Below, piece by piece: positions 1 through 64,000 of a stretch of DNA of 64,000 nucleotides. The notes under the pieces are model-generated. The model made no database searches and was not told where the DNA came from. It was given only the letters and a program-made list of their open reading frames with translations. Location of the stretch: positions 15,383-79,382 of the forward strand of contig JBIOUX010000039.1 of the NCBI GenBank assembly GCA_044867425.1, written 5' to 3'. The translations under genes and the position numbers were made by a program. Position 1 is the stretch's first letter. Every line of letters starts with the position of its first letter. This DNA is from Acidimicrobiia bacterium (GTDB lineage Bacteria > Actinomycetota > Acidimicrobiia > IMCC26256 > BP-133).

Positions 1-2
1 CT

Positions 3-788
3 GCCACCTTTACCGCCAGCTACACCCGCACCACCAGCGGATCGCCGCCGGCACCCTTCGCCATCCGGTCCATCGTGGGTACACCCGACGCCCAGGGCTG
101 GTGGCTGGCGGCGGCCGACGGGAGGGTCTTTCCGGCGGGCAACGCCGGCTTCTTCGGCAACGCCAGCCCCCAGGCCGGCACGTCCATCACCGGCATGGCC
201 GCCACCCGCACGGGCGACGGCTACTGGCTGGCCGCCACCAACGGCCAGATCTTCGCCAGTCCCAACGCCCAGTTCCACGGTGACATGGCGGGCACGGCCC
301 TGCAGCGTCCGGTCGTGGGCATGTCCGTCCGGCCCCAGGGCGACGGCTACTGGATGGGTGCGGGTGACGGAGGCGTCTTCAGCTTCGGCCACTCCCAGTT
401 CTACGGCTCCATGGGCGGGCGCACGCTCAACCAGCCCGTGGTAGGTATGGCGGCCACGCCCACGGGCAACGGCTACTGGCTGGTGGCCTCCGACGGCGGT
501 GTCTTCAGCTTCGGCGACGCCGGCTTCTACGGATCGACCGGCTCCATGACGTTGAACAAGCCGGTGATCGGGATGATCCCCACCAGCTCAGGACGGGGGT
601 ACTGGCTGTTCGCCTCCGACGGGGGGATCTTCGCCTTCGGCGACGCCCAGTTCTACGGCTCCACCGGCTCGAACCCGCCCTCCACCCCGGTGGCCGGGGT
701 CGCCGCCAGTCCGCAGGGCGACGGCTACTGGCTGGTGGCCAGCGACGGTCACGTGATCAACTTCGGCAACGCCGGTTTCTTCTTCTGA
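3..788 (+). CDS. 5'-truncated repeat protein with six tandem ~40-aa units (beta-propeller-like); function unknown
   Basis: The frame is open to the window edge (ATFTASYTRTTSGSPPAPFAIRSIVGTPDAQGWWL...), so the Met at 75 is internal. The unit ..GDGYWL.ASDGGVFSFGDA.FYGS.G...LN.PV.GM.. recurs six times. GC3-rich. Stop TGA 786-788. Confidence 0.7.
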   Translation, partial: ATFTASYTRTTSGSPPAPFAIRSIVGTPDAQGWWLAAADGRVFPAGNAGFFGNASPQAGTSITGMAATRTGDGYWLAATNGQIFASPNAQFHGDMAGTALQRPVVGMSVRPQGDGYWMGAGDGGVFSFGHSQFYGSMGGRTLNQPVVGMAATPTGNGYWLVASDGGVFSFGDAGFYGSTGSMTLNKPVIGMIPTSSGRGYWLFASDGGIFAFGDAQFYGSTGSNPPSTPVAGVAASPQGDGYWLVASDGHVINFGNAGFFF

Positions 789-2033
789 TCAAGCCCTCGA
801 TCGGGCCGGCGCCGGCTTGGTGGTGTCGTAGAGATAGAGGCGGTGACCGGAGATCGTGGCCTGCAGCCAGCCTTCGAGCTGGGAGGCGGTCATCGTCGCC
901 CAGTCGGGGGTCTCCTCCACCTGGGCCCGGCCGATGCGCCGGCCGAGCTCGACCAGGTCGTTGCCCGCCGGGCAGCGCTCCCGGTCGTAGGCCGCCAGGA
1001 CCTCGGCCCAGCTCGCCTGTTCCCGGCCATGACGCTCCAGGGCCAGGGCGTCCTCAAGTGCCTTGGTGGCGCCACTGGCGGTATGGGGACGGGTGATGGT
1101 GCTGGCGTCGCCGATCAGCAGGAGCCGTTGTGACGTGTAGGTGAGGACGGCCACGTCGTAGATGGGTTGCAGCGACATCGCCTCCGGGCCGGTGCGGCGG
1201 ACCACCTCGGCCCAGTAGGGCGGCAGGTGCCGCTCGAGAGCCTGGTCGAAGAAGGCGGTGAGGTCGGGGCTCAGCGATCCCGGCGGCAGCGAGGAGGGAT
1301 CGCCGTAGCCCGCGCCGTCGGGCAGACCCGTGTAGACCGCCCAGTTCATCCGCCGGTGCCCCGGTTCACAGGGGCGGTCGAACTCCGGGATCAGGTAGAA
1401 CATCCCGTGCCCGCCGGGGAAGCCCACGGTCACCACGCGGGCGTCCATGGCGGCGGGCCGGCGGCCGGCGGGCAGCCGGCGCTCCTCGTAGTTCCCCCGC
1501 CACAGGACGTACCCGGCGTAGCTGGCCGACGCACCGGGGTGGGCGGCGCGGCGCACCATCGACCGGTAGCCGTCGGCGCCGACCACGGCGTCAAAGCGCT
1601 CCTGGACGCCGCCGTGGAAGACCACGGTGGCACCGGCGGCGTCCGTTTCGACCCCGGCGACGGCCGCGCCCTCCCGGTACACCTCGTCGGGCACGCCCGC
1701 CCGCAGGGTCCGCCACAGCACGCCCCAGTTGTTGAGGACGGCGGACAGCCGTTGCCGGCCGATGACCCGGCCGTAGGCGGCGTTGCCGTGGCGCACCACC
1801 CAGGTCCGCTCCGAGCAGGGGCACACCGGCATGGTGGCGTCCAGGTAGCCGGCGGTGACGAGCTGGTCACGGAGGGGCCCCGGGATGACGATGCCGGAGC
1901 CGCGGTCCTTCAGCTGCCCCCGGCTGCGCTCGTAGACGGTGACGTCACAGCCCGCCCGGCGCAGGGCGATGGCCGCCGCGCACCCGCCGATGCTGCCCCC
2001 GACGATGCCGACCCGGCTTCCTTGGATTCCCAT
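789..2033 (-). CDS. FAD-dependent monooxygenase (aromatic hydroxylase-like)
   Basis: Rossmann motif VGIVGGSIGGCAAAIAL...VTVYER near the N-terminus, plus DGYRS and LLIGDAS..RPHTASGATKALEDA motifs. The ORF runs 789..2078. ATG 2033 is chosen so the dinucleotide fold is N-terminal; alternatives are ATG 2069 and TTG 2078. Confidence 0.85.
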   Translation of the reverse strand: MGIQGSRVGIVGGSIGGCAAAIALRRAGCDVTVYERSRGQLKDRGSGIVIPGPLRDQLVTAGYLDATMPVCPCSERTWVVRHGNAAYGRVIGRQRLSAVLNNWGVLWRTLRAGVPDEVYREGAAVAGVETDAAGATVVFHGGVQERFDAVVGADGYRSMVRRAAHPGASASYAGYVLWRGNYEERRLPAGRRPAAMDARVVTVGFPGGHGMFYLIPEFDRPCEPGHRRMNWAVYTGLPDGAGYGDPSSLPPGSLSPDLTAFFDQALERHLPPYWAEVVRRTGPEAMSLQPIYDVAVLTYTSQRLLLIGDASTITRPHTASGATKALEDALALERHGREQASWAEVLAAYDRERCPAGNDLVELGRRIGRAQVEETPDWATMTASQLEGWLQATISGHRLYLYDTTKPAPARSRA

Positions 2034-2142
2034 CCTCCGACCTTGCCGGGAAACGAGCCGGAGGTCCATCGACCGCAAAACAGATCTTGATTGACCGACG
2101 CGACAGTCGGTGCGTAAGCGTTCCTCTCAGCGGGCCGTGACA

Positions 2143-2661
2143 CTACGGGCCAGAAGGCCTCGACGCATTCTGACGAGGGCGAAGGTGGGGGGCCAGCTCC
2201 TCCCGGTCGTCGTAACCGGGACCGGCCACCGGATCCATCTCACGGGGGTCGGCGGGGGCGCCGCAGTGGTCGCACACCAGGTGGGGCTGGCTCTCGTGGC
2301 CGCACTCCCGGTGGACCAGGACGACGGGCGGGCCTTTGGTCTCGCCCGGGGCCCAGCGGTCCCCCCACTGCATGAGCGACACCAGGATGGGGTAGAGCTC
2401 GAGTCCCTTGGCGGTCAGGCGGTACTCGAAGCGTTCGGGACGCTCCTGGTAGCGGCGACGCTCCAGGATCCCGGCCGCCACCAGCTTCTGGAGACGGGTG
2501 GTGAGCACGTTGCGGGCGATCCCCAGCCGGCGCTGGAAGTCCTCGAAGCGCCGCACCCCCATGAAGGCGTCGCGGACGATGAGCATCGTCCACCACTCGC
2601 CCAGGATCTCGAGCGCCCCGGCCACGGAGCAGTTCATCCCGGCAAAGCTCGTGCGTCGCAT
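2143..2661 (-). CDS. HxlR-family winged-helix transcriptional regulator
   Basis: C.VAGALEILGEWWTMLIVRDAFMGVRRFEDFQRRLGIARNVLTTRLQKLVAAGILERR.Y...PERFEYRLT.KG is the typical HxlR core. ATG at 2661. Confidence 0.9.
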   Translation of the reverse strand: MRRTSFAGMNCSVAGALEILGEWWTMLIVRDAFMGVRRFEDFQRRLGIARNVLTTRLQKLVAAGILERRRYQERPERFEYRLTAKGLELYPILVSLMQWGDRWAPGETKGPPVVLVHRECGHESQPHLVCDHCGAPADPREMDPVAGPGYDDREELAPHLRPRQNASRPSGP

Positions 2662-2717
2662 GAACCGAAGCTTACTCCGTTTCGCAAAGCAACGGTATTG
2701 CTGGTACTATAGGTTGC

Positions 2718-3431
2718 GTGAAGCAACTAGCTCCCGAGCCGGGCAACGGCGCATTGCTCCCGCCTGACTGGCGTCCCGACCGGCGGGAGGAACGGTCCCG
2801 GGAACGGTCGGTACGTCCCCCCGTCCCCCGCCCCCACGCTCCTCCACCCCGTCCGGGCCGGTTCCACCTGCGCGACGGCACCCCGGTGGTGCTGCGCCCG
2901 CTGCGGGTCGAGGACCGGGCCCTGGTGGTGGCCGCCTTCGACCGTCTCTCCCCGAAGTCCCGCTACCGCCGCTTCCTCTCTCCCACGCCCCGGCTCACCT
3001 CATCGCTCCTCGACTTCCTCATGAAGGTGGACGACGACGACCACTTCGCCCTCGTCGCTCTCACCGACGAAGGCGGCACACCTGCGGTGGTCGGCGTGTC
3101 CCGCTACGCCCGTCTGGACGACCCCCGGGCCGCCGAGGCGGCCGTGACGGTCATCGACGAATACCAGGGGCGGGGGGCCGGCGCCTTCCTCCTCGACGCC
3201 ATCGTGCTGGCCGCCCGGGAACGGGGAGTGGACCGCTTCGAGGGGCTCGTCCTGGCCGAGAACCAGGCTTCGAAAGCCATCCTGGCCCACGCCGGCGCCC
3301 GCTTCGAGAACGACGGCAACGGCGTCCAGCGCTACGTCCTCGACCTGCCCGAGGGTCCTGAGGACCTTCCCGGCCACGGGGTCCGGGCCATCCTGCGGGC
3401 CTTTGCCGCGAAACTCCACCGCACCACCTGA
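2718..3431 (+). CDS. GNAT-family N-acetyltransferase with a ~55-aa Pro/Arg-rich N-terminal extension
   Basis: RYRRFLSP motif and acetyl-CoA loop QGRGAGAFLLDAIVLAARERGV..F.G.VLAEN..S. GTG 2718 is the only start codon upstream of the domain. A TACTAT hexamer lies 7 nt upstream. Confidence 0.85.
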   Translation: MKQLAPEPGNGALLPPDWRPDRREERSRERSVRPPVPRPHAPPPRPGRFHLRDGTPVVLRPLRVEDRALVVAAFDRLSPKSRYRRFLSPTPRLTSSLLDFLMKVDDDDHFALVALTDEGGTPAVVGVSRYARLDDPRAAEAAVTVIDEYQGRGAGAFLLDAIVLAARERGVDRFEGLVLAENQASKAILAHAGARFENDGNGVQRYVLDLPEGPEDLPGHGVRAILRAFAAKLHRTT

Positions 3432-3486
3432 TCCGGTGTCGTGCTGCGCACTGATCGGTTTGAACTCGTGAGTCACGGGGCAATGG

Positions 3487-3882
3487 ATGAACCCGATGGG
3501 CGAACCCACCCCAATACCACCGCGATCTTCAGGCGCGCTTTTGCCCATCTTCAGCCGGCGGCCTGAAGCTGAAGGGGTGCGTACACCCGTCGCCGTGCCC
3601 GCCTACGTCGGCCCCCTGACCTGGGACGACACCGGCTGGCGCTGCTGCCGAACGTGCGACGTCGAGTGGGTGGGCGAGGGGCGGTGCTTCCTCGATTCGC
3701 GCCACGCCGGCGTCCGCGGTCGCCTGCGCTCCTGGTGTCGCCATGGGCTGCGCCGCATCGCCGGGGAGGCCGGGCCCGTCTGTCCCTGGTGTGAACAGCA
3801 CGGGGCGTCGGATTTCACCCCCGAGTTCCTTGACGTCTTCGCCCTGGCCGCCGACCGCGCCCTGCGCCTGGTCCGCGGTTAG
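3487..3882 (+). CDS. Hypothetical Cys-rich protein (possible zinc ribbon: CC..C ... C..C)
   Basis: GC3-rich frame from about 3575 onward. Motifs WRCCRTCDVEW and PVCPWCEQHG. I recognise no family and the start is uncertain. Confidence 0.35.
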   Translation: MNPMGEPTPIPPRSSGALLPIFSRRPEAEGVRTPVAVPAYVGPLTWDDTGWRCCRTCDVEWVGEGRCFLDSRHAGVRGRLRSWCRHGLRRIAGEAGPVCPWCEQHGASDFTPEFLDVFALAADRALRLVRG

Positions 3883-4014
3883 CCCCGCGCCCCGTCGTCT
3901 CTGAACCGGGCATGCCGTTTTCCACTTACCGCGCCATCCGCGTGCCCAGAAACGGCCGCGCCGCCGTCCCTCGCCCTCTTCGTTGCCGCAGCTGTCTTTG
4001 CCCGAGGCGCGGGC

Positions 4015-5283
4015 TCAGCCCAGGGCGTCGCCCACGGCGTGGATGACCAGCCCGGCGATCCCACCCACGACCGTCCCGTTGATGCGGATGAACTGCAGGT
4101 CCCGCCCCAGCAGCAGCTCCAGCTTGGCCGAGGTCTCCCGGGCGTCCCACCGGGCGATGGTGCCGCTCACCAGCTCGGCCGCTTCGTCCCGGAAGCGCTC
4201 GGCCAGCGTGTAGGCCCCGGTCTCGGCCATCCGCTCCACCCGGGCCAGCAGCACGGGATCGTCCCGCAACCGGCGGGCGGCGGCCGCGATGGCGTGAGCC
4301 AGGTGCTGGCGCAGCGGCGAATTCGGGTCGGCCGCCTGGGCTCGCAACGAGTCCCGGAAGTTGCCCCACAGTGACGACGTCCAGGCGCGCAGCTCGGGGT
4401 GCTGGAGGAACTCGTGCTTGAGCTGCTCGAGCCGGGCCTCCATGTCCGGTGAGTGCTCGAGCCGTTTGACCAGCTCGTCGATCCACTCGTTGACCTGGCC
4501 CCGAACCCGATGGCCCGGATCCAGGTAGACGGCGCGCAGCAGATCGGAGCATGAGTCGGCCAGCCGGTCGAAGATGCGGTTGTCGACCCGGTCGGGGATC
4601 CACCACGGGGCCTGCTCGGTGAAGCGGCGCTTGAGCTCCCCCCGGTTGTCGGCTACCAGCCGCTCCAGGGCCCGCACGGCGTTGTCCACCAGCTCCTGCT
4701 GGCGCCCCTTGACCGTCATGAGCCGCACCACCCGGGCCGCCCAGGCCGCCAGGGGCACGGCTTCGATGGCCCGGCGCACTTCGGCTTCGACCAGCTCGAC
4801 CACGTCTTCGTCGCGCACCGAGTCGGCCAGGGCCACCAGCACGTCGGCGACGTGACCGGCGACCACCTCGGCATGGGCTTCGGTGGCCAGCCAGTTGACC
4901 GCCCGGGCCACCGCCTGGGACGAGCGCACCCGTTCGGAGAGCACGTCGGGCGACAGGAAGTTGGCCTGCACGAAGTCGCCCAGGGTCTCCCCGAACTGGT
5001 CCTTGCGCTCGGCGATGACCGCGGTGTGAGGAATGGGCAGGCCCAGGGGGTGGCGGAACAGCGCGGTGACGGCGAACCAGTCGGCCAGGCCGCCGACCAT
5101 GGCCGCCCCCGCCGCCGCCTGGGCGTAGTCCATCAGCCGGCCGCCGTCGCCCAGGAGGGTGAGGCCCAGGTAGAGCGCGGTCATGAGCACGAGCAGGCCG
5201 GTGGCCCGGCGCTTCATGGCGCGCAACTGCCGGAGCCGGTCCTCCTCCTGGCGGATGGGCGGCAGCAGCGCGGGCTGCTTCAC
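4015..5283 (-). CDS. DUF445-family membrane-associated protein
   Basis: N-terminus ..EEDRLRQLRAMKRRATGLLVLMTALYL, then a long helical region and a C-terminal LQFIRINGTVVGGIAGLVIH segment, typical of DUF445/YjiN. GTG 5283 is preferred over the ORF-track start at 5412, which falls in an AT-rich promoter-like region. Confidence 0.8.
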   Translation of the reverse strand: MKQPALLPPIRQEEDRLRQLRAMKRRATGLLVLMTALYLGLTLLGDGGRLMDYAQAAAGAAMVGGLADWFAVTALFRHPLGLPIPHTAVIAERKDQFGETLGDFVQANFLSPDVLSERVRSSQAVARAVNWLATEAHAEVVAGHVADVLVALADSVRDEDVVELVEAEVRRAIEAVPLAAWAARVVRLMTVKGRQQELVDNAVRALERLVADNRGELKRRFTEQAPWWIPDRVDNRIFDRLADSCSDLLRAVYLDPGHRVRGQVNEWIDELVKRLEHSPDMEARLEQLKHEFLQHPELRAWTSSLWGNFRDSLRAQAADPNSPLRQHLAHAIAAAARRLRDDPVLLARVERMAETGAYTLAERFRDEAAELVSGTIARWDARETSAKLELLLGRDLQFIRINGTVVGGIAGLVIHAVGDALG

Positions 5284-5423
5284 CGGACGCGCCGTACAAG
5301 GTTGCGGCGCCGAACCCCGAGTGTTACCCGTGTGAGTAAAGTTGTAAACGTGCTTGCAATATACATTTGAGGGCCTAGCATCTCTGTGGGCGGAGCGAGA
5401 CGAATGTGACAAGGAGTTCGCTT

Positions 5424-5978
5424 ATGCGTCGTCGCTCGATCGTCCTCCTCGCCGGCGGGTTGCTGGCCCTCGCCCTCGCCCCGCCCGTCTTCGGTGCCGG
5501 CGATTCCACCACGCCATCGCCGGACCAGTCGGCCTCCACCACGACCGCCCCACCGTCGGGATCGGCTTCGACGGCCACCACGGCGACCACCGCACCGAGC
5601 TCGAGCGCCACCACCGCACCCTCGGGCGCGGCGACCACGACCACCACCGCCGCCGATCAGGCGACGGACTCCCCGGCCCCGTCGGGCAACTGCGCCGCCC
5701 CCGTCCAGACCCACGAGGCGGCCCCGGCCGAGGGTGAGAGCGCCATCTACCCGGCCGGCGACGCCGGCGAGGTCGAGGTGTCCCGGACCTCGGCCACTGA
5801 GCTCGAGATTGTCGACGCTGTCGCCAACGACGGCTGGACGGCGGACGTCACCGCCCCCACCGGCCCCCGGGTCAAGGTCCGCTTCGTCGAGGACGCCACC
5901 TCCAGCAAGACCCGGTTCGCGGCGTCGATGGACCAGCACGGTGAGGAGATCCACGTCCGCGTGGAGAGCTGCGGCTGA
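5424..5978 (+). CDS. Secreted protein with a Thr/Ser/Ala-rich linker and a small C-terminal domain
   Basis: AAGGAG lies 7 nt upstream of ATG 5424. Signal peptide MRRRSIVLLAGGLLALALAPPVFGA, then a low-complexity STTTAPPSGSASTATTATTAPSSSATT stretch. Confidence 0.6.
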   Translation: MRRRSIVLLAGGLLALALAPPVFGAGDSTTPSPDQSASTTTAPPSGSASTATTATTAPSSSATTAPSGAATTTTTAADQATDSPAPSGNCAAPVQTHEAAPAEGESAIYPAGDAGEVEVSRTSATELEIVDAVANDGWTADVTAPTGPRVKVRFVEDATSSKTRFAASMDQHGEEIHVRVESCG

Positions 5979-6029
5979 CCCACCCCCGGGTACCCCGCCG
6001 GGACACCCGGCGGGGTACCCTCCGCCACC

Positions 6030-7580
6030 ATGTATCCGGGGCACTGGGGCAAGGTCACGCCGGACAAGCCAGCCACGATCGACGCCGCCACGGGAGAGGT
6101 GGTGACCCACGGCGAGCTCGACGAGCGGTCGACCCGCCTGGCCCGTCTCCTCCAAGCCGGAGGCCTGCAACCGGGCGACCACATCGCCCTGTTCATGGAG
6201 AACCACCCCCGCTACTTCGAGGTGCTGTGGGCGGCGCTGCGGTCGGGTCTGATCCTCACCACGGTCAACCGCTACCTCACCGCCGAGGAGGCGGGCTACA
6301 TCGTCGACAACTGCGACGCCCGAGCCCTGGTCACCTCCCGCAAGCTGGCCGAGGCCGCCACCGGCCTGCTCCCCCTCGCCCCCGGCTGCGGCCTGCGCCT
6401 CATGATCGACGGTGCGACCGACGGCTTCGATCCCTACGAGGAGGCGGTCGACGCCGCCAGCCCCGAGCCTCTCGACGACGAGCCGTTGGGGGACTTCATG
6501 CTCTACAGCTCAGGGACGACGGGACGGCCCAAGGGGATCGTCCGCCCCCGCCCGCCGATGAGCATCGCCAACGGCTTCCCCCTCGCCGGCGCCATCGGGG
6601 GGCTCTTCCGCTTCGACGACCAGACCACCTACCTGTCGCCTGCTCCCCTCTACCACTCGGCTCCGCTGGGCTTCACCCTGTCCGCCCAGGCCCTGGGCGG
6701 CACGGTGGTGATGATGCGCTCCTTCGACCCCGTCGAGGCGCTGGCCGCCATCGAGCGCCACCGCGTGACCCACAGCCAGTGGGTGCCGACCATGTTCACC
6801 CGGATGCTCAAGCTCCCCGAGGAGGACCGCACCCGCTTCGACCTGTCCAGCCACAAGATGGCCATCCACGCCGCCGCCCCCTGTCCCCGCCCGGTCAAGG
6901 AGGCCATGTTCGGGTGGTGGGGTCCGATCATCCACGAGTACTACGGCGGCACCGAGCTCAACGGCCTCACCTACGTCGGGCCCAAGGACTGGCTGGCCCA
7001 CCCCGGGACGGTGGGCCGGCCGGTGATGGGCGTGCTGCACATCTGCGACGACGAGGGCGACGAGATCCCCACCGGCGAGGTGGGCGTCGTCTACTTCGAG
7101 CAGCCCTTCCGGCCCTTCGAGTACCACAAGGATCCGGGCCAGACGAACTCGTCCCAGAACCCCAAGCACCCGACGTGGACGACCCTCAACGACGTCGGGC
7201 GGGTGGACGAGGACGGGTTCCTGTACCTCACCGACCGGGCCACGTTCATGATCATCTCCGGCGGGGTGAACATCTATCCCCAGGAGATCGAGGACTGCCT
7301 GGTGGTCCACCCGGCGGTGGAGGACGTGGCCGTCATCGGGGTCCCCAACGACGACCTCGGCGAGGAGGTCAAAGCGGTGGTGCAGCCCCGTCCGGGGGTG
7401 GAGACCTGCGCCCGCCTGGAGAAGGAGCTGATCGACTTCGCCCGGGAGCACCTGGGCCACTACAAGTGTCCCCGCTCGGTCGACTTCGAGGACCAGCTGC
7501 CCCGCCTGCCCACCGGCAAGCTCTACAAGCGCATCCTGCGCGACCGCTACTGGGGTGACCGCGACACCAGGCTGGTCTAG
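6030..7580 (+). CDS. Acyl-CoA synthetase / AMP-dependent ligase (ANL superfamily)
   Basis: AMP-binding motif YSSGTTGRPKGI, YGGTE, DRATFMIISGGVNIYPQEIE and a C-terminal PTGKLYKR motif. Confidence 0.92.
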   Translation: MYPGHWGKVTPDKPATIDAATGEVVTHGELDERSTRLARLLQAGGLQPGDHIALFMENHPRYFEVLWAALRSGLILTTVNRYLTAEEAGYIVDNCDARALVTSRKLAEAATGLLPLAPGCGLRLMIDGATDGFDPYEEAVDAASPEPLDDEPLGDFMLYSSGTTGRPKGIVRPRPPMSIANGFPLAGAIGGLFRFDDQTTYLSPAPLYHSAPLGFTLSAQALGGTVVMMRSFDPVEALAAIERHRVTHSQWVPTMFTRMLKLPEEDRTRFDLSSHKMAIHAAAPCPRPVKEAMFGWWGPIIHEYYGGTELNGLTYVGPKDWLAHPGTVGRPVMGVLHICDDEGDEIPTGEVGVVYFEQPFRPFEYHKDPGQTNSSQNPKHPTWTTLNDVGRVDEDGFLYLTDRATFMIISGGVNIYPQEIEDCLVVHPAVEDVAVIGVPNDDLGEEVKAVVQPRPGVETCARLEKELIDFAREHLGHYKCPRSVDFEDQLPRLPTGKLYKRILRDRYWGDRDTRLV

Positions 7581-7599
7581 GCGCCCCGCCGGTTGCGGC

Positions 7600-8568
7600 C
7601 TACGGCACGAGCAGCACCTTGCCCTTGGTCTCGCCGGCCTGGATGTAGCGGTGGGCCTCGGCCGCCTCGGCCAGCGGCCAGGTCCGGTCGATGCGAACAT
7701 CGAGCTCGCCGGCGGCGATCCAGCTGAACAGGTCGCCGGCCCGCCAGGCCCGTTCTCCCGGACCGCTGATGTAGTGGCCCAGGGTCGGCCGGGTCAGGTA
7801 GAGCGACCCCTTGGCGTTGAGGACCTGCGGGTCGACGGGGTCCACGGGGCCGCTGGACTGGCCGAAGAGCACCAGTTGCCCCCGGGGCCGGAGGCAGTCC
7901 AGGCTCTTGGTGAAGGTGTCCCTGCCCACCGAGTCGTAGACGACGTCGACGCCTGAGCCGTCGGTCAGGCCGCGCACGGCCTCAACCAGGTCGACATCGC
8001 GGTAGCGAACCACCTTGTCGGCGCCGGCGGCCCGGGCCAGCTCCTCCTTCTCGGCGCTGGAGCAGGTGCCGATGACCCGGGCCCCGAGGCGCTTGGCCAT
8101 CTGGGTGAGGAGCAGGCCCACTCCCCCGGCGGCGGCCGTCACCAGGGCCGTCATGCCCTTCTCCAGCGGCACGGTGGAATGGCTGAGGTAGTGGGCGGTC
8201 ATCCCCTGGAGCATGACCGCCGCCGCCACCTGGGGGTCGACGCCGGCCGGCACGGGGTCGACAGCGGCGGCGGGCAGCACCACCTGCTCGGCGTAGGACC
8301 CGAGGTTGGAGGCCCACGCCACCCGGTCCCCCTCGGCCAGACCCTCAACGTCGGGGCCGAGAGCCTCCACCACCCCGGCTCCCTCCATGCCCAGGGTGAC
8401 GGGCAGCTCCAGCTTGTAGGCGCCGGAACGCTGGTAGGTGTCGATGAAGTTGAGCCCGGCCGCCTCCACCCGGACCCGCACCTGCCCCGGCCCAGGTTCG
8501 GGGATGGGCACGTCCTCGGGGGTCAGGACCTCGGGTCCTCCCGTCTCGTGGATCCGGACCGCCAGCAT
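7600..8568 (-). CDS. qor: NADPH:quinone oxidoreductase (zeta-crystallin-type MDR)
   Basis: [15 protein letters not shown]..., the [23 protein letters not shown] nucleotide-binding motif, and C-terminal ...[20 protein letters not shown] 8568; the upstream 94 codons of the ORF are Arg/Ser/Trp-rich junk. Confidence 0.88.
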
Positions 8569-8647
8569 GGCGCCTCCCGCCTCGTCGACCGGTTCTCTCA
8601 CTAGTGTTGCCGCGCCGCCTTCTTCGGTGCGCAAAGGAGCGGGAGCG

Positions 8648-9634
8648 ATGGACGTCTGGTGGGTGCCACCCGCCGGCACCATGGAGCGCCACGGCCCCCA
8701 TGCCTTGAAGGAGCTCCTGGAACGGCCTGAAGGCTTCTGCTGGGTCGACATCGACCACTGCGACGACCAGGCGGCCGGCCTGCTCTCAGACGTGTTCTGC
8801 GCCCACCCGCTGGCCGTGCGGGACTGCGTCGAACCCAACCCCACCGGCAAGGTCCACGCCTATCCCGATTCCATCCTGCTGGTCATGCACTCACCCGAGC
8901 CCGGCGACGGCGGCCAGGTCCGCCTGGTGGAGCTCGACCAGCTGGTAGCGGCCCGCTACCTGGTGACCGTCCACGGCCCATTGGTCGACGGGGCCGACGA
9001 TGAGAGCGCCCGGCGAGATACGGCCGCCGTGCGGGCCCGGATGGAAGCCGGCCGCTACCACCCGGCTTCGCCGGTCCACCTGTCACACGCCATCGTGTCC
9101 TCGCTCGCCCGCCGCCAGGAGGACTACGTCCGGGACCTGGCCCGCAAGGTCGCCGCCCTGGAGCGCTGGGCGCTGGAGGGCGGCACGCAGGGCTCGGAGG
9201 ACGCGCTGGAGGAGATGTTCCGGGTCCGCCACGAGGTCCTCACGGTGGCCACCGTGGCCGCCCTCAACAGCACCCTCTACGCCCGGGTGGGGGCGCTGCC
9301 CCGCTTCGTGTCCGACGACCTCCACCAGCTGGCCGACGAGCTGCGCAACCAGTTCGAGATCCTGCTCGGCATGTGCAACGCCGAGGAGAAGTTCCTCCAG
9401 GGCGTGCTCGACTTCTACCAGTCCCGCACCGCCACCAAGATGAACACGGCCATGGAGCGTCTGGCCCTCATCACCGTGGTCATGCTCCCGGTGACGGCCG
9501 TGGCCAGCATCTACGGGATGAACATCATCGTGAACAACAACACCGACTTCCCCCATCTGTGGGTGGCGCTGGCGCTCATGGGAGTGGTGTCGGCCGGCAT
9601 GCTCCAGTGGGCCCGCCGCCAGGGCTGGTGGTGA
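8648..9634 (+). CDS. corA: CorA-family magnesium/cobalt transporter
   Basis: C-terminal YGMNI signature ([12 protein letters not shown]) followed by a final TM helix. ATG 8648 gives a typical ~328-aa length. Confidence 0.88.
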
Positions 9635-9675
9635 GGCCGCGCGTGGGGGGTCAGGCCGTCTCTGCGCTGCTCGCG

Positions 9676-9724
9676 AAGGTGGTTGCGCTTGACCCCCTGT
9701 GAAGGGGAGAAGCGCGACCACCTT
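9676..9724. repeat. 49-bp palindromic (hairpin-forming) intergenic repeat element, copy 1
   Basis: AAGGTGGTTGCGCTTGACCCCCTGTGAAGGGGAGAAGCGCGACCACCTT. The 15-nt terminal arms are reverse complements (14/15). It matches the reverse complement of 38280-38327 at 44 of 48 positions. Confidence 0.75.
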
Positions 9725-9776
9725 GTCGGGCCGCGCCGCTCGTGGACCAAGTCCGGACTCCGGGTAGAGGGCTGCC

Positions 9777-10406
9777 ATGAGCCCGCGCCGCGATCACCCC
9801 CAACCACCTGACCCGGTGACCGAAGCGCCGGCGGATCCCTTCAGCCGCTTCGGGGACTGGCTGGCCGAAGCCCGGGAGCGGGAGCTGGGGTGGGCCGAGG
9901 TCATGACGCTGGCCACGGCCGCGGCGGACGGGCGTCCATCGGCCCGGGCGGTCGTCCTCAACGGGTGGGACCAGCGGGGGCTGGTGTTCTTCACCGACTG
10001 CCGGTCCCGCAAGGCAGCCGAGTTCGCCGCCCGGCCGGCGGTGGCGGCGGTGTTCCTCTGGCCGGCGGGGCAGCACCAGGTCAGGGTGGAGGGGACGGTG
10101 GCCGAGCTCTCCGAAGCCGAGTCGGACGCCGGCTTCGAGTCGACCCCCCGGCAGGGCCGGCTGGTGGTGTGGGCCAGCCCCCAGGACGAAGTGGTGGCCG
10201 GCCGCGACCAGCTGGAGCAGCGGCTGGCCGAGGTGAAGGCCCGCTTCGCCGGGGGCGACGTGCCCCGGCCGCCGTGGTGGCGGGGCTACCGGCTGGCGCC
10301 CGCCGCCTTCGAGTTCTGGGCCGCCCGCGACGATGCCCTCCACGACCGGTTCCGCTACCGGCGGGGGGACGACGGCCCGTGGATGGTCGCGCGCCTGGCG
10401 CCCTGA
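9777..10406 (+). CDS. pdxH: Pyridoxamine 5'-phosphate oxidase
   Basis: ..MTLATA..DGRPSARAVVLNGWD.RGLVFFT..RS.K..E......AAVFLWP....QVRVEG.V and C-terminal FWAARDDALHDRFRY are canonical PdxH blocks. Confidence 0.9.
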   Translation: MSPRRDHPQPPDPVTEAPADPFSRFGDWLAEARERELGWAEVMTLATAAADGRPSARAVVLNGWDQRGLVFFTDCRSRKAAEFAARPAVAAVFLWPAGQHQVRVEGTVAELSEAESDAGFESTPRQGRLVVWASPQDEVVAGRDQLEQRLAEVKARFAGGDVPRPPWWRGYRLAPAAFEFWAARDDALHDRFRYRRGDDGPWMVARLAP

Positions 10407-10432
10407 GCCTCGTTGCGCGGCTGGCGACGCCT

Positions 10433-11455
10433 CTACGGGAGCTGGGGCGGGATCACCTTGATCCCCTCGTGGGTCAGCGCCTTGAGGTAGGCGACGAGGG
10501 CGGCCCGCTCGGCGGGGTCGAGGGTGAACGTCGGGAGGAGCGGGCTCTTGTTCGGTGCCGTTCCGCCGCCGCCCTCGTAGAAGGCCACCACTTCCTCGAG
10601 GGTGGCGAAGGCGCCGTCGTGCATGTACGGGGCCGTGAGGGCGATGTTGCGCAGGGTTGGCGTCCGGAAGGCGCCCCGCTCCTTCTCGTCGCCCGTGGCC
10701 GTGAACCGGCCCGGGTCGTCGGCCTGGGGACCCACCTGGGGTACGCCCAGGACGTGGAAGCGGTTGTCGGTGAACAGCGGGGGGGTGTGGCAGCCGGCGC
10801 AGCCGGCCTTGTCGAAGAACACCTCCCGGCCCCGCTGCTCCTCCTCGGAGAGGGCACTCTTGTCGCCCGCCTGGAAGCGGTCGTGGGCCGACTTCCAGCT
10901 CACCAGCGTGCGCTCGAAGGCGGCCAGGGCCCGGGTGATGTTGGTGAAGTTGACCTCACCGAAGACGTCGCGGAAGCGCTCCCGGTAGCCGGGGATGGCC
11001 TCGACCCGGGCCACCAGGGCGGGAATGGCCTCCCCGAAGCGGGTCATGGCCCGGCCGCTGTGCTGCTCGAGGCTGGCCATGGTCCCGTCCCAGGAGGGGA
11101 AGTCCTCGTAGCCGGAGTTCCACAGGCTGGTGCTGTTGCGGCCCAGCTCCTCGCCCTTCTGGTCCCGGTTCCGGGGGAGACCGTCGGCGAATCCCTTCTC
11201 CGGGAGATGGCAGCTGGCGCAGGCCAACTGGCCGTTCACCGACAGCCGCGCATCGAAGAACAGCTGCTTCCCCAGCTCCGCCTTCTCGGGCGTCTGGGGG
11301 TTGCCGGCGGGGATGGGCATCGGGCCCAGGACGGCGGCGGCGGTCAGCTTGCCGGCCTCGTGGGGGGCTGACGACCGGCTGCAGCCGAAGGCCACGGCCG
11401 CCACCAGCAACGGCACGACCACGAACGTCGAAGGGGGGACGGCCCGCATCCTCAC
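10433..11455 (-). CDS. Di-haem cytochrome c peroxidase (CCP/MauG family), lipoprotein
   Basis: Two haem-c motifs (CASCH, CAGCH), FRTPTLRNIALTAPYMHDG, and a lipobox AFGCS after the signal peptide. Confidence 0.9.
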   Translation of the reverse strand: MRMRAVPPSTFVVVPLLVAAVAFGCSRSSAPHEAGKLTAAAVLGPMPIPAGNPQTPEKAELGKQLFFDARLSVNGQLACASCHLPEKGFADGLPRNRDQKGEELGRNSTSLWNSGYEDFPSWDGTMASLEQHSGRAMTRFGEAIPALVARVEAIPGYRERFRDVFGEVNFTNITRALAAFERTLVSWKSAHDRFQAGDKSALSEEEQRGREVFFDKAGCAGCHTPPLFTDNRFHVLGVPQVGPQADDPGRFTATGDEKERGAFRTPTLRNIALTAPYMHDGAFATLEEVVAFYEGGGGTAPNKSPLLPTFTLDPAERAALVAYLKALTHEGIKVIPPQLP

Positions 11456-11466
11456 CGGCCGCCACC

Positions 11467-11859
11467 TTACGGCCCGGCGACGACCTTGGCATGGATCTGC
11501 TCCGCCAGGGCGTGGATGGCCCGGGTCAACTCGGTGTTGAGCTTGAGCTCCTGCTCCTGCTCGTTGAAGTCATGGTCGGCTTTGCGCTGGGTGAACTCGG
11601 CCTGGCGGTTCTGGCCGATCATGACGAAGGTCGACAGGAAGATCGCCTCCAGCGAGACGATGAGCGTCAGCTTGGGCCACGGGTCCTGCTCCAGCACCAG
11701 CATCCACACGGCGAAGGCGACGGCGTGGATGTAGACGAACTTCATCGACCCGGCGAAGGCGGTGATGGCATCGGCGATGCGGAGCTGGACATCGGCCGCC
11801 CGACGGGCCTTGTGCTCCATGACAACGGGGTGTCGCGGTCGTGTGTCCGTGGCTGTCAC
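11467..11859 (-). CDS. DUF1003-family membrane protein
   Basis: ADAITAFAGSMKFVYIHAVAFAVWM...LSLEAIFLSTFVMIGQNRQ...D...N...ELK matches the DUF1003 architecture. Confidence 0.8.
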   Translation of the reverse strand: MTATDTRPRHPVVMEHKARRAADVQLRIADAITAFAGSMKFVYIHAVAFAVWMLVLEQDPWPKLTLIVSLEAIFLSTFVMIGQNRQAEFTQRKADHDFNEQEQELKLNTELTRAIHALAEQIHAKVVAGP

Positions 11860-11962
11860 GTGCTCCTCCTCTGCAGGCGCGGCGGTGACCGGGGGGATGG
11901 CCGTGAGCGAGCTCGCGTCAACTCTATGGCGGAGGCCGAGCAGGCCGTCTGGTCGGCTCGAG

Positions 11963-13273
11963 TCACCCGAAGCGGGGGACGGAGAAGAGGACCCCGCCGA
12001 AGAGCAGGTAGGCGAGGAGCAGCGTCCAGGCCACGTTGAACGCCTGCGCCAGCACGAAGGCCAGGGCCGGACGGCCGCCCTCGGCCGTGACGAGGTCGGC
12101 GAAGCGCGTCTCGAGCCCGATGGAGGTGAAGGCGAGGGCGAACCACAGGGTGCGCAGGCTGGTCAGGATCGGCTTGGTGTCGGTCACCGTGGCGTCGGTG
12201 AGGAAGAACGAGAAGATGATCGAGGCGACGATGAAACCGAGCACGAACTTGGGGAAGCGTTCCCAGATGACCCGGGGGCTGGGCCGCTCGGTGCCCTCCC
12301 GCCGCCGCATGGTCCACCACACCGACAGGGCGAAGGCCGCCACGCCGATGAGCACGTTCTGGGAGAACTTGACGATCACCCCTGCTTTGAGGGCGGACTC
12401 GCCGATCAGCTCGGCCGCCGCCACCACCGAACCGCTCGTGTCCAGCGTGCCCCCCAGCCAGGCGCCCCCCACCACGTCCGGCATGTGGAAGGTCTTCACC
12501 ACCCAGGGCATGACAACCAGCATGGGGACGGCGACCAGGAGCACCAGCGAGGTGACGTAGGACAGCTTCTTGCGGTCGCCCTGGATGGCCCCGCAGGTGG
12601 CGATGGCAGCGGAGACGCCGCAGATGGCCACGGCCGAGGAGAGCATGACGGCGAACTCGTCGTCCACCCGGAACTTCCGGGCCAGCCAGAAGCACACGTA
12701 CCACACGGTGGTGGCCACCAGCAGTGCCTGGACCAGGCCCCGGGCACCGGCGTCGAGGATGTCGGGAAAGAGGATGCCGGCGCCCAGCAGGACCAGCCCG
12801 ATCTTGATGTAGTACTCGGTGCGCACCGCCTCCCGCAGCCAGTCGGGCACCCCGATGAGGTTGCTGATGGCCAGGCCGATGAACAGGGCGAAGAGCACGA
12901 ACTCCAGCCCGATGTCGGAAACCGCCGTGTTGCCGGCGATGACCAGGGAGGCGAAGGCCAGCAGGAAGACGGCCGGGAACCCGACGGCGTAGCGGGCCAC
13001 CTTGCCGCCCATGAGCCAGATCCCTCCGGCGGAGAGCACCAGGTAGGCGGCCCCACCCAGGACCCACTTGCCGAGCGTCTCGCCCCCCAGGAGGTCGCCC
13101 AGGCCGCCCAGGCTGTCCCATTCCAGCTTGGGGAGGTCGATGTGCACGCCCGCCAGGGTGAGGAGGATGAGCAGGCTGCCGAGCCCGACGGCCAGCCAGT
13201 CCTCGCTGCGCCAGGCGGGGGCGGGCGGGCCGGCCGGCGGCGTGTCCTGCTCGGGGGCGGCGGGCTCGGCCAT
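11963..13273 (-). CDS. YeiH/UPF0324-family putative sulfate-exporter-type membrane protein
   Basis: Polytopic membrane protein with the AICGVSAAIA motif characteristic of the family. Confidence 0.8.
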   Translation of the reverse strand: MAEPAAPEQDTPPAGPPAPAWRSEDWLAVGLGSLLILLTLAGVHIDLPKLEWDSLGGLGDLLGGETLGKWVLGGAAYLVLSAGGIWLMGGKVARYAVGFPAVFLLAFASLVIAGNTAVSDIGLEFVLFALFIGLAISNLIGVPDWLREAVRTEYYIKIGLVLLGAGILFPDILDAGARGLVQALLVATTVWYVCFWLARKFRVDDEFAVMLSSAVAICGVSAAIATCGAIQGDRKKLSYVTSLVLLVAVPMLVVMPWVVKTFHMPDVVGGAWLGGTLDTSGSVVAAAELIGESALKAGVIVKFSQNVLIGVAAFALSVWWTMRRREGTERPSPRVIWERFPKFVLGFIVASIIFSFFLTDATVTDTKPILTSLRTLWFALAFTSIGLETRFADLVTAEGGRPALAFVLAQAFNVAWTLLLAYLLFGGVLFSVPRFG

Positions 13274-13279
13274 GCCCCT

Positions 13280-13891
13280 CTAGGCGTCGTCGGTGGGCTC
13301 GAACTCGATCCGCTCGGGGCTGCGGGCCTGGCGGGCCGGCTTCTTCTCCCACACGACGATCGTTCCCGCCGAGCGGTCGTGGAGCGTCTGGAGGAGCGGG
13401 TCGGCCAGGGCCAGGAAGGACACGAACCAGAACAGCGCCCGGGCCCCGGCGCGATGGGTGGCCACCTGGAAGCCGATCGGGCCGCCCGTCTCCTGGTGGA
13501 CGACCTTGATGCCCACCAGCCGCTTGCCCATCGTCTGGCCGCCCGCCCCCTCGAGCAGCACCACGTGGGCCAACACCGCCACGGTGGCCAGGAGGCGGAC
13601 CCGCAGCGGGGCACCATCGTTGCCGAAGGCGGGATCCCAGCCGAGAGCACCGACGAAGGACAGCGCCACCAGCATCACCGTGACGTCGAGGGCGGCGGCC
13701 GCGAGCCGGGCCCGGGGCGAGGCCAGATCCGGCCGCCGGACGGCCTCGGTACCGGCGGGGTCGTCCGAATCGGCGGAGAACAGCCGGCGAGCGAGCGCCC
13801 GGGAGGAGAACCGCTCCCCGCAGCGGTGGCAGTTGCGCCGGAATCCGTTGGTGGCCCCGCACCTCTGGCACTGCACCGCGCCAATATCCAT
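13280..13891 (-). CDS. RDD-family membrane protein with an N-terminal zinc ribbon
   Basis: MDIGAVQCQRCGATNGFRRNCHRCGERF, then an RDD-type core (R.AAAALD..., GGQTMGKRLVGIKVV, HDRSAGTIVV). ATG 13891; the upstream ORF extension is non-coding-like. Confidence 0.75.
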   Translation of the reverse strand: MDIGAVQCQRCGATNGFRRNCHRCGERFSSRALARRLFSADSDDPAGTEAVRRPDLASPRARLAAAALDVTVMLVALSFVGALGWDPAFGNDGAPLRVRLLATVAVLAHVVLLEGAGGQTMGKRLVGIKVVHQETGGPIGFQVATHRAGARALFWFVSFLALADPLLQTLHDRSAGTIVVWEKKPARQARSPERIEFEPTDDA

Positions 13892-14006
13892 CTGCCGGCG
13901 GCTCCCGTAAAGAGGGTGATTTCGTGCGTCAGCAACGACTCCCCGAGGGGACCGGGCCTCCGCCCCGGGGGCAAGATGTTCGCTCCCGGTCCGATCCCAA
14001 GGGAGG

Positions 14007-14495
14007 GTGAACGTGTCCGAGATCCTCACCAAGGCCGCCACGCAGGCCCACGACTCGCTGATCGGCTTCGAGAAGATCCTCCGCGCCATCAGCGACGCCG
14101 ATCTCCACCGCGCCCAGCCGGAGGGAGGTTGGACCTGCGCCCAGGTCGTCTCCCACATGCACCTGTCCGGGTTGGTGTGGATCGCCGACCTGGAACGGCT
14201 GCGCCACTGCACCGGCGAGGGCATGTTCATGTTCCGGGAGGAGTTAGGTCACGACGCCGTGGGCGCGCCCCCTCCTACCGCGGCCGAGGCCGCCGACCGC
14301 ATCGCCAGCCTGCGAGCCGCCCTGGAGGCGTGCCTTCCCGCCGCCGACCCGGCCATCCTCGACAAGGAGATGGAAGTCCCACCCTTCGGCACCGTGACCT
14401 GCGCCGAGTTCATGCCGCTCATCATCGGCCACCTGGACAACCACGCCGAGCAGGCCAAGGCGATCCTCAGGGTCCGGGGCGCCCTCCCCGCTTAG
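14007..14495 (+). CDS. DinB-family (DinB_2-like) four-helix-bundle protein
   Basis: GGWTCAQVVSHMHLSG... and IIGHLDNHAEQ His triad spacing. GTG start preceded by AAGGGAGGG. Confidence 0.7.
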   Translation: MNVSEILTKAATQAHDSLIGFEKILRAISDADLHRAQPEGGWTCAQVVSHMHLSGLVWIADLERLRHCTGEGMFMFREELGHDAVGAPPPTAAEAADRIASLRAALEACLPAADPAILDKEMEVPPFGTVTCAEFMPLIIGHLDNHAEQAKAILRVRGALPA

Positions 14496-14902
14496 AGCAC
14501 TGGAAAGACCTGGATGGCGGATCGTTCCTGCCGGGCCAGGGCCCGCACAACGGCGCGATCCCCGTGTTGGAGGCGGGGCGACTCGAGCAGGGCGCCCAGG
14601 GCAACGGTCACCGCCTCGGCCGGCAGTTCGGAGTCTTCCCCGCCGATGGAGACCGCCAGGTCGTCCCCGTGGACCACCAACTCGATGATCTCCAGCCGGA
14701 CCCGGTCGTCCAGCCGCATGGCGGTGGGAAACACCAGCAGGCGCTCGAGCCAGACCAGGCCCTGCAGGACGTGGGCGACCAGACCACCGACGCTGAGATC
14801 CTCGAGCGCGCTGGGCTCCTCCCAGCGCTTGGCCGTGGCCGGGTCGCCGAGGAGCCCGGCGAAATGGTCGCCGGCCCGCAGGAAGGCCTCTGTGATCTCC
14901 AC
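14492..14902 (-). CDS. Mycothiol-dependent maleylpyruvate-isomerase-N-domain (DinB superfamily) protein
   Basis: MEITEAFLRAGDHFAGLLGD......W..PSAL.DLSVGGLVAHV is the usual N-terminal pattern of this family. The stop overlaps the convergent gene by 4 nt. Confidence 0.65.
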   Translation of the reverse strand: MEITEAFLRAGDHFAGLLGDPATAKRWEEPSALEDLSVGGLVAHVLQGLVWLERLLVFPTAMRLDDRVRLEIIELVVHGDDLAVSIGGEDSELPAEAVTVALGALLESPRLQHGDRAVVRALARQERSAIQVFPVL

Positions 14903-14925
14903 GCCCGCATCCTTACACTGGCGCC

Positions 14926-16449
14926 GTGCTGCGCGAGCCGGTGCGGGGCGGCTTCCCGGAGCCGTCCTTCCATGCCCTCCCGGGCATCGACCGGGCGCGG
15001 GCCTACCTGCGGGGCCTCGTCCCCCGGCCGCCGCTGTCCCACCTGGTCGGCTACCGGGTCACGCAGGTCGGCCCCGGAAGCGCCACGCTGACCATGCCGG
15101 CCAGCCCCTGGCTCCAGGGTCTTGACGACGGCATGTTCATCGAGTTCCTGGTGGCGGCGGCGCTGACCGGGGCGGCGATGACCAGTGCCCCTCCGGGGGC
15201 GGAAGTGCGCCTGACGTCGGTCTCCGTGAACCGCTTCCGCCCGGCGACCACCGCCAGCGGCACGCTGGTGGCCCGGGGCCGGACGCTCAACAGCGGACGC
15301 ACGTTCCCGTTCACGGAAGTGCTGGTGGAGGACTCCCTGGGCCGGGCGGTGATCCACGCCACCGGCGCCGCCATCTTCCGGCCTGTGACCTCGCTCCCGG
15401 CGCCGTCCCCCGCCTTCGCCGCCGTCCCGCTGGAGACCCCGAGCTACTCCACACCCGACCCCCACGAGCGGCCCCTCCCAGGGGGCGTCGGGCTGGCCCC
15501 TGTCCAGCTGTGGGAAGAACACGACGGTCCCGCCATCATCCGGATGTACCTGGCCGGGGAGCTGCCACAGATGCCGGTGACAGCGCTGTTGGGTCTCCGG
15601 ATCCTCGCCTGGGAGGAGGGACGGGTCGAGGGCTCGCTGCCGGCAACGGAATGGCTCGCCGGCGAAGGCCGTGACGTGGCTCCCGGCGTCCTCACCTTCC
15701 TCGCCCACGTCGGTCTGGGAGGGACGACAGCGTTACGGGTGCCGCGCCGGCGTGTCCAGGTCGGCATCCTCGACGACAGCGTGAGCTTCTACCGCAGCGT
15801 GGCCTGCGACGGCCGCGACCTCCGGGTGCGGGGCAGGATCACCCATCGACCGGGTGACTTCGTGGTGTCGTCCATGGACGTGACGGACGCCGACGGGAAC
15901 CTCGTGGCCGTCGGGCACCGGACGTCCGTGTTCCTGGAGCCGCGCGCCACCCCGGCGGCCAAGTCGGAGCGCCGCCTGCTCACCGTGTTGTTCACCGACC
16001 TCGTCGAGTCCACCCGGACGGTGGAGCAGTCCGGCGACGGGCGGTGGTCCGAGCTCCTCGCCGAGCACCACCGGCTCGTCCGCTCCGAGCTGGAGGTCCA
16101 CCACGGGCGGGAGGTGAAGACGACCGGCGACGGCTTCCTGGCCACGTTCGACTCGCCGACCCGGGCGATGCAGTGCGCCCGCGCCATCCGCGACGGCGTC
16201 CGCCGCCTCGGCCTGGAGATGCGGGCGGGCATCCACACCGGGGAGTGTGAAGTCGGCGGGGGCGATGTCGCCGGGCTGGCCGTCCACGTGGCCGCCCGGG
16301 TCCAGTCGGCGGCCCAGCCGGGCGAGATCCTGGTGTCGGCGACGGTCCGCGATCTCACCGCCGGGTCCGGAATCCAGCTCGTCGACCGCGGTGGGCACGA
16401 GCTGAAAGGCCTCGACGGGCAGTGGGCGCTCTTCGCGGTCGAGGGCTGA
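14926..16449 (+). CDS. Class III adenylate/guanylate cyclase with two N-terminal PaaI-like hotdog domains
   Basis: C-terminal RRLLTVLFTDLVESTR...EVKTTGDGFLATFDSP..A..CA..I.......MRAGIHTGECE...GDVAGLAVHVAARV cyclase core. Two thioesterase-like hotdog modules lie in residues ~20-150 and ~170-320. Confidence 0.88.
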   Translation: MLREPVRGGFPEPSFHALPGIDRARAYLRGLVPRPPLSHLVGYRVTQVGPGSATLTMPASPWLQGLDDGMFIEFLVAAALTGAAMTSAPPGAEVRLTSVSVNRFRPATTASGTLVARGRTLNSGRTFPFTEVLVEDSLGRAVIHATGAAIFRPVTSLPAPSPAFAAVPLETPSYSTPDPHERPLPGGVGLAPVQLWEEHDGPAIIRMYLAGELPQMPVTALLGLRILAWEEGRVEGSLPATEWLAGEGRDVAPGVLTFLAHVGLGGTTALRVPRRRVQVGILDDSVSFYRSVACDGRDLRVRGRITHRPGDFVVSSMDVTDADGNLVAVGHRTSVFLEPRATPAAKSERRLLTVLFTDLVESTRTVEQSGDGRWSELLAEHHRLVRSELEVHHGREVKTTGDGFLATFDSPTRAMQCARAIRDGVRRLGLEMRAGIHTGECEVGGGDVAGLAVHVAARVQSAAQPGEILVSATVRDLTAGSGIQLVDRGGHELKGLDGQWALFAVEG

Positions 16450-17315
16450 TGGGAAGCGACCGCCTGGCCCTGGCCGTCGACATCGGCGGCACCAAGCTGG
16501 CCGCCGGCGTGGTCGACGGCGAGGGCCGCCTTACCGACCGGGCGTCCACCCCCACACCCGTCACCGACGACCCCGAGGAAGTGTTCTCCGCCCTCACCGG
16601 CGTGATCGAGAAGCTGCCGCCGGTGGAGGCGGCCGTGTGCGGCATCGGCTGCGGGGGCCCCATGGCCCCCGGCGGTGAGGAGGTGTCCACGCTCCACATC
16701 CCCGCCTGGCGCCGGTTCCCGCTGCGCCGGCGGGTGGCCGAGGCCACCGGCCTGCCCACCTTCGTCGACAACGACGCCAAGGCCCTGGCCCGGGGGGAGG
16801 GCTGGGTGGGGGCGGCCGCGGGCCAGTCCGAATTCATCGCCATGGTCGTGTCCACCGGCGTGGGCGGGGGGATCTTCCTCGACGGCCGCCTCCTCGACGG
16901 CCGGGCCGGCAACGCCGGCCACATCGGCCATGTGGTGGTCGTGCCCGGCGGCCGGGAGTGCTTCTGCGGCGGGCGGGGCTGCCTGGAGGCGGAGGCCTCG
17001 GGGCGGGCCATCGCCGCCGCCACCGGCCGTCCGCCGGCGGAGGCCGGTCCCGAGGTGATCCACCGCACCGGCACGCTGGTGGGCCGGGCGGTGGCGTCGG
17101 TGGCCAACCTCCTCGACCTGCCCCTGGCCGTTGTGGCCGGGTCGGTGGCGCTGGGGTTCGGCGCCCCGTTCTTCGCTGCCGCCCAGGCGGAGATCGACGC
17201 CCTGGCCCGCCTCGACTTCTCCCGGGGCACCCGCATCGTCCCCGCCGGCCTGGGCGACGCCGGGCCCCTCATCGGCGCCGCCGCCGTGGGCTTCGCCGGC
17301 CTGGCCTCCCGCTGA
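16449..17315 (+). CDS. ROK-family sugar kinase (glucokinase-like)
   Basis: LAVDIGGTKLAAGVVD, the GNAGHIGH motif and the zinc motif CFCGGRGCLE. ATG 16449 overlaps the cyclase stop (ATGA). Confidence 0.88.
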   Translation: MGSDRLALAVDIGGTKLAAGVVDGEGRLTDRASTPTPVTDDPEEVFSALTGVIEKLPPVEAAVCGIGCGGPMAPGGEEVSTLHIPAWRRFPLRRRVAEATGLPTFVDNDAKALARGEGWVGAAAGQSEFIAMVVSTGVGGGIFLDGRLLDGRAGNAGHIGHVVVVPGGRECFCGGRGCLEAEASGRAIAAATGRPPAEAGPEVIHRTGTLVGRAVASVANLLDLPLAVVAGSVALGFGAPFFAAAQAEIDALARLDFSRGTRIVPAGLGDAGPLIGAAAVGFAGLASR

Positions 17316-17331
17316 CGACCCCCGCCAGCCT

Positions 17332-17643
17332 TCAGAGGGCCTCGAGGAGCACGACGGTGGCCATCCCGGCGATCAGGGTGAGGGCCACGCTGCCCGTACG
17401 CCAGGCGACGAGGGTGGCCAGGACGCCGGCCGCGAACCGGGGCTGGGTCAGGTCCAGGGCACCGTGGGGCCGGGCGATCGCCGGCAGCACCAGCGAGGCG
17501 AGGGCGGCCGGCGGGATCTGGCGCAACAGGCGCTGCACGCCGGGCGGCACCGTGGCCAGGCGGTGGGCGAAGGCGATGAACGAGGCTCGCATGGCGAAGG
17601 TGCCCAGGCCCGCGGCCACGATGACGATCCAGACCCGGCTCAT
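17332..17643 (-). CDS. azlD: AzlD-family branched-chain amino acid transport protein
   Basis: 103-aa hydrophobic protein, MSRVWIVIVAAGLGTFAMRASFI.... ATGA overlap with the upstream azlC reading frame. Confidence 0.8.
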   Translation of the reverse strand: MSRVWIVIVAAGLGTFAMRASFIAFAHRLATVPPGVQRLLRQIPPAALASLVLPAIARPHGALDLTQPRFAAGVLATLVAWRTGSVALTLIAGMATVVLLEAL

Positions 17644-18397
17644 GCCGGGGTCTCCGGCATCTCTGGCGGACGGGGGTGGTGGTCGTCGGGCCCACCGCTC
17701 CCCTCACCGTCCCGTCGCTCGGCCAGGACCTCGGCCAGGGCGCCGGCGGCGATCCCGCTGACCGCCCCCGCCATGATCGACAACCCGCCGGCCCCGGCCT
17801 CGGCGGCCACCACCGCCGCCACCCCACCGGCCGTCGCCGCCACCACCGCCGGGCGGGTGGTGCCACCGGGACCAGCAGCACCAGGAACACGAGGGACACG
17901 GCGAAATCCAGTGGGATCCGGTCGGGCAGCGCCGTGCCCACCAGCGCCCCGGTCAGGGTCGACGTGACCCAGATGGCCGCCAGGAAGACGCCGGCGCCGG
18001 CCATGAAGGGGATGCGGCGCCGGGGCTCGTCCTCCTCTGGCCACCGGGAGATGCAGGCGGCATAGACCTGGTCGACCAGCACATAGCCGGCGGCCAGCCG
18101 GCGCCAGCGCGGCTCTCTGGCCAGGTAGGGCGCCAGCGACGCCGAGTACAGGAGCATTCGCAGGTTGATGGTCCAGGCGGCCAGGACGGCGACGGCCACC
18201 GAGCCGCCACCGGTGAGCACGTTGATGGCGGCCAGCTGCGAGGCGCCGGCGAAGACGATGGTGGAGAACCCGAGGGCGGCGCCGGCCCCCAGCCCGGCGG
18301 CCACCGGGGTGGCCCCCGCCACCAACCCGAACGGGATGACGCCGATCACCATGGGGGCCACGGCGGCGGCACCGGCCCGGGCATCCGAGAGCGACAT
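17640..18397 (-). pseudogene. azlC: AzlC-family branched-chain amino acid permease interrupted by an apparent 1-nt frameshift
   Basis: N-terminal 178 aa (MSLSDARAG...DFAVSLVFLVLLVP) are in one frame. The C-terminal ~73 aa (..TTRPAVVAATAGGVAAVVAAEAGAGGLSIMAGAVSGIAAGAL..) are in the -1 frame and end in the ATGA overlap with azlD. The span is 758 nt (3n-1). The junction is near 17872-17881. Confidence 0.7.
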
Positions 18398-18487
18398 GGC
18401 CCTGCATGATGGCCGCCCCCGGGCCCGAGCCGGGAACCGCAAAACCCGATTGACACCCTCCGGCGGTCCCCACCACAGTGGCCGGCA

Positions 18488-19300
18488 ATGATCAGGACGC
18501 TGTCGCTGGTCGCCGTGGCGGTGCTCGTCTCCGCCGTGACGCTGGTCGCCCCGGACGCCCGGGCGGAGACCGACCTGTACTACGTGGCCCTGGGCGACTC
18601 CTACTCCTCCGGTGAAGGGGTCGAGCCCTACGACCCCGACTCGCTCGACTGCCACCGCTCCCCCGGCGCCTATCCCAGCCTGGCCGCCGGCCAGCCGCCG
18701 GCCCGCGCCTGGACCTACTGGTTCTTCGCCTGCTCGGGCGCCACCACCGACGACGTCAACCGGCCGGTGTCGGGCCAGGCCCACCAGGTGGAGAAGGCGG
18801 CCGAGTGGGTCCGCCTCGTCACCATCACCATCGGCGGCAACGACGCCCGCTTCGGTCCCATGCTCCGGCGCTGCGCCCTCGGGTCCACCCCCTGCACCGA
18901 AGAGAACGACAACGAGGAGGCCTTCATCGAGCAGGAGGTCCGGCCCAGGCTGAAGGCCACCTACGCCAAGCTGCGGGCCGCCTCGCCCCCGGCCCGGATG
19001 GTCGTCCTCACCTACCCCCACATCTTCCAGACCGAGCGGCACTGCGGCCGGGAACCGGGCATCCAGAACGACGAGAAGGCGTGGATCCGGGACCGCACCG
19101 ACCAGCTCAACGACATCGTCGACGAGCAGGCCACGGCCGCCGGCCTCCAGGTGCTCGACGGGCGCGACGCCTTCGCCGGCCACGAGATCTGCACCGAGGA
19201 ACCCTGGGTCAACGGGTGGGGGCAGCCGGGCTCCTTCCATCCCAACGCCAAGGGGCACGAGGTTCTGGCCCGCCAGCTGGTCGACTTCCTCAACCGCTGA
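18488..19300 (+). CDS. Secreted SGNH/GDSL-family hydrolase (lipase/esterase)
   Basis: Signal peptide, block I YVALGDSYSSGEG, block III TIGGND, block V HPNAKGH. Confidence 0.88.
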   Translation: MIRTLSLVAVAVLVSAVTLVAPDARAETDLYYVALGDSYSSGEGVEPYDPDSLDCHRSPGAYPSLAAGQPPARAWTYWFFACSGATTDDVNRPVSGQAHQVEKAAEWVRLVTITIGGNDARFGPMLRRCALGSTPCTEENDNEEAFIEQEVRPRLKATYAKLRAASPPARMVVLTYPHIFQTERHCGREPGIQNDEKAWIRDRTDQLNDIVDEQATAAGLQVLDGRDAFAGHEICTEEPWVNGWGQPGSFHPNAKGHEVLARQLVDFLNR

Positions 19301-19389
19301 CCGGTGCTTGCCAGGCTGTATTAGGGCTACCTAAGCTTACGTCTTAGGATTCTCTAATCTCCCGGACGGGCGACGGCAGCGGAGGATGG

Positions 19390-19956
19390 ATGTTCACCCA
19401 GGCGGCTTTCGACTCCATGCGGATGGCGGCGACACTGGCGCTGGCCGTGCCCAGCCTCGGGGCACGCGTCTCGTTTCCCCGCGGGCCGGAGGTGGAGGTG
19501 AGCTGGGTCCCTCGCCCGCTCCCGACCGGCGTGCGCCACATGGCGCCGTGCCTCTTCCGCCGGTTCGTCGCCTGCGCCCACCATCGCCGGGCCGCCGGCC
19601 ACACGGTGAGGCTGTGGGGCCAACCCCCGGGTGTCGACCCGACCGTGCACATGCTGATCGCCCCGGGCGACCGCAAGCTCCCATCCGGCATCTACCAGGT
19701 CCAGGTCGACGGAGGCTGGCGGATGGTGTTCCCCTGCCTGCTCTCCGCCCCCGACTGCGCCGAGACACTGGCCGGAGGCTGGCCCGAGCTCACCTTCCAC
19801 GCCGACCCCCTGACCGGGGTCACCCTGGTGGCGTGCCGGCGGCCCTTCGGCGAGGGTCCGGCGGTGGGCCGGGACGTCGAGCGGCTGGTCGACGCCCGGG
19901 CCCGCCTGCTGGTGGCCGAGCTGCTCGACGGGCTGGCGCCGGCGGCCCGGTCCTGA
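19390..19956 (+). CDS. Hypothetical protein
   Basis: ATG start and a GC3-rich frame with ordinary amino-acid composition. I recognise no family. Confidence 0.5.
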   Translation: MFTQAAFDSMRMAATLALAVPSLGARVSFPRGPEVEVSWVPRPLPTGVRHMAPCLFRRFVACAHHRRAAGHTVRLWGQPPGVDPTVHMLIAPGDRKLPSGIYQVQVDGGWRMVFPCLLSAPDCAETLAGGWPELTFHADPLTGVTLVACRRPFGEGPAVGRDVERLVDARARLLVAELLDGLAPAARS

Positions 19957-20015
19957 GCCGGCGTCAGGTGGGGCACCGCGGGTGATCGACGACGCCTCTG
20001 GGTAGGCCAGGGCCT

Positions 20016-20927
20016 GTGAATGCCTTCGTCCTCTCCGGCGGCGTGAACCTGGGCAGTGTCCAGGTGGGGATGCTCAAGGCATTGTTGGAGAAGGGGATCA
20101 CTCCCGACGTGCTCGTGGGCACGTCCATCGGCTCGGCCAATGCCGCCTTCCTGGCCGCCGATCCGTCGCTGGACCGGGTCGAAGAGCTCTGCGAGCTCTG
20201 GCGGACGGCCCGCTCCCGGGATGCGTTCAACTGGAACCCGCTGCGGATGCTGCACGCCGTCCTGCGCCGGGGCTCGCTGTTTCCGCCCGAGGCCTGGCGG
20301 CGCTACCTCACCGAGCGCATCCCACTCGAGCGCATCGAGGACGCGGCCGTGCCGCTGCGCATCATGGTCACCGACTTCGAGGACGGCTCCCCCGTCATCC
20401 TCGAATCCGGCCCCGTCATCGATGCCGTGATGGCCAGCACCTGCCTGCCCGGCATCTTCCCGCCCCAGAGGGTCGGCGATCGTCTCTATCTCGACGGCGT
20501 CCTGGCCGAACAGGTGCCGCTCAAGCCGGCGATCGACGCCGGCGCCGACACCGTCTACGTGCTGGCCCCCAGCCACGCCTCGCCGTCACCCGACGTGCGC
20601 TCACCGGGCCAGATCCTGCGCCACGCCCTCACCATCCTGCTGTTCCCGCGCATCCGCCTCGACGCCCTCGAGCTGCCGGAGCGCCACCCGGACCTGCGGA
20701 TCGTGCAGGTCCCCTCGGCCGGCGCCCAGGTCGCCCTGTGGGACATGTCCCAACACGAGCAGCTGATCGAGGATGCCTACCGGGAGACGATGGACTTCCT
20801 GGCCGAGCGCGACGGGTCCGGCGACGACCGGGGCGCCGAGACGGCGACCGTCCCGGAGATGACCATCGAGGTCGATGTGCGCGACCGACCGGTGGCGCAG
20901 ACCCGCTCCGCCGGCAAGAACGCGTGA
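20016..20927 (+). CDS. Patatin-like phospholipase
   Basis: Oxyanion motif LSGGVNLGSVQVG, nucleophile elbow GTSIGSANAA (G-x-S-x-G), catalytic Asp motif YLDGV. Confidence 0.88.
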   Translation: MNAFVLSGGVNLGSVQVGMLKALLEKGITPDVLVGTSIGSANAAFLAADPSLDRVEELCELWRTARSRDAFNWNPLRMLHAVLRRGSLFPPEAWRRYLTERIPLERIEDAAVPLRIMVTDFEDGSPVILESGPVIDAVMASTCLPGIFPPQRVGDRLYLDGVLAEQVPLKPAIDAGADTVYVLAPSHASPSPDVRSPGQILRHALTILLFPRIRLDALELPERHPDLRIVQVPSAGAQVALWDMSQHEQLIEDAYRETMDFLAERDGSGDDRGAETATVPEMTIEVDVRDRPVAQTRSAGKNA

Positions 20928-20934
20928 CCGGTTT

Positions 20935-21744
20935 CTAGGCGGCGTAGACCAGCGGCACGGCTGCCTCGGGGGTGAGCACCCGGAAGCCGATGCTCTCCTC
21001 GATGTAGAGCTGAACCGAGCTGCCGTTGGCGGTGGCGTAGCCGACGGCCAGGTCCTGGCCGCAGCTGAGCGAGAAGTCCTCGCCGCGCAGGCTCAGCACC
21101 ACCGCCCCGTCGACCGCCGGGCCCCAGACCACGGGGCCGCCGAGGATGAGGTGGATGTGCTCCAGGACCGGGTAGCCCCCGTACTCGGTCGACTCGATCA
21201 CCCCCGTGTAGCACCGGGGCCCGAGCACGGCGGCGTAGGGGCCGTCGATGCCGGCGCTGCGCAGGATGTCCACCGCCTGGGCCACGGTGCCGGGGTACTT
21301 GGCGTAGTCGTCGCTGATCTCCAGCCGGCGGTGGGGCGACAGGTCGGACATGCCCATGGTCCCTCCGGCCTTGAAGCCGTGGAACACCATCCGGTCCTCG
21401 GCCAATGCGGCCCGGCGGGCACCTTCCACCACCGCCGAGAGGTCGGCGTCGGCCCGGCCCCGTTCGATGTCGTCGAGGTCGGCTCGGGCCAGGGGGAAGG
21501 GGGTGCGCAGCTCGACCAACGGCTGGACGGACCGCACACCGGCGTCCACCCCGTCGACCGGCCCGTCGATGCGCTCGACCCGGCCGACGATGTCGGCCGA
21601 GTGCGCCCAGCCGTGGGGGCCGGAGAAGTCGACCACCTTGCGGGCGGCCAGGAAGTGGCGCAGGGAGCGGGAGGCCTCGGCGTCGATGGCCTTCCAGGCG
21701 TCGTCGGAGATGGGGGCCAGCTCACGGCGCAGGTGGTTCATCAC
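20935..21744 (-). CDS. Family 1 encapsulin nanocompartment shell protein (linocin M18-like)
   Basis: MNHLRRELAPISDDAWKAIDAEASRSLRHFLAARKVVDFSGPHGW... is the canonical encapsulin N-terminus. 269 aa. ATGA overlap with the upstream cargo gene. Confidence 0.92.
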   Translation of the reverse strand: MMNHLRRELAPISDDAWKAIDAEASRSLRHFLAARKVVDFSGPHGWAHSADIVGRVERIDGPVDGVDAGVRSVQPLVELRTPFPLARADLDDIERGRADADLSAVVEGARRAALAEDRMVFHGFKAGGTMGMSDLSPHRRLEISDDYAKYPGTVAQAVDILRSAGIDGPYAAVLGPRCYTGVIESTEYGGYPVLEHIHLILGGPVVWGPAVDGAVVLSLRGEDFSLSCGQDLAVGYATANGSSVQLYIEESIGFRVLTPEAAVPLVYAA

Positions 21745-22127
21745 ATCCTCCCTTTCTGAAGGCTGCCCAGCCCGAGCGAGGGTGCGGCGGCGGCCAGGCC
21801 CGGCTCGCCCTCGCCGTTTCCCTCGTGGGCCGCCTCGCGCTCGACGATCGGCCCGGTGGTGAACAGGTACATCCGCAGGAACCGGTCGAGCGCCGGGTCA
21901 CGCCGGCGGAGCCACTCCAGCGCCATGGAGGCGTGCTCTTTCTCCTCGTCCCGGTTGTGCTCGAGGATCCCCCGCAGCTCCGGGTCCTGGGTGGCGTCGA
22001 TGCGCTGGTCGTACCAGTCGACCGCCTCCAGCTCCTCCATCAGGGAAATGATCGCCCGGTGACGTTCGATCGTCTCCGGGCGCAGGCTCCCGGTCGCCTC
22101 GTGCAATCCCGCGCTGCTGTCTGCCAT
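21741..22127 (-). CDS. Encapsulated ferritin (EncFtn) cargo protein with a C-terminal targeting peptide
   Basis: Ferritin-like core ...SLMEELEAVDWYDQRIDA..DPELRGILEHNRDEEKEHASMALEWLRRRDP. The C-terminus SLGLGSLQKG resembles the encapsulin cargo-loading peptide. Confidence 0.88.
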   Translation of the reverse strand: MADSSAGLHEATGSLRPETIERHRAIISLMEELEAVDWYDQRIDATQDPELRGILEHNRDEEKEHASMALEWLRRRDPALDRFLRMYLFTTGPIVEREAAHEGNGEGEPGLAAAAPSLGLGSLQKGRM

Positions 22128-22169
22128 GCTCCGCTCCTCGGTGCGTCGGCCCGCTCAGTCCCGGCAATC

Positions 22170-22227
22170 ACCTACCCGCCGGGGGTTGCCGGGAACCGAC
22201 TTACCCGCCAGTTGTTGCCAGGAACCG
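22170..22227. repeat. Tandem 2 x 29-bp direct repeat in a divergent promoter region
   Basis: ACCTACCCGCCGGGGGTTGCCGGGAACCG (22170-22198) is directly followed by ACTTACCCGCCAGTTGTTGCCAGGAACCG (22199-22227); 24/29 identical. Confidence 0.8.
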
Positions 22228-22265
22228 CCGAAGCACGTTTCGCCGCCCCGGGCCAGACTGGACGG

Positions 22266-23102
22266 GTGACCGCCACCCCCATCGACGGCCGCGCCGCCCG
22301 CCGGGCGCTGGAGGCGGCCGCCGGCCGGAGCGCCGGCCTGCTGCGGACGGCGGGCCACGGCGGCAGCCGGGTCCGGGCGTCGGAATGGACGGTGGCCGAG
22401 CTCGGCGTCCACCTCGTCATGGGCCTCCGGGCCTACCGCGGCCTCCTGGAGGGCCGGACCGACCTGGTGCCCTCCGGGTTTCCCGAGGCATCGATCTTCC
22501 CCGAGCGGATCAAAGCGGTGACGGCCGCCATGCTCGACACGGAACCGGAGAGGGACCCGGGCGTGCTGGCCGGCCTCGTTCAGGCCGAAGCGGCGGCGTT
22601 CCTCGCTGTGGCCGCCGAGCACGCGGGTGAGGACGGCATCCCCACGCCGTTCTACGGGGAGGGGTCGACCCTCAGCGTGGCGGCCGTGACCTGTCTCCTC
22701 CTCGGCGAGCAGCTGATGCACGGCTGGGACCTGGCCCGGACGCTGCGCCGGCCATGGCCCATCAGCGCCGCCGATGCCCATCTGATGGCCGGCGCCTACC
22801 CCTCCATGCTGCCCCTGGCCATCGATCCGCAGGCGGCCGCCGGCGTCGACCTGGCCTGCGAGATCCGCCTCCGGGGCGGAGGAGCCCGGATCGTGGTCCG
22901 GGTCCGGGACGGGCGAGTCGAGGTCGCTGCGCCGGGGGCGGGCCCGGTGGACTGCCACCTCTCGGCCGACCCGGTCGCCTTCGCCCTGGTGGCCTACGGC
23001 CGTCTCAGCCAGTGGCACGCCATCGGCCGGGGCCAGCTCCTGGCCTGGGGGCGCCGGCCGTGGACGGCGCTGCGCTTCCGCAGCCTGTTCTTCAATCCCT
23101 AG
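22266..23102 (+). CDS. Maleylpyruvate-isomerase-family mycothiol-dependent enzyme-like protein (DinB N-domain plus C-terminal SCP-like domain)
   Basis: SEWTVAELGVHLV....Y.....G and GEQLMHGWDLAR motifs. GTG 22266 is the first plausible start; the upstream part of the 565-aa ORF is Arg/Pro/Gly junk antisense to the encapsulin operon. Confidence 0.7.
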   Translation: MTATPIDGRAARRALEAAAGRSAGLLRTAGHGGSRVRASEWTVAELGVHLVMGLRAYRGLLEGRTDLVPSGFPEASIFPERIKAVTAAMLDTEPERDPGVLAGLVQAEAAAFLAVAAEHAGEDGIPTPFYGEGSTLSVAAVTCLLLGEQLMHGWDLARTLRRPWPISAADAHLMAGAYPSMLPLAIDPQAAAGVDLACEIRLRGGGARIVVRVRDGRVEVAAPGAGPVDCHLSADPVAFALVAYGRLSQWHAIGRGQLLAWGRRPWTALRFRSLFFNP

Positions 23103-23458
23103 GGCTTGCCTTCCTCCTCCACCAGGCGGCCCAGGCGCTTCGGCGCCACCAACGTGTAAGAGGTGCGGATCCACTCCTCGATCTCCCGCCAACGCTCGGC
23201 GCCGGCGCCCTCGGGGACATGGAAGGCGATCCAGCCGTGGCGGCCCAGGCCGTAGCCGGCGGGATGGACGTCGGCGTCGGTGGCCACCACCGCCTCCGCC
23301 TCCTCCTTGGTGAGCTTGACGGAGAGGTCCCGTCCGGCGGCGTCGCAGAAGATGAAGTTCTTGCCCCGCACCCGGAACGTGGGGTGGTCGCCCCACTCGG
23401 CCACGTCGACCCGTTCGGCCTCCGGGAGTCCGGCCACGATCTTCTCGATTCGCGCCAT
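23099..23458 (-). CDS. MmcQ/YjbR-family DNA-binding protein
   Basis: ...WGDHPTFRVRGKNFIF........LSVKL..EEAEA.........PAGYGLGRHGWI matches the YjbR fold family. ATG 23458. Confidence 0.8.
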   Translation of the reverse strand: MARIEKIVAGLPEAERVDVAEWGDHPTFRVRGKNFIFCDAAGRDLSVKLTKEEAEAVVATDADVHPAGYGLGRHGWIAFHVPEGAGAERWREIEEWIRTSYTLVAPKRLGRLVEEEGKP

Positions 23459-23544
23459 GTTCTTCACCACAACCTCCAATTCGGGGTGGCTCGCGCCCTT
23501 TGACCCTCTCCCGCTCGAACGGGGCCTTCCTCACCATCGCCGGC

Positions 23545-24054
23545 ATGGGAATGAACGGTGGCGCCTACAAATTCGTCCTGGTCCTGCACATCCTGTCGGC
23601 CATCGCCGGCTTCGGCGGGGTGCTCCTCAACGGGCTCTACGCCCACCACGCCAAGCAGCGCCGGCGGACGGAGGGCATCGCCATTGTCGAGGCCAACTTC
23701 CACGTCTCGGAGATGGCCAGCAAGTTCATCTACGCCGTCCCCGTCTTCGGGGTGCTGCTGGTGTGGCTGTCCGACGGCGCCTGGTCCTTCTCCCACACCT
23801 GGGTGTGGATGACCATCGTCATCTACGCCGCCGCCATCACCATCTCCCACCAGGTGATGCGGCCCACCATCCAGCGGATCCTGGTCCTGATGCGGGAGAT
23901 GGCCTCGGTGCCCGTGGGTGGCGCCCCTGCCGGGCCGCCGCCCCAACTGGCCGAGCTCCAGGCGCTGGGCCAGAAGGCCGGCGCCACCGGCGCCGTCCTG
24001 CACGTGGCCCTGGTGGCCGTCCTCTTCCTCATGGTCTTCAAGCCCGGCGCCTGA
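23545..24054 (+). CDS. DUF2269-family integral membrane protein
   Basis: Four TM helices beginning YKFVLVLHILSAIAGFGGVLL. Start ambiguous (TTG 23500, ATG 23545, ATG 23551). Confidence 0.7.
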   Translation: MGMNGGAYKFVLVLHILSAIAGFGGVLLNGLYAHHAKQRRRTEGIAIVEANFHVSEMASKFIYAVPVFGVLLVWLSDGAWSFSHTWVWMTIVIYAAAITISHQVMRPTIQRILVLMREMASVPVGGAPAGPPPQLAELQALGQKAGATGAVLHVALVAVLFLMVFKPGA

Positions 24055-24122
24055 GCAGTCCCTGAGGTGTGCGCAGGTTTTGCCGCTGACAGCGGCAAAA
24101 GCGCAAACACCTTGGGCCTCTC

Positions 24123-24578
24123 CTAGCGCCCGAGCCAGCGGTAGATGGTCCAGCCCTCCACGGGCTGGGCGCCGATCGACCGGTAGAAGACGAGGGAGGG
24201 GGCGTTCCAGTCGAGGACGGCCCACTCGACGCGCCCGTCGCCCGCCCGCTCGAAGAGGTGCTCGAGCAGGGCCCGGCCCACGCCGCGGCCGCGGTACTCG
24301 GGACGGACGAAGAGGTCCTCCAGCCAGATGCCAGGGCGGCCCCGGAAGGTGGAGTACGTCGGAAACCAGATCGCCAGCCCGGCCACCACCCCGGGCGGGT
24401 CGTCCAACTCGCCCAGCACCACGCGGGGAACGGCGTCGGGCCCGAACAGGGAACCGGCCAGCTCCTCCTCGGACCACAGCACCTCGTCTTCGAGGTGCTC
24501 GTACTCGGCCAGGGCCCTGATCAGCTCGGCCACCACCTCCAGATCGGCCGGCGTCGCCTCGCGCAGGTGGACCGCCAC
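24123..24578 (-). CDS. GNAT-family N-acetyltransferase (diamine/spermidine acetyltransferase-like)
   Basis: LEDLFVRPEYRGRGVGRALLEHL...VEWAVLDWNAPSLVFYRSIGA. GTG 24578 lies 10 nt after the stop of the upstream HAD gene. Confidence 0.85.
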   Translation of the reverse strand: MAVHLREATPADLEVVAELIRALAEYEHLEDEVLWSEEELAGSLFGPDAVPRVVLGELDDPPGVVAGLAIWFPTYSTFRGRPGIWLEDLFVRPEYRGRGVGRALLEHLFERAGDGRVEWAVLDWNAPSLVFYRSIGAQPVEGWTIYRWLGR

Positions 24579-24588
24579 GGAGTCCTGC

Positions 24589-25287
24589 TCAGCCCGTCGC
24601 GGGCCCGGCCAGGGACCGGAGCGTGGCGACGTCCAGGCGGTCGAAGTTGTCCAGCACGAGGGCGGCACCGGCGAAGTCCTGGCCGGCGGTGTAGTCGTTG
24701 GTCACCACCACGCAGGGCACGCCCGCACCCAGGGCGGCGCCGAGCCCGGGCCGCGAGTCCTCCACCGCCACCGCCTCTGACGGTTCCAGGCGCAGACGCT
24801 CCAGGGCGATCAGGTAGGCGGCCGGGTCCGGCTTGGTCTCCTTGACGTCGTCGCCGCCGACCACCACTTCGAAGCGGTCGAGGCCGAAGTGGCGGTCGAG
24901 GAGCGGCTCCACCCAGGCCAGCGAACCGGTGGTGGCCACGGCCAGGCGCAGCCCGGCGCCCGCCGCCTCATCGAGAAACCGGCGCACTCCGGGTCGAGCG
25001 GGCACCTCGCCGGCGCCGACCAGCTCCAGGAACAGCTCGGTCTTGCGTCGGTGGAGGCGGGGCACGAGATCGGCCCGTTCGGCCTCCGCCACCCCCTGCT
25101 CCTCCAGGTAGGCGTGCAGCCGGGACTGGCCGCCGGTCACGGCCAGGAGCCGCCCGTACTCCTCCACCTCCCAGCGCCACGGCAGGCCGAACTCACGGAA
25201 GGCGGCGTTGAACGCCACCCGGTGCCCGTCCCGCTCGCTGTCCACCAGGGTCCCGTCGACGTCGAGGACGACCGCCTCGAGGCTCAT
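24589..25287 (-). CDS. HAD-IA hydrolase, CbbY-like (candidate xylulose-1,5-bisphosphate phosphatase)
   Basis: AVVLDVDGTLVDSERDGHRVAFNAAFREFGLPWRWEVEEYGRLLAVTGGQSRL...LAVATTGS...KPDP..Y......VAVEDS..G parallels CbbY proteins. ATG 25287 makes an ATGA overlap with the upstream GNAT gene. Confidence 0.75.
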   Translation of the reverse strand: MSLEAVVLDVDGTLVDSERDGHRVAFNAAFREFGLPWRWEVEEYGRLLAVTGGQSRLHAYLEEQGVAEAERADLVPRLHRRKTELFLELVGAGEVPARPGVRRFLDEAAGAGLRLAVATTGSLAWVEPLLDRHFGLDRFEVVVGGDDVKETKPDPAAYLIALERLRLEPSEAVAVEDSRPGLGAALGAGVPCVVVTNDYTAGQDFAGAALVLDNFDRLDVATLRSLAGPATG

Positions 25288-26150
25288 CGGCAATAGCTAA
25301 ACCGGTACTCCTGGGCGCCGGCCACCTGGCGGTAGCCGATCCGCTGGTAGATGGCGTTGGACGTCGGGTTGGCGGTGTCGGTGTAGAGCATGCAGGCCGA
25401 GGCCCCCCGGTCGAGCGCCTGCTGGCTGAGCGCGGCCACACAGCTGCTGGCGTAGCCGCGGCCGCGCCGCTCGAGTGGCGTGTAGACGGGCCCGACCCGC
25501 ACCACCCCCGCCACCGCCGGCACGCAACCGGCCATGCACACCACGGGGCCGTCCTCCCACAGATGGAGCCCGCCGTTGGTCAGCCACCGGTCCACCGCCG
25601 CCGACGTGTCCCCGCCGATGGTGCCCGTCTCGTGCAGGAAGCTGGCGAACCACTCCCGCAGGAGGAGGCGGTCGCCCTCACCGGCAGGCCGGAAGCTCCC
25701 CGGCGCCGGCCGGGGCGCCACCACGGCGTCCAGCCGGTACACCAGCAGCTTGAAGCCCTCCTTCACCTCGGCACCCGTCCGCTCCCCCCACAGCCGGGCG
25801 AAGCGGGTGGCGACGTCCCCGGGGCCCCCCACCCCCGGCAGCTGCGGCTGCCGCTCGGCCAGCACCTCCACCAGGGCGGCCAGGGCGGTGTCGGGCATGG
25901 GCGTGAGGCCGAGCAGGAACGGCGGCGTGTGCATGGCCACCCCGACCACGTTCCGGCATCCCTCGGGAGGGGCACCCGGCTCGCCGCCCTCCTCCACCGC
26001 CAACCAGATGGCCTCGGTGAACCGGGCGGGTTCGGCCTGCGCCCGGGACAGGACGGTGCAGATCACGTTGTGCAGGACGGGTTCGCCCTCCAACCAGGCG
26101 CCGGCCCGGCGGGACAGCTCGGCCGGATCACATTCCACGACGGTGCCCAT
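25284..26150 (-). CDS. GNAT-family N-acetyltransferase (two-domain, ~288 aa)
   Basis: C-terminal VYTPLERRGRGYASSCVAALSQQALDRGASACMLYTDTANPTSNAIYQRIGY. ATG 26150. Confidence 0.8.
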   Translation of the reverse strand: MGTVVECDPAELSRRAGAWLEGEPVLHNVICTVLSRAQAEPARFTEAIWLAVEEGGEPGAPPEGCRNVVGVAMHTPPFLLGLTPMPDTALAALVEVLAERQPQLPGVGGPGDVATRFARLWGERTGAEVKEGFKLLVYRLDAVVAPRPAPGSFRPAGEGDRLLLREWFASFLHETGTIGGDTSAAVDRWLTNGGLHLWEDGPVVCMAGCVPAVAGVVRVGPVYTPLERRGRGYASSCVAALSQQALDRGASACMLYTDTANPTSNAIYQRIGYRQVAGAQEYRFSYCR

Positions 26151-26211
26151 GGCGCCATTGTTCCGGCTCGGGGTCGCACGACGCCTGCCAATTTCCGGGC
26201 CGCCCCGGGGC

Positions 26212-26736
26212 TCACTCCCCGAGCAGTTCGACCACGTCCCGGTAGACCTGCTCCAGCACCTCGCGGGACAGCGGCCTCGCTCCCCCGCCCGTCCGCCGGG
26301 CCAGGCCCCAGTAGCGGAGGTCGGAGAGCACGATGGCCTTGGTCGTCCCCGTCCGGGCGGCCACCGCTTCAGCACTCAGGCGGCGCTCGACGTAGAGGTC
26401 CTCCAGGACCTCCCGGGGGATCCGCTGGCGCCGGGCACGACGGATGTGGTGGCTGCGCAGGTTGCGTTCCACCACGCCCCGGCTCACCCGTAGCTCGCGG
26501 GCCACGGCATCCATGCTCAGGCCCCGCCGGAGGTAGAGGTCCTTGAGGACCTCGGGGTCCACCGCCGTCCGCTGGGGTCCCGAGGCACGGCGGGGGATGC
26601 CCGCCTCGTCCAGGCGACGCCACACCTGACGGGGCGACAGACCGGTCTGCGCCGCCACCTGGCGGATGGTCATGTGCTGGCCGACGTAGAGATCTTCCAG
26701 ATCTGCCGGCGGGGGTTCGACTCCACGGGATGCCAC
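26212..26736 (-). CDS. Protein built from three and a half tandem ~45-aa helix-turn-helix-like repeats
   Basis: The unit (L/V)(E/K)DLY....(L/M)S...VA...G.S...V.R.L...GI.RR repeats (ADLEDLYVGQHMTIRQVAAQTGLSPRQVWRRLDEAGIPRR; VLKDLYLRRGLSMDAVARELRVSRGVVERNLRSHHIRR; VLEDLYVERRLSAEAVAARTGTTKAIVLSDLRYWGLARR; VLEQVYRDV..). GTG 26736 is preceded by GGGAGAAAGG. Confidence 0.6.
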   Translation of the reverse strand: MASRGVEPPPADLEDLYVGQHMTIRQVAAQTGLSPRQVWRRLDEAGIPRRASGPQRTAVDPEVLKDLYLRRGLSMDAVARELRVSRGVVERNLRSHHIRRARRQRIPREVLEDLYVERRLSAEAVAARTGTTKAIVLSDLRYWGLARRTGGGARPLSREVLEQVYRDVVELLGE

Positions 26737-27153
26737 GCGACGCCTTTCTCCCACGTCAAGCTCCCTCGCCAGGACAACGCCGCATCCCGGGCGGTATGAC
26801 GCAAACACCCCGTTCTTCCTTACCGTGGGGCTGGAGACCGTTCACCGCTTCCGGCGATCCGGTCATCGCCAAATCGACGCTTTCTTGCTTAATTCGGCCC
26901 ATGGTATTCAGCTCATATCGGCGCCACAACAGGGCGTCGTGAGCAACGGTTCACTGCAGCGGCAACGGCTCGGTGCCGGGCGACCACTTGAATTCCCACT
27001 CTTGGACAACCTAGATACGCGACAATCTAGAGACCTAGGTTCCAGGTATTAACGAAAGGCTCCGTGGCCCCGCCTCGACCCGGCGCCTGACCGACGCGAA
27101 CATGGAGGTCGGAAGCAGCCGACTGGCGTCAGAAGGCCGGCTGGGCCCTGCTG

Positions 27154-27399
27154 GTGGTGGGCGCCGTACTGGTGATCCTCAGCTACATCGGTGTGAGCGG
27201 AGCCGACATCGAGGTGCTGCAGCTGCCCTACCTGGCCAGCCGCATCGGGGGCCTGGCGGCGGTGGCCGTCGGCTCCGCCCCGCTCGTCGCCGCCGACGTC
27301 CGCCATGACCGGGAGCGGCTGGGGCGGATCGAGGGCGAGCTGCTCGAGCTCCAGGACCTCGTCCGCTCCCTGTCCGGCCCCGCCCGACCCACCCGCTAA
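27154..27399 (+). CDS. Hypothetical small membrane protein (81 aa)
   Basis: GC3-rich frame with an N-terminal TM segment (VGAVLVILSYIGV) and a C-terminal coiled-coil-like ERLGRIEGELLELQDLV. GTG is the only start in frame. A hairpin terminator follows. Confidence 0.35.
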   Translation: MVGAVLVILSYIGVSGADIEVLQLPYLASRIGGLAAVAVGSAPLVAADVRHDRERLGRIEGELLELQDLVRSLSGPARPTR

Positions 27400-27406
27400 C
27401 CCTCAT

Positions 27407-27453
27407 CGCGCGTTAACGAAACCCGGCTCTCAGCCGGTTTTGGCTAACGCGCG
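27407..27453. terminator. Bidirectional hairpin terminator between convergent genes
   Basis: CGCGCGTTAACGAAACCCGGCT-CTC-AGCCGGTTTTGGCTAACGCGCG is a long imperfect inverted repeat. The inner GC stem is followed by TTTTGG on the plus strand and TTTCGTT on the minus strand. Confidence 0.55.
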
Positions 27454-27470
27454 ACGGGGGTTGGGGCGCG

Positions 27471-28487
27471 TCAGCAGTGGGTGGAGATCAGCGGGTAGGG
27501 GTCGATCGCCGCCTCGTGACCGGGGTGGAACTCGAAGTGGGTGTGGTAGGCGGTGGCGTTGCCTGACGCCCCGGTGAGGCCGACGACCTCGCCCTGCTCG
27601 ACGTGGCGAGGGTAGGGGCCGACGAGCTCGAGCAGATGCATGTAGACGTAGGTGTTCCCGTCGTCGCCGGTGAGGAAGATGGTCAGGCCTCCCCCGCCCC
27701 AGTGCCGGGTGGAGACGGTCCCGGCCACCACGGCCACGTTCTCCGTCCCTCTCGGGTTCATGAGGTCGTTGCCCTTGTGGCCCCGCCCGTCACCCCAATC
27801 GTCGCTGAAGGCGACCGGGCCGTTGATGGGACAGATGAAGCTCCCGCCCAGACCGGGCCGGGCCCGCACCACCTGCGCCGGCTTGCTCCGGCTGGCCCGG
27901 GACTGCGCCTTGGCCAGCGCCACCTGGCGGGCCCGGAGCTCCTTCTCGGCCTTGACCATCGCCGCCAGCCGGCCCTCCACCGCCCGCCGCTCGCCGGCCA
28001 GCTGGTCGACGACCTTGTCCTGCTGCTTGCGGCGGTCGTCCAGGGCGCGGCGCTGCGTCCGCAGCTGGCGGGCGGTGTCGCCCAGCGTCGCGACCGCCTC
28101 GCCGGCCAGCTGGTTGACCTGGCCGATCAGCTTCGACCGGCGGGCCGAGCCGAGGACGGCTTCGGTGTCGCCCAGGCCGGAAACCGAATCGACCATCGAG
28201 TCCCGCTTGTACATGGCCGCCGCCCCCCGCAGGGCCGCCTGCCGCAACATCCCCATGCGCCGCTCCAGGTCGGCCACCTTGCGCTCGAGGCCGTTGACCT
28301 CCCAGCCGACCTTCAGCTGCTCGGCCCGGGCCCGGCTCCAGCGGGCCGCCGCCTGGTTGGCTTCCCGTTTGAGCTCGGCCATGGCGGCCGCGTCGCCGCC
28401 GGCCTCCCCTCCGGCCAGGGCGGGGGACGCCGCCGCCAGCAGGCAGCAGAAAGCAAGGAGGCACCGAGCCAGGAATCTCGTGATCAC
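27471..28487 (-). CDS. Secreted M23-family metallopeptidase (peptidoglycan endopeptidase) with an N-terminal coiled coil
   Basis: HKGNDL...G..V.AV.AGTV and H.HFE (TAYHTHFEFHPG) LytM-type metal ligands. Signal peptide ITRFLARCLLAFCCLLAAASPALA after GTG 28487. Confidence 0.9.
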   Translation of the reverse strand: MITRFLARCLLAFCCLLAAASPALAGGEAGGDAAAMAELKREANQAAARWSRARAEQLKVGWEVNGLERKVADLERRMGMLRQAALRGAAAMYKRDSMVDSVSGLGDTEAVLGSARRSKLIGQVNQLAGEAVATLGDTARQLRTQRRALDDRRKQQDKVVDQLAGERRAVEGRLAAMVKAEKELRARQVALAKAQSRASRSKPAQVVRARPGLGGSFICPINGPVAFSDDWGDGRGHKGNDLMNPRGTENVAVVAGTVSTRHWGGGGLTIFLTGDDGNTYVYMHLLELVGPYPRHVEQGEVVGLTGASGNATAYHTHFEFHPGHEAAIDPYPLISTHC

Positions 28488-28698
28488 ATCACATACGCCC
28501 CGAACCAGCACACCTGCTCCCGTCCAGGCGGCGGATCGGGGAGGCACGCTAACAACCCTCCGAGCCGAACGGCAAAACTGGTGACGGACCGGGATGTTCC
28601 CGACGCGTCCGGCGCGCATTTGGGGCCCAAGTCACCGCCTGTGCCCCACCCGGGGTGTGTTCGGCCCCGTCGAGCCCGACGGGTGGTAGTCCCGGCGC

Positions 28699-29070
28699 TC
28701 AGCCGGTATTGGAGAACCGGCCCGGGCGCTCGACCAGCTCGAGGCGGAGCCGGCTGGCCCGGACCCCGGTGGCGGTCTCCCGAATGACCCGGGCCACCCG
28801 CCCGGTGGGCAGGGCCACCGGATAGCCGGCGGCGGCCCGCTCCTCCTCCGACTCGCCGCCCCAGAAGCCGTACTCCCGGCGCTCCCGCGCCCAGGCCCGG
28901 CACTCCGGCAGCACCGGGCAGGCCTCGCACAGTGCCCGGGCCTGCCGCTCCCTGTGGTTCCGCTGATCGGGGCGTTCGGCGAAGGAGGCGAAGAACAGCT
29001 CCGTCCGGCCCGCGCAGGCGGCCTCGTCGGTCCATTCCGCCACGGAGGGCTTCAGCGTTCCGGTTGCCAT
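28699..29070 (-). CDS. WhiB-family redox-sensing transcription factor with a C-terminal extension
   Basis: Four Cys in WhiB spacing: AACAG..ELFF.....ER........A.ALCEACPVLPECRAWA.....YGFWGGESEEER. ATG 29070 (alternative 29133). Confidence 0.85.
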   Translation of the reverse strand: MATGTLKPSVAEWTDEAACAGRTELFFASFAERPDQRNHRERQARALCEACPVLPECRAWARERREYGFWGGESEEERAAAGYPVALPTGRVARVIRETATGVRASRLRLELVERPGRFSNTG

Positions 29071-29188
29071 CAACACGTCGTCACCCCTGGCGATGGTCGC
29101 ACGGGATGCTTCACCTGTCGATTGAGACTTCACCGAACGCGCTTAAGCTGTTTGTTAATCAATCGTCAGGGCGGGGAGGTACCGGGCC

Positions 29189-30094
29189 ATGACTCTGGGG
29201 CAGCTGCGCACCTTCCTGGCGGTGGCCGAGACCGGCTCCGGGCGGGCCGCCTCCCACCGCCTGGTGGTTACCCAGCCGGCCGTTTCCGCGGCCCTGGCCG
29301 CCCTCCAGAAGGAGGTCGGGGTGGCGCTGGTGGTCCGGGAAGGCCGGGGGCTGCGCCTCACGCCGGCCGGGACGGTGTTCGCCGGCTACGCCCGCCGGAT
29401 CCTGGGCATGGCCGACGAGGCGGTGGCCGCCGCCGCCGGCGCCGGCGAACCCGGCCGGGGCCGGCTGCGGCTGGCCGCCGTCACCAGCGCCGGCGAGCAC
29501 CTAGCCCCCTCGCTGCTGGCGACCTTCCTGTCCCAGCATCCGGGAGCGGACGTCGCCCTCGAGGTCGGGAACCGGCAGCGGGTCTGGGATCTGCTCGCCC
29601 ACCACGAGGCCGACCTGGCCATCGGGGGCCGGCCGCCGCCGGGGGCCGACAGCCTGGCCCACCTCCCCAACCAGCTGGTGGTGGTGGCGGCGCCGGAGGC
29701 GCCGACGGGGCGGCGGCGGAGCCGTCCGCCGGTGCGGTCCGTGACCCGTACCGAGCTGGGCCGCGCCACCTGGCTCCTGCGGGAGCCCGGCTCGGGCACC
29801 CGGGCGGCCGCTGAGGAGGTGTTCTCCCGGCTGGATCTCGCTCCCCGCATCCTCAACCTGGGCTCCAACGGTGCCATCGTGAACAGCGTGCTCATCGGCC
29901 TGGGGGTGACCCTCATCTCCCGGGACGCCGTCGCCGACCGGCTGGCCGACAGCCTGCTCGAGGAGTGGAGCCACGGTCCACTGCCCCTGGAGCGGGCCTG
30001 GCATCTGGTCAGCCGGGCGGGCGAGCCGCTGGCCGCCACCCCCCGGCTCTTCCTCGATGGCCTGCTCGCCGCCGGCTGGAAACCCGCGGCCTGA
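29189..30094 (+). CDS. LysR-family transcriptional regulator (candidate CbbR-like)
   Basis: N-terminal HTH MTLGQLRTFLAVAETGSGRAASHRLVVTQPAVSAALAALQKEVGVALVVREGRGLRLTPAG plus a periplasmic-binding-like C-domain. Confidence 0.9.
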   Translation: MTLGQLRTFLAVAETGSGRAASHRLVVTQPAVSAALAALQKEVGVALVVREGRGLRLTPAGTVFAGYARRILGMADEAVAAAAGAGEPGRGRLRLAAVTSAGEHLAPSLLATFLSQHPGADVALEVGNRQRVWDLLAHHEADLAIGGRPPPGADSLAHLPNQLVVVAAPEAPTGRRRSRPPVRSVTRTELGRATWLLREPGSGTRAAAEEVFSRLDLAPRILNLGSNGAIVNSVLIGLGVTLISRDAVADRLADSLLEEWSHGPLPLERAWHLVSRAGEPLAATPRLFLDGLLAAGWKPAA

Positions 30095-30104
30095 CGTCCG
30101 TCGG

Positions 30105-30737
30105 CTACATGGGGCGGAGGGCCATCCACACCGCCCGAGCGGTCTGGCGGCCGGGGTTTCCCCAACGGTGGGGGCGGTCGGTGCGGAAATGGACGGCGTC
30201 GCCTTTGCCCAGGCGGTACTCCCGGCCGTCGACCTCGAAGGTCATGGTCCCGTCGAGCACGAACACCAACTCCTCGCCGGGGTGCTCCATGGGGTTCTCC
30301 CCGCTCGATGCCCCCGGCTCGACCTCGGCCAGGGCGCCGGCCAGGAAGAACCGGCCGTAGGGACCGGAGATGCCCCCCAGATCGATCCCCCGGTGGGAGG
30401 TGTAGACCACCCGGCGCTCGTCGGCCGGTATGAACACCGCCGGTCCGGTCTCCTCGGCGTCCTCGTTCACGAAGTAGGCCACCGGCCGGTTGAGGGCGGC
30501 GGCCAGCTTGAGCAGGGTGGTGATGGTAGGCACCATGCCGGACCGCTCGATCTTGTGGATGGCCGCCGCCGAGACGTCGGCGCGGTCCGCCAGTTGCTGG
30601 AGCGACAGGCCCCGTTGGAGCCGCAGCTCGCGGAGCTTGGGCCCGATCGAGGTGACGATCTCGTCGAGCGAGCCGGGTGTTCCCCGGCTGGGCGGAGGGC
30701 CGCTGTCCGACCGGCCGACGGCTGCCTGCTCCTTCAC
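30105..30737 (-). CDS. XRE-family HTH regulator fused to a cupin sensor domain
   Basis: IGPKLRELRLQRGLSLQQLADRADVSAAAIHKIERSGMVPTITTLLKLAAALN (HTH_3), then cupin H.GEELVFVLDGTMTFEVDG.EY.L..GDAVHF. GTG 30737 (alternative GTG 30755). Confidence 0.85.
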   Translation of the reverse strand: MKEQAAVGRSDSGPPPSRGTPGSLDEIVTSIGPKLRELRLQRGLSLQQLADRADVSAAAIHKIERSGMVPTITTLLKLAAALNRPVAYFVNEDAEETGPAVFIPADERRVVYTSHRGIDLGGISGPYGRFFLAGALAEVEPGASSGENPMEHPGEELVFVLDGTMTFEVDGREYRLGKGDAVHFRTDRPHRWGNPGRQTARAVWMALRPM

Positions 30738-30772
30738 CGCTCCCCCTCGGGTCACGCACCCGTCAGACTCAC

Positions 30773-30800
30773 TTGACGAGCGGACTGCAATCAGTATAGT
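30773..30800 (+). promoter_or_regulatory. Sigma-70-like promoter TTGACG-N16-TATAGT upstream of the flavoprotein/nitrile hydratase operon
   Basis: TTGACG at 30773-30778, a 16-nt spacer, TATAGT at 30795-30800. The same TTGACG-N16-TATAGT arrangement recurs upstream of the paralogous flavoprotein gene (53127-53100, minus strand). Confidence 0.45.
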
Positions 30801-30830
30801 CAATGCCTCCTCACGTATCGTGAATGGTGG

Positions 30831-32033
30831 GTGGGCGTGCCGGCAAGGGTCATCGTCGTCGGAAACGGAGCTGGAGGGGTCGGCGCCACCGCGGCCGTCC
30901 GGGCCACGGACCCCGGGGCCGAGGTCAGCAACTGCTGGCCCGTCAGCGGCATCGACGTCGACCGCCGGACGGTCGACGTGGGGGGCCGGGGAGCAGCGGG
31001 CTGGGATCGCCTGATCCTCACCGCCGCGGCGTCGCCCGCCGGCCCCGCCGGGCTGCCCACCGACCTCGAGGGCCTCTATCCCGTGGCCGCCATCCCGTCG
31101 GGCAGCGACTGGGACCAGGTCCTGGCCTCGGTCAAGGTGGCGGTGGTGGTGGATGCCACCCCCGCCGGCCTGGAGATGGTGGCCACCCTGGCCTCGCGGG
31201 GCATCGAGACGCACGTGGTCGACCCGCAGGCCTCGGTTCTGGCCGGCTCAGTGGACCAGGAGATCGCCGCCCCGGTGGAGGAGTCGTGGGGCGAGATGGG
31301 CGTGAAAACCCACTTCAACACCCGGGTGGAGGACTACCTGGGCGAGGGCCGGGTGCAGGGTGTGCGCACCTCCGCGGGCGAGCTGCCCGCCGACCTGGTG
31401 GTGGTGTGCACCCGTCCGCCGGTGGCCAACGACCTGGCCGCCGCCGCCGGCCTGGAGATCTCCCCCGCCGGCGGCATCGTCGTCGATGATCACATGGCCA
31501 CCTCGCTGGCCGGGGTGTGGGCCGCCGGCGACGGCATCGAGCTGCCCGCCGGCGCCGCCCGCTTCGCCCTCCCCGACTCCCCCAGCCACGCCCACGCCCA
31601 GGGCCGGGTGGCGGGCACCAACGCCGCCGGCGGCAGCCGGACCTACCAGCCGGCCTATGTCCCCTGGGCCCTGTCGGCGGGCCGGTGGCTGATGGGCGGC
31701 GTCGCGTACGGCGAGACGCAGGCCACCGACCAGGGCGTCGCCTATGTGCTGGGCCAGGCGACGGGCATCTCCCGGGCCCGCTACTACCCGGACGTGAAGA
31801 AGGTGACGGTGAAGCTGCTGGCCGAGCCCGGTAGCCTGCGCCTGATCGGTGCGCAACTGGTGGGGGGCGAGGGCATCAAGGAGCGGGCCGGCTTCCTCGG
31901 CATGGCCGTCCGGATGGGCATCACCCTCACCGACCTCGCCTACATGGAGAACGTGTACTCCCCGCCCATCGGGGCGCTCAACGAGCCCATCGCCGTGGCC
32001 GCCCAGAACGGCCTGGCCTCCTTGGGGAGCTGA
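30831..32033 (+). CDS. Pyridine nucleotide-disulfide oxidoreductase (CoA-disulfide reductase/NADH oxidase-like), N-terminally deleted paralog
   Basis: VIVVGNGAGGVGA FAD motif, VAVVVDATPAGLEM NAD motif, AAGDGIE, and a C-terminal dimerisation domain. Aligns along its length with the 51680..53026 product but lacks ~48 aa that include its YSPCGIPY motif. Start GTG 30831 or 30837. Confidence 0.85.
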   Translation: MGVPARVIVVGNGAGGVGATAAVRATDPGAEVSNCWPVSGIDVDRRTVDVGGRGAAGWDRLILTAAASPAGPAGLPTDLEGLYPVAAIPSGSDWDQVLASVKVAVVVDATPAGLEMVATLASRGIETHVVDPQASVLAGSVDQEIAAPVEESWGEMGVKTHFNTRVEDYLGEGRVQGVRTSAGELPADLVVVCTRPPVANDLAAAAGLEISPAGGIVVDDHMATSLAGVWAAGDGIELPAGAARFALPDSPSHAHAQGRVAGTNAAGGSRTYQPAYVPWALSAGRWLMGGVAYGETQATDQGVAYVLGQATGISRARYYPDVKKVTVKLLAEPGSLRLIGAQLVGGEGIKERAGFLGMAVRMGITLTDLAYMENVYSPPIGALNEPIAVAAQNGLASLGS

Positions 32034-32035
32034 CG

Positions 32036-32344
32036 ATGAGACTGGGACTGGGACAGGGACTGGAGAAGGGACGGGGGAAAGCGTTGCAAGGAGCCCGCTG
32101 GCTGCGGTCGAACTCCGAGCACTACCTCCTCCTCGACGCCCAGACCCGCATGGCGGCCCGCTACGGGCGCCCCGCCCCGTCGCCGCCCAAGGGGGCGCGC
32201 GAGCTGTTCTGGCGCCAGGTCTTCGCCCCCACCTACCGTCGTCTCCCCTGGAAAGCCCGCCTGGCTCTCATCAACCGGATGCCCGGCAGCCACCGCCGGG
32301 ACTGGTCGAGCCGCTCTGTTCCCACCCGCCGGCCGGCCATCTGA
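32036..32344 (+). CDS. Hypothetical basic protein (102 aa)
   Basis: ATG lies 2 nt after the flavoprotein stop, so translational coupling is possible. GC3-rich from codon ~20. Sequence ...RELFWRQVFAPTYRRLPWKARLALINRMPGSHRR.... I recognise no family. Confidence 0.5.
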   Translation: MRLGLGQGLEKGRGKALQGARWLRSNSEHYLLLDAQTRMAARYGRPAPSPPKGARELFWRQVFAPTYRRLPWKARLALINRMPGSHRRDWSSRSVPTRRPAI

Positions 32345-32437
32345 GCCGGCCCCACGTTGCTGGATGTTTCACCGCAGTGCCAACGCCGTTGTAGACCCCA
32401 CCACAACTGACAACCCCCAGACCGAGGGAGGTCCCCT

Positions 32438-32923
32438 ATGCCAAAGACCGTCACCCACAAAGTGAGTGAAGGCGACACCCTGTACAACGTCGAAGAGAAG
32501 CTCTTCGAGGACATCCGGGCCAATCCGGGTGAGCAGGCCTACGTCTTCATCCACAGCGTGCCCTACGAAGCCTCCGTGGCCCTGGTCAACCTGCTGACCT
32601 CCACCCGGCTGGTCCGCAAGGGCTTCGACGTCAAGATCGTGCTCTACGGACCGGGCGTCCTCCTCGCCTCGGGCTCCCGCGGCTACCCCTCGGTAGGCAG
32701 CGAAGCCTTCCCCGGCCACCTGGCCATCAACAACCAGATCAAGACCCTCCTCAAGGAAGGGGCCACGATCTACGCCTGCCGCTTCGCCATGGGTGCCCTC
32801 TACGGCTTCCGGGAGGACGACCTCATCGAGGGCATCACGCCCTTCAACCCCCTCGACGTCCTCGACTCCGCCCTCACCGCCTGGCGGGCGGGCGCTTTCC
32901 AGATCAACACCTGGACGGTCTGA
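32438..32923 (+). CDS. DsrE/DsrF-like fold protein; candidate MSMEG_0572/Sll0783-family member
   Basis: GAGGGAGG RBS before ATG 32438. AYVFIHSVPYEASVALVNLL....V.KGFDVKIVLYGPGV and ATIYACRFAMGALYG resemble the DsrE-like sulfur-relay fold. The MSMEG_0572 assignment rests on context and memory only. Confidence 0.7.
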   Translation: MPKTVTHKVSEGDTLYNVEEKLFEDIRANPGEQAYVFIHSVPYEASVALVNLLTSTRLVRKGFDVKIVLYGPGVLLASGSRGYPSVGSEAFPGHLAINNQIKTLLKEGATIYACRFAMGALYGFREDDLIEGITPFNPLDVLDSALTAWRAGAFQINTWTV

Positions 32924-33003
32924 CCGGTATCGGGGTGGTGGGACGCCCGGCCTCGTAGGGGGGGCCGGGCGTCTCTCGCCTCGAGGGACACGAGGAGGTG
33001 CCC

Positions 33004-33666
33004 GTGGACAGCATCGCCGACATGGGCGGGATGCAGGGCTGGGGATCGGTGCCCTACGAGCCTGACGAGCCGCCGTTCCACGAGCCGTGGGAGGGGCGGG
33101 CCTTCGCCATGACGCTCCTGGCCATCAACCGGATCTCGGGGCAGAACCTCGACGCCATGCGTCATGCCCTGGCCCGCCTCCACCCCGTCGACTATCTGGT
33201 CGACGGCTACTACGGCCGCTGGCTCAACTGCGCCGAGCTCATGCTGGTCGACAGCGGCGTTATCGCTCCCGGGGCCATCGACGCCCGGGCCCGGCGCCTG
33301 CGGGGCGAGGACGTCGAAGAACCTCCCGAGCCGGAGCTCAACAAGCCCGACTACGCCGCCACCGGGCCCGGGTCCCTGCGCCAGGTCGACGACCAGCCCC
33401 TCTTCAAGGTGGGCCAGACGGTCCGGGCCAAGGACATCCATCCCACCGGCCACACCCGCCTGCCCCGCTACGTCCGGGGCCGGACGGGGGTGGTGCAGGG
33501 CATGCACCCCGCCGCGCTGCTCCCTGACACCCACGCCCACTTCCAGGGCGAGAACGCTCAGGCCGTCTACGACGTGGCCTTCGACTCGGCTGAGCTGTGG
33601 GGTCCGGACGGGGAGAGCTTCACCCTCCACATCGACTGCTACGAGACGTATCTGGAGGAAGTCTGA
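33004..33666 (+). CDS. nthB: Nitrile hydratase beta subunit
   Basis: [14 protein letters not shown]....[18 protein letters not shown]... and C-terminal [14 protein letters not shown]...........VY.V.F...ELWG are canonical NHase-beta blocks. GTG 33004 with GAGGAGG upstream (the ORF-track start 32998 is too close to the RBS). Confidence 0.92.
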
Positions 33667-34265
33667 TGACGACCACGCCCGCCACCGAACGAATCCCCCC
33701 CTCCCTGCGGACCGAGGCCCTGGAAGCGATCCTGACCGAGCGGGGCCTCGTCGACCCGGCCGTGCTCGACAAGTTCATCTCCATGTACGAGAACGACGTC
33801 GGACCCCTCAACGGGGCCAAGGTGGTGGCCAAGGCCTGGACCGATCCGGAGTACAAGGAGCGCCTGCTGGCCGACGGCACGGCCGCCATCGCCGAGCTGG
33901 GCTACAAGGGCCCTCAGGGCGAGTGCATCGAGGTGCTGGAGAACACCCCGACGCTCCACCACCTGGTGGTGTGCACGCTGTGCTCCTGCTACCCCTGGCC
34001 CGTCCTCGGCCTGCCCCCCTCCTGGTACAAGGACCCCGCCTACCGGGCGCGGGCGGTCCGGGAGCCGCGGGCGCTCGTGGCCGAGTTCGGTCTCGAGCTC
34101 GGTGACGACGTGGAGATCCGGGTGTTCGACTCCAGCTCCGAGGTGCGCTTCATGGTGCTGCCCGAGCGGCCCCCCGGCAGTGAATCCATGTCCGAAGAGG
34201 AGCTGGCCGCCCTGGTGACCCGCGACGCCATGACGGGCATCGCCAAGGTGACGCTGCCGGCGTGA
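33666..34265 (+). CDS. nthA: Nitrile hydratase alpha subunit, cobalt type
   Basis: Metal-binding claw [20 protein letters not shown]. Thr in VC-T-LCSC and Tyr after CSC mark Co-type enzymes. The ATG overlaps the beta-subunit stop (TGATG). Confidence 0.95.
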
Positions 34266-34266
34266 C

Positions 34267-34620
34267 GTGAACCTCGACATCGCCGGCCCCGCCGCCCCGC
34301 CCCGGTCCAACGGCGAGCTGGTCTTCACGTATCCGTGGGAGAGCCGGGCCTTCGGCCTGGCCGTCACCCTGCACGCCGGCGGGGCCTTCGAGTGGGAGGA
34401 CTTCCGCCAGCAGCTCATCGCCGCGGTGGGGCGCTGGGAGGCCGACCATCCCCGGGCCGAGGGATGGTCGTACTACACCTGCTGGCTCGAGGCCCTGGAA
34501 CAGGTTCTGGCCACCGAAGGCCTCGTTCTGGCCGACGACGTCGCGTGTCGGGCCGTCGAGCTGGCCGGACGTCCGTCCAGCCATGGCCACCGCCACGACG
34601 ACCACGGGCACGGGCACTGA
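34267..34620 (+). CDS. Nitrile hydratase accessory (activator/metallochaperone) protein with a His-rich tail
   Basis: ELVFTYPWESRAFGLAVTL......W.DFRQQLIA resembles the beta-subunit N-terminus, as in NHase activators. The C-terminus is SSHGHRHDDHGHGH. GTG lies 1 nt after the alpha stop. Confidence 0.85.
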   Translation: MNLDIAGPAAPPRSNGELVFTYPWESRAFGLAVTLHAGGAFEWEDFRQQLIAAVGRWEADHPRAEGWSYYTCWLEALEQVLATEGLVLADDVACRAVELAGRPSSHGHRHDDHGHGH

Positions 34621-34627
34621 GGCGGCC

Positions 34628-35041
34628 GTGTCCGAAGGTCGCTCCAAGACGCTGTCGGTGGCGGCCACCTGGGAGGGCGGATACCGGGCCCGGATGACTG
34701 TACGGGACCATGAGCTGGTGGCCGACGAGCCGGTGGCGGCGGGTGGCGGTGACGGCGGGCCGCAGCCCAGCGAACTGTTCCTGGCTGCCCTGGCCTCCTG
34801 CTTCGCGCTGGCCATCTACCACGTCGGCAAGAAACGGGACATCCACCTGACCGACCTGTCGGTGCGGGCCACCGGTGAGTACGAGGGACCCAAGTTCGGC
34901 CGCCTCCGGCTCGAGGTCACCTCGAGCACGCCGCGGGATGTCCTCGACGGTCTGGTGGAGCGGGCCAAGTCCGTCTGCTACGTCTCCAACACGCTGCGGG
35001 CCGTCTCCGACGTCGAAGTCGTCGTGGTGGAGGATGAGTGA
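34628..35041 (+). CDS. OsmC/Ohr-family peroxiredoxin-like protein
   Basis: GGGDGGPQPSELFLAALASCFALAIYHV and KSVCYVSNTL carry the two conserved Cys of OsmC. GTG 34628 avoids overlap; in-frame ATG 34583 would overlap the accessory gene by 38 nt. Confidence 0.85.
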   Translation: MSEGRSKTLSVAATWEGGYRARMTVRDHELVADEPVAAGGGDGGPQPSELFLAALASCFALAIYHVGKKRDIHLTDLSVRATGEYEGPKFGRLRLEVTSSTPRDVLDGLVERAKSVCYVSNTLRAVSDVEVVVVEDE

Positions 35042-35117
35042 TGGCCGGTCCGGGTTTGCCTCCCAGGAGGGGGGTAGCCTCATAACAGGCCTCCCACACC
35101 TGAGAGGAGGAGGACAG

Positions 35118-35372
35118 GTGACCGAGACCGGTTCCCGCAGCGGCTACGACAGCACCGCGGAAAAGGCTCAGGGCCAGACGAAGAAGGTCACGGGCAAGCT
35201 CAGCGACGACATGGAGAAGGCAGAGGAAGGCGCGGTTCAGGAGACCCTCGCCCAGGAGCAGAAGATCAGGCCCTCGAGCCCTGGCAGCGCCTCAAGGCGG
35301 CTGAGGAGATGGAGGACAATCCCGGCCGGTAGGTCGGGCCTGACCTCGACAGCCTCAGGCTCATCCGCCTGA
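35118..35372 (+). CDS. Small hypothetical protein (weakly CsbD-like N-terminus); 3' end uncertain
   Basis: Strong RBS GAGAGGAGGAGGA 3-8 nt before GTG 35118. AEKAQGQTKKVTGKLSDDMEKAEEG is vaguely CsbD-like. The last ~35 codons are Arg/Ser-rich and an alternative frame looks more protein-like, so a frameshift or shorter product is possible. Confidence 0.3.
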   Translation: MTETGSRSGYDSTAEKAQGQTKKVTGKLSDDMEKAEEGAVQETLAQEQKIRPSSPGSASRRLRRWRTIPAGRSGLTSTASGSSA

Positions 35373-36017
35373 AGCTGATCCGCCCTCCAGCCGCCGGCGC
35401 TGTGCCTCGATGGCCGCCGTCCACTCGGCCCTGTCCTCGAAGGACTCCTCCATGGCCAGGTCGCCGTCCGGCTCCAGCCGTTCACCGGTGACCGGGTCGA
35501 GACGGACGACCTCCAGGCGGAAGAAGGCGGCGCCGGTGTCGGGGTCGGCCTCCACCGTCTGGCTCAGCCCGGTGCCGGTAGGGACGTGCATCTCGAGCCG
35601 CACCCAGGGCACGAGACCGGCCGACGCCGGCGAGCCGGACTCGGAGACCAGGACCCAGGCGCTGCCCTCCTGGGCGGCGGCGGCCAGGCGGGCCAGGCGC
35701 TCGGCGCGGGCCGCCGGCCCGGCCAGCTCCCGGTAGCGCATGGAGAAGCCGGCCCCGGCCACCAGGTTGATGTCCAGGTCGGCCAGGGGCAGCAGGGCCA
35801 GCGACGACGCCCGGTACACGATGTCGGAGGCGTCGGGCCAGGCCGCCACCAGGGCGGGCAGGTCCCCGCAGGAGCCCAGCTCGTCGGCCACCTTGCGCAC
35901 CAGCTCGACGGCCCGCTGGTAGAGATCGGGCCGGACCATGATGACGGGATACAGGCGCTCCTCGGCCGAGCTCCAGGTCGACAGCAGCTCGGCGGGCACC
36001 CCGAGTGGGATTGTCAT
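35361..36017 (-). CDS. Hypothetical protein (218 aa)
   Basis: ATG 36017. GC3-rich with normal composition (MTIPLGVPAELLSTWSSAEERLYPVIMVRPDLYQRAVELV...). I recognise no family. The rest of the 555-aa ORF is antisense junk over arcC. Confidence 0.55.
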   Translation of the reverse strand: MTIPLGVPAELLSTWSSAEERLYPVIMVRPDLYQRAVELVRKVADELGSCGDLPALVAAWPDASDIVYRASSLALLPLADLDINLVAGAGFSMRYRELAGPAARAERLARLAAAAQEGSAWVLVSESGSPASAGLVPWVRLEMHVPTGTGLSQTVEADPDTGAAFFRLEVVRLDPVTGERLEPDGDLAMEESFEDRAEWTAAIEAQRRRLEGGSASGG

Positions 36018-36095
36018 TCGCGCCCTCCCTCTACTATCGTGAACGCGAGGTTTCTCATCCTGTATGCCGCGCCGCCAGAGGAGGGGCCCGACGCA

Positions 36096-37082
36096 ATGGG
36101 CCGGATCGTAGTCCTCGCCTTGGGAGGCAACGCCCTGTGCCCCGTCGGAGCCGCGGGGACCTACGAGGAGCAGGAGCACAACGCCGCCCTCATGGCCCGC
36201 TCCGTCTGCTCGCTCATGTGGACGGGCTGGGACGTCGTGGTCGTGCACGGCAACGGCCCCCAGGTGGGCAACCTGGCCATCCAGCAGGAGGAGGGCTCGG
36301 ACCTCGTCCCGGCCCAGCCTCTCTTCGTCCTGGGCGCCATGACACAGGGCCAGCTCGGCAGCCTCCTCACCCTGGCCCTGCGCAAGGTGGCCGGTCCCCG
36401 GGGGCCCGACGTCGTGTCGGTGGTCACCCACGCCCTGGTCGACCCGGCCGATCCCGCCTTCTCCGACCCGACCAAGCCCATCGGGCCGTTCATGACGGCC
36501 GAGGAGGCGAAGGAGAACGCCGCCGCCCGGGGCTGGACAGTCAAAGAGGACGCGGGGCGGGGCTGGCGCCGGGTGGTGCCCTCCCCTGAGCCCCTGGGGC
36601 TCCTGGAGGCCCCCGCCATCCGGGCCCTGCTGGGGGAAGGCTTCCTCGTGGTGGCCGGTGGCGGCGGGGGCATTCCCCTTGTCCCCACCCGCGACGGGTA
36701 CCGGGGCGTGGAGGCGGTGATCGACAAGGACTACGCCGCCGCCGCCCTGGCCACCTCGCTCGGCGCTTCGGCCCTGGTGTTGGTGACGAGCGTGGAGTCG
36801 GTCCTCCTCGACTACGGCACCCCCGAGCAGCGGCCGGCGGAGGAGATGACCCTGGAAGACGCCGAGCGCCACCTGCACGACGGCCAGTTCCCCGAGGGCA
36901 GCATGGGCCCCAAGGTGCGCTCCGCCACCCGGTTCCTGCGGGCCGGCGGCGAGACCGCCGTCATCACCACCCCGGCGCTGGTCTACGCCTCCCTGGAAGG
37001 CACGGTGTCGGAGCTGGAGGGCCATCACGGGACCCGGATCGTGCGGTTGCGCCAGGTCGAAACGGAGAGCCCCCTGCTGTGA
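36096..37082 (+). CDS. arcC: Carbamate kinase
   Basis: RIVVLALGGNAL...VVVVHGNGPQVG...KPIGPF...GW.V.EDAGRGWRRVVPSP.P......I..L...G..VVAGGGGGIP...G.EAVIDKD.A...LA are canonical carbamate kinase blocks. Confidence 0.92.
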   Translation: MGRIVVLALGGNALCPVGAAGTYEEQEHNAALMARSVCSLMWTGWDVVVVHGNGPQVGNLAIQQEEGSDLVPAQPLFVLGAMTQGQLGSLLTLALRKVAGPRGPDVVSVVTHALVDPADPAFSDPTKPIGPFMTAEEAKENAAARGWTVKEDAGRGWRRVVPSPEPLGLLEAPAIRALLGEGFLVVAGGGGGIPLVPTRDGYRGVEAVIDKDYAAAALATSLGASALVLVTSVESVLLDYGTPEQRPAEEMTLEDAERHLHDGQFPEGSMGPKVRSATRFLRAGGETAVITTPALVYASLEGTVSELEGHHGTRIVRLRQVETESPLL

Positions 37083-38281
37083 CGCTGCCCGTCCTGCTCG
37101 TGGCCCACTCCACCCGGCCCCGGGGCGGCCTGGTGCACACCCTGTTCCTGGCCGAGGCCCTCCACCGCCTGGGCCAGCCCGTCGGTCTGGTGGCCCTGGG
37201 CGACCCGGCCGAGGGCCTGTTCCGGGCCACGGCCGTGCCCCACACGATCCTGCCCTCCCCGCCGCCGGCCCCGACGCTGGAGGAACGGGTGTTCGCCGCC
37301 GTCGACGCCCTGGAAGACGGGCTGCGGGGTCTGGTCAAGGGGCCCACCATCCTCCACGCCCAGGACTGCATCGCGGCCCGGGCCGCCGGGCGCATCCGCG
37401 ACGCCGACCGCTTCCCCGCCCTGACCGGTGTGCGCATCGTCCGCACCGTCCACCACTGCGACGACTTCACCACCGAGATCCTGGTCGAGTGCCAGCGCCG
37501 CTCCATCCACGACCCCGACCGGGTGCTGGTGGTGAGCCGGCAGTGGCAGGACATCCTGGCTGCCGACTACGACGTGAAGGCCGACATCGTGGCCAACGGC
37601 ATCGACCCGGATCGCTTCGGCCCGGCCGTTCCCGGTCAGCGGGATGAGCTCCGTTCCCGGCTGGGCGTGGGCGACGGCGGGTTCTTCGTGTTGACGGTGG
37701 GCGGCATCGAACCCCGCAAGGGGACCGCCACCCTGTTCGAGGCGCTGGCGGTTTTGAAGAGCCGCCTCGCCGTGGCCCCCGTGCTCGGCATCGTGGGCGG
37801 CCACTCCTTCCAGGACTACAAGGCGTACCGGGACGCCGCCCTGGCCCGCCTGCCCGAGCTCGGCCTGGAACTGGGACGGGACGTCGTCCTCCTCGGCACC
37901 GTCTCCGATGAAGAGCTCGGCGGCTGGTACCGGGCCGCCGACGCCTTCGCCTTCCCCTCGGTCAAGGAGGGCTTCGGCCTGGTGGTGCTGGAGGCGATGG
38001 CGATGAGTCTCCCCGTGGTGGCGACCGACATCCCCGTCTTCGCCGAGTACCTGACCGACGGGAAGAATGCCCTCCTGGCGCCGGCCGGTGACGCCACCGG
38101 CCTGGCCGGCGCCCTGGAACGGCTGGCCACCGACCCGGCGTTACGGGAGCGTCTGGTCGCCGGCGGCGCCGACGTGGTGGGCCGCTTCACCTGGGAAGCC
38201 AGCGCCCGTCGCCACATCGACATCTACGCCGCCGTGGAAGAGACGCAGAAGCTGCCGTCCGTCCCGTCCGTCCTGGAGTAG
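37079..38281 (+). CDS. GT4-family glycosyltransferase (candidate MSMEG_0565-type)
   Basis: C-terminal GT-B motif FAFPSVKEGFGLVVLEAMAMSLPVVATDIPVFAEY. The GTG start overlaps the arcC stop (GTGA). Confidence 0.88.
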   Translation: MTLPVLLVAHSTRPRGGLVHTLFLAEALHRLGQPVGLVALGDPAEGLFRATAVPHTILPSPPPAPTLEERVFAAVDALEDGLRGLVKGPTILHAQDCIAARAAGRIRDADRFPALTGVRIVRTVHHCDDFTTEILVECQRRSIHDPDRVLVVSRQWQDILAADYDVKADIVANGIDPDRFGPAVPGQRDELRSRLGVGDGGFFVLTVGGIEPRKGTATLFEALAVLKSRLAVAPVLGIVGGHSFQDYKAYRDAALARLPELGLELGRDVVLLGTVSDEELGGWYRAADAFAFPSVKEGFGLVVLEAMAMSLPVVATDIPVFAEYLTDGKNALLAPAGDATGLAGALERLATDPALRERLVAGGADVVGRFTWEASARRHIDIYAAVEETQKLPSVPSVLE

Positions 38282-38327
38282 GTGGTCGCGTTCCTCCCCC
38301 TCACAGGGGGTCAAGCGCGACCACCTT
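38280..38327. repeat. 48-bp palindromic intergenic repeat element, copy 2 (inverted relative to copy 1)
   Basis: AGGTGGTCGCGTTCCTCCCCCTCACAGGGGGTCAAGCGCGACCACCTT. Outer stem AGGTGGTCGCG/CGCGACCACCT and inner hairpin CCCCC-TCACA-GGGGG. It starts inside the TAG stop of the glycosyltransferase. Confidence 0.75.
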
Positions 38328-38355
38328 GGGCACGGGTCCCGGCGATAATTCCGGC

Positions 38356-38943
38356 ATGGATCAGGCACGGGGCAAGCACTTGAGCATCGTCGACTACGAC
38401 GCGACGTGGCCGGCCAGATTCAAGGACATCGGCGCCGCTCTGCGCGAGAGGCTCGGGGAGCACGCTCTCCGGGTCGACCACATCGGATCGACCGCCGTTC
38501 CCGGTCTGGCGGCGAAGGACGTCATCGACATCCAGGTGACGGTGGCGTCTCTCGATGCGGCGGACTGCTGGCCGGACGAGCTGCTGCCGAACCTGACGCG
38601 GAAGTACCGGGGAACCGCCGACGATCACGTTCCTCCCGGGGCGACGGGGGATCCCCGCCAGTGGACGAAGCACCTCTGGTCCGAGAGGTTGGCGATCCAC
38701 GTCCACGTGCGGGAGGACGGCCGGCTGAACCAGCGCTACGCGCTGCTGTTCCGTGACTACCTGCGAGCCGACGCCACCGCAGCCGGCGCCTACGGGCTCC
38801 TGAAGCGCGCCCTTGCGGACGTGGTGGCCGATGACTGGGACACCTATTACGCCGACAAGGATCCCGCCCGCGATCTGATCATGGCGGGCGCCGAGCAGTG
38901 GGCGCTCCGCACCGGTTGGACGCCAGGACCGACCGACGCCTAG
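38356..38943 (+). CDS. GrpB-family (UPF0157) nucleotidyltransferase-fold protein
   Basis: IVDYDATWPARF......L.......ALRVDHIGSTAVPGLAAKDVIDIQV is typical GrpB. Confidence 0.85.
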   Translation: MDQARGKHLSIVDYDATWPARFKDIGAALRERLGEHALRVDHIGSTAVPGLAAKDVIDIQVTVASLDAADCWPDELLPNLTRKYRGTADDHVPPGATGDPRQWTKHLWSERLAIHVHVREDGRLNQRYALLFRDYLRADATAAGAYGLLKRALADVVADDWDTYYADKDPARDLIMAGAEQWALRTGWTPGPTDA

Positions 38944-38981
38944 CCGCAGCAGCGGCAGCGGCAGCGGCAAGACTGGAAACC

Positions 38982-39353
38982 ATGCTGAGCATCGGGACGG
39001 TCGTCATGGGCGTGGGGGACCTGCGCCGCGCCGTGGACTTCTGGACACGGGCGCTCAACTACGTGCCGAAACGCGAGATCACCGCCGAGGACGACTTCGT
39101 CATCCTCGTTCCGGCAGCCGGCGACGGTACCCACGTGGCGCTCGATGTCAGCGAGACGCCCCCGCAGCCGTACCCCCGGGTCCATCTCGACCTGTACGCC
39201 GGCGATGCCGCCGACCAGGTCGCCGAGGTGGAGCGGCTCGTCTCGCTCGGTGCGCGGCGTGTCGATTGGGACCGGTACCCGGAGGATGCTGACTTCATCG
39301 TCCTCGCCGACCCCGAGGGCAACCGGTTCTGCGTCATCGACACCCAGCGCTGA
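38982..39353 (+). CDS. VOC/glyoxalase-family protein
   Basis: IGTVVMGVGDLRRAVDFWTRALNY..., HLDLYA... and LADPEGNRFCVI are glyoxalase-fold beta-alpha-beta-beta-beta modules. Confidence 0.85.
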   Translation: MLSIGTVVMGVGDLRRAVDFWTRALNYVPKREITAEDDFVILVPAAGDGTHVALDVSETPPQPYPRVHLDLYAGDAADQVAEVERLVSLGARRVDWDRYPEDADFIVLADPEGNRFCVIDTQR

Positions 39354-39395
39354 GGGAACGTTCGAGGTCGGCGGGTCCACCGCCCGCCGCCGGCC

Positions 39396-40430
39396 CTAGG
39401 AGCTCGCCGTGTCCTCGTCGAAGACGCGGCTCTTGAGCAGGTCCTCGGCTTCGATGCGCATCAGGTCGTCGCGGCCCACCTGGCGCTTCCCGCCGGAGAC
39501 GAGCCGGTTGGCGTGGCGGAGCCGGGCCCGCTCCAGGGCGTTGCGGACGGACCGGGCGTTGGCGAAGCGGGGCTGGATGCGGCGCCGCTCCAGGTAGTCC
39601 CGGAAGGCCTCCTGGGCCTCGGGGGAGAGCTCGTAGCGCTGCTCGGTGAGCATGAGGTCGCCGATGGCCAGCAGCTCGTCGAGGCCGTACTCGGGGAAGT
39701 CGATGTGGTGGGCGATGCGGGAGCTCATCCCCGGGTTGGACTGGAAGAAGGTGTCCATCCGGTCCTTGTAGCCGGCGAGGATGACGACGAGATCCTCCCG
39801 CTGGTTCTCCATCACCTGGAGGAGGATCTCGATCGCCTCCTGGCCGTAGTCCCGCTCGTTCTCCGCCCGGTGCAGGTAATAGGCCTCGTCGATGAACAGC
39901 ACCCCGCCCATGGCCCGGCGCAGCACGTCCCTGGTCTTGGGTGCGGTGTGCCCGATGTACTGGCCCACCAGCTCGTCCCGGGTGACCGACACCAGGTGGC
40001 CCTTGCCCAGGTAGCCCAGGCTGTGGAGCAGCTCCCCCATCCGCATGGCCACCGTGGTCTTGCCCGTCCCCGGAGGGCCGGTGAAGGACATGTGGAGCGT
40101 GGGCCGGGTGGAGTCGAGCCCGAAGCGGCACCGGAGGCGGTCGACGAGGAGGAGGGCGGCGATCTCCCGGATGCGGGTCTTGACCGGCACCAGCCCGACC
40201 AGCTCCCGGTCGAGGCGGTCGAGGACGGCGTCGACCTCGAGGGAGCGCCGCTCGGCGTCGATGTCGACCAGGGCGTCAGCCGCCAGCGGCTCGTCCTCCT
40301 CCGGTGCCGGCTCTGCCTCCTTGTTCTCCTCCGGTTCCGTCCGGACGTCGGGTTGGCGGCCGCCGGGCGCGGGCACGGCGAAGCCGAAGCGGGCCCCGCC
40401 CCCGCCGTTGGCCGCGCCGTCACCCGTCAT
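39396..40430 (-). CDS. cbbX: CbbX, AAA+ red-type RuBisCO activase
   Basis: [28 protein letters not shown], Walker [12 protein letters not shown], Walker [26 protein letters not shown]. Sits directly downstream of cbbS. Confidence 0.93.
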
Positions 40431-40433
40431 CCG

Positions 40434-40862
40434 TCACTGCCCGTTGGTGTAGCGCTCGCCGGGCGGGCGGTCGGCGGCGTAGGGGTGGAGGGTGTAGCGG
40501 ATCCGGCGGTCGGCGCTCGCCTGGCGCTCCAGGCGGAAGCCGGGCTCGTTGGGCGGCCGGTTGACCAGGAAGGACAGGCCCGTCGTCTGGCGGCCCAGGC
40601 GGGCGTCGTAGGCGCTCACCCGGATGTACTGGTTGGGGAAGGCCTCCCGGCACTTGCGCACCTCCTGGAGGACGGCGGCCGGGTCGGAGATGTCGAACAT
40701 GGGCAGCCCCCACATCTCCCAGTAGGCGTTGCGGGGGTGGGGGTCGTCGGTGAACTCCACGGCCAGAGCCCAGCCGTTCTCGATGGCGTAGTTGGCCTGG
40801 GCGCCGATCTCGTCGTCGGTCAGATCGGGCAGGTAGGAGAAGGTGCCTTGGGTGAGCCGCAT
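40434..40862 (-). CDS. cbbS: RuBisCO small subunit (red-type, with C-terminal extension)
   Basis: [21 protein letters not shown]....[25 protein letters not shown] is canonical. 142 aa. Confidence 0.93.
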
Positions 40863-40878
40863 GGATGCTCCGCTCCTC

Positions 40879-42393
<1,515 letters not shown>

Positions 42394-42515
42394 TCACCAC
42401 CAACCATTAAGTCTCTGTTTATGACTCCCGGTAAGTACGCGAAACGCGGGGCGATGAGTTTCGGGCGCCCCAATCGTCGGTACCAGCGAAGACGAAGCCG
42501 GCGACAGGAGAAGCC

Positions 42516-42989
42516 ATGCCCAAGATCACCCCCAACCTCTGGTTCGACACGGAAGGACAGGAGGCGGCCGAGTTCTACGTGTCGGTCTTTCCGAACTCGA
42601 AGATCACCAACGTCACCCACTACACCGAGGCCGGCCCGCGACCGGCCGGCACCGTGCTGACCGTCGAGTTCGTCCTCGACGGGCAGGAGTTCGTCGCCAT
42701 CAACGGCGGCCCGGAGTTCACGTTCGACGAGGCGATCTCCCTCATGATCACCTGCGAGGACCAGGACGAGATCGACTACTACTGGGCCAAGCTCTCCGAA
42801 GGCGGCGAAGAGGGGCCGTGCGGTTGGCTCAAGGACCGCTACGGCCTGTCCTGGCAGGTCGTCCCGGGCGGCATGGCCGACGCGCTCAACGACCCGGACC
42901 AGGGCCGCGCCACGCGCGCCATGACGGCGATGCTGGGCATGAAGAAGATCGACATCGCCGCCCTCCAGGCCGCCGCTGATCAGGCCTGA
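42516..42989 (+). CDS. VOC-family protein (PhnB / 3-demethylubiquinone-9 3-methyltransferase-domain type)
   Basis: MPKITPNLWFD..G.EAAEFYVSVFPNSKI..........G....V..VEF.L.GQ.F.AINGGP.F.F.EAIS....C..Q.E.D.YW.KL......CGWLKDRYG.SWQVVP. Confidence 0.85.
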   Translation: MPKITPNLWFDTEGQEAAEFYVSVFPNSKITNVTHYTEAGPRPAGTVLTVEFVLDGQEFVAINGGPEFTFDEAISLMITCEDQDEIDYYWAKLSEGGEEGPCGWLKDRYGLSWQVVPGGMADALNDPDQGRATRAMTAMLGMKKIDIAALQAAADQA

Positions 42990-43963
42990 GGCGGCAGGCC
43001 GGTGACGGGCTCGGCGGTCAGGTCGATGACCGTGGCCGTCTCCGCTCCCAGGCGGGCCCGCAGCAGGCCGGAATCGTCGATGGTGCCCACCACGGCGGCG
43101 TCCAGGCCCCGTTCCAGGAACGGGCGGGCACAGTCCTCCTCCTGGCCCGGCGGGGCGCACAGGAGGAAGGCGAAGCAGGGAAAGGACACCACCCAGGCGG
43201 ACAGCGACACCCCGGTTGGCTGGGGCAGGGCGTCGAGGTCGACGGTGACCCCGAGGCGGTGGCATTCCAGGAGCATGGCCAGGGATCCGAGCAGGCCGGG
43301 CATGCTCACGTCCTTGGCCGCCACCGCCGCCCCCGACTCGGCCACCGCGGCCAGGGTGCGGACGTCACCGCCCAGCCGGGTGCCCCGGGCGTCGAAGGAG
43401 GCGAAGAACGGGAAGTCGGCCCGCATGGTGCCCTGGGTGCAGCAGGCCACCAGCAGGCTCTGGCCGGCGGCGGCGTGGCGGGCGGCGAGCACCGGTCCAT
43501 CGGCCCGGCCCAGGCCGAAGGCCGACAGGGCCGGGGGACCGTCGCGCACGGTCAGGTGCCCGCCCACCACCGGCACCTGGTAGAGCATGGAGGCGTGGCG
43601 CATGCCCTCCAGGGCCTTGCGAGCCACCAGCTCGGGGCCGGTGACGGTGTCGACCACGGCCAGGGGCCGGGCGCCCATGGCGGCCAGGTCGTTGACGTTG
43701 GCCAGCACGGCGGCCACGCCGGCACCGAAGGGGTCGGCCTCCAGGAACGGCGGCCAGATGGCCTCGCCCCCGACCACCATGGTGGCCTCCTTGTCGACCA
43801 CCACGGCCCCGTCGTCGCCCGGCCCGGCCAGCCAGTCCCCCGCCCCCAGCACCTCGCCCACCAGGGCGATGGGCGCCTTGTTGCGCAGGCCGGGATGGGC
43901 GCGCACGGCGGCCACCACCGATTCCAGGGTGGCGCTCGTGGTCAGCGCCTGCTCGAGGGCCAT
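42980..43963 (-). CDS. AIR-synthase-related (PurM-like) protein, candidate sll0787/MSMEG_0571 family
   Basis: PurM-type N-domain GPGDDGAVV....MVVGGEAI.P.F...DPFGAGVAAVLANVNDLAAMGARPLAVVD and C-domain KDVSMPGLLGSLAMLLE. Lies 9 nt downstream of fdrA. Confidence 0.85.
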   Translation of the reverse strand: MALEQALTTSATLESVVAAVRAHPGLRNKAPIALVGEVLGAGDWLAGPGDDGAVVVDKEATMVVGGEAIWPPFLEADPFGAGVAAVLANVNDLAAMGARPLAVVDTVTGPELVARKALEGMRHASMLYQVPVVGGHLTVRDGPPALSAFGLGRADGPVLAARHAAAGQSLLVACCTQGTMRADFPFFASFDARGTRLGGDVRTLAAVAESGAAVAAKDVSMPGLLGSLAMLLECHRLGVTVDLDALPQPTGVSLSAWVVSFPCFAFLLCAPPGQEEDCARPFLERGLDAAVVGTIDDSGLLRARLGAETATVIDLTAEPVTGLPPQA

Positions 43964-43972
43964 ACCCGCAGA

Positions 43973-45538
43973 TTAGGCGGAGGTGGTGGAGTTGGCCCCG
44001 GCGGGGGCGAGGACGAGCTCGGGCCGGCGGGTGGCGATGGCGGCGGCCGCCAGCGCCGCGCGGGCGGCGGTGGGAGCGACGAGGCACCCGGCCTCGGCCA
44101 GGGTGGCCTGCTGAGCGGCCAGTCCCTGGGGGTCGGCCTCGGTGCCGAGCACGTAGGCCACGATCTGGGTGCCGGCGGCCCGCACCTCGGCGCAGACCGG
44201 GGCCAGGGCGCCGGCGGGGTCGTCATTGGCGCCGTAGCCCAGGACGACGTCGAGAAGGACGACGGCCGTGGCCGGATTCCGGCTTTCCTCGGCCAGGTGC
44301 TCGAGTCGGATGGACGGATCGATCATCGGGTGAGGCCGGCCCTTGGTGTACTCCTCCTCACCCAGGTCGAGGCAGATGTGGCTGTCGGGCGGGGCGGGCA
44401 CGTCCCAGCCCTTGCGCAGCGGCGTGTTGGAGTGGACCGGGCCCAGCACGCCCGAGAGGAGCACCAGCGCCTCGTAGCACAGGGTGCCGCCCGAGTAGAG
44501 GCCACGGACCAGGCGGCGCCCGGGGTCCATGGTGGCGCAGGCGGCCCGCACCGCCTCGGCCAGGCCGCCGGCGGCGGGGTCGGGCGTGTCCTTCCCGGCC
44601 AGCTCCAGGGCCAGGAGCGCCCCTTCCTCCAGGGTGGTGGCCAGGCGCACCGTGTCCGGGACGGGGATGGGCTCCTTCAAGCCGATGAGGGCGGCGGCCA
44701 GGGGCGTGTCGCCGGCTTCGGCCACCACCGCCTGGGCCACCTCAGGCGATGGCGGCTTGGACACCAGCAGGATCACGTCGGTGCCCGGGTCCTGGCGCAG
44801 GGCGGCCACGGCCAGGCGGGCCATGCGCCCCCCGACCGCTTCCGACAGGTCGCGCCCGCCCACCCCGATGACGGCGGAGACCCCTGCCCCCCACCGGTCG
44901 AGGAGGCACATGACCTCCTGGGCTCCGGTGCCGGCGGCGGCGACCACGCCCACCCGGCCCCGGCGCACGACGTTGGCGAAGCCGAGCCCGCATCCTCCCA
45001 GCACGGCCGTCCCCGCCCCCGGCCCCATGACCAGCCGGCCCAGCGCCCGGCCCCGGTCCTTCAGCTCGATTTCCTCCTCCACCGGGACGTTGTCGGAGAA
45101 CAACAGCACGTGGAGCCCGGCGGTCAGGGCCTTGTGGGCTTCGAGGGCGGCGTAGTCGCCGGGGACGGACACGATGGCCAGGTTGGCGTCGGGAAGCTCG
45201 GCCACCGCCTCCTCCAGGCTGAGGGGTTCCGGCGCGGTGCCCGCCCCGTTCCTGCCGCCGCCACCGCGCCTGGGGCCACCCCCGAGGGCGGCGTGGCCGG
45301 CGGCCAGGGCCGCTTCGGCCGCCTCGTCGTCGCCGGCCCGGGCGGCCAGCACGCAGTCGTTGGCCCCGGCCCCGGCCAGGTCGAAGCCCTCGCCCTCCAT
45401 GATGGCGACGTTGGCCGGGGTGGCCATGGCCGCCGTGGCCCACTCGACCCCGTCGATCTCCCGCATGGCCCGGGTGGCGGCCATCTGGAGGACCGAGTCG
45501 ACGTAGGCGTCCTTGAGCAGGCGCAGCTTGTGGCTCAC
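43973..45538 (-). CDS. fdrA: FdrA-family protein (succinyl-CoA-synthetase-alpha-like; oxalurate/oxamate pathway-associated)
   Basis: The N-terminus ..LLKDAYVDSVLQMAATRAM.....VEWATAAMATPANVAIMEGEGF parallels E. coli FdrA. CoA-ligase-like Gly-rich repeats follow. GTG 45538. Confidence 0.88.
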   Translation of the reverse strand: MSHKLRLLKDAYVDSVLQMAATRAMREIDGVEWATAAMATPANVAIMEGEGFDLAGAGANDCVLAARAGDDEAAEAALAAGHAALGGGPRRGGGGRNGAGTAPEPLSLEEAVAELPDANLAIVSVPGDYAALEAHKALTAGLHVLLFSDNVPVEEEIELKDRGRALGRLVMGPGAGTAVLGGCGLGFANVVRRGRVGVVAAAGTGAQEVMCLLDRWGAGVSAVIGVGGRDLSEAVGGRMARLAVAALRQDPGTDVILLVSKPPSPEVAQAVVAEAGDTPLAAALIGLKEPIPVPDTVRLATTLEEGALLALELAGKDTPDPAAGGLAEAVRAACATMDPGRRLVRGLYSGGTLCYEALVLLSGVLGPVHSNTPLRKGWDVPAPPDSHICLDLGEEEYTKGRPHPMIDPSIRLEHLAEESRNPATAVVLLDVVLGYGANDDPAGALAPVCAEVRAAGTQIVAYVLGTEADPQGLAAQQATLAEAGCLVAPTAARAALAAAAIATRRPELVLAPAGANSTTSA

Positions 45539-45714
45539 ATCCGCCTCCGATTCGAGCCATAATCCCCGCCCGGCTCCCGCTCGCCGCCGCCGAAGCTCGG
45601 TCGGCGGCAGTGGGCGTCGCGTGGCGGATAGGAAAAACAGCGTTCACCATAGGAGACGGCACCCCATCTGACAAGCGTCTATCGTTCGGACGCTCTCTGA
45701 CGCGTTTCTTATGG

Positions 45715-45744
45715 TTGACGCCCATGTCGGAAAGTAGTTAGATT
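45715..45744 (+). promoter_or_regulatory. Candidate promoter TTGACG-N18-TAGATT for the radical-SAM operon
   Basis: TTGACG at 45715-45720 and TAGATT at 45739-45744, in an AT-enriched divergent intergenic region ~30 nt upstream of GTG 45774 (RBS GAGGGAGG). Confidence 0.35.
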
Positions 45745-45773
45745 TCACGCCTGGCTGCGAGAGGGAGGTCGAC

Positions 45774-46913
45774 GTGGATGTCGAAACGCCGGTAGACCTC
45801 GCCTGGCTGATCACCGAGCTCCAGAGCCGCGGCCTGCGGGCCGAGACCCCGATGGAGGGCCGGCGGGGCGGGGCGGGCCCCTCGGACTCGGGGATGCTCT
45901 GGATCGAAGGGGTGGCCGTCACCGTCCCCACCGACGCCCCCTGGGCCCGCTCCTCCCCCTATTCGCTGCGGCCCGAGGATGACGGCTTTGGCATCTACCG
46001 GGACGGCGCCCGGCTGGCCGGGGCCTCGGGCAGCCAGCGGCCCCGCTACTACGACCTGACCACCGCCGACGGGATTCCCTACTGGAAGATCGCCCCCCTC
46101 CACCTCGACTCGCTGGCCTCCACCGTCCTCCAGGCCTGCGCCTACTGGGGCAACGACGACCAATGCCGCTTCTGCGGGATCGGCCTGTCGCTGGAGGCCG
46201 GCCGTACCATCGCCCGCAAGTCACCCGAGCAGCTGGCCGAGGTGGCGGTGGCGGCCAAGGAGCTCGACGGCGCCGTCGACGCCACCCTCACCACCGGCTC
46301 GACCTCCGCCCCCGACAAGGGCGCCCTCTACGTGGGCCGCTGCGGGGCGGCCGTCAAGGCGGCCGCCGGCCTGCCCGTCGAGGTCCAGTTCGAACCCCCC
46401 GCCGACCTCGACGCCATCGACGCCGTGGCCGACATGGGCATCGACTCGGTCGGCATCCACGTGGAGACCTTCGACCCCGAGGTCCTGGCCCGGGTGGCGC
46501 CGGCCAAGGCCCGCACCGGCGTCGAGGGCTACTTCGCGGCCTGGGAGCGGGCCGTGGCCCGCTTCGGGCAGGGCCAGGTCTCCACCTACGTGATCCTGGG
46601 CATGGGCGAGGACCCCGAGCTCACCGTGGCCGGGTGCCGGCGGGCCATCGACATGGGCGTCTACCCCTTCGTGGTGCCGCTGCGGCCGATCGCCGGCACC
46701 CTCATGGAGGACCACGTACCGCCCTCGGCCGCCTACACCGAGTCCATCTACCGCCGGGTGGTGCCCTACCTCACCGCCCGGGGCATCACCGCCGGGGCCG
46801 TCTCCGCCGGCTGCGCCCGCTGCCAGGCCTGCTCGGCCATGGGGGCCATGGAGCGCACCGTCGAGCTGGGGGGCCGGCGGGCCAGCATCCCGCTCCAGGA
46901 CGCCCGGAGCTGA
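45774..46913 (+). CDS. Radical SAM protein, candidate MSMEG_0568 family
   Basis: Cys cluster CAYWGNDDQCRFCG (C-x8-C-x2-C), a TIM-barrel-like core (DSVGIHVETFDPEVLARVAP.K........F..W..A...F..G.VSTYVILGMGE) and C-terminal CARCQAC. Followed without a gap by its usual GNAT partner. Confidence 0.85.
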   Translation: MDVETPVDLAWLITELQSRGLRAETPMEGRRGGAGPSDSGMLWIEGVAVTVPTDAPWARSSPYSLRPEDDGFGIYRDGARLAGASGSQRPRYYDLTTADGIPYWKIAPLHLDSLASTVLQACAYWGNDDQCRFCGIGLSLEAGRTIARKSPEQLAEVAVAAKELDGAVDATLTTGSTSAPDKGALYVGRCGAAVKAAAGLPVEVQFEPPADLDAIDAVADMGIDSVGIHVETFDPEVLARVAPAKARTGVEGYFAAWERAVARFGQGQVSTYVILGMGEDPELTVAGCRRAIDMGVYPFVVPLRPIAGTLMEDHVPPSAAYTESIYRRVVPYLTARGITAGAVSAGCARCQACSAMGAMERTVELGGRRASIPLQDARS

Positions 46914-47426
46914 GTGGTGGCCGAACGCAGCGTCCTCGCCCGCCAGGTTCCCGGGCTCGAAGCCGCCGGGCGGCTGCCGCTGGCGTGCCGGATGGCGCTC
47001 AGCGCCGAGGAGCTCGCCCTGCACCATCGCATCCGCCACCAGGTGTTCGTCGACGAACAGCGCATCTTCACCGGGTCCGACGTCGACGTCCACGACGACG
47101 AGGCCGCCACCATCCGGGTCATCGGGACGGCGGGAGCGGTGGTGGCGGGGGCCGTCCGCCTGTACCCGCTGGAGCCCACCGGCGAGCTGTGGCTGGGCGA
47201 CCGGCTGGCGGTGCTGCCCGCCTTCCGCATCCAGGGGCTGGGCAAACCGCTCGTCCGCTTCGCCGTGGCCACCGCCGCCCGCCTCGGGGGCCGGGAGATG
47301 CAGGCCCACATCCAGCCGCCCAACGTCCGCTTCTTCGAGCGGCTGGGCTGGGAGTGCCGGGGCCCGGTGGAGATCTACGTCGGGACCCCCCACCAGCCCA
47401 TGGCCATCGATCTGACTGCTCTTTGA
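46914..47426 (+). CDS. GNAT N-acetyltransferase, candidate MSMEG_0567/Sll0786 family
   Basis: HHRIRHQVFVDEQRIF...D.HD......IG........GAVRLYP, then FRIQGLGKPLVRFAV..A...G...M.A.IQ..NV.FFE.LGW. The GTG abuts the preceding TGA. Confidence 0.85.
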   Translation: MVAERSVLARQVPGLEAAGRLPLACRMALSAEELALHHRIRHQVFVDEQRIFTGSDVDVHDDEAATIRVIGTAGAVVAGAVRLYPLEPTGELWLGDRLAVLPAFRIQGLGKPLVRFAVATAARLGGREMQAHIQPPNVRFFERLGWECRGPVEIYVGTPHQPMAIDLTAL

Positions 47427-47432
47427 GGTGCC

Positions 47433-48836
47433 ATGACACTCGTCCTGCCTGAGGACGTGGCCGTCGTCAACGTCGGCCTCTCGCTCTTCACCGATGCCAT
47501 CCGGGACCAGGACCGGCCCGTCCAGAGCGTCGACTGGCGCATCCCGGCCGGCGGCGACCTCGAGGCGGTGGCCGCCCTCCGCCGGCTCTACGGCCCCAAG
47601 GCGGAAGCGATCGACGCCGCCAACGCCGAGGTGGTCCGCCGGCTCGACCAGGGTGTGCCCATGCTGGTGGGGCTGGAGCCCGCCTCCCGGGTCGTGCCCG
47701 ACCTGGGCGAGCGCACGATCCTGCACTGCGGCCCCCCCATCGGCTGGGACGACATGTGCGACCCGCTGCGCCGCTCGGTCCAGGCGGCGGTGGTGGCCGA
47801 GGGCTGGGCCGCCAGCCCCGGTGAGGCGGGCGCCCTGGTGGCCGGAGGCCAGGTCGCGCTCGAGCCGGCCAACGCCCACATGACGGTCATTCCCATGGCC
47901 AGCGCCATCGGGCCCTCGGCCTGGGTGTGGGTGGTCGAGTGCGGCGAGGCCGGCACCCGGGCCTTCTCCGCCGTCAACCAGGGGCCGGGCGAGGTGGCCT
48001 GGTTCGGCCGGGACACCCCCGCCGCCGTCCAGCGCCTGGTCTTCCTGGCCGAGGTGGCGGGCCCCCTGCTGGCGGAAGCCGTGGGCCGGGCCGGGCCCAT
48101 GGACGTCTTCGGCCTGGCCGCCCAGGGCCTGCAGATGGGCGACGACGTCCACATGCGCAGCCAGGCCACCACCAACATCCTGTGGCGCCACCTCCTACCC
48201 CACCTGGTGGCCCTGGAGGACCCCCGGCGCGTCGACCTGGCCACCTTCCTGGCGTCCAACCACCTCTTCTTCCTCAACCTGGCCATGGCCGGGGCCCGCT
48301 CCCTCACCGAGTGGGCCCGGCAGGTCCCGGGTTCGAGCGTGGTGTGGAGCATGGCCCGCAACGGGACGACCTTCGGGGTCAAGCTGCCGGGCCTGGACGA
48401 CTGGTTCCTGGCCCCCGCCCCGCCCGTCACCCATGCCCTCTACTACTCGGGCGAGGGGCCGGAGACGAGCGCCCCGGACATCGGCGACAGTGCTCTCCTC
48501 GAGCTGGTCGGCCTCGGCGGTCCGGCGGGGGCGGCCTCGCCCGCCGTGGCCTCCTTCGTGGGCGGCACCATGGACGACGCCATCCGCCTCACCCTGGACA
48601 TGGACCGCATCTGCGCCGGGCGCAGCAGCCGCTTCAAGCTGCCCCTGCTGGACTTCCGGGGGACGCCGATCGGGGTGGACGTCCGCCGGGTGGTGGAGAC
48701 CGGCATCACCCCCAGGATCAACACCGGGATCCTCCACGTCTCGGCCGGGACGGGACAGGTGGGCGCCGGGGTGGCGGTCGCTCCCCTGGAGTGCTTCTCC
48801 CAGGCCCTCCTCGCCCTCGACCGCCACCTGGCTTGA
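47433..48836 (+). CDS. DUF1116-family protein (YlbE/AllG-like)
   Basis: 467 aa; ...ILHCGPPI.W..MC.P.R.......V.EGWA and MRSQATTNIL...L... match my recollection of YlbE-type proteins. Gene order fdrA / DUF1116 / DUF2877 matches E. coli fdrA-ylbE-ylbF. Confidence 0.8.
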   Translation: MTLVLPEDVAVVNVGLSLFTDAIRDQDRPVQSVDWRIPAGGDLEAVAALRRLYGPKAEAIDAANAEVVRRLDQGVPMLVGLEPASRVVPDLGERTILHCGPPIGWDDMCDPLRRSVQAAVVAEGWAASPGEAGALVAGGQVALEPANAHMTVIPMASAIGPSAWVWVVECGEAGTRAFSAVNQGPGEVAWFGRDTPAAVQRLVFLAEVAGPLLAEAVGRAGPMDVFGLAAQGLQMGDDVHMRSQATTNILWRHLLPHLVALEDPRRVDLATFLASNHLFFLNLAMAGARSLTEWARQVPGSSVVWSMARNGTTFGVKLPGLDDWFLAPAPPVTHALYYSGEGPETSAPDIGDSALLELVGLGGPAGAASPAVASFVGGTMDDAIRLTLDMDRICAGRSSRFKLPLLDFRGTPIGVDVRRVVETGITPRINTGILHVSAGTGQVGAGVAVAPLECFSQALLALDRHLA

Positions 48837-48927
48837 CCTGCCTGACGGCGGAGGGACCGCCCGGCCCGCCGCCTCCAAGGAACTTGTGCGTTTTTTGCCA
48901 GCAATCACTGGCAGAAAGCCCACAAGA

Positions 48928-49710
48928 ATGGATTTCCACCCCGTGAGCGGCCTCCGGGTCGGCGCCGGCGCCCGCGAGGTGCTGGCCACACTCGGCCCGG
49001 GGGAAGTGCTGGCCGTCTACCGGCGCGCCGCCTACCTCCGCCTCCCCGGCGGCATCGTGGCCCTGGTGGTTCCCGGCGTCCCGCCCGGCCCACTTTGGAT
49101 CGCCGGTGGCCTCGACCCCGAGGCTTCCCTCGGGTTAGGGGATCCGGTTGCCGTCGGGGACGGCTGGCTGGAGGTGGCGGGCAGAAGGTTGGACGTCGGC
49201 GGGGCGGACACGTGGCGGGGACCGCTCCCCGACCCAGCCGCCCTGCGGGCCGCCCGGCCGCTGGCGCTTGACGTTCTCGCTGCCGCCCCCCCTTCGTCGC
49301 TGCTCGACGAGCCCTGGCGGCCGGCGCTCCGCCAGGCCGAGGCGACCGTGGGCACCGGGGACCTCGTGGAGGCCGCCGGCATCCTCGGGGGCCTCGGGCC
49401 CGGCCTCACGCCGGCCGGTGACGACGCCCTGGCCGGCATCCTCCTCGCCCGCCGGGGCCTCGCCGGCGCGAGCACCGAGGAGGACCTCATGGCCGTCGCC
49501 CGGGCCGCCCGCACCACGGACCTCAGCGCGGCCCTCCTCTCCTGGGCGGCGCGGGGCCAGGCGGTGGAACCGGTCCACGACCTCCTCTCCGCCGTCGCCG
49601 CCGGCGACCGGCCGACGGCGGCCGCCGCCACCGCACGCGTCGCCGCCCTCGGCGCCTCCTCTGGTGCCGATCTGCTGCTCGGCCTCCGCCTCGGCCTTTC
49701 GGCCGGCTGA
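48928..49710 (+). CDS. DUF2877-family protein (YlbF/AllH-like)
   Basis: GLGPGLTPAGDDALAGILLA and GASSGADLLLG motifs typical of DUF2877. ATG 48928 (upstream ORF extension ignored). Confidence 0.8.
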   Translation: MDFHPVSGLRVGAGAREVLATLGPGEVLAVYRRAAYLRLPGGIVALVVPGVPPGPLWIAGGLDPEASLGLGDPVAVGDGWLEVAGRRLDVGGADTWRGPLPDPAALRAARPLALDVLAAAPPSSLLDEPWRPALRQAEATVGTGDLVEAAGILGGLGPGLTPAGDDALAGILLARRGLAGASTEEDLMAVARAARTTDLSAALLSWAARGQAVEPVHDLLSAVAAGDRPTAAAATARVAALGASSGADLLLGLRLGLSAG

Positions 49711-49774
49711 ACTCCCCCGGTCTTCCACCCCGGGGGGTGAGGTGGGCCACCCCTGGTTTCCGTAGCGTCAACCC

Positions 49775-50794
49775 ATGGACACCACCATGCTCATCGCCAC
49801 CGCCCAGGCCCTGGTCGCGCCCGGCAGAGGGATCCTCGCCGCCGACGAGAGCACCGCCACCATCACCAAGCGCTTCAACGCCCTCGGGATCGAGTCGACC
49901 GCCGACTCCCGGCGGGACTACCGGGAAGTGCTCCTCACCTGCCCGGCGCTGGCCGGTACGGCGGGCGGGGTCATCCTCTACGACGAGACGCTGCGCCAGT
50001 CGGCCGCCGACGGCACGCCCTTCCCCCAGCTCCTGAAGGGCCAGGGCGTCATCCCCGGCATCAAGGTGGACACCGGGGCCAAGCCCCTGGCCGCCTGCCC
50101 CGACGAGACGGTCACCGAGGGGCTCGACGGCCTGTGCGAGCGCCTGGCCGAGTACCGGGAGCTGGGCGCGGGGTTCGCCAAGTGGCGGGCGGTGATCAGC
50201 ATCGGGGACGGCCGCCCCAGTGCCACCTGCCTGGACGCCAACGCCCACGCCCTGGCCCGCTACGCCGCCCTGTGCCAGGAGGCCGGGATCGTGCCCGTGG
50301 TCGAGCCCGAGGTCCTGATGGACGGTGATCACGACATCCACCGCTGCTACCAGGAGACCAGCGCCGCCCTCCAGTCCGTCTTCGCCGCGCTGGCCACCCA
50401 CCGCGTCGTCCTCGAGGGCATCGTCCTCAAGCCCAACATGGTCCTCCCCGGCGCCCGGTGTGTCGACCAGGTCCCGGTGGACGCGGTGGCCGACGCCACG
50501 CTGAGCTGCCTGGCCCAGAACGTGCCGGTGGCCGTACCCGGCGTCGCCTTCCTCTCGGGGGGCCAGGGCCCGGAGGTGGCCACGGCCCATCTGAACGCCA
50601 TGAACGTCAAGGGCGGCGCCCCCTGGCGGCTCACCTTCTCCTTCGGCCGGGCCCTCCAGGACCCGGCGCTGCGGACCTGGGGCGGCAAGCCCAGCAATGC
50701 CGAGGCGGCCCAGCTGGCCCTGGCCCACCGGCTCAACCTCACCGCCGCCGCCTCCCAGGGCACCTACGACCCGGAGATGGAAACAGCCGCCTGA
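49775..50794 (+). CDS. Fructose-bisphosphate aldolase, class I
   Basis: GRGILAADESTATITKRF..LGIE.T...RR.YRE.L...........GVILYDETL.Q....G.PF...L...G..PGIKVD.G and LKPNMV (Schiff-base Lys region). Confidence 0.92.
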   Translation: MDTTMLIATAQALVAPGRGILAADESTATITKRFNALGIESTADSRRDYREVLLTCPALAGTAGGVILYDETLRQSAADGTPFPQLLKGQGVIPGIKVDTGAKPLAACPDETVTEGLDGLCERLAEYRELGAGFAKWRAVISIGDGRPSATCLDANAHALARYAALCQEAGIVPVVEPEVLMDGDHDIHRCYQETSAALQSVFAALATHRVVLEGIVLKPNMVLPGARCVDQVPVDAVADATLSCLAQNVPVAVPGVAFLSGGQGPEVATAHLNAMNVKGGAPWRLTFSFGRALQDPALRTWGGKPSNAEAAQLALAHRLNLTAAASQGTYDPEMETAA

Positions 50795-50879
50795 GTGGGG
50801 AGGAAAAGTGCGGCGCAACGGCCGGGAATCGGCTCGCCGGACTTGACTACTAAACTGAATGCCTGTCTACTATCGTCCT

Positions 50880-51683
50880 ATGCAGTCCTTCCTCCGCCTC
50901 CCCCGCCGCAGCGAGAAGCCCCGGTTCGTCGGGCTCACGCACGTCATCGACAAGGGCCTCCCGCTGGCCGAGCTCGAATCGCTGCTGGCCGCGTCGGGGG
51001 AGTACGTCGATGTCTGGAAGCTGGGCTTCGGCACGGCCTATCTCGACCCCACCGTCGAGGCGAAGGTGGCGGTGCTCACCGGGGCCGGGAACCGGGCCTG
51101 CCTGGGCGGCACCCTCCTCGAGGTGGCCTGGGCCCAGGGCCGGGCCGAGGAGTGCCTCAACTGGGCCGGGGAGGTCGGCTTCTCCTGCGTCGAGGTGTCG
51201 AACGGCAGTTGCCACATGCCGCTGGCGGCCAAGCGGAACCTGATCGCCACCGCCAGCCGGAACTTTGTGGCCATCTCCGAGGTGGGCTCCAAGAACCCCC
51301 AGACGCCGGTGTCGCCCGCGGCGTGGGCCGAGGAGATGACGGGCGACATCGAGGCCGGCGCCACCTGGGTGCTGGCCGAGGGGCGCGAGAGCGGCACCGT
51401 GGGCCTCTATGACGCCGACGGCCGGGTCCGGGAGGAGCTGGCCGAGGCCCTGGTCGCCGCCGTCGGGTTGCGCTTCGTGGTCTTCGAGGCCCCCCGGTCG
51501 GCTCAGCAGGCATGGTTCGTGAACCGCTTCGGCTCGGCCGTGAACCTGGGCAACATCGCCCCGGCGGAGCTGCTGGCCGTCGAATCGCTGCGCCTCGGAC
51601 TGCGGGCTGACACCTTCGGGCTGGGCCAGCCCGTCCTCCACGCCGCCGAGGGCCAGCCCGCCGTCGTCGGCGAGAGCGCCTAG
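50880..51683 (+). CDS. comA: Phosphosulfolactate synthase (ComA family)
   Basis: LP.R..KPR..GLTHVIDKGL........LL..SGEYVDVWKLGFGT.......V..K......AG......GGTL.E.A.......E......E.GF..VEVSNG, then EGRESG and VFEAP...QQ.WF...FGS.VNLGNI. Start ATG 50880 (TACTAT 6 nt upstream) or ATG 50859. Confidence 0.88.
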   Translation: MQSFLRLPRRSEKPRFVGLTHVIDKGLPLAELESLLAASGEYVDVWKLGFGTAYLDPTVEAKVAVLTGAGNRACLGGTLLEVAWAQGRAEECLNWAGEVGFSCVEVSNGSCHMPLAAKRNLIATASRNFVAISEVGSKNPQTPVSPAAWAEEMTGDIEAGATWVLAEGRESGTVGLYDADGRVREELAEALVAAVGLRFVVFEAPRSAQQAWFVNRFGSAVNLGNIAPAELLAVESLRLGLRADTFGLGQPVLHAAEGQPAVVGESA

Positions 51684-53026
51684 CTGTCTGATCCTGACCG
51701 GGCGGCGGCCAGCCCGTTCTGGGCGGCCAGGACGATGGCCTCGTCGACGGCGCCCATGGAGGGCGCGTAGACGGTCTCCATGTTGGCCAGGTCGGTGAGC
51801 GTGACGCCCGTCTTGACCGCTATGGCCAGGAAGTCGGCCCGCTCCTTGATGCCCTCGCCGCCCACCATCTGGGCGCCGATGAGCCGCAGGCTGCCGGGCT
51901 CGGCCAGGAGCTTGACCCGGAGCTTCTTGTCGTCGGCGTAGTACCGGGCCCGGGAGATGGTCTCGGCCAGCCCGACCACGTGGGGGATGCCGAGGGCGGC
52001 GGCCAGGGTCTCGCCGAAGGCCACGCCGCCGATCATCCACTTCCCCGCCACCATGCCCCAGGGAACGTAGACGGGCTGGTAGGCCCGCTTGCCCCCGCCG
52101 GCGTTGGTCCCCGCCACCTTGCCCTGGGCGTAGGCATGGCTGCCCGAGAGGCCCTGCAGGGGGATGTTGGCCACGCCGTGGGGCACCTCGATGCAGTCGC
52201 CGGCGGCGTAGACGTCGGGCACCGAGGTGGCCATCCGCTCGTCGACGATGATGCCCCCGGTGGAGCCGATCTCGATGCCGGCGGCGGCGGCCAGATCGTT
52301 GCGGGGCACCTTCTTGGTGCAGACCACCACCAGGTCGGCGGGCAGCTCACCGGCGGAGGTGCGCACCCCCCGGACGTGGCCCTTCCCGTCGTCCAGGAAG
52401 GCCTCGAGCTCGGTGTTGAAGTGCATCTTCACGCCCATCTCGGCCCAGGAGTCCTCCACCGGCCCGGCGATGTCGGGGTCGGCCGCCTCGGCCATGGCCC
52501 ACGGGAAGGGATCGATCAGATGCGTCTCGATCCCCCGGTGGGGCAGGGCGGTGACCATCTCGAGGCCCAGCGGTGAGGCCTCGACCACCACCGCCACCTT
52601 GGCCTGGTCGATGACCTTGTCCCACTCCATGGCCCGGCGGATGTTCTTCACGTAGTAGAGCCCGTCGAGATCCGAGCCGGGCACGCCGGGGTCGGCGTAG
52701 TCGAAGCCGGTGGCCAGGATCAGCCGGTCCCAGGGCACCTCGCCCTCGCCCTCCACCGTCACCACCCGGCGGGTCACGTCGATCCCCGTCACCTTGGTGG
52801 AGTAGTGGATGTCGATGCCCGCCTCGACGTAGGCCTCCTTGCCGGCCAGGAACAGCCGGTCGAAGTCGGGGATCTCCTTGCCGTGGACGTAGGGGATCCC
52901 GCACGGGCTGTAGGCGGCGTCCTCGTACTCGGTGTAGACGGTCACCTGACCCGACCGGTCGGCGGCCCGGGCCGCACCCGCCGCTCCGATGCCTGCGGCG
53001 CCGCCGCCCACGATGACGGTCCTCAT
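51680..53026 (-). CDS. Pyridine nucleotide-disulfide oxidoreductase (CoA-disulfide reductase/NADH oxidase family), full-length paralog
   Basis: MRTVIVGGGAAGIGAAGAA, candidate redox Cys motif YSPCGIPY, VAVVVEASPLGLEM, AAGDCIEV, and a dimerisation domain. RBS GGAGGCGGGGAGG. Confidence 0.9.
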   Translation of the reverse strand: MRTVIVGGGAAGIGAAGAARAADRSGQVTVYTEYEDAAYSPCGIPYVHGKEIPDFDRLFLAGKEAYVEAGIDIHYSTKVTGIDVTRRVVTVEGEGEVPWDRLILATGFDYADPGVPGSDLDGLYYVKNIRRAMEWDKVIDQAKVAVVVEASPLGLEMVTALPHRGIETHLIDPFPWAMAEAADPDIAGPVEDSWAEMGVKMHFNTELEAFLDDGKGHVRGVRTSAGELPADLVVVCTKKVPRNDLAAAAGIEIGSTGGIIVDERMATSVPDVYAAGDCIEVPHGVANIPLQGLSGSHAYAQGKVAGTNAGGGKRAYQPVYVPWGMVAGKWMIGGVAFGETLAAALGIPHVVGLAETISRARYYADDKKLRVKLLAEPGSLRLIGAQMVGGEGIKERADFLAIAVKTGVTLTDLANMETVYAPSMGAVDEAIVLAAQNGLAAARSGSDS

Positions 53027-53099
53027 GACAGCCTCCCCGCCTCCGACGACCGGCCCGTCTGCTGGCGGGCGCGTGTCTACGATAGTGAGTGAGGCGTTT

Positions 53100-53127
53100 A
53101 CTATACGGCCGACCAGCCGTCCGTCAA
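53100..53127 (-). promoter_or_regulatory. Sigma-70-like promoter TTGACG-N16-TATAGT upstream of the flavoprotein paralog
   Basis: Minus-strand TTGACG (53127-53122), 16-nt spacer, TATAGT (53105-53100). It overlaps the 3' end and stop of the PP2C gene. Same architecture as 30773-30800. Confidence 0.45.
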
Positions 53128-53952
53128 GACGCCCAGCACGAGGACGGCGAGATCGTCGCCCGGGGCTCCGCCGGAGAAGGCCAGGGCTCGCTCTTCGATG
53201 GCGTGGGCGACAACGGCCGCCCGCTGTCCCCGGGTCTCGGCGAGGACCCCGACCAGCCCGTGCTCGTCCAGGAAAACGGGGGGCGAGCCGGGGAGCGTGT
53301 GGGGGGATCGGGCCTCCAGGATGCCGTCGGTCACGAGCACCAGCATGTCACCGGGCCAGAGCGTCAGCTGGATGGGCTCCACGTTGATGACGGGGAACTG
53401 GCCGAGCAGCGGGCCCGAACCTTCGATGGCGATGATGGGTCCATCCGCCTTCACCACCACGGCGGCCGGGTGGCCGCAACCGAGGAGGCGCACGGCCACG
53501 TGGGTCGCCGCCAGCCGCAGGTCGCCGTAGGCCATGGTGGCGAAGCCCTCCTCCTGGTCCGATTCGAGGAGGGCGGCGTTCACCGCCTCCGGCACCCGGA
53601 GCCCGCCGCTCATCCGGGCCGTGGCCCGGGCCGTGTGGCGGACGACGGCGGTCATGGCCGCCGCCCCCGGACCTTTGCCGGCCACGTCGCCGATGAGGAA
53701 GCCCCACCGGTCCTCACCCAGGCGGAAGGCGTCGTAGAAGTCTCCGCCCACCTCGGCGTGCTCTTCCGCCGGGTGGTAACGGGCGGCCAGCTCGACGCCG
53801 GGGATCTCAGGCAGGCAGGGCGGCAGCAGGCTGCGCTGGAGCGCGTGGGCGATGTGCTCGGCTTCGATCCGGGCCGTCCGTTCGGCCTCCAGGAGGCCGG
53901 ACAGGCGCCCGTCCGGTGCGCGGGTCACTTCGTAGACAATCTGGTCGCTCAT
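53101..53952 (-). CDS. PP2C/SpoIIE-family serine/threonine phosphatase
   Basis: IAHALQRSLLP..LP...GVELAARY.PA.....VGGDFYD........W.FLIGDVAGKG..AA..., CGHP and LVLVTDGI..A blocks. ATG 53952. Confidence 0.88.
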   Translation of the reverse strand: MSDQIVYEVTRAPDGRLSGLLEAERTARIEAEHIAHALQRSLLPPCLPEIPGVELAARYHPAEEHAEVGGDFYDAFRLGEDRWGFLIGDVAGKGPGAAAMTAVVRHTARATARMSGGLRVPEAVNAALLESDQEEGFATMAYGDLRLAATHVAVRLLGCGHPAAVVVKADGPIIAIEGSGPLLGQFPVINVEPIQLTLWPGDMLVLVTDGILEARSPHTLPGSPPVFLDEHGLVGVLAETRGQRAAVVAHAIEERALAFSGGAPGDDLAVLVLGVLTDGWSAV

Positions 53953-54129
53953 GCTCCCCCTCCTCAGCTGGGGTCGCTTCGTCCATTTGGGTATCGGACG
54001 CCGCCAACCTGGCCCTTGAACTTCTTTGCACTGCCTTAAGGGGGGGACACACCGGCCCAAAGCGTGCCTACCTGCTTCAGAACCACGCTGTCCGGCCGAA
54101 GAAAAGGGAGAGAGGACGGAGGGGCCACC

Positions 54130-54816
54130 GTGAGCACCAAGCCAAATCGCTGCCCATATTGCTGGTCGTCGCTGCCCCCGGCGGTGGACGACTTCTGCCC
54201 CCACTGCCACAAAAGCCTGGCGGTGAAGGCGTCCAAGCGCCGCCGGCGGGGCCAGGCCGACGAGGTGGCGACGCCGCCGGACGCTCCCGTCGCGGCTCCG
54301 GGCGTGACCCTCTACGAGTACACCCCGCCCGCTCCCCCGCCTCCGCCGCCCGGGGCCTCCTCACCCGACGAGCCCACCGAGGCCTCCTCATCCGACGAGC
54401 CCTACGAGGCCTCCGCGCCCTACGAGGCCTCCGCGCCCTACGAGCCCTACGAGCCCTACAGCCCGCCGGCCCCCCCACCTCCGCCCCCGGCCGAGCCGGC
54501 GTCCACGCCCCACGAGTACGCCCCGCCGGCTCCCCCGCCTCCGCCTCCGTCCTCGCCCGCTGATGCCTCCACCCTCTACCAGGGCTACGGCCCGCCCACC
54601 GAGCCTCCGGCCGATTGGGCGCCGGCGCCGGTTCCCGGGGCGGTGACCCTCCTGGAGCGCGACGAGGTCGAGTTCCCCGGCCAGCCGCTGCCCCCGGGCT
54701 TCTTCGACGCCCTCCCCCAGCGGACCCGCCGGGAGCCCGGCAAGCGCAACCGGACGATCCTGATCGTGGCCATCATCGCCGGCAGCGCCATCGTCAGGGC
54801 CATCCGCCGGTCATAA
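54130..54816 (+). CDS. Zinc-ribbon, proline-rich repeat, C-terminally membrane-anchored protein
   Basis: CPYCWSSL....DDFCPHCH zinc ribbon, three Y.PPAPPPPPP units, PYEASA/PYE micro-repeats, and a C-terminal TM ILIVAIIAGSAIV. GTG 54130 with RBS GAGAGGACGGAGGGG. Confidence 0.6.
   Translation: MSTKPNRCPYCWSSLPPAVDDFCPHCHKSLAVKASKRRRRGQADEVATPPDAPVAAPGVTLYEYTPPAPPPPPPGASSPDEPTEASSSDEPYEASAPYEASAPYEPYEPYSPPAPPPPPPAEPASTPHEYAPPAPPPPPPSSPADASTLYQGYGPPTEPPADWAPAPVPGAVTLLERDEVEFPGQPLPPGFFDALPQRTRREPGKRNRTILIVAIIAGSAIVRAIRRS
54367..54459 (+). repeat. Nested in-frame tandem repeats (24-, 18- and 9-nt units) inside the Pro-rich gene
   Basis: GACGAGCCCACCGAGGCCTCCTCA / GACGAGCCCTACGAGGCCTCCGCG; CCCTACGAGGCCTCCGCG x2; CCCTACGAG x2 plus CCCTAC. 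Confidence 0.8.
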
Positions 54817-54827
54817 AGGAGACCATC

Positions 54828-56477
54828 GTGAGCTTCGTGTTGCGCCGCTCCCTGCCGATGCTGGGCACCCTCGCCGGGCTCCTCATGGGCGTGGGCTTCC
54901 TGGCCGTGGCCTCTACCGGCGCCCCGGTGTGGTTCCCGGTGGCCTTCGCCGTGGTCATCCTCCTCGTCCAGTTCGCCATCAACCCGTCGATCATCGAGTG
55001 GCTCGTCCCCGCCGTGATCGTCCGACACGACGGGCAGCGCTACGACCTCGACCACCCCGTGTCGGAGATCGTGGCCCGCCGCTGCCGGGAGGCGGGGATA
55101 CCCCTGGTCAAGCTGGGCATCGTCGACGACGGCACCCCCAACGCCTTCACCTTCGGCCACATGCCCGGCGACGCCCGCATGTGGCTCACCCGGGGGCTCA
55201 TCGAGCGGCTCGACGAGGCCGAGCTCGACGCCGTGGTGGCCCACGAGATCGGCCACATCAAGCACTGGGACTTCGCCGTCATGACGGTGGCCGCCGTCAT
55301 CCCCATGGCCCTCTACCTGCTCTACATCATGACCCGGAACGAGAAGGAGACCCGCCCGGTCGCCCTCGGCGCCTACGTGGCCTACGCCATCTCCCAGTTC
55401 ATCGTCCTGGGACTGTCCCGGGCCCGGGAGTATGCCGCCGACCGCTGGTCGTGCGAGTGCACCGGCAACGGCGACGCCCTCGCCTCCGCCCTGGTCAAGA
55501 TCGCCTACGGGATGGGCCGGGTCTCAGCCGAGCACAAGGAGCAGGCCGCGGCCCTGGTGGCCCAGGGCAAGGCGGGCGCCCAAGCGGCCCGGGAGCTCGA
55601 CGGCCGGGCCCGGCGGGCCCACTCCATGCGGGCCATGGGCATCTTCGAGCCCAAGGCGGCCGAGGCCATGGCCACCGTCTTCGCCTCCGGGATCGACCCG
55701 GAGCGGGCCGTGGCCGCCATGCGCTGGGATGCCGTGAACCCGTGGGCCCCGGTGCTGGAGAAGCTGTCGTCCCACCCGCTGGTGGTGAACCGCATCCGGG
55801 CCCTGGAGGAGTCGGGCCTGCCGGGAGCGCCGGTCCGCTTCGGCGTGCTCCGGGGCATGGCCGGCAACGCTGCCAGCGGCGAGGTGATCGCCGCCCGGGC
55901 CCGGTTCGGCAAGGAGCTCGCCATCGGGCTCGCCCCCTACGCGGTGGTCGTGCCGCTCCTCGGCTTCGGCGCCTTCACCGGCTCCACTCTCTCGGTCGGT
56001 CTGGCCCTCACGGCCGCCGGCGTCCTCTTCCTGGTCAAGCAGCAGCTGCGCTTCCCCGCCGGGCACCAGCCCGTCACCGAGGTGGCCTCGCTCTTGGAGC
56101 GGCTCGACGCCGGCCCCATGGCCGGGATCCCGGTGGAGGTCAAGGGCCAGATCATCGGCCGGGGCTTCCCCGGCTACCGGCTCTCCCCCGACCTCGTCGT
56201 GCAGGACAGCTCCGGCTTCGTGCCCCTGGCCTACCGCCAGCCCGTCCCCTTCCTGGCCGAGCTGTTCGGCCTGTTCCGGGCGGAGAAGTTCATGGGCCAG
56301 GAGGTGACGGCCCGGGGCTGGTACCGCCGGGCCCCCGGTCCCATGATCGAGCTGCAGACGGTCACGGGGGCCAATGGCCTCCGGGCTCGGAGCTGGACGT
56401 ACCTGGCCCGCTACATCGGATCGGTGGCGCTGGTGGCCGCCGGCCTCATGGCCGCCCTGGCCGGCCTCTCCGGCTGA
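54828..56477 (+). CDS. M48-family (HtpX-like) zinc metalloprotease with a long C-terminal membrane extension
   Basis: HEIGHIKHWD (HExxH), PNAFTFG, the downstream E..ADRW motif, and several TM helices. GTG 54828 with AAGGAG upstream, 11 nt after the preceding stop. Confidence 0.88.
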   Translation: MSFVLRRSLPMLGTLAGLLMGVGFLAVASTGAPVWFPVAFAVVILLVQFAINPSIIEWLVPAVIVRHDGQRYDLDHPVSEIVARRCREAGIPLVKLGIVDDGTPNAFTFGHMPGDARMWLTRGLIERLDEAELDAVVAHEIGHIKHWDFAVMTVAAVIPMALYLLYIMTRNEKETRPVALGAYVAYAISQFIVLGLSRAREYAADRWSCECTGNGDALASALVKIAYGMGRVSAEHKEQAAALVAQGKAGAQAARELDGRARRAHSMRAMGIFEPKAAEAMATVFASGIDPERAVAAMRWDAVNPWAPVLEKLSSHPLVVNRIRALEESGLPGAPVRFGVLRGMAGNAASGEVIAARARFGKELAIGLAPYAVVVPLLGFGAFTGSTLSVGLALTAAGVLFLVKQQLRFPAGHQPVTEVASLLERLDAGPMAGIPVEVKGQIIGRGFPGYRLSPDLVVQDSSGFVPLAYRQPVPFLAELFGLFRAEKFMGQEVTARGWYRRAPGPMIELQTVTGANGLRARSWTYLARYIGSVALVAAGLMAALAGLSG

Positions 56478-56495
56478 TCGCCACGCTTCGAGCGT

Positions 56496-56580
56496 GCGGA
56501 AGGGGGGATTTGAACCCCCACGCCCTGACGGGCACTAGCACCTCAAGCTAGCGCGTCTGCCTGATTCCGCCACTTCCGCG
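56496..56580 (-). tRNA. tRNA-Leu (anticodon GAG), type II with long variable arm
   Basis: Minus strand GCGGAAG-TG-GCG-GAATCAGGCAGA-CGC-G-CTAGC-TTGAGGT-GCTAG-TGCCCGTCAGGGCGT-GGGGG-TTCAAAT-CCCCC-CTTCCGC-A. 7-bp acceptor stem, T-loop TTCAAAT, anticodon loop T-T-GAG-G-T. No encoded CCA. Confidence 0.9.
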
Positions 56581-56682
56581 TGTGCCCAGCAAGCCTAGCG
56601 GAGGCACCCCGCCCCGGTCGGTGGGGCGCGACTCGGGCAAAGTGCACATCCCATGTGCTCAATGCCCGTGAGGCCTTCGTGA

Positions 56683-58224
56683 TCAGCCCGCCGGCGTCCA
56701 GTTCTCGGCTCCCCAGAAGGGTCCGAGCGACCAGGAGTTGGCCGCCAGACCCTTGACGTGACGGCCGGCGAGGACGGTCGACGGGCGCCACAGGGGCAGC
56801 AGCACCGCCTCCGATTGCAGGCGGGCCTCCAACATCGGGGCCGCTCCCGGCTCGCCCCGGTCGGCGGCGGCAGCCAGGTCGTCGACGCCGCCCACCCGCG
56901 ACACGTTGCCCCGCTCCCGGGCCGCGCCGGCGAACCAGCACCGCCAGCACGGCTGGGGCCAGGCGACGTCGTCGACGACGGCGAAGTCGAAGCTGCCTTC
57001 GGGCAGCCAGCGCCCGTCGACGATGGGCGCCTCGGCGAACTTCAGCTCCAGGGTGGCGCCCGCGGCCCGCACGCCCGACTCCAGCAGCCGTCCCAGCAGC
57101 GGCACCATCGGTTCCTCCATGGCCGCCACCAGCGTGTCGGTCTCGCCCCGCTCCAGTCCCTCCACCTCCGCCCCCGGCGCGGACGGCCCGCCGCCCTCCG
57201 CCCACGCCGGTGCCGGGCCGGCGGCCGGCCCCGCCACCCCGGCCAGGGTGACGGCCCGGCGGGCCTCCCCGGCCAGGAGCACGTCCACGAAACGGTCCCG
57301 GTCGGGGATGCCCAGGACCCCCCGGCGCCGGGCCGGCGGCACCGTCTCGATGTTGGCCACCAGGGAGACCACCCGCCCCCCGGGGTCGGCCACCGACACG
57401 TCGACGTCCTCCAGGGCGGCGAAGCGCCGGGTCCGGTTGATGGTGGCCGGCGGCCAGGCGACGTCGAGCTCACCGTTGTCCAGCAGCTGTTCCATGGTGC
57501 GCACGTCGGGCACCACCACCACCCGCAGCGACTCGACCCGGGGACCGTCGCCCCACCAGGCGTCGTTGCGCTCCAGCTCCACCTCCAGCCCGGGTGTGAC
57601 CCGGCCGAGGCGGAACGGGCCCCCGGCCAAGTCGGGCCCCTCCCGCCACACGGCGGTGAGGTCCTGGCCGGCGAGCCGGTGGGCGGGCAGGACGAAGTCG
57701 GCTCCCGAGAAGAGGCGCTTCCAGCCCGGGAAAGGGCCGTCGAAGCGGAGCCGCACCGACGGACCTTCGCCGTCCACCGCCACCACCCGGTCGTAATCCA
57801 CCTTGGGCCCGGGCCACGGGCCCGAGCGCACCGTCTCCAGGGTGAAGCGCAGGTCGGCGGCCGAGATGTCGGTCCCATCGCTCCAGCGGGCGCCCGGGCG
57901 CAGGCGGAACGAGGCCGCCACCGCCCCCTGGTCCTGGCCGACGGTGGCATCGTCGGCCAGGTAGCCCCGCACCCTGCCCTCGGGGTCGACCCGGAACAGC
58001 TGGGGGAGGATCTCCCCCAGCAGGGCGGCCGCCGGCGGCGTGCGCGAGCGCCGGTCGAAGGGGTCGAGGGTGGCTGCCTCCTCCGGAACGCCGAGCCTGA
58101 GGCCTCCGGCCGGCGCCGGCGGGGTGGTGGACGGCGCCGGGCGGGCGGAGTCACCGTCGCCCGTGCACGCCCCCACCATCACCAGGACCACGACGGCGAG
58201 GACGCCCGCCGCCCGCCTGGTCAA
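56683..58224 (-). CDS. ABC transporter substrate-binding lipoprotein (family 5, peptide/nickel type), divergent second copy
   Basis: TTG start in a TTGA overlap with the upstream gene. Lipobox LVMVGAC. Size and patterning of SBP_bac_5. Confidence 0.8.
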   Translation of the reverse strand: MTRRAAGVLAVVVLVMVGACTGDGDSARPAPSTTPPAPAGGLRLGVPEEAATLDPFDRRSRTPPAAALLGEILPQLFRVDPEGRVRGYLADDATVGQDQGAVAASFRLRPGARWSDGTDISAADLRFTLETVRSGPWPGPKVDYDRVVAVDGEGPSVRLRFDGPFPGWKRLFSGADFVLPAHRLAGQDLTAVWREGPDLAGGPFRLGRVTPGLEVELERNDAWWGDGPRVESLRVVVVPDVRTMEQLLDNGELDVAWPPATINRTRRFAALEDVDVSVADPGGRVVSLVANIETVPPARRRGVLGIPDRDRFVDVLLAGEARRAVTLAGVAGPAAGPAPAWAEGGGPSAPGAEVEGLERGETDTLVAAMEEPMVPLLGRLLESGVRAAGATLELKFAEAPIVDGRWLPEGSFDFAVVDDVAWPQPCWRCWFAGAARERGNVSRVGGVDDLAAAADRGEPGAAPMLEARLQSEAVLLPLWRPSTVLAGRHVKGLAANSWSLGPFWGAENWTPAG

Positions 58225-59918
58225 TCGCCCGCCATGGCGACCGTGGCGCCGTCGAAGCTCCCGAGCGGGTTGAGGGCGAAAGCCTGCACCCCCTTGGCCA
58301 CCGCCATGCGAACTTCCAACTGGGCCACGGGCACGACCACGAACTGGTCCAGGACCTTCTGTTCGACGTCCCGGTACAGCGCCAGGCGCTTGGAGGCGTC
58401 GGGCTCGGCCCGGGCCGCGGTCAGCGCGTGGTCCACCTCCGGGCTGGCCAGGCCAGTCAGGTTCTCGGGGGACGAGGAGGAGAACAGCGGGGTCAGGAAC
58501 CCCTCGGGGCTCGGGTAGTCGGCCACCCAGCCGAGGCGGAACAGCTCGGCCTGGCCCGAGACCAGGAACGACGGATATTCGGCGAAGGGGTGGGGCCGGA
58601 TCACCGACGGGATCCCCACGGAGTCGAGGTCGGCCTTGATGGAGGCGGCGACCGCCGCCTGGGTGGGGTCGTCGTCGTGGTCGATGGCCACCTCGGGGAT
58701 CCCGCCGCCCGGGAAGGCCTCGGTCAGGATGACCCGGGCCCGGTTGGGGTCGTGCGCGCAGCGGTCGCCGCAGGCGTCGGTGGGCACCCCGGGGACGCCC
58801 GCCGCCACCAGACCGGAGGCGACGTCGACCTCGTTCTTGTAGACCTCGGCCACGATCCGGCGCCGGTCGATGGCCAGCGAGACCGCCTGGCGCAGGCGGA
58901 CGTCGGCCAGGTCCGGGCTCTTCAGGTTCATTCCGTAGAACACGACCCCGAGGTAGGGCCGGGCCTCCAGGCGGCCGCGGTCGGTCAGTTCCTTCCCGGC
59001 GTGGCCGGGAGGAACGGGGCCGACGTCGATGCTGCCCCGGAGGAAGGCCTGGTAGGCGGCTTCCGTGGTGTCGAACCTGACCAGGAGCATGCCGTCGAGG
59101 TTGGCCGCCCGCTGCCCCCCGGCCCGCCCGGCCCGGGCCAGCTCGATGCCCTGGGGCGTCTGCGCCGACACCTTGAACGGACCCGATCCCACCGGGGCCT
59201 GCTTGAAGGCCGGACCCAGCTCGGTGACCCTGGCCTGGGGGACGATCCCGAACCCGGGGTGGCCGAGGGCGGCGGGGAAGGTGGCCACGGGCCGGTCCAG
59301 GCGCACCACCACGAGCTTGAGCTCGGGAGTCTCCACCCCGGCCAGGTTGGGAGCGCTGCCGTCCCGGTAGGCGCCGAACCCGTTGACCGCCTCCAACTGG
59401 GCCAGCAGGGGAGAGTCGGAATCCTTGGCCGCGATGCGCTCCAGGGTGAACTTCACGTCGGCCGCTGTCACCGGCGTGCCGTCATGGAAGGTGGCCGCTT
59501 CGGCCAGCCGGAAGGTGAACACCGTCTGCTCCGGGTTGACGTCCCAGGCGGCGGCCAGGGCGGGACGGGGCTCGAGCGTCTTGGCGTCGTAGGTCACCAG
59601 GGTGTCGAAGACCTGGTCGGCCACCATCATGTCGACGGGCTCCCGGGCGTCGAGGGGGTCCAGGCTGTGGAGGCCGACCACGGCCACCCGCAGGGTCCCG
59701 CCGGGACGGACGGCGGGGCGGTCGTCGTCACCGCCGGCCCGCACGGCCAGGAAGAAGGCCACCATCGCCCCCACGCCCAGAACCACGGCCAGGGCAACGC
59801 CGGTCCACGGGAACCGGCTGATCAGCGACGGCGGGGGCGGCGGCTCGGGGGGTTTGCGCCAGTCGGCCCGGGGCGGGCCGGGGCTGGGTGGGCCCGTCTC
59901 GTGGGTCTGGTCGGTCAT
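58221..59918 (-). CDS. ABC transporter substrate-binding protein (family 5, peptide/nickel type), N-terminally membrane-anchored
   Basis: TM anchor [22 protein letters not shown], then an SBP_bac_5 core ([14 protein letters not shown]......D.......VFDTLV.YD). ATGA overlap with the upstream ATPase gene. Confidence 0.88.
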
Positions 59919-61033
59919 GACGGGAGAACGCTCAGCTCCTCGGCGAAGTGGCAGGCCACGGGATGGCCCTGGCCCCGGTCGACGAGCTCGGGCACCTCGG
60001 TGGCGCAGATGTCCTGCGCCTTCCAGCACCGGGTCCGGAACCGGCAGCCGCTGGGGGGGTCGATGGGACTGGGGACGTCACCGGTCAGGACGATACGGCG
60101 CCGGGCCCGCTCCCGGACCGGGTCGGGGACGGGCACGGCCGACATGAGCGCCTGCGTGTAGGGGTGGGAGGGGTGGGAGAAGATGGCCTCCCGGGAGCCG
60201 ATCTCGACGATCCGCCCAAGGTACATGACCCCCACCTGGTCGGAGATGTGCCGGATGACGGACAGATCGTGGGCGATGAACAGGAAGGCCAGGCTCAGGC
60301 GGTCCTGCAGCTCGGAGAGCAGGTTGACCACCCCGGCCTGGATGGAGACGTCGAGGGCGGAGACGGGTTCGTCGAGGACCACCACGTCGGGTTCCAGGGC
60401 CAGGGCGCGGGCGATGCCCACCCGCTGGCGCTGCCCGCCGGAGAACTCGTGCGGGTAGCGATTGGCGTGCTCGGGGTTGAGGCCGACCAGGGACAGGAGG
60501 TCCCGGACCCGGTCGCGGGTGTCGCCCTCCAGCCGGTGGACCTTCAGGGGCTCGGCCACGATGCCCCCCACCGTCATGCGGGGGTCGAGGGAGGCGTAGG
60601 GGTCCTGGAAGACGATCTGCAGCTCCCGGCGTAGCTTGCGCAGCTCGCCGCCGGACATGCCCACCACGTCCTGGCCCTTGTAGGTGATCTCGCCGGCGGT
60701 GGGTTCGTGGAGGCGCAGCAGGCAGCGGCCGGTGGTCGATTTGCCCGACCCCGACTCCCCCACTAGGCCCAGGGTCTGGCGGGGATACAGATCGAAGGAC
60801 ACGTCGCACACGGCGTGGACCTCGCCCACCGTGCGCCGGATGAACTCCCCGGCGTGAACGGGGAAGTGCTTGACCAGGTTGCGGACCGACACCACCGGCG
60901 CCCCCGCCAGCCCGGGCACCACGGGCGCCGGCGCCGCCCCGGTGGTCACGGGACCTGCGCCAGCAGGGACCGGCGGCTGGGGCAGGGGCCCCCGGCCGCA
61001 CACGACCGCCAAGACGGCGCCGCCCGCCGGCAC
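59915..61033 (-). CDS. ABC transporter ATP-binding protein (OppF/DppF-like)
   Basis: Walker [10 protein letters not shown], signature [14 protein letters not shown], Walker [13 protein letters not shown], and a C-terminal oligopeptide-type Cys motif (CRFRTRC). Confidence 0.92.
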
Positions 61034-61079
61034 AACCGCCGCTCGGGACGACGATGAGCCGCCAGGCGAAGAGCCATGG

Positions 61080-62069
61080 TCACGGCGCCGTCACCTCCTC
61101 GAGCGTCTCGGCGAAGTGGCAGGCGGAGCGCTGCCCGGTGCCTTCGATGGGCCGCAACCGCGGGGTGTCCTGCGAGCAGATGGGCTGGGCGAAGCGGCAC
61201 CGCGGGTGGAAGGCGCACGCCGGCGGCGGGTGCACCAGCGACGGCGGGGTGCCGGCGATGGGCACCAGCTGCTCGTCGCCGGCCTCGTCCAGGCGGGGCA
61301 GGGACCCCAGGAGGCCGAGGGTGTAGGGATGGCGGGGATGGCCGAACACGTCGAAGACGCTGCCCGTCTCGGCCACCCGCCCGGCGTACATGACGCTCAC
61401 CCGGTCGGCCATGCCCGCCACCATGCCCAGGTCGTGGGTGATGAGGACGATGGCTGAGTGGGTCGCATCCTGGACCGTTTCCAGCACCTCGAGGATCTGG
61501 GCCTGGACGGTGACGTCGAGGGCGGTGGTGGGCTCGTCGGCGATGAGCACATCGGGGTCGTTGGCGATGGCCATGGCGATCATGGCCCGCTGGCGCATCC
61601 CGCCCGAGTACTCGTGGGGGTACTGGCGGGCCCGCTCCCTGGCGTTGGGGATCCCGACCAGTTCGAGCAGCTCGGCCGCCTTGGCCAGCGCCGCCTCCCG
61701 CTTGGTGCCGGGCCGGTGGGTCTCGACCGCCTCGGCGATCTGGAAGCCGACGGTGAGGACGGGGTTGAGCGACGTCATCGGGTCCTGGAAGATCATGGCG
61801 ATCTTGCCGCCCCGCAGCCCCCGCAGCTCGGCTTCGCTGAGGCCGACGAGCTCCTGGCCCCGGTAGCGGATGGAGCCCGTCACCTTGGCACTGCGGGGCA
61901 GCAGGCCCATGGCGGCCAGCACGCTCACCGACTTGCCCGAGCCCGACTCCCCCACGATGCCGAGGACCTCGCCCTCCTCCACGGAGAAGTCGACGCCCCG
62001 CACCGCCTGCACCACCCCGTCGGGGGTGTTGAACGACACGTGGAGGTCACTGACCTCCAAGACGGTCAC
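61080..62069 (-). CDS. ABC transporter ATP-binding protein (OppD/DppD-like)
   Basis: [33 protein letters not shown], and C-terminal CAFHPRC. GTG 62069 makes a GTGA overlap with the permease stop. Confidence 0.92.
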
Positions 62070-63040
62070 GCCCGGACCCGGCTCTGCTGGGGGTCGAAGG
62101 CGTCGCGCAGCCCGTCGCCGATGAAGTTGACGGCCAGGCAGAACAGCAGGAGGAACAAGCCCGGCGGGTAGAACAGCCACCAGCGGGTGTTGGCCGCCTG
62201 CACCCCGGTCTGGATCAGGTTGCCGAGGGACACGTCCGGAGGCTGGATTCCGAACCCCAGGTAGGACAGGGCGGTCTCGGTGAGGATGGCGCCGGCCACC
62301 ACCAGCGTGCCGTTGACGATGATGGGCCCCAGGCAGTTGGGCAGGATGTGCCGGAAGATGATGCGGGCGTTGGAGGCACCCACCGCCCGGGCCGCCTCCA
62401 CGAACTCGCGCTCCCGCAGGGAGAGGGCCACGCCCCGCACCAGGCGGGCGAGGGGCATCCAGGCCAGGCCGGAGATGACGAACACCAGCACCAGCCAGTT
62501 GGCCTGCGACCCCCGGTAGCGGTTGGCCACCACCAGCAGGACGGCCAGGGTGGGCAGGGTGAGGAACAGGTCGGTGAGGCGCATGAGCACGGCGTCCAGC
62601 CAGCCCCGGTAGTACCCGGCCACCGCCCCCACGACGGCCCCCAGGCTGGTGGAGAACAGCGCCACCAGGAAGCCGACCTCGATGGAGCGCTGGGCGCCCC
62701 GCTGAACCTGGGAGAAGACGTCGATGCCGATGGCGTCGGTCCCGAACCAGTGCTCCCCGGACGGCCCCTGGCTGAGGCCGGTGTTATCGGCGGCAGGCTG
62801 GCGGAAGTCGTAGCCGGAGAGTGCCTCCCCCAGGAAGGCCACCACCACCAAAAGCAGGAGGACCGCCAGGCTGGCCACGGCCAGCCGGTGCCGCACGAAC
62901 CGGCCCAGGACCAGGCGCCACTGGCTGCGGACGGCGACGCCGAACTCGACCAGCTCCTCGGACGGCCCGGGGGCGCCGGCCGGCACCACCGGCGGGATCA
63001 TGCCCCCGGGGACGGGCTGGATCGGCCCCGGGTCAGCCAC
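62066..63040 (-). CDS. ABC transporter permease (OppC/DppC-like)
   Basis: Six-TM BPD_transp_1 protein with the EAA-type loop REREFVEAARAVGASNARIIFRHILPN. Confidence 0.9.
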   Translation of the reverse strand: MADPGPIQPVPGGMIPPVVPAGAPGPSEELVEFGVAVRSQWRLVLGRFVRHRLAVASLAVLLLLVVVAFLGEALSGYDFRQPAADNTGLSQGPSGEHWFGTDAIGIDVFSQVQRGAQRSIEVGFLVALFSTSLGAVVGAVAGYYRGWLDAVLMRLTDLFLTLPTLAVLLVVANRYRGSQANWLVLVFVISGLAWMPLARLVRGVALSLREREFVEAARAVGASNARIIFRHILPNCLGPIIVNGTLVVAGAILTETALSYLGFGIQPPDVSLGNLIQTGVQAANTRWWLFYPPGLFLLLFCLAVNFIGDGLRDAFDPQQSRVRA

Positions 63041-64000
63041 GGCGGATCCTCGGGTCCAGGTAGCCGTAGAGGATGTCGGCCAGGAGGTTGAAGGTGACGA
63101 TCATGGTGGCTGACACCAGCAGCCAGGCCTGGACCACGTTGCTGTCCCGGTCAATGAGGCCGCGCAGGAGCAGGCGCCCCATCCCGTTCCAGGCGAAGAC
63201 CGTCTCGGTGATCACCGCCCCCGACATGAGCAGGCCGAAGTCGATGGCCACCAGGGTGACGATGGGGATCAGGGCGTTGCGCAGGGTGTGGCGCAGGATG
63301 ACCTTGGCCGGCGCCAGTCCCTTGGCCCGGGCGGTGCGGACGTAGTCGGCGGAGAGCACGTCGAGCATGGCCGCCCGCTGGTAGCGGCTCCACCCCGCCA
63401 CCTGGATGAGGATGAGGGCCATCACGGGCAGGATCATGTGCCCCAGCCGGTCGCCCCACACGGTGAAGAACCCGCCCACCACGGTGGGGTCCTTCTCCCC
63501 GATGGTGAAGAACAGCCGGAAGCCGAGGGCGTCGTTGATCCGGATCCCCACGTCCTTCAGCACCGCCGCCAGCCAGAACACGGGCATGGAGAAGAAGATG
63601 AAGGCGAAGAGCGTGGAGAGGTAGTCGAACTTCGAGTACTGGCGCAGGGCGGCGGCCACGCCGATGGCGACGCCGAGAAAGACGGCGAAGGTGAGGGCGC
63701 CGCCCAGGAGCCGGAGTGTGACCCCGATGGCCCGCCCCAGCTTGTCCGTCACCGGCTCGTTGTCCTCCGAGGAGCGGCCGAAGTCGCCCGTCAGGGCGCT
63801 GGTGGCCCAGTCCACATAGCGGGTCATGAGGGGCCGGTCGAGGCCCAGCTCATGGCGGCGGGCCTCGATCTGAGCCTCGGTGATCGACGGGTTGGAACGC
63901 AGCTCCCCCAGCGGATCGCCGGACACGGCCACGAGCAGGAAGACGAGGAAGCTGGCCAGGGCGATGAGCGGGACGGAGATGGCCAGCCGGCGCAGGATGA
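63033..64000 (-). CDS. ABC transporter permease (OppB/DppB-like), 5' end beyond the window
   Basis: DYVRTARAKGLAPAKVILRHTLRNALIP EAA loop. The frame stays open to the right edge (..ILRRLAISVPLIALASFLVFLLVAVSGDPLG), so the listed Met at 63932 is internal. Confidence 0.9.
   Translation of the reverse strand, partial: ILRRLAISVPLIALASFLVFLLVAVSGDPLGELRSNPSITEAQIEARRHELGLDRPLMTRYVDWATSALTGDFGRSSEDNEPVTDKLGRAIGVTLRLLGGALTFAVFLGVAIGVAAALRQYSKFDYLSTLFAFIFFSMPVFWLAAVLKDVGIRINDALGFRLFFTIGEKDPTVVGGFFTVWGDRLGHMILPVMALILIQVAGWSRYQRAAMLDVLSADYVRTARAKGLAPAKVILRHTLRNALIPIVTLVAIDFGLLMSGAVITETVFAWNGMGRLLLRGLIDRDSNVVQAWLLVSATMIVTFNLLADILYGYLDPRIRRG

Follow-up and report, generated by a model that had tools for sequence, protein, structure and literature searches.

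What is a cobalt-type nitrile hydratase operon doing among a flavoprotein, a DsrE-like protein and an OsmC protein, in a setting where a Nit1C cluster would carry a nitrilase? This question arises from the 64,000-nucleotide stretch of DNA analyzed here (hereafter, the window), whose features are collected in Table 1. The operon genes, their gaps and their motifs were all recovered as the original prediction had described them: the flavoprotein gene and the following 102-aa ORF (b102) are separated by 2 nt (TGA-CG-ATG), nthB and nthA overlap by 1 nt (TGATG), and third-position GC lies between 0.85 and 0.94 in all operon genes, the 102-aa ORF included. Because the OsmC ATG (34583) falls inside the preceding accessory gene, OsmC may in truth begin slightly further downstream.

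The hydratase identity follows from scores above curated cutoffs for all three components, namely nthB (190.8 bits against TIGR03888, cutoff 152.2), nthA (292.4 bits against TIGR01323, cutoff 249.85) and the accessory protein (74.3 bits against TIGR03889, cutoff 46), together with the CTLCSC motif. This motif is part of VVCTLCSCY, the metal motif of nthA, and was found in 60 of 61 nthA copies from the window and its relatives, in agreement with the cobalt type assigned earlier. The best solved relatives of nthB are the beta chains of cobalt-type hydratases; cobalt hydratases are likewise the closest solved structures for nthA, which aligns closely and over its whole length with the well-studied industrial enzymes. 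The accessory protein ends in HGHRHDDHGHGH, and His-rich C-termini were observed in 47 of its 61 copies from the window and its relatives. In the window, the hydratase genes are under strong purifying selection. From its sequence, the locus is predicted to be a functional cobalt-type nitrile hydratase operon comprising beta subunit, alpha subunit and an activator of the self-swapping type.

Table 1. Features of the operon and of the wider cluster, in window coordinates
Feature	Position	Strand	Supporting match or remark
XRE-cupin transcriptional regulator, divergent from operon	30105..~30755	-	Pfam HTH_3 + Cupin_2; start codon uncertain
Sigma-70-like promoter, TTGACG-16-TATAGT	30773..30800	+	10/12 consensus matches
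CoA-disulfide-reductase/NADH-oxidase-like flavoprotein, redox cysteine loop lost	30831..32033	+	Pyr_redox_2 + Pyr_redox_dim
Conserved basic helical protein b102 (102 aa)	32036..32344	+	
MSMEG_0572/Sll0783 (NitB) family protein, DsrE-like fold	32438..32923	+	TIGR04044
GC-rich intercistronic hairpin, directly 3' of Sll0783-family stop codon	32939..32974	+	
nthB, nitrile hydratase beta subunit	32998..33666	+	TIGR03888
nthA, nitrile hydratase alpha subunit, cobalt type (VCTLCSC)	33666..34265	+	TIGR01323
Nitrile hydratase accessory (activator) protein, His-rich tail	34267..34620	+	TIGR03889
OsmC/Ohr-family protein, both cysteines kept	34583..35041	+	PF02566, 67.2 bits
Conserved protein unk218	35361..36017	-	no Pfam or NCBIfam match
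Carbamate kinase	36096..37082	+	NF009007, 277.6 bits (cutoff 266); TIGR00746, 332 bits
MSMEG_0565-family glycosyltransferase, Nit1C/gpr signature	37079..38281	+	TIGR04047, 343.7 bits (cutoff 259.85)
sll0787-like AIR-synthase-like protein (NitF-like)	42980..43963	-	TIGR04049 best match
FdrA/AllF-like protein	43973..45538	-	NF004760, 411.3 bits (cutoff 433)
MSMEG_0568-family radical SAM protein (NitD)	45768..46913	+	TIGR04043, 391.6 bits (cutoff 303.7)
MSMEG_0567/Sll0786-family GNAT (NitE)	46914..47426	+	TIGR04045, 103.6 bits (cutoff 68.45)
AllG (DUF1116), oxamate carbamoyltransferase subunit	47433..48836	+	PF06545, 209.6 bits
AllH (DUF2877), oxamate carbamoyltransferase subunit	48928..49710	+	PF11392, 83.8 bits
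Phosphosulfolactate synthase (ComA/XcbB-like)	50880..51683	+	TIGR03849, 239.8 bits (cutoff 280)
Full-length paralogue of cluster flavoprotein, YSPCGIPYVHG redox cysteine kept	51680..53026	-	

One link to Nit1C is provided by the DsrE-like protein, which belongs to the MSMEG_0572/Sll0783 family (201.9 bits against TIGR04044, cutoff 109.85), a membership that had been put forward for checking. Its structure model (pLDDT 77) matches DsrE, YchN and TusD (Foldseek E 2e-6 to 4e-4), and its cysteine C114 (YACRF) is invariant in alignment A1. In total, four Nit1C signature families scored above cutoff in the window (MSMEG_0572/Sll0783, MSMEG_0568, MSMEG_0567 and MSMEG_0565); the NitF-like protein remained under its cutoff (239.3 against 321.3 bits) and shares 36% identity with the Agrobacterium vitis Nit1C protein. 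Counting against the explanation favored below, three members of the canonical set of eight families are missing or substituted, and the cluster is spread over ~23 kb with RuBisCO genes in between. The membership of b102 in MSMEG_0570, also raised earlier, did not hold (no similarity, hhalign probability 0.7%), and the flavoprotein was rejected as MSMEG_0569, being CoA-disulfide-reductase-like instead; neither family was found in the window or the 81 loci. Compared with canonical Nit1C, the variant cluster additionally carries an AllFGH-like carbamoyltransferase and a carbamate kinase, both missing from the canonical Nit1C/gpr gene lists (PMC7815647, PMC6039565), and its relatives also carry an xcbABCDE-like coenzyme M pathway.

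Canonical Nit1C of A. vitis follows the order Sll0783, nitrilase, radical SAM, whereas in the window the hydratase stands directly after the Sll0783-family gene, where A. vitis has the nitrilase. A canonical nitrilase query gave no matches in the window or the 81 related loci. We compared the window with 80 related loci, with absences covering 10 kb on each side. Among the 64 loci with 4 kb or more of downstream sequence, the slot next to the Sll0783 gene was occupied by nthB-nthA-activator in 53, by an Amidohydro_2 gene in 8 and by neither in 3, and hydratase and Amidohydro_2 never occurred together (0/64); the stricter set of 46 fully flanked loci comprised 40 of the hydratase and 6 of the Amidohydro_2 type, again never both. 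The Amidohydro_2 type occurs at no fewer than four separate places in the core-gene tree. An example is Asanoa hainanensis (L030), sister to a hydratase-type locus (L032), where the exchange affects the very position flanked by the Sll0783 and glycosyltransferase genes. Furthermore, of the 60 nthB-bearing loci among the 80, 58 have the gene no more than 2.5 kb away from the Sll0783-family gene, indicating that the arrangement is not due to chance, and this adjacency spans Acidimicrobiia, Streptosporangiales, Micromonosporaceae and Dormibacterota. None of the 46 fully flanked loci lacked the flavoprotein, b102 or the Sll0783 protein, the 6 hydratase-less ones being no exception, and OsmC was present in 39 of the 46; the conservation of the DsrE-like, OsmC and flavoprotein neighbors with nthBA in relatives, left for checking by the original prediction, was thus borne out.

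The four signature families in the window and the lack of a nitrilase there and in the 81 loci support the proposal that the hydratase replaces the nitrilase in a Nit1C-like cluster. Rather than standing alone as a catabolic operon, the hydratase genes form a conserved module within a distinct Nit1C/gpr subfamily. This subfamily is widespread, with a relative encoded by 347 of 185,579 species-representative genomes. The explanation that we favor, and regard as fairly probable taken whole, combines this replacement with a shared cyano compound, a core redox set and a decaying flavoprotein duplicate. The hydratase sits immediately 3' of the Sll0783/NitB-family gene, in the position that a Nit6803-type nitrilase holds in canonical clusters, hence a non-orthologous replacement, and would take the canonical nitrilase's putative cyano compound, halting at the carboxamide. 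The flavoprotein, b102, the Sll0783 protein and OsmC would be core cluster parts in their own right rather than hydratase maturation factors, probably acting as a thiol or persulfide carrier and redox set. More tentatively, the amide could be a carbamoyl group on a heteroatom, whose nitrogen might be released through carbamoyl phosphate. Counting against this explanation, the window holds no amidase to finish ammonia release: Pfam scans of all window ORFs of coding-like composition detected no amidase, CN-hydrolase or CobW, extending to the whole 64 kb the absence of amidase and CobW noted earlier beside the operon. With these 64 kb of the genome covered, a nitrilase may also lie elsewhere in it. 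To our knowledge, Amidohydro_2 enzymes do not act on nitriles, and the shared step may therefore be another C-N hydrolysis or hydration. A hydratase in the nitrilase's usual place, as kept by most of the 80 related genomes, offers new clues to the role of the widespread, unexplained Nit1C cluster.

The original prediction had also suggested that the set of flavoprotein, DsrE-like protein and OsmC could serve in maturing or repairing the cobalt site with its cysteine-sulfinic and -sulfenic ligands. The genes are indeed tightly linked in one transcription unit, OsmC directly follows the activator gene in the same orientation at 46 of 56 loci, and at one locus (L012) the two form a single in-frame ORF, although this sole fusion comes from a metagenome-assembled genome and is absent in its close relative L010. 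We nevertheless consider this reading very unlikely, since the flavoprotein, b102 and the Sll0783 protein persist at all hydratase-less loci of the fully flanked set and OsmC is likewise kept at such loci (e.g., L030 and L039), and Nit1C clusters of the nitrilase type are themselves characterized by the Sll0783 family; nitrilases, as far as we know, have no oxidized-cysteine metal site. Cobalt hydratases need only their own activator, which suffices for maturation via self-subunit swapping (PMC3511329). In the window, moreover, strong purifying selection still acts on the hydratase genes even though the redox cysteine of the flavoprotein is gone. It is also scarcely credible that the operon serves ordinary nitrile or aldoxime catabolism and lies only by chance beside unrelated redox genes: the classical beta-alpha-activator order and the closeness of the alpha subunit to industrial enzymes would fit, but the adjacency to Sll0783 across four taxonomic groups largely refutes it, Amidohydro_2 alternates with the hydratase in the same slot, and the window has neither amidase nor nitrilase, with no aldoxime-dehydratase family reported among its scanned ORFs.

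A further possibility, unlikely in our judgment, is that the substrate of the hydratase homologue is not a carbon nitrile but a cyano group attached to sulfur, as in thiocyanate itself or in a thiocyanate of organic or protein nature, which would account for the sulfur-handling neighbors, among them the DsrE-fold protein with its invariant cysteine and the CoA-persulfide-reductase-like flavoprotein. Thiocyanate hydrolase is homologous to nitrile hydratase, its model is the second-best match of the alpha subunit, and its solved chains match that subunit as well; however, the 194.3 bits obtained fall below the cutoff of 291.45 while the hydratase cutoff is exceeded, and the window's beta subunit is a single chain, whereas alpha and beta subunits are split in thiocyanate hydrolase. 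The carbamoyl-handling module of the window (AllFGH and carbamate kinase) would also suit such a substrate. Likewise, a thiol pathway resembling coenzyme M biosynthesis (xcbABCDE-like), complete in relatives, lends indirect support to the sulfur-containing substrates already entertained in the original prediction. Phosphosulfolactate synthase occurs in 28 of the 46 fully flanked relatives; xcbA, C, D and E are not in the window, so that this organism can be connected to coenzyme M only indirectly.

Turning to the flavoprotein of the favored explanation, its description as Cys-less holds for the window but not for orthologues elsewhere. The protein shares 61% identity with the window paralogue (counted from paralogue residue 70 onward) and lacks ~41 residues, YSPCGIPYVHG among them; beyond the clade of the window, almost every locus with a readable N-terminus keeps this loop, which makes the deletion lineage-specific. 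Its dN/dS (0.27-0.39) is the highest of the cluster, and at one locus (L001) the gene is broken into two ORFs. The paralogue retains the Cys42 loop, shares 84% identity with the L006 flavoprotein that occupies the cluster position, and has NADH oxidase, CoA-disulfide reductase and CoA-persulfide reductase as closest solved structures. As judged from these sequences, the Cys-less copy is a degenerate duplicate in decay, confined to the lineage of the window. The intact copy lies 20 kb from the operon, adjoining ComA.

The b102 protein has an ~85-aa core with the motif MPGSHRxxW and occurs in 79 of 81 loci; all of its 1016 homologues are labeled hypothetical, none has a Pfam domain, and no PDB sequence or fold match was found. 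Its dN/dS against relatives (0.15-0.21) indicates that the 102-aa ORF is a real gene. The unk218 gene was present in 25 of 81 loci, close to carbamate kinase or radical SAM genes. The carbamate kinase has its own sigma-70-like promoter (36011-36040), and its stop overlaps the start of the glycosyltransferase.

Regarding regulation, all 46 fully flanked related loci carry the XRE-cupin regulator, whose dN/dS is 0.04-0.11. Shuffled sequence yields 0.2 sigma-70-like sites per region, for comparison with the promoter upstream of the flavoprotein gene. A related motif, CGTATCGTGAATG, repeats ~20 nt downstream of this promoter, and a TTGAC...AGTATAGT.AA.G element recurs 5' of the flavoprotein gene in loci of several phyla; site and repeat together are likely the regulated promoter and operator of the operon. 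The intercistronic hairpin (-52.9 kcal/mol, z = -4.66) is probably an attenuator or mRNA-stabilizing element. At the same position, 43 of 80 loci have a hairpin with z < -2, compared with 1 of 81 control segments, and canonical A. vitis Nit1C likewise has one such hairpin.

The window has a GC content of ~72%, and the reading frames, third-position GC (0.85-0.94) and junctions all agree with the original prediction of a gene string at 30105-35041, which includes a flavoprotein gene, an ORF for a 102-aa protein (b102), a DsrE-like gene and a nitrile hydratase operon. The two hydratase subunits and the accessory protein (the activator) scored above the cutoffs of their curated models, and cobalt nitrile hydratases were the nearest solved structures to the subunits. 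In the metal motif C-T-L-C-S-C of nitrile hydratases, Thr denotes the cobalt type and Ser the iron type; the window alpha subunit carries CTLCSC, which was found in 60 of the 61 nthA copies from the window and its relatives. Judged by the curated models and this motif, the window hydratase is of the cobalt type. Pfam scans of all coding-like ORFs in the 64-kb window revealed no nitrilase, amidase or CobW, which bears out the predicted absence of an amidase or CobW-type GTPase beside the operon.

Features of the window, with scores against sequence models (bits, followed by the cutoff where one is given)
Feature	Position	Strand	Details
Encapsulin shell protein (Linocin_M18) and encapsulated-ferritin-like (EncFtn) genes	20938-22154	-	
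CbbR-like LysR regulator gene	29189-30094		
XRE-cupin regulator gene		-	divergent from gene string
Sigma-70-like promoter	30773-30800		TTGACG-16-TATAGT, strong
Candidate operator element	30773-30825		includes the promoter
Flavoprotein gene	30831-32033	+	2-nt gap before b102 ORF
b102 ORF	32036-32344	+	102 aa
DsrE-like (Sll0783-family) gene	32438-32923	+	TIGR04044 201.9 vs 109.85
GC-rich hairpin	32939-32974		-52.9 kcal/mol, z = -4.66
nthB (beta subunit)	32998-33666	+	TIGR03888 190.8 vs 152.2
nthA (alpha subunit)	33666-34265	+	TGATG junction with nthB; VVCTLCSCY; TIGR01323 292.4 vs 249.85; PF02979 283.8
Accessory gene	34267-34620	+	protein end HGHRHDDHGHGH; TIGR03889 74.3 vs 46; PF21006 match
OsmC gene	end at 35041	+	above Pfam cutoff
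218-aa protein gene	35361-36017	-	no family match
Carbamate kinase gene	36096-37082		NF009007 277.6 vs 266
MSMEG_0565-family glycosyltransferase gene	37079-38281		TIGR04047 343.7 vs 259.85
CbbX, RuBisCO small (~40440-40860) and large subunit genes	39396-42393	-	
sll0787-like AIR-synthase-like (NitF) gene	42980-43963		TIGR04049 239.3 vs 321.3 (best match, below cutoff)
FdrA/AllF-like gene	43973-45538	-	NF004760 411.3 vs 433 (just under cutoff)
MSMEG_0568-family radical SAM (NitD) gene	45768-46913		TIGR04043 391.6 vs 303.7
MSMEG_0567/Sll0786-family GNAT (NitE) gene	46914-47426		TIGR04045 103.6 vs 68.45
AllG gene	47433-48836		PF06545 209.6
AllH gene	48928-49710		PF11392 83.8
ComA/XcbB-like phosphosulfolactate synthase gene	50880-51683		TIGR03849 239.8 vs 280
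Intact flavoprotein paralogue	51680-53026	-	YSPCGIPYVHG; overlaps ComA stop, convergent
344-aa ORF	56762-57793	+	third-position GC 0.95, no Pfam match

A strong sigma-70-like promoter lies 5' of the flavoprotein gene and a second one 5' of the carbamate kinase gene, and no terminator-like site was detected inside the gene string, though a GC-rich hairpin occurs 3' of the DsrE-like gene. The promoter element and, downstream of it, a related direct-repeat-like motif (ATCGTGAATG in the window) form a pattern, seen by eye 5' of the flavoprotein gene, that recurs in Acidimicrobiia, Streptosporangiales and Dormibacterota. The whole element is a candidate operator for the XRE-cupin regulator; a simple inverted repeat in that role was not found in the divergent intergenic region.

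The MSMEG_0572 model, which the original prediction had named as a check on the DsrE-like product, matched it above the cutoff and places it in the MSMEG_0572/Sll0783 (NitB) family. Against Pfam DsrE (PF02635), the same product scored 22.2 bits (gathering score 22.7). A PDB sequence search with the family returned nothing significant, so its fold had to come from structure prediction. The predicted model (pLDDT 77.4) matched 3pnx, 3mc3, 1jx7, 2hy5 and 2d1p (Foldseek E-values of 2e-6 to 4e-4, probability 1.0), and by this model the Sll0783 protein shares the DsrE, YchN and TusD fold. Residue C114 is invariant and is placed by the model at a strand-helix junction. The closest relatives of the window protein, at 94% identity, are encoded by Acidimicrobiia metagenome-assembled genomes.

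Sll0783-family genes are typical of Nit1C, a gene cluster whose function has been obscure for ~20 years. Nit1C (nitB-nitH; Synechocystis sll0783-sll0787; Pseudomonas cyanotrophs) and the M. smegmatis gpr cluster MSMEG_0565-0572 are the nearest known systems to the window genes. In common with Nit1C, the window encodes members of the Sll0783/NitB, radical SAM, GNAT and glycosyltransferase families, the last being present in many Nit1C members, along with the AIR-synthase-like relative below its cutoff; identity of the window proteins to the canonical Agrobacterium vitis cluster is 36-56%. The A. vitis plasmid order is Sll0783 - nitrilase - radical SAM - GNAT - AIR-synthase-like - glycosyltransferase - MSMEG_0570 - MSMEG_0569, and the likeness extends to a hydrolytic enzyme, and also a hairpin, directly after the Sll0783 gene. 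The cluster differs, however, in having a cobalt nitrile hydratase with its activator, or Amidohydro_2 in a minority of loci, for the nitrilase, and in lacking both NitH (the flavin oxidoreductase MSMEG_0569) and NitG (the small protein MSMEG_0570). A flavoprotein of the CoA-disulfide reductase kind stands in for the first, and an unrelated protein of 85-102 aa for the second. OsmC, AllFGH with carbamate kinase, the XRE-cupin regulator and, in relatives, xcbABCDE-like genes are added, and the window genes do not form one contiguous operon. No CN-hydrolase that could stand as NitC, the Nit6803/sll0784-type nitrilase, was present among the window ORFs, and the A. vitis nitrilase, MSMEG_0570 and MSMEG_0569 gave no tblastn match in the window or in 81 related loci. 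Nit1C has been loosely linked to cyanide assimilation, nitrogen starvation and peroxide resistance (PMC7815647, PMC6039565).

A one-genome-per-species scan, with patterns that fit this Sll0783 subfamily but not the single canonical protein they were compared with, that of A. vitis, retrieved 347 genomes encoding a relative, and the best 80 of the 347 loci were fetched. These loci, covered to 10 kb per side and many of them from metagenome-assembled genomes, belong mostly to Acidimicrobiia, with others in Nonomuraea, Streptosporangium, Asanoa, Lapillicoccus, Dormibacterota and a handful of other taxa. Over the 80 loci examined, the subfamily keeps a core of Sll0783, radical SAM, GNAT, AIR-synthase-like and glycosyltransferase genes. 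When the window proteins were searched against the 46 loci flanked by 9 kb or more on each side (the fully flanked loci), the XRE-cupin regulator, flavoprotein, b102 and Sll0783 protein were each found in 46/46, nthB, nthA and the accessory gene in 40/46, and OsmC in 39/46. Considering all loci, no more than 2.5 kb separates the Sll0783 gene from the hydratase in 58 out of 60, and the synteny proposed for nthBA with the Sll0783, flavoprotein and OsmC genes is thus conserved in relatives.

A 288-aa Amidohydro_2 gene was found in 9 of the 80 fetched loci, all lacking the hydratase, and also in L083, a further relative with independent gene calls (for example L039, 11394-12260; L030, 10489-11337; L083, 13679-14536). 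None of the hydratase loci contains this gene, and the fully flanked loci split into 40 and 6, never with both enzymes. In Asanoa hainanensis (L030), the Amidohydro_2 gene stands between the Sll0783 gene and the glycosyltransferase gene, and a close relative (L032) has nthB-nthA-accessory in that same place. The Amidohydro_2-type loci occur at no fewer than four separate places in the core-gene tree, and this scatter indicates that the swap occurred repeatedly. Three unrelated hydrolytic enzymes, namely nitrilase, nitrile hydratase and Amidohydro_2, alternate next to the Sll0783 gene, which is the main support for the proposal that the hydratase supplies the step of the canonical nitrilase; the lack of a nitrilase in the 64 kb of the source genome covered and in the 81 loci agrees with the same proposal. 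Such swapping speaks for a pathway that cannot do without a C-N hydrolysis or hydration step, and the participation of Amidohydro_2 means that the shared step may not be strictly nitrile hydration. The correlation between hydratase and core-gene distances was weak to moderate (Spearman 0.24 for alpha and 0.53 for beta) and was not used as evidence.

The hairpin directly 3' of the Sll0783-family stop codon was detected at the same place with z < -2 in 43/80 loci, compared with 1/81 control segments, and is kept as structure rather than sequence in about half of the relatives; the canonical A. vitis cluster also has one (L082, 5985-6010). Such a hairpin suggests that the Sll0783 protein is made in excess over the downstream enzyme. 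Full-text literature searches returned no papers linking nitrile hydratase, AllFGH or coenzyme M genes to Nit1C/Sll0783 clusters, and both the cluster variant and the three-way alternation appear to be undescribed in the literature searched, the single genes being recognisable by curated models.

Other close known systems are the classical cobalt hydratase operons, such as those of Pseudonocardia thermophila, Geobacillus/Bacillus (amidase-beta-alpha-P14K) and Rhodococcus (nhlBAE), with which the operon shares the beta-alpha-activator order, CTLCSC, an alpha subunit similar to solved cobalt enzymes and an activator whose homology is to the beta subunit, in its N-terminal half. Unlike these operons, it lacks an amidase or CobW-type partner within the window, no cobalt transporter gene adjoins it (a CorA-like one lies 20 kb away), and it is found inside a Nit1C-like cluster, after the flavoprotein, b102 and Sll0783 genes and a single promoter-like site. 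Thiocyanate hydrolase (SCNase) of Thiobacillus thioparus is a homologous cobalt enzyme with the same cysteine-claw site, and its substrate, a sulfur-bound cyano group, would fit the sulfur-handling neighbours in the window; the window alpha subunit, however, reached 194.3 bits and failed the SCNase cutoff of 291.45 while passing that of the hydratase, and the window enzyme has two subunits, whereas SCNase has three. A different role for those neighbours, the maturation or repair of the oxidised cysteines of the hydratase, had been part of the original prediction. The flavoprotein, b102, Sll0783 protein and OsmC persist in loci without the hydratase, and the Sll0783 family also accompanies nitrilases, so that such a role is unlikely. 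A nitrile hydratase standing in for the Nit1C nitrilase is the reading that we consider likely.

The flavoprotein falls in a group of single-cysteine CoA-disulfide reductases, NADH oxidases and CoA-persulfide reductases, and CoA-disulfide reductase models were the best matches to the copy at 30831; TIGR03385 (cutoff 578.8) gave 155.5 bits for this copy and 232.7 bits for its paralogue, both below the cutoff. The description of this protein as Cys-less holds for the 30831 copy, in which ~41 residues including the redox-cysteine SPCG loop are deleted, as they are in L001-L005, but does not extend to the cluster, since YSPCGIPYVHG is kept in nearly all cluster-position copies outside the window's clade with a readable N-terminus. 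As the loop is kept in orthologues and deleted in the window clade, the Cys-less state reflects local degeneration and not a design feature. The window's intact copy, encoded beside ComA, shares 84% identity with the cluster-position copy from L006, a related locus. The 30831 flavoprotein has the highest dN/dS in the cluster (0.27-0.39), and the gene occupies two ORFs in L004 and in L001, the closest long-contig relative (8316-9607: 115 and 303 aa), the latter consistent with ongoing decay; a neutral pseudogene was not established, with dN/dS still <1. The canonical NAD(P)H-binding GxGxxG of the second Rossmann domain was never found in subfamily copies with a readable segment, among the two window copies and those of L006-L081, and most of the readable copies exhibit E-A-S/T-P-L-G in its place; NAD(P)H use by the subfamily may be atypical.

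An assignment of the flavoprotein to MSMEG_0569 was rejected on the basis of the CoA-disulfide reductase matches and the empty A. vitis tblastn search. The suggestion that b102 is MSMEG_0570 failed likewise, as no NCBIfam model matched the 32036 product, tblastn gave no match and the hhalign probability was 0.7%. The protein belongs to a family of ~1000 unannotated helical proteins, and purifying selection acts on it; neither its sequence nor its fold found a match in the PDB. In one metagenome-assembled locus (L012, minus strand, ~10600-11400), the activator and OsmC form one in-frame ORF, which may be an assembly artefact. Such a fusion was considered too weak as a Rosetta-stone link, with one real case in 56 loci (L012) and an in-frame stop in L006.

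Genes for carbamate kinase and for all three subunit families of oxamate carbamoyltransferase (FdrA/AllF-like, AllG and AllH) are interleaved with the Nit1C-type genes in the window; the published Nit1C and gpr gene lists include neither AllFGH nor carbamate kinase (PMC7815647, PMC6039565). The E. coli allantoin pathway (AllFGH and AllK) shares with the window the AllG/AllH Pfam families, an FdrA-like protein and carbamate kinase, but the window Pfam scans detected no allantoin-pathway families, and the interleaving of the subunit genes is a further difference. The AllFGH-like enzyme here probably acts on a substrate other than oxalurate. The 218-aa protein without a family match occurs in 25/81 loci near carbamate kinase or radical SAM genes, and L083 encodes a shorter form of 104 aa, corresponding to its N-terminal part.

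The window ComA/XcbB homologue scored below its model cutoff, and no XcbA, C, D or E homologues were found in the window. All five xcb-like genes lie within 10 kb on either side in 19 of 45 full-length relatives, and in two relatives (L083, 1598-6993; L084, 1-2933) the block is located within the cluster and comprises ComA, DUF7714, Lyase_1, an ACC-deaminase-like PLP enzyme and a second Lyase_1. The DUF7714 protein, an XcbA homologue, otherwise matches 6 plasmids only, including those of Xanthobacter autotrophicus Py2, Mycolicibacterium chubuense NBB4 and Nocardioides JS614, which are coenzyme M-using alkene degraders. In Py2, the match is a hypothetical gene directly upstream of phosphosulfolactate synthase, i.e. 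in the xcbA position. The relatives' block matches the published five-gene bacterial coenzyme M pathway (PMC9457059), with homologues of all five Py2 XcbABCDE proteins in one block; the window, in contrast, has the ComA/XcbB homologue only, and no alkene or epoxide genes were seen. An association of the hydratase and Nit1C with coenzyme M genes was not described in the papers searched.

From the observed gene content, synteny and family membership, we infer a possible substrate, direction and set of roles for the sulfur proteins. The hydratase would convert the cyano compound of the pathway to a carboxamide, and the variant-specific AllFGH and carbamate kinase may release nitrogen by way of carbamoyl phosphate, in which case the cyano group would sit on a heteroatom. 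A bolder scheme, which we regard as improbable, has the cluster assimilate cyanide, or cyano groups bound to heteroatoms, with the help of thiols. The cyano group would be captured on the sulfur of the invariant Sll0783 cysteine or of a coenzyme M-like thiol that the xcb-like genes provide; one way would be the cyanolysis of a disulfide or persulfide whose redox state is kept by the CoA-disulfide-reductase-like flavoprotein. Nitrile hydratase would then hydrate R-S-C≡N to an S-carbamoyl group, which the AllFGH-like enzyme would phosphorolyse to carbamoyl phosphate, and carbamate kinase would yield ATP, ammonia and CO2. This chemistry would be HypF/HypE cyanide-ligand synthesis in reverse. In canonical Nit1C, a single nitrilase step would suffice for this outcome, which would explain why AllFGH and carbamate kinase occur only in the hydratase and Amidohydro_2 variants.

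AllFGH with carbamate kinase, the coenzyme M-type set, the single-cysteine flavoprotein and OsmC offer testable clues to what the substrate is and to what the DsrE-like protein does. Cobalt nitrile hydratases are otherwise familiar chiefly from industrial catalysis, and the cluster points to a physiological setting for them in nature. It also suggests that soil Actinomycetota and Dormibacterota have coenzyme M-like chemistry; Nonomuraea, Streptosporangium and Asanoa are cultured carriers.

Some genes in the window lie outside this conserved set. CbbX and the RuBisCO subunits sit in the middle of the cluster, with the CbbR-like LysR regulator at its flank. This layout is confined to the clade of the window (L001-L004), and the genes were accordingly rejected as cluster members; the RuBisCO/CbbX set suggests an autotrophic Acidimicrobiia host. 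Further away are the 344-aa ORF and an encapsulin shell protein gene beside an encapsulated-ferritin-like gene, which make up an iron-storage nanocompartment pair.

Follow-up and report, generated by a model that had tools for sequence, protein, structure and literature searches.

Many Actinomycetota carry a conserved 18-bp palindrome, CGTyCA-gtATAG-TnAACG, at the predicted promoters of a particular gene cluster. Comparison of related loci makes it probable that this palindrome serves as the operator for a transcription factor dedicated to the cluster; the best candidate is the XRE-cupin protein encoded at 30105-30737 of the window, i.e. the whole 64,000-nucleotide stretch of an Acidimicrobiia contig analysed here. 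An earlier note had proposed a shorter AT-rich motif, (C)TA(C)TATCGT, as a possible operator; all six strings that it quoted are exact in sequence, coordinates and strand, but the motif was wrongly delimited and is, judged by comparison with other loci, a partial view of the 18-bp palindromic site.

The gene cluster and its palindromic element

Judged by gene content, the cluster belongs to the Nit1C/gpr type, in a variant with nitrile hydratase. The combination by which such clusters are recognized, an MSMEG_0572/Sll0783-family protein, an MSMEG_0568-family radical SAM protein, a GNAT and an sll0787-type AIR-synthase-like protein, occurs together; TIGR04044 and TIGR04043 match at 201.9 bits (cutoff 109.9) and 391.6 bits (cutoff 303.7), TIGR04049 reaches 239.3 bits, below its cutoff of 321.3, and the GNAT was identified by Pfam. 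Neither a Nit6803-family nitrilase nor an MSMEG_0569-family flavoprotein was found by Pfam or NCBIfam among the scanned cluster ORFs. Nitrile hydratase genes and a CoA-disulfide-reductase-like flavoprotein fill these roles, and the cluster is therefore best called a variant. Its flavoprotein A operon encodes flavoprotein A (an N-terminally shortened paralogue), a small conserved ORF and the MSMEG_0572/Sll0783-family DsrE-like protein, and then the beta and alpha subunits of nitrile hydratase and an activator. The Actinomycetota variant combines nitrile hydratase with FdrA/AllG/AllH, carbamate kinase and ComA. One further gene, unk35, is conserved and without a family match in Pfam or NCBIfam; its promoter region carries a site.

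The palindrome lies upstream of the flavoprotein gene in a comparison of 80 related loci, and the top motif of a de novo EM search in the upstream regions of 61 non-redundant loci is CAGTATAGTAAACG. Its position profile has mirror symmetry around A4|T5, with the pairs C-4/G13, G-3/C12, T-2/A11, A1/T8 and T3/A6; A4, T5, A6, G7 and T8 are nearly invariant, and conservation of the flanks reaches -4 and +13, i.e. symmetrically 6-7 nt to either side of the hexamer. A half-site on the opposite strand at a fixed offset is present in 32 of 57 loci, and 22 of the 57 have a weaker second copy on the same strand, 20 or 21 bp downstream. Of the two halves the right is by far the stronger, and the secondary sites are in essence single halves, which makes dimer binding at these secondary sites uncertain. 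Among first genes of transcription units, a site precedes flavoprotein and XRE genes in 95% of cases each, arcC in 92%, ComA in 67%, AIRS in 38%, unk35 in 32% and rSAM in 27%, compared with 0-5% of operon-internal genes and 3.5% of random windows. Orthologous sites recur across orders and phyla; in related loci, neither of the two testable aldolase upstream regions has one.

Recurrence of the shorter motif had been judged unlikely to be chance, an assertion that k-mer counts do not bear out. CTATCGT occurs four times in the window against 1.41 expected (at least four in 4 of 100 shuffles) and TATCGT six times against 4.28 (at least six in 28 of 100). Five of the six TATCGT copies are non-coding, which for a prespecified hexamer would give P=0.005; yet 4 of the 492 hexamer classes containing four A/T show as strong a preference for non-coding DNA, so that this count alone is not distinctive. 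Base-composition statistics are weak. A real signal emerges only when the window is scored with a matrix trained independently, here one of 20 nt derived from 49 other loci, with the window and its near relatives left out. With this matrix the window has 12 strand-hits scoring over 12 bits where 0.41 would be expected; the null gives 2.6 matches above 8 bits per window. The hits fall in the xre/flavoprotein A, unk35/arcC, fdrA/radical-SAM, comA and flavoprotein D regions. All intergenic matches lie within these five promoter regions of the cluster, none above 12 bits was found in the window's non-cluster intergenic regions, and one false match lies inside a CorA gene. The aldolase and RuBisCO genes of the window are without sites.

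Sites in the window and their promoter context

Table 1. Candidate operators, associated genes and sequences considered earlier (window coordinates)
Feature	Position	Strand	Sequence	Score and remarks
XRE-cupin regulator gene	30105..30737	-		divergent from flavoprotein A; HTH_3 + Cupin_2
O-A1, putative primary operator	30787..30806	+	GCAATCAGTATAGTCAATGC	23.0 bits, top match in window
O-A2, putative secondary operator	30808..30827	+		21 bp downstream; 10.6 bits; earlier site A, TATCGTGAATG
Flavoprotein A operon	30831..34620	+		Pfam and NCBIfam; synteny in 45-71 loci
O-B1, putative operator	36027..36046	+	CCCTCTACTATCGTGAACGC	17.5 bits (+), 17.0 (-); earlier site B
O-B2, possible weak second site	36048..36067	-		21 bp from O-B1; 9.0 bits
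fdrA-AIRS promoter, putative operator	45640..45659	-	CCGTCTCCTATGGTGAACGC	17.6 bits (-), 14.1 (+); kept in L003, L004
Earlier site E, no element	45671..45690	+		inverted repeat AGCGTC-N9-GACGCT; -18.3 bits
Radical-SAM operon promoter, putative operator	45702..45721	+	GCGTTTCTTATGGTTGACGC	14.2 and 11.6 bits, two strands; kept in L003, L004
Earlier one-mismatch aldolase variant, no element	49757..49768	+		1.3 bits in register
Putative operator upstream of comA	50843..50862	-	TTGACTACTAAACTGAATGC (plus strand)	14.8 bits; also in L003, L004 and aligned L002
Earlier site C core	50868..50876	+	TACTATCGT	0.0 and 4.5 bits
O-D2, putative secondary operator	53073..53092	-		21 bp downstream of O-D1; 14.0 and 13.7 bits, two strands; earlier site D; kept in L001-L004
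O-D1, putative primary operator	53094..53113	-	GTCGGCCGTATAGTAAACGC	18.2 bits; kept in L001-L004

The proposal that a shared cis-element links five transcription units holds for the five promoter regions of the cluster, though not for two of the sequences on which it was built. Scored in register with the matrix, the earlier sites A, B and D reach 10.6, 17.5 and 14.0 bits, site C 0-4.5, site E -18.3 and the aldolase variant 1.3; therefore A, B and D lie inside true sites, C lies beside one, and E and the aldolase variant are no sites. A and D are real but secondary copies, and the TATAGT sequences that had been set aside as mere -10 boxes are the putative primary operators. Site B does fall in a putative primary operator, within the 79 bp that separate the divergent unk35 (35361-36017, minus strand) and arcC-GT4 (36096-38281); in 11 of 12 loci a site precedes arcC. 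O-B2 is marginal, given the number of matches above 8 bits under the null. Site C is not the element itself, which lies 20 nt upstream of it and has counterparts above 10 bits upstream of ComA in 16 of 18 loci. Its core is probably the -10 box (TACTAT) of a leaderless or short-leader comA mRNA with the start ATG at 50880, and at best a degenerate second half-site; the block TGTCTACTATCG is kept in L002-L004 with its final T changed to G. Site E is a chance match flanked by two real sites, 45640-45659 and 45702-45721, and neither its TATCGT nor its inverted repeat is kept in the relative L003. The one-mismatch variant before the aldolase is likewise a chance match.

A promoter pattern search places the window sites over consensus -10 or -35 matches. 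The centres of O-A1 and O-D1 coincide with the -10 of TTGACG-N16-TATAGT, in the latter case upstream of flavoprotein D (51680-53026, minus strand); O-B1 overlaps TTGTCA-N18-TATCGT, and the fdrA-AIRS site contains the -10 TATGGT of TTGTCA-N17-TATGGT. The radical-SAM site overlaps the -35 TTGACG of TTGACG-N18-TAGATT, and the comA site a -35-like TTGACT. Promoter geometry is not fixed: depending on the locus, TTGAC and the TATAGT hexamer are 12 to 21 nt apart.

The XRE-cupin protein as candidate regulator

The XRE-cupin protein matches HTH_3 (1.6e-14, residues 35-89) and Cupin_2 (2.2e-20, residues 136-205) in Pfam; its closest solved chain is 1y9q, an HTH_3-family regulator (7.8e-10). An orthologue is the divergent neighbour of the flavoprotein gene, beside the strongest site, in 73 of the 80 loci; in 69 of these 73 the regulator gene is itself preceded by a site scoring over 12 bits, and the recognition helix VSAAAIHK[I/V]E is invariant among 66 orthologues. 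It is the only regulator conserved with the cluster: no LysR or WhiB homologue was found in any of the 80 related loci, which leaves the LysR protein at 29189..30094, named earlier as an alternative binder, without a counterpart. On a Methylocystis plasmid, an XRE-cupin orthologue (53% identity) is accompanied by a 20.7-bit site between fdrA and unk35 and by a match of 12.3 bits upstream of the flavoprotein. The Acinetobacter Nit1C plasmid L082, which has a sigma-54 regulator and no XRE-cupin gene, is the sole negative control; it has no site (maximum 8.2 bits). The earlier suggestion of an operator for the adjacent XRE-cupin protein, rather than only a -10 box, is thus supported as probable by sequence comparison.

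According to this model, every palindrome would be bound by a regulator dimer, and several promoters might take up a further dimer on the weaker copy two helical turns (20-21 bp) away. The bound protein would cover the -10, the -35 or the start region and block RNA polymerase; predicted targets of this repression are the gene of the regulator itself and between five and eight transcription units of the nitrile-hydratase Nit1C/gpr variant. If PuuR, PauR and PsdR are a guide, the protein would be released when its cupin domain binds a small molecule. A more tentative extension, which we rate at somewhat less than even, is that the XRE-cupin protein and its operator form a portable module that travelled with the cluster across Actinomycetota and onto an alphaproteobacterial plasmid, the cupin domain sensing a substrate or product of the cluster.

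The assignment of the XRE-cupin protein rests on gene neighbourhood, and a different factor, encoded elsewhere or being the Pfam-less unk35 itself, might bind the palindrome. Conservation of unk35 and the site in its promoter region would be in keeping with this, yet it is unlikely, in view of the XRE-cupin gene being the only conserved regulator gene, of its presence alongside the site on the alphaproteobacterial plasmid, and of a palindrome whose size suits an XRE dimer (PMC7901475). The Streptomyces chiangmaiensis locus (L034), with sites but no XRE-cupin gene in the 17.7 kb covered, favours another factor. Repeated occurrence of an AT-rich k-mer by chance, in intergenic DNA of low GC content, would be compatible with k-mer counts that stay within the range of shuffles and post-hoc choice, and it accounts for site E and the aldolase variant; as a general explanation it is hardly tenable, since the independently trained matrix and the orthologous sites across orders and phyla contradict it for A, B and D as well as for the true sites next to C and E. 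It is very improbable that the element is simply the TAnnnT -10 box of a strong housekeeping promoter plus its flanks, with no protein dedicated to it. TATAGT, TATCGT and TATGGT all fit TAnnnT and several sites pair with TTGACx at 16-18 nt, but the symmetric conservation extends well beyond the hexamer on both sides, a further TATAGT at 2711 of the window does not exceed 6 bits, strong matches are confined to the cluster's intergenic regions, and some sites (O-A2, O-D2 and the rSAM site) cover a -35 box or are located downstream of where transcription putatively starts.

Tandem GlnR boxes in Streptomyces have a 22-bp period, close to the ~21-bp period of the element, and the 5-6-5 layout of the palindrome (GTyCA-n6-TnAAC) is superficially similar to a GlnR box. 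The homologous M. smegmatis cluster is under GlnR control (PMC6039565, PMC3662644); MSMEG_0565-0572 are induced more than 100-fold by GlnR, with a GlnR ChIP peak (PMC6039565, PMC3662644, PMC4222082), and GlnR might similarly activate the present cluster on nitrogen starvation. We consider this improbable. A GlnR box is a direct repeat of a-site-n6-b-site type, Gn2AC-n6-GnAACA, with critical adenines in A[C/T]-n9-AC (PMC3662644), whereas the element is an inverted repeat, its centre is the most conserved part where the GlnR spacer is free, and the required adenines are in register at none of 55 primary sites. GTnAC-n6-GnAAC is not enriched in the window (18 against 25 expected), and overlap with -10 boxes would be unusual for an activator such as the OmpR-type GlnR.

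Comparison with known systems and outlook

XRE-cupin factors described in the literature repress locally: their dimers bind palindromic sites and occlude the promoter (PMC7901475, PMC10965056). The candidate regulator resembles PsdR, PauR and ErfA of Pseudomonas aeruginosa and PuuR of E. coli in combining HTH_3 with Cupin_2 and in the position of its gene next to the targets. As in those systems, the palindromic putative operator lies over predicted core promoter elements, more than one site per promoter region is possible, and autoregulation is likely (PMC7901475, PMC10965056, PMC12565409). The candidate is no orthologue of PuuR, its top NCBIfam match (79.6 bits against a cutoff of 211), and the operator differs in sequence from the known ones, for example that of PsdR (TTAAG-N5-CTTAA). 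Unlike the known XRE-cupin repressors, it has a larger predicted regulon, of five promoter regions and about 20 genes, and its conservation extends across Actinomycetota, with a further occurrence on an alphaproteobacterial plasmid.

The M. smegmatis gpr cluster MSMEG_0565-0572 shares homologous MSMEG_0572-family, MSMEG_0568-family radical SAM, GNAT, AIR-synthase-like and GT4 proteins and, probably, a link to nitrogen; among the scanned ORFs here, nitrile hydratase takes the place of the nitrilase and the CoA-disulfide-reductase-like flavoprotein that of the MSMEG_0569 type. Core genes are also homologous to those of the sigma-54 Nit1C clusters (the Pseudomonas cyanide-assimilation cluster and Acinetobacter L082), which likewise have a dedicated regulator divergent from the first gene. 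In these, unlike here, the regulator is a sigma-54 enhancer-binding activator, NitA in the Pseudomonas cluster, and the palindrome is missing from L082.

Nit1C-type clusters are widespread; in Pseudomonas they have been associated with the assimilation of cyanide, in Synechocystis and M. smegmatis with the response to nitrogen starvation. A candidate operator and regulator are now defined for the large Actinomycetota variant, and the operator marks which genes belong together, with five promoter regions inside and the aldolase and RuBisCO genes outside. If the module reading holds true, the identity of the ligand would reveal what the Nit1C core of radical-SAM, GNAT and AIR-synthase-like proteins makes or degrades. 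Candidate ligands that lift the repression, or loss of the regulator, could activate the cluster in carriers available in culture, for instance Pseudonocardia thermophila or Geodermatophilus ruber.

The palindromic element and its sites

Among related loci, conservation upstream of the flavoprotein gene is apparent by eye, and de novo EM returned CAGTATAGTAAACG as the top motif. Aligned on this motif, the profile reads CGTyCAgtA/TAGTnAACG, an 18-bp palindrome with a stronger right half. A half-site matrix was applied to 57 non-redundant loci: 32 have the opposite-strand half at a constant offset, 22 a second same-strand site at +20/+21, and five one at -21.

A 20-nt matrix was trained on 49 loci, from which the window and its closest relatives (L001-L005, L007 and L019) were excluded. 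In the window, 12 strand-hits exceed 12 bits, where Markov-simulated sequence would yield 0.41. The only strong match outside the cluster (9518-9537, ATGAACATCATCGTGAACAA, 17.3 bits) is a false positive inside a CorA gene, formed by the codons of the (Y)GMN motif; the operator can thus be mimicked by coding sequence.

Predicted operator sites and genes of the cluster (bits, score of the 20-nt matrix; gene assignments from Pfam and NCBIfam)
Feature	Position	Strand	Bits	Remarks
LysR regulator	29189-30094	+		
XRE-cupin regulator	30105-30737	-		
Operator upstream of flavoprotein A	30787-30806		23.0	Centre TATAGT = -10; promoter-like match TTGACG-N16-TATAGT
Second site at A	30808-30827		10.6	
Flavoprotein A	30831-32033	+		
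MSMEG_0572/Sll0783-family DsrE-like protein	32438-32923	+		
Nitrile hydratase beta, alpha, activator	32998-34620	+		
unk35	35361-36017	-		Conserved, 218 aa; 19 loci and Methylocystis plasmid
Operator between unk35 and arcC	36027-36046		17.5 / 17.0	Centre = -10; promoter-like match B, TTGTCA-N18-TATCGT
Possible second site at B	36048-36067		9.0	
Carbamate kinase (arcC)	36096-37082	+		
GT4 glycosyltransferase	37079-38281	+		
cbbX, cbbS, cbbL	39396-42366	-		cbbX, Pfam AAA+; cbbS and cbbL from N-terminal sequence only
sll0787-type AIR-synthase-like protein	42980-43963	-		
FdrA	43973-45538	-		
Operator at fdrA promoter	45640-45659		17.6	Centre = -10; TTGTCA-N17-TATGGT
Operator at radical-SAM promoter	45702-45721		14.2 / 11.6	Over -35; TTGACG-N18-TAGATT
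MSMEG_0568-family radical SAM protein	45774-46913	+		
GNAT acetyltransferase	46914-47426	+		
AllG and AllH	47433-49710	+		
Class-I aldolase	49775-50794	+		
Operator upstream of comA	50843-50862		14.8	
ComA	50859 or 50880-51683	+		
Flavoprotein D, CoA-disulfide-reductase-like	51680-53026	-		
Second site at D	53073-53092		14.0 / 13.7	
Operator upstream of flavoprotein D	53094-53113		18.2	Centre TATAGT = -10; promoter-like match laid out as in A, read by eye

The operators of the window overlap consensus promoter matches. Between TTGAC and the hexamer, the distance ranges over 12-21 nt from locus to locus, and this promoter geometry is therefore a prediction. The upstream gene, for a SpoIIE-like phosphatase (53101-54210, minus strand), has its TAG stop within the TATAGT centre of the primary site of flavoprotein D (53101-53105), and the promoter/operator of flavoprotein D thus overlaps the 3' end of that gene.

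The earlier note had proposed a shared (C)TA(C)TATCGT motif, and its six quoted strings are all present in the window, correct in position and strand. It partly caught what appears to be a real regulatory element and named the candidate XRE-cupin regulator; its motif model is incomplete, and two of its sites are spurious. Scored in register, the sites that it placed before flavoprotein A, arcC and flavoprotein D reach 10.6, 17.5 and 14.0 bits. Site C before comA scores 0.0/4.5, site E between fdrA and the radical-SAM operon -18.3 and the aldolase variant 1.3; the last two are the spurious ones. TATAGT, which it set apart as a -10, forms the centre of one operator unit, and its TATCGT that of another. 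In an alignment with L003 and L004, the TATCGT of site E and its inverted repeat are gone in L003, while both flanking operators are kept. The block upstream of comA, including TGTCTACTATCG, is kept in L002-L004; because its last T becomes G there, site C would be better explained as the -10 (TACTAT) of a leaderless or short-leader comA mRNA than as a full operator.

Counting exact words adds no support. CTATCGT occurs four times in the window (1.41 expected; 4 of 100 shuffles reach four) and TATCGT six times (4.28 expected). Five of the six TATCGT copies are non-coding, which gives P=0.005 if the hexamer is specified beforehand, measured against four-A/T hexamers that are non-coding 25.6% of the time. 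As 4 of 492 four-A/T hexamer classes are equally biased, a motif picked post hoc cannot rest on the count, and the enrichment is not significant once that choice is allowed for.

Gene content and distribution of the cluster

In this genomic stretch of 72% G+C, TIGRFAM matches identify the cluster core as the Nit1C or gpr "nitrogen starvation response" cluster, its core families being MSMEG_0572/Sll0783, MSMEG_0568 radical SAM, GNAT and sll0787 AIR-synthase-like. Classical Nit1C carries the Nit6803 nitrilase, whereas the window cluster (30105-53026) has a cobalt-type nitrile hydratase in its place, with FdrA/AllG/AllH, carbamate kinase, GT4 and ComA as additions.

A genome collection searched with flavoprotein D yielded 80 loci, which were then searched by tblastn with the window proteins; they span Acidimicrobiia, Pseudonocardiaceae, Streptosporangiaceae, Geodermatophilus, Streptomyces, Euzebyaceae and others. 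An XRE-cupin homologue is found in 73 of the 80, directly upstream of the flavoprotein gene and divergent from it. DsrE-like homologues occur in 71 loci, nitrile hydratase subunits in about 45, AllG in 43, radical SAM, GNAT, AIRS-like, GT4 and FdrA in about 27 each and ComA in 23; tblastn detected LysR or WhiB homologues in none.

Applied to these related loci (1.22 Mb), the 20-nt matrix yields 165 sites that score above 12 bits. Such a site lies within 250 nt upstream in 95% of gene instances for both the flavoprotein and XRE-cupin genes, 92% for arcC, 67% for ComA (above 10 bits in 16/18), 38% for the AIRS-like gene, 32% for unk35, 27% for radical SAM and 17% for fdrA, compared with 3.5% of random windows and 0-5% for the DsrE-like, nitrile hydratase subunit, GT4, GNAT and AllG genes. 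The sites mark the first genes of transcription units, not operon-internal genes.

Flavoproteins A and D are paralogues (61% identity). In A, some 40 residues are missing from the N-terminus, among them the SPCG segment, in which the redox cysteine of CoA-disulfide reductases sits; A may differ in catalysis or be degenerate. The flavoprotein and DsrE-like genes are separated by a short ORF (32036-32344, plus strand; about 100 aa), present in 76 related loci by tblastn and without family assignment, and the Methylocystis plasmid has an unannotated "hypothetical protein" in a similar position. The protein unk35 has no match in Pfam or NCBIfam; its promoter region bears an operator, and on the Methylocystis plasmid its gene precedes the XRE-cupin gene in the same orientation. 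Putative form-I RuBisCO genes (39396-42366) stand mid-cluster. The matrix scan places no operator upstream of cbbL, and in the close relative L004 (15494-16432; 95% identity) cbbL likewise adjoins the AIRS-like gene.

The candidate binding protein and its alternatives

XRE-cupin is the sole regulator conserved alongside the cluster in the 80 loci. Across 66 orthologues the recognition helix of this protein, VSAAAIHK[I/V]E, does not vary, and this matches the near-invariant operator core. The operator of PuuR may resemble ATAATGAAC, a likeness on which the present assignment does not draw. The alphaproteobacterial Methylocystis plasmid NZ_CP143315 carries a related cluster with an XRE-cupin orthologue (53% identity) and a 20.7-bit site in the fdrA/unk35 intergenic region (composition-corrected; null 95th percentile 15.5); a 12.3-bit match also precedes its flavoprotein gene by about 50 nt. 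A classical Nit1C plasmid of Acinetobacter, whose regulator is of the sigma-54 type and which lacks an XRE-cupin gene, served as a single negative control and has no site (maximum 8.2 bits, null mean 10.7); this AT-rich plasmid was scored with its own composition, as a high-GC background gave many spurious matches.

GlnR activates the homologous gpr cluster of M. smegmatis (PMC6039565, PMC3662644, PMC4222082), and the sites could accordingly be GlnR boxes. However, none of 55 sites has the A[C/T]-n9-AC essential for GlnR in register, conservation of the element is highest in the spacer, which GlnR boxes leave free, and GTnAC-n6-GnAAC shows no enrichment in the window (18 matches, 25 expected). 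Given this lack of enrichment, two one-mismatch matches, at 49756-49771 (minus strand, TTGACGCTACGGAAAC) upstream of the aldolase and at 45704-45719 (minus strand) over the radical-SAM operator, are probably due to chance. A direct repeat of TATAGTnAAC and TATCGTnAA, as in PhoP- or GlnR-type boxes, is out, since the half-site offsets make each unit an inverted repeat.

A plain -10 box is excluded by the conservation of symmetric flanks and by other promoters of the window, which have no matches above 12 bits. A second unit that served only as -35 for the divergent regulator gene would not be the whole story either, as site D, which has no divergent gene, keeps both units. An RNA element, riboswitch or leader is unlikely, the site being symmetric and partly upstream of likely transcription starts; the sole Rfam match over the window is a tRNA. 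Less probably, a different protein binds the palindrome: in Streptomyces chiangmaiensis (L034) the sites are present, and no XRE-cupin gene was found within the 17.7 kb fetched.

For binding by XRE-cupin, a mechanism can be proposed. Known XRE-cupin factors act as local repressors, binding palindromic sites in dimeric form and occluding the promoter (PMC7901475, PMC10965056); autoregulation is common among XRE regulators (PMC12565409); on these grounds the XRE-cupin protein would repress the cluster until relieved by a ligand, and at several promoters a second dimer would bind on the same DNA face. In the literature, we found no report tying nitrile hydratase to an XRE-cupin regulator and none describing this regulator or its operator. 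Overall, the nitrile-hydratase variant of Nit1C is widespread, conserved in many Actinomycetota and uncharacterised, and the element that it carries is predicted to be an XRE-cupin repressor together with its operator.

Follow-up and report, generated by a model that had tools for sequence, protein, structure and literature searches.

A carbamate kinase–glycosyltransferase gene pair in a nitrilase-less sister type of the Nit1C gene cluster

The Nit1C (or gpr) gene cluster was defined in 2005 (PMC1199592) and has since been linked with the assimilation of cyanide, with nitrogen starvation, and with resistance to peroxide (PMC1199592, PMC7815647, PMC6039565). Those enzymes of the Nit6803 family that have been characterized are true nitrilases whose substrates are unsaturated nitriles (PMC7815647); they are not known decarbamoylases. 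A second system described in the literature is the AllFGH/AllK module of Escherichia coli, whose biochemistry has been published and in which AllFGH phosphorolyzes oxalurate to carbamoyl phosphate and AllK uses carbamoyl phosphate and ADP to form ATP (PMC11326118, PMC9843812). Here, we compare both systems with a locus in a 64-kb stretch of DNA (the window; positions below refer to it, and + or − gives the strand), where a carbamate kinase (CK) gene at 36096–37082 (+) overlaps a glycosyltransferase (GT) gene at 37079–38281 (+).

The 328-aa product of 36096–37082 is predicted to be a carbamate kinase (EC 2.7.2.2) of the amino-acid kinase fold. It passes the model NF009007 (277.6 against a cut-off of 266), matches PF00696 (78.2 against 24.9), and falls just under the stricter equivalog model TIGR00746 (332 against 358.25). 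Its best match in the PDB is 1E19 (283 bits), and alignment with the solved CKs 1E19, 3KZF, and 1B7B shows that the motifs GGNA, HGNGPQVG, PTKP (PTKPxGP), IDKD, and GSMGPK are all intact. For the 400-aa GT, an earlier reading made from the letters alone (the sequence-only reading) had proposed the type expected in MSMEG_0565–0572 clusters, and the family model agrees: the protein scores 343.7 bits on TIGR04047 (cut-off 259.85), has the Pfam domains Glyco_transf_4 and Glycos_transf_1 of the GT4 GT-B architecture, and carries the EX7E motif as EGFGLVVLE at residues 297–305. Its relatives are labeled “MSMEG_0565 family glycosyltransferase” by PGAP, and both in the window and in these relatives the gene (GT0565 below) co-occurs with the MSMEG_0568 radical SAM (rSAM) gene, the MSMEG_0567 GNAT gene, and related cluster genes. 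A generic cell-wall or mycothiol GT4 identity was ruled out, with TIGR04047 passed and the second-best model, MshA, at 107.2 against a cut-off of 462.5.

Read directly from the sequence, the CK opens with ATG at 36096–36098 and closes with TGA at 37080–37082, and the GT runs from a GTG at 37079–37081 to a TAG at 38279–38281. The stop and start codons thus share the four bases GTGA (37079–37082, +), as the sequence-only reading had described when it placed both genes in one transcription unit; since the overlap is real, the two form a two-gene unit. The GT start is well supported. Its frame has been open since 36590, and 37079 is the earliest ATG, GTG, or TTG within it; therefore, a longer version of the GT is impossible. 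In addition, GT residue 6 aligns to position 3 of the TIGR04047 model, the relatives share the N-terminus V-T-x-x-V-x-L-V-A-H-S-T-K/R-P-R-G, and a GGAG lies at 37064–37067, 11 nt 5′ of the start. We note that four-base RTGA overlaps are the most frequent junctions in operons and that such an overlap is ordinary when taken alone. What goes beyond chance is the conserved linkage of CK and GT0565, not the overlap as such. RTGA junctions are also found at CK/AllF and AllF/GT in relatives, and an equivalent four-base CK/GT overlap is present in other relatives that lack AllF at this site (TTGA in locus L093).

At the 5′ side of the CK, a 76-bp divergent intergenic region is associated with a promoter-like site (TTGTCA-18-TATCGT, 36011–36040, +), which is a consensus match only and the sole sigma-70-like match between 34.5 and 39.5 kb, where shuffled sequences average 0.1. 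Directly after the GT stop, a strong hairpin without a T tract (38280–38326, +; −36.2 kcal/mol, z = −5.2) coincides with an inverted repeat (I4), and none of 200 shuffles folds equally well; it is likely to be the end of the transcription unit. The promoter-like site and the hairpin flank the CK-GT pair on both sides.

The CK-GT operon belongs to a single ~23-kb cluster, from about 30.1 to 53.0 kb, that is split into two halves by an inserted RuBisCO/GrpB/glyoxalase block. The sequence-only reading had counted the operon as a second, physically separate pairing of a carbamoyl-phosphate gene with a Nit1C-type gene, some 6 kb from the core locus. The pairing holds, but the two cases are halves of the same cluster. 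Its left edge is formed by an HTH_3 and cupin regulator (PuuR-like; 30105–30737, −), which is kept in relatives, in a Methylocystis plasmid, and in the operons of a low-GC lineage. This is followed by a shortened copy of a pyridine-nucleotide-disulfide oxidoreductase resembling CoA-disulfide reductase (CoADR-like; 30831–32033, +; 49% identical to the flavoprotein of the Methylocystis cluster) and by the small conserved protein h93 (32036–32344, +), which has no family match, is 47% identical to a 92-aa Methylocystis protein, and always comes directly after the flavoprotein. Next come an MSMEG_0572/Sll0783-family protein (32438–32923, +; TIGR04044 201.9, cut-off 109.85), the beta and alpha subunits of nitrile hydratase with an accessory protein (33004–34620, +; Pfam NHase_beta_N/C and NHase_alpha on the identical contig L001), which also lie within the cluster in several relatives, and an OsmC-family protein (34583–35041, +) conserved in the Methylocystis and low-GC clusters. 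Divergent from the CK is unk218 (35361–36019, −), without a family match, whose 113 homologs are all hypothetical proteins; it adjoins the CK in many relatives and AllF-GT in the Methylocystis plasmid, and its AF2 model is confident (pLDDT 91) and without a PDB fold match.

In the right half, an AIR-synthase-like (AIRS-like) protein resembling sll0787 (42980–43963, −; AIRS and AIRS_C domains; TIGR04049 239.3, below the cut-off of 321.3) lies beside an FdrA/AllF homolog (43973–45538, −; NF004760 411.5, slightly below the cut-off of 433). On the other strand are the MSMEG_0568-family rSAM protein (45774–46913, +; TIGR04043 391.6 against 303.7), the MSMEG_0567/Sll0786-family GNAT (46914–47426, +; TIGR04045 103.6 against 68.45), an AllG/YahG homolog (DUF1116; 47433–48836, +; PF06545 209.6), and an AllH homolog (DUF2877; 48928–49710, +; PF11392 83.8 against 25). 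A phosphosulfolactate synthase (ComA/XcbB-like; 50859–51683, +) that is conserved in the clusters of relatives precedes the right edge, where a full-length copy of the CoADR-like flavoprotein (51680–53026, −) is 59% identical to its counterpart in the Methylocystis cluster.

Compared with Nit1C (MSMEG_0565–0572; sll0783–0787; nitC of Pseudomonas), the cluster in the window shares five families, namely GT0565, the MSMEG_0568 rSAM, the MSMEG_0567 GNAT, the sll0787-like AIRS protein, and 0572, four of which pass the NCBIfam cut-offs, with the AIRS-like protein below. In contrast to Nit1C, it has no Nit6803 nitrilase, no 0569 flavoprotein, no small 0570 protein, and no Pnap_2097, and it adds AllF, AllG, AllH, the CK, the CoADR-like flavoprotein with its small partner, OsmC, the cupin regulator, nitrile hydratase, and CoM-type genes. 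The flavoprotein and small protein sit where 0569 and 0570 would in Nit1C. A tblastn search with two cluster nitrilases found no Nit6803-type nitrilase in the window or in any locus of the CK clade, and homologs of MSMEG_0569, MSMEG_0570, and Pnap_2097 were likewise absent from the window and from every locus of this CK type. Conversely, canonical Nit1C clusters with a nitrilase (Allorhizobium pAtS4e and the loci L151 and L159) have neither CK nor AllF, so that this CK and the nitrilase are exclusively distributed. Because the nitrilase, MSMEG_0569, MSMEG_0570, and Pnap_2097 are absent, the cluster is not a strict Nit1C cluster (Podar et al. 2005, PMC1199592) but a nitrilase-less sister type, which keeps the core of rSAM, GNAT, AIRS-like protein, 0572, and GT and has the nitrilase set swapped for an AllFGH-type carbamoyltransferase and a CK. 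Nitrile hydratase is often also present in clusters of the sister type.

The other described counterpart is allF-allG-allH-allK of E. coli with its paralog yahE-yahF-yahG-yahI, which comprise the same four families as the module in the window (FdrA-type, DUF1116/AllG, DUF2877/AllH, and CK). Identities between the window module and the E. coli All and Yah proteins are 33–42%, and the window proteins are equally near to both paralogs (36–42%): the AllF homolog is 39% identical to AllF and 37% to YahF, the AllG homolog is 38% identical to AllG and 36% to YahG over its full length, and the CK is 42% identical to AllK and 41% to both YahI and YqeA. In a neighbor-joining tree without support values, none of these three E. 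coli CKs groups within the clade of the window's CK. Further points of likeness are the AllG subunit of the window, which has the longer, YahG-like architecture, and the CK gene, which directly abuts the FdrA-type gene in relatives. The window differs from the E. coli systems in that the module is interleaved with rSAM, GNAT, AIR-synthase-like, 0572, and GT4 genes. Also, unlike the E. coli all operon, it has no purine-catabolic neighbors: Pfam scans of the main predicted ORFs outside the cluster, together with the cluster annotation, gave no allB, allC, allD, or allE in the 64 kb. Therefore, oxalurate cannot be assumed as the substrate, and oxalurate derived from allantoin is unlikely.

The arcABC operons contain a CK of the same family, but the window has neither an arginine deiminase (ADI, arcA) nor an ornithine carbamoyltransferase (OTCase, arcB) gene by Pfam scans of the main predicted ORFs, and neither is among the conserved gene families of the CK-clade loci. 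The statement of the sequence-only reading that arginine deiminase and ureide genes are missing is thus correct for ADI, but it overlooked the allF, allG, and allH homologs at 43973–49710. With these, all three subunit families of oxamate carbamoyltransferase are present, 7–12.6 kb from the CK (AllF being the one below its cut-off). By genomic context, the CK is the AllK/YahI-type partner of this AllFGH-like carbamoyltransferase.

To place the pair among its relatives, we compared 26 loci of the CK clade with 57 outgroup loci, which are not phylogenetically independent. Of the 26 clade loci, 21 have GT0565 no more than 10 kb from the CK, compared with 1 of the 57 outgroup loci, that single case being a generic GT with 29% identity. 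Similarly, AllF is near the CK in 22/26 clade loci (2/57 in the outgroup) and the rSAM gene in 17/26 (0/57), and AllF lies directly 3′ of the CK in 20 of the 26. All relatives whose CK is at least 53% identical have AllF, GT0565, rSAM, GNAT, and AIRS. The order CK-AllF-GT0565, joined in most cases by RTGA overlaps, is found in ~40 relatives in the Actinomycetota (17–20 genome loci and 18 metagenome contigs, from both Acidimicrobiia and Actinomycetes), where these triads adjoin MSMEG_0568 radical SAM, MSMEG_0567 GNAT, sll0787-like, MSMEG_0572, AllG, and AllH genes. The direct neighbor of the window's CK was thus ancestrally allF, which in the window lineage is displaced by ~7 kb, so that the CK directly abuts the GT. 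AllF is missing from the CK/GT site in the close relatives L084, L092, and L093 and in JGI contigs as well; in L084, the only close relative with enough flanking sequence, it lies beside the AIRS-like gene. Since AllF left this position, both genes have been under purifying selection, with a dN/dS of 0.19 for the CK (measured against L084) and of 0.24 for the GT.

Outside the Actinomycetota, a low-GC lineage of Dadabacteria/Thermodesulfobacteriota carries the families in a single operon, AIRS–cupinR–AllG–AllF–CK–0572–rSAM–DSOR–h93–x–GT–OsmC, with all scores above cut-off (GT 400.3, CK 385.2, rSAM 325.2, 0572 176.2, FdrA 494.9). Together with the triads, this separate operon supports the earlier proposal that the link of carbamoyl-phosphate and Nit1C-type genes is more than coincidence. 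What had been set against that proposal, a generic GT with arcC orthologs in ADI or allantoin operons, was found in neither part: the CKs that have an OTCase (16 loci) or ADI (8 loci) gene as neighbor are distant relatives only, with at most 50% identity.

A further form is found on the Methylocystis iwaonis plasmid pSS37A-Re-1, where AllF is followed by GT0565 (54% and 50% identical to those of the window) and where AllG (56%), 0572, the flavoprotein with its small partner, a cupin protein, OsmC, an unk218-like protein, ComA, and the rSAM-GNAT-AIRS core are also present. Unlike the window, it retains a Nit6803 nitrilase and Pnap_2097, and no CK or AllH was found within 55 kb of the cluster. 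We found no description of this cluster in the literature, and it is annotated gene by gene. It is an intermediate, hybrid form, in which AllF and AllG can work without a dedicated CK. Since it combines AllF, AllG, and GT0565 with a nitrilase in the absence of a CK, the swap of nitrilase for AllFGH and CK is not absolute.

Taken as a whole, the explanation that we favor, with moderate confidence, is that the pair is a remnant of the coupled triad, set in a nitrilase-less sister type of Nit1C that uses a phosphorolytic carbamoyl module. The CK-GT operon would derive from a translationally coupled CK–AllF–GT0565 unit, and the move of allF to the other half of the cluster would have left the four-base overlap at CK/GT. 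The AllFGH-like complex may phosphorolyze the carbamoyl–N bond of a ureido or acyl-urea intermediate to carbamoyl phosphate, from which, with ADP, the CK would form ATP, NH3, and CO2. The GT would glycosylate the small molecule of the same pathway, as presumed in Nit1C. An analogy to such a substitution is the decarbamoylation of N-carbamoylputrescine, where one lineage takes the step through an amidase of the nitrilase superfamily and another through putrescine carbamoyltransferase and CK, the second route yielding ATP. The transferase of that route has the OTCase fold, whereas that of the window is of the FdrA/AllG/AllH type. By analogy, we hypothesize that the AllFGH and CK step is equivalent to the nitrilase step, such that a phosphorolytic, ATP-conserving route stands in for the hydrolytic C–N cleavage of the canonical clusters. 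The GO terms given by the curators of the Nit1C families mark the cluster as probably biosynthetic, an annotation that fits a purely catabolic reading less easily.

The same enzymes could also run in the anabolic direction, with the CK making carbamoyl phosphate from carbamate and ATP and a reversed AllFGH-like complex carbamoylating an amide or amine intermediate; the amide formed by nitrile hydratase, for example, would become an acyl-urea or ureido group on a glycosylated, N-rich metabolite made by the rSAM, GNAT, AIRS-like, and GT proteins. The sequence itself does not discriminate direction. Synthesis would suit the biosynthetic annotation of the Nit1C-type families, the translational coupling of the CK to a biosynthetic-type GT4, and the best structural relative of the CK, the P. 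furiosus enzyme 1E19, which was long discussed as a carbamoyl-phosphate-synthesizing CK. The oxamate carbamoyltransferase reaction is reported to be readily reversible (PMC11326118); however, all characterized modules of CK and AllFGH are catabolic (PMC9843812, PMC11326118), and the canonical Nit1C families have been named and studied as nitrogen-starvation responses (PMC6039565), for which spending nitrogen and ATP on a ureide is less intuitive. We regard this direction as possible but rather unlikely. It is very unlikely, in our view, that the cluster makes or recycles a small sulfur-containing antioxidant or cofactor, with CK and AllFGH in the side role of removing or adding a carbamoyl protecting group or of recovering nitrogen. 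Its parts would be the GT4, which behind TIGR04047 has MshA and BshA among its best models, the GNAT, the DsrE-like 0572 protein, the flavoprotein with its likeness to CoA-disulfide reductase, the conserved OsmC, and CoM-type ComA/XcbCDE. The Nit1C cluster of M. smegmatis does confer peroxide resistance and raise NADPH/NADP (PMC6039565), and ComA, XcbD-, XcbC-, and XcbE-like genes occur in the clusters of many relatives. Nevertheless, these Xcb matches are below cut-off and are resemblances only (XcbD 586 against 600, XcbC 422 against 575, XcbE 227 against 450), XcbC/D/E-like genes are absent from the 64-kb window and were not found in the searched flanks on the low-GC contigs, and no thiol-forming step was identified in the cluster.

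The reading of the CK as an enzyme of general nitrogen or energy metabolism (arginine, cyanate, or carbamate handling) that a chance rearrangement joined to the GT is scarcely credible and already largely refuted by synteny. The CK and the GT do adjoin directly as the result of a derived rearrangement found only in the close relatives of the window, and four-base overlaps are common in operons generally, but before the rearrangement the CK and GT were already in one coupled triad kept across two actinobacterial classes, and in another phylum and in another gene order the CK again occurs with GT0565, rSAM, and 0572. Nor did the Pfam scans of the window's main predicted ORFs give an ADI or OTCase gene, such contexts being those of distant CKs.

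A broader idea, which we consider speculative and unlikely, is that the sister type is a second widespread type of Nit1C whose pathway interconverts carbamoyl (–CO–NH2) and cyano (–C≡N) groups on a small glycosylated metabolite. In this scheme, the AIR-synthase-like protein would resemble its superfamily relative HypE in using ATP to dehydrate a carbamoyl group to a nitrile. The carbamoyl group would be delivered or recovered by AllFGH and CK by way of carbamoyl phosphate, and nitrilase or nitrile hydratase would take the cyano form. If true, this would explain nitrilase, nitrile hydratase, and CK as alternative partners of one rSAM/GNAT/AIRS/GT core, and the carbamoyl-phosphate module would show what chemistry the entire Nit1C family performs.

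The sister type is a conserved and undescribed nitrilase-free relative of Nit1C that carries its own carbamoyl-phosphate enzymes. It extends the AllFGH/AllK module, newly defined in 2022–2024, beyond purine catabolism and offers a testable chemical hint, i.e., that these clusters may process a carbamoyl, ureido, or amide C–N unit. Cultured carriers exist in Pseudonocardia oceani (KRD185, L017) and P. asaccharolytica.

Direct reading of positions 35900-38400 of the window, whose G+C content is 72%, reveals two open reading frames: one from an ATG at 36096 to a TGA at 37080-37082, and the other from a GTG at 37079 to a TAG at 38279-38281. The four bases GTGA at 37079-37082 are common to the stop of the first and the start of the second, confirming the overlap described in the sequence-only reading. 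The start of the second frame is well supported: the frame is open from 36590 but holds no ATG, GTG, or TTG before 37079, which rules out an upstream start; the alignment to the family model TIGR04047 begins at residue 6; and the N-terminal peptide matches that of the relatives' proteins. The first frame encodes a carbamate kinase (CK) of 328 amino acids that matches PF00696, passes NF009007 (277.6; cut-off, 266), and scores slightly below the cut-off of TIGR00746 (332; cut-off, 358.25). The solved structures closest to it are all carbamate kinases (top, 1E19 at 283 bits), and its GGNA, HGNGPQVG, PTKP, IDKD, and GSMGPK motifs are intact. The second frame encodes a protein of 400 amino acids with the two-domain GT4 architecture and an EX7E motif. 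This glycosyltransferase (GT) scores 343.7 bits against TIGR04047, the MSMEG_0565 family (cut-off, 259.85), and the second-best model, MshA, reaches 107 against a cut-off of 462, which bears out its earlier assignment to the MSMEG_0565 type.

The sole promoter-like site in the 5 kb scanned lies at 36011-36040, and folding places a hairpin immediately 3' of the GT stop (-36.2 kcal/mol, z -5.2); together, these predicted elements appear to bracket CK and GT as a two-gene unit. The hairpin has no T tract, and no T-tract terminator was found in the scan. An Rfam scan of the whole window found no riboswitch or leader upstream of CK, its sole match being a tRNA at 56495-56579 on the minus strand. 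Relative to L084, a locus from a close relative whose CK is 92% identical, dN/dS is 0.19 for CK and 0.24 for GT, and both genes are still under purifying selection.

The pair is part of a large conserved cluster that has five families in common with Nit1C, the MSMEG_0565-0572-type cluster named for the Nit6803 nitrilase. Upstream of CK are an HTH-cupin regulator (30105-30737, minus strand), a CoA-disulfide-reductase (CoADR)-like flavoprotein (30831-32033), a small conserved protein (32036-32344), an MSMEG_0572/Sll0783-family protein (32438-32923; TIGR04044, 201.9 against a cut-off of 109.85), nitrile hydratase beta, alpha, and accessory genes (33004-34620), OsmC (34583-35041), and, divergent from CK on the minus strand, the conserved hypothetical gene unk218 (35361-36019). 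Farther downstream are an sll0787-like AIR-synthase-related protein (AIRS; 42980-43963) and an FdrA/AllF homologue (43973-45538), followed by the MSMEG_0568 radical SAM protein (TIGR04043, 391.6 vs 303.7), the MSMEG_0567 GNAT protein (103.6 vs 68.45), AllG (PF06545, 209.6), AllH (PF11392, 83.8), a class I aldolase, ComA (50859-51683), and a second, full-length copy of the flavoprotein (51680-53026). Genes identical to those of the window, which belongs to an Acidimicrobiia MAG, are present on GCA_044866285.1. The two flavoprotein paralogues differ: the copy at 30831-32033 is ~45 residues shorter near its N-terminus and is the more diverged, with 49% identity to the Methylocystis protein against 59%.

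Between GT and AIRS, a block at 38326-42989 comprising GrpB, a glyoxalase, CbbX-RbcS-RbcL of a form I RuBisCO, and a 3-dmu-9_3-mt protein divides the cluster into two halves. The sequence-only reading had taken these halves for two separate cases of a carbamoyl-phosphate gene paired with a Nit1C-type gene. However, L084 has the RuBisCO block in common with the window and lacks GrpB and the glyoxalase; therefore, the two halves are one cluster broken by insertions. In L014, a distant Pseudonocardia locus, a class I aldolase and RbcL lie within 10 kb of the CK and AIRS genes. The same reading had stated that neither arginine deiminase nor ureide genes accompany CK. The former part stands: no arginine deiminase, OTCase, or allantoin enzyme turned up when the main ORFs predicted outside the cluster were scanned against Pfam. 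The latter is wrong: the AllF, AllG, and AllH homologues, the sole ureide-type genes in the window, are CK's natural partners. With these two corrections, the earlier interpretation is supported overall.

Scanning one genome per species with CK returned 80 loci. Where the contig was long enough, all relatives with at least 53% identity to the window CK carried window-type AllF, GT, radical SAM, GNAT, or AIRS-like genes within 10-kb flanks; this set spans Acidimicrobiia, Pseudonocardia, Micromonosporaceae, Kribbellaceae, and Actinophytocola. Among relatives no more than 50% identical, AllF/AllG homologues were nearby in three loci (L026, L061, and L063) and a 29%-identical generic GT4 in one (L036), and the others lacked all of these genes. 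In a neighbour-joining tree (without support values), the cluster-associated CKs form one clade. Counted over loci that are phylogenetically non-independent, GT lies near CK in 21/26 clade loci against 1/57 in the outgroup, AllF in 22/26 against 2/57, radical SAM in 17/26 against 0/57, and GNAT in 19/26 against 0/57. Outgroup CKs had an OTCase neighbour in 16 loci and an arginine deiminase neighbour in 8. Among plasmids, the best CK match was 48% identical.

In eleven outgroup loci of Aminicenantes/Clostridia type (L028, L032, L036, L038, L044, L046, L050, L052, L056, L072, and L081), a conserved ORF of ~434 amino acids with weak P-loop (CobW-like) matches at most lies immediately 5' of CK, and an ORF of ~308 amino acids, probably OTCase, is mostly found downstream.

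The commonest gene order is CK-AllF-GT: AllF immediately follows CK in 20 of the 26 clade loci, GT immediately follows AllF in 17, and at each junction the genes usually overlap by four bases, ATGA or GTGA. The window and its nearest relatives (CK at least 91% identical) have no AllF between CK and GT. AllF instead adjoins the AIRS-like gene in the window and also in L084, the only close relative whose flanks are long enough to show this. Since the ancestral CK/AllF and AllF/GT junctions are both RTGAC, exactly the GTGA overlap of the window would result if AllF were cleanly lost from between them. The CK-GT pair is descended from a coupled CK-AllF-GT unit. Among the nearest relatives, the junction is TTGA in L093, a 4-base overlap in one JGI contig, and a short gap in two others. 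In L084 (ENA ERZ27256841 k141_1463489), a 270-bp array at 10978-11248 places ~ten tandem copies of the 27-bp unit CCCCGGGGCACGGGGTGTCCCCGAAGG between the CK stop and GT, with one frame continuing into GT; this repeat was not found in the window or in the related loci L092 and L093.

Searching plasmids with GT returned two kinds of cluster. Canonical Nit1C clusters, such as that of Allorhizobium pAtS4e, have the order 0572-nitrilase-rSAM-GNAT-AIRS-GT-0570-0569-Pnap_2097 (rSAM, radical SAM; four-digit numbers, MSMEG families) and lack CK and AllF, and their GT is 38% identical to that of the window. The plasmid of Methylocystis iwaonis carries a hybrid, in which a nitrilase-rSAM-GNAT-AIRS-Pnap_2097 operon and an unk218-like gene are accompanied by AllF (54% identical to the window protein) followed by GT (50%), AllG (56%), 0572, the flavoprotein and its small partner, a cupin protein, OsmC, and ComA-DUF7714-XcbD/E/C-like genes. 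No CK or AllH was found within 55 kb of this hybrid, and no close CK on the plasmid. Compared with Nit1C, the window cluster has AllFGH, CK, the CoADR-like flavoprotein, the small protein, OsmC, and the cupin regulator in place of the nitrilase/0569/0570 set, and additionally carries nitrile hydratase and ComA. Using tblastn with the canonical proteins, we found no homologue of the nitrilase, 0569, 0570, or Pnap_2097 in the window or in any CK-clade genome locus; the metagenome contigs that bear CK likewise showed none. As the defining nitrilase is absent, the cluster does not count as Nit1C, strictly speaking.

Searching metagenomes with the Methylocystis GT as seed yielded four classes of context. 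In 18 further high-GC contigs, the CK-AllF-GT triad lies beside rSAM, GNAT, AIRS, and ComA/XcbD. Six low-GC contigs (0.37-0.49) carry the same-strand operon AIRS-cupinR-AllG-AllF-CK-0572-rSAM-flavoprotein-small protein-(331-aa ORF)-GT-OsmC, in which GT (400.3), CK (385.2, TIGR00746), rSAM (325.2), 0572 (176.2), and FdrA (494.9) all score above the curated cut-offs; the cluster mates of this CK are named as Dadabacteria/Thermodesulfobacteriota MAGs. Two contigs (L151 and L159) hold clusters of the canonical nitrilase type, which lack CK and AllF, and two high-GC contigs (L138 and L146) have the order GT-ComA-XcbC-like-XcbD-like(-CK). The low-GC operon thus shows CK and AllFG again linked to MSMEG_0565/0568/0572-type genes, in a distant phylum and under another gene order; no other observation argues more strongly that the link is functional. 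On L138, CK is present and 44% identical, and L146 ends right after XcbD; AllF, rSAM, and AIRS homologues were not detected on either contig. In the low-GC operon, the 331-aa ORF (8959-9954 in L140, with equivalents in L132-L141) lies immediately 5' of GT with a 14-nt overlap and has no NCBIfam match, and the match of a short downstream ORF (11541-11996) to FdrA is confined to FdrA's N-terminal ~100 residues.

The AllFGH genes allow comparison with a characterized system. In E. coli, AllF, AllG, and AllH constitute oxamate carbamoyltransferase and share an operon with AllK, a catabolic carbamate kinase (PMC11326118, PMC9843812). E. coli also has a paralogous module, yahE-yahF-yahG-yahI, and the window proteins are 33-42% identical to both sets. 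AllK, YahI, and YqeA of E. coli fall far outside the cluster-associated CK clade in the neighbour-joining tree (without support values). The C-terminal ~50 residues of E. coli AllF (L087) align with the N-terminus of window AllG (47433-47590), and YahG carries the same N-terminal extension; this correspondence indicates that a segment has probably shifted between subunits, separating the All from the Yah/window architecture. The succinyl-CoA-synthetase-like phosphohistidine motif GH[AS]G is absent from both window and E. coli AllF, and we propose no phosphohistidine mechanism. The closest case among the open-access papers and bioRxiv preprints searched is in nitrifiers, where allFGHK adjoins triuret and biuret genes, which shows that the module can pass from one nitrogen-compound pathway to another (PMC12625717).

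If the window proteins act as E. coli AllFGH and AllK do, the AllFGH-like complex would phosphorolytically split a carbamoyl–N bond in an intermediate of the pathway, and CK would convert the resulting carbamoyl phosphate to ATP, NH3, and CO2. Such a route would stand in for the hydrolytic C–N cleavage that the nitrilase performs in canonical clusters, while conserving energy. Agmatine catabolism offers a parallel, as an analogy only, in that a nitrilase-superfamily N-carbamoyl amidase and a carbamoyltransferase with CK serve as alternatives there. We hold the genomic conclusions with high confidence and this biochemistry, taken as a whole, with moderate confidence.

A phosphorolytic route agrees with what is reported on canonical clusters in nitrogen starvation (PMC6039565). 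Three facts weaken this reading: the Methylocystis hybrid combines AllF/AllG with a nitrilase and lacks CK, oxalurate-forming genes are absent from the window, and characterised Nit6803-family enzymes are true nitrilases (PMC7815647). The pathway may also run in the anabolic direction, with CK making carbamoyl phosphate that is used to carbamoylate an amide, in keeping with the reversibility of the transcarbamoylase reaction (PMC11326118).

Every gene family involved is already known, PGAP names each gene singly, and the allFGH-allK module and the Nit1C cluster have each been described; we therefore rate the cluster as assembled from known kinds rather than categorically new. Among open-access papers and bioRxiv preprints, we found none that connects carbamate kinase, FdrA, or DUF1116 to Nit1C-type genes, and no description of the nitrilase-less cluster type.

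Coenzyme M biosynthesis homologues are regular in the relatives' clusters (L006, L012, L015, L022, L024, L086, L090/L094, and many metagenome contigs), comprising ComA/XcbB and XcbC-like (422 vs 575 bits), XcbD-like (586 vs 600), and XcbE-like (227 vs 450) proteins. The window keeps only ComA of this set; XcbC/D/E-like genes were looked for there and not found. Together with the CoADR-like flavoprotein, OsmC, and the DsrE-like 0572 protein, these genes hint at sulfur or thiol chemistry. The gene unk218 has 113 homologues, belongs to no Pfam or NCBIfam family, and recurs beside CK, or beside AllF-GT, in Actinomycetota and on the Methylocystis plasmid. A confident AF2 model (pLDDT 91.2) shows a five-strand sheet with four helices and a further helix at the C-terminus, and has no PDB fold match at E ≤ 0.001. 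Unrelated to the CK-GT finding, the window also encodes an encapsulin shell protein (Linocin_M18, 274.8 bits; 20938-21744, minus strand) and a di-haem cytochrome c peroxidase (10436-11455).
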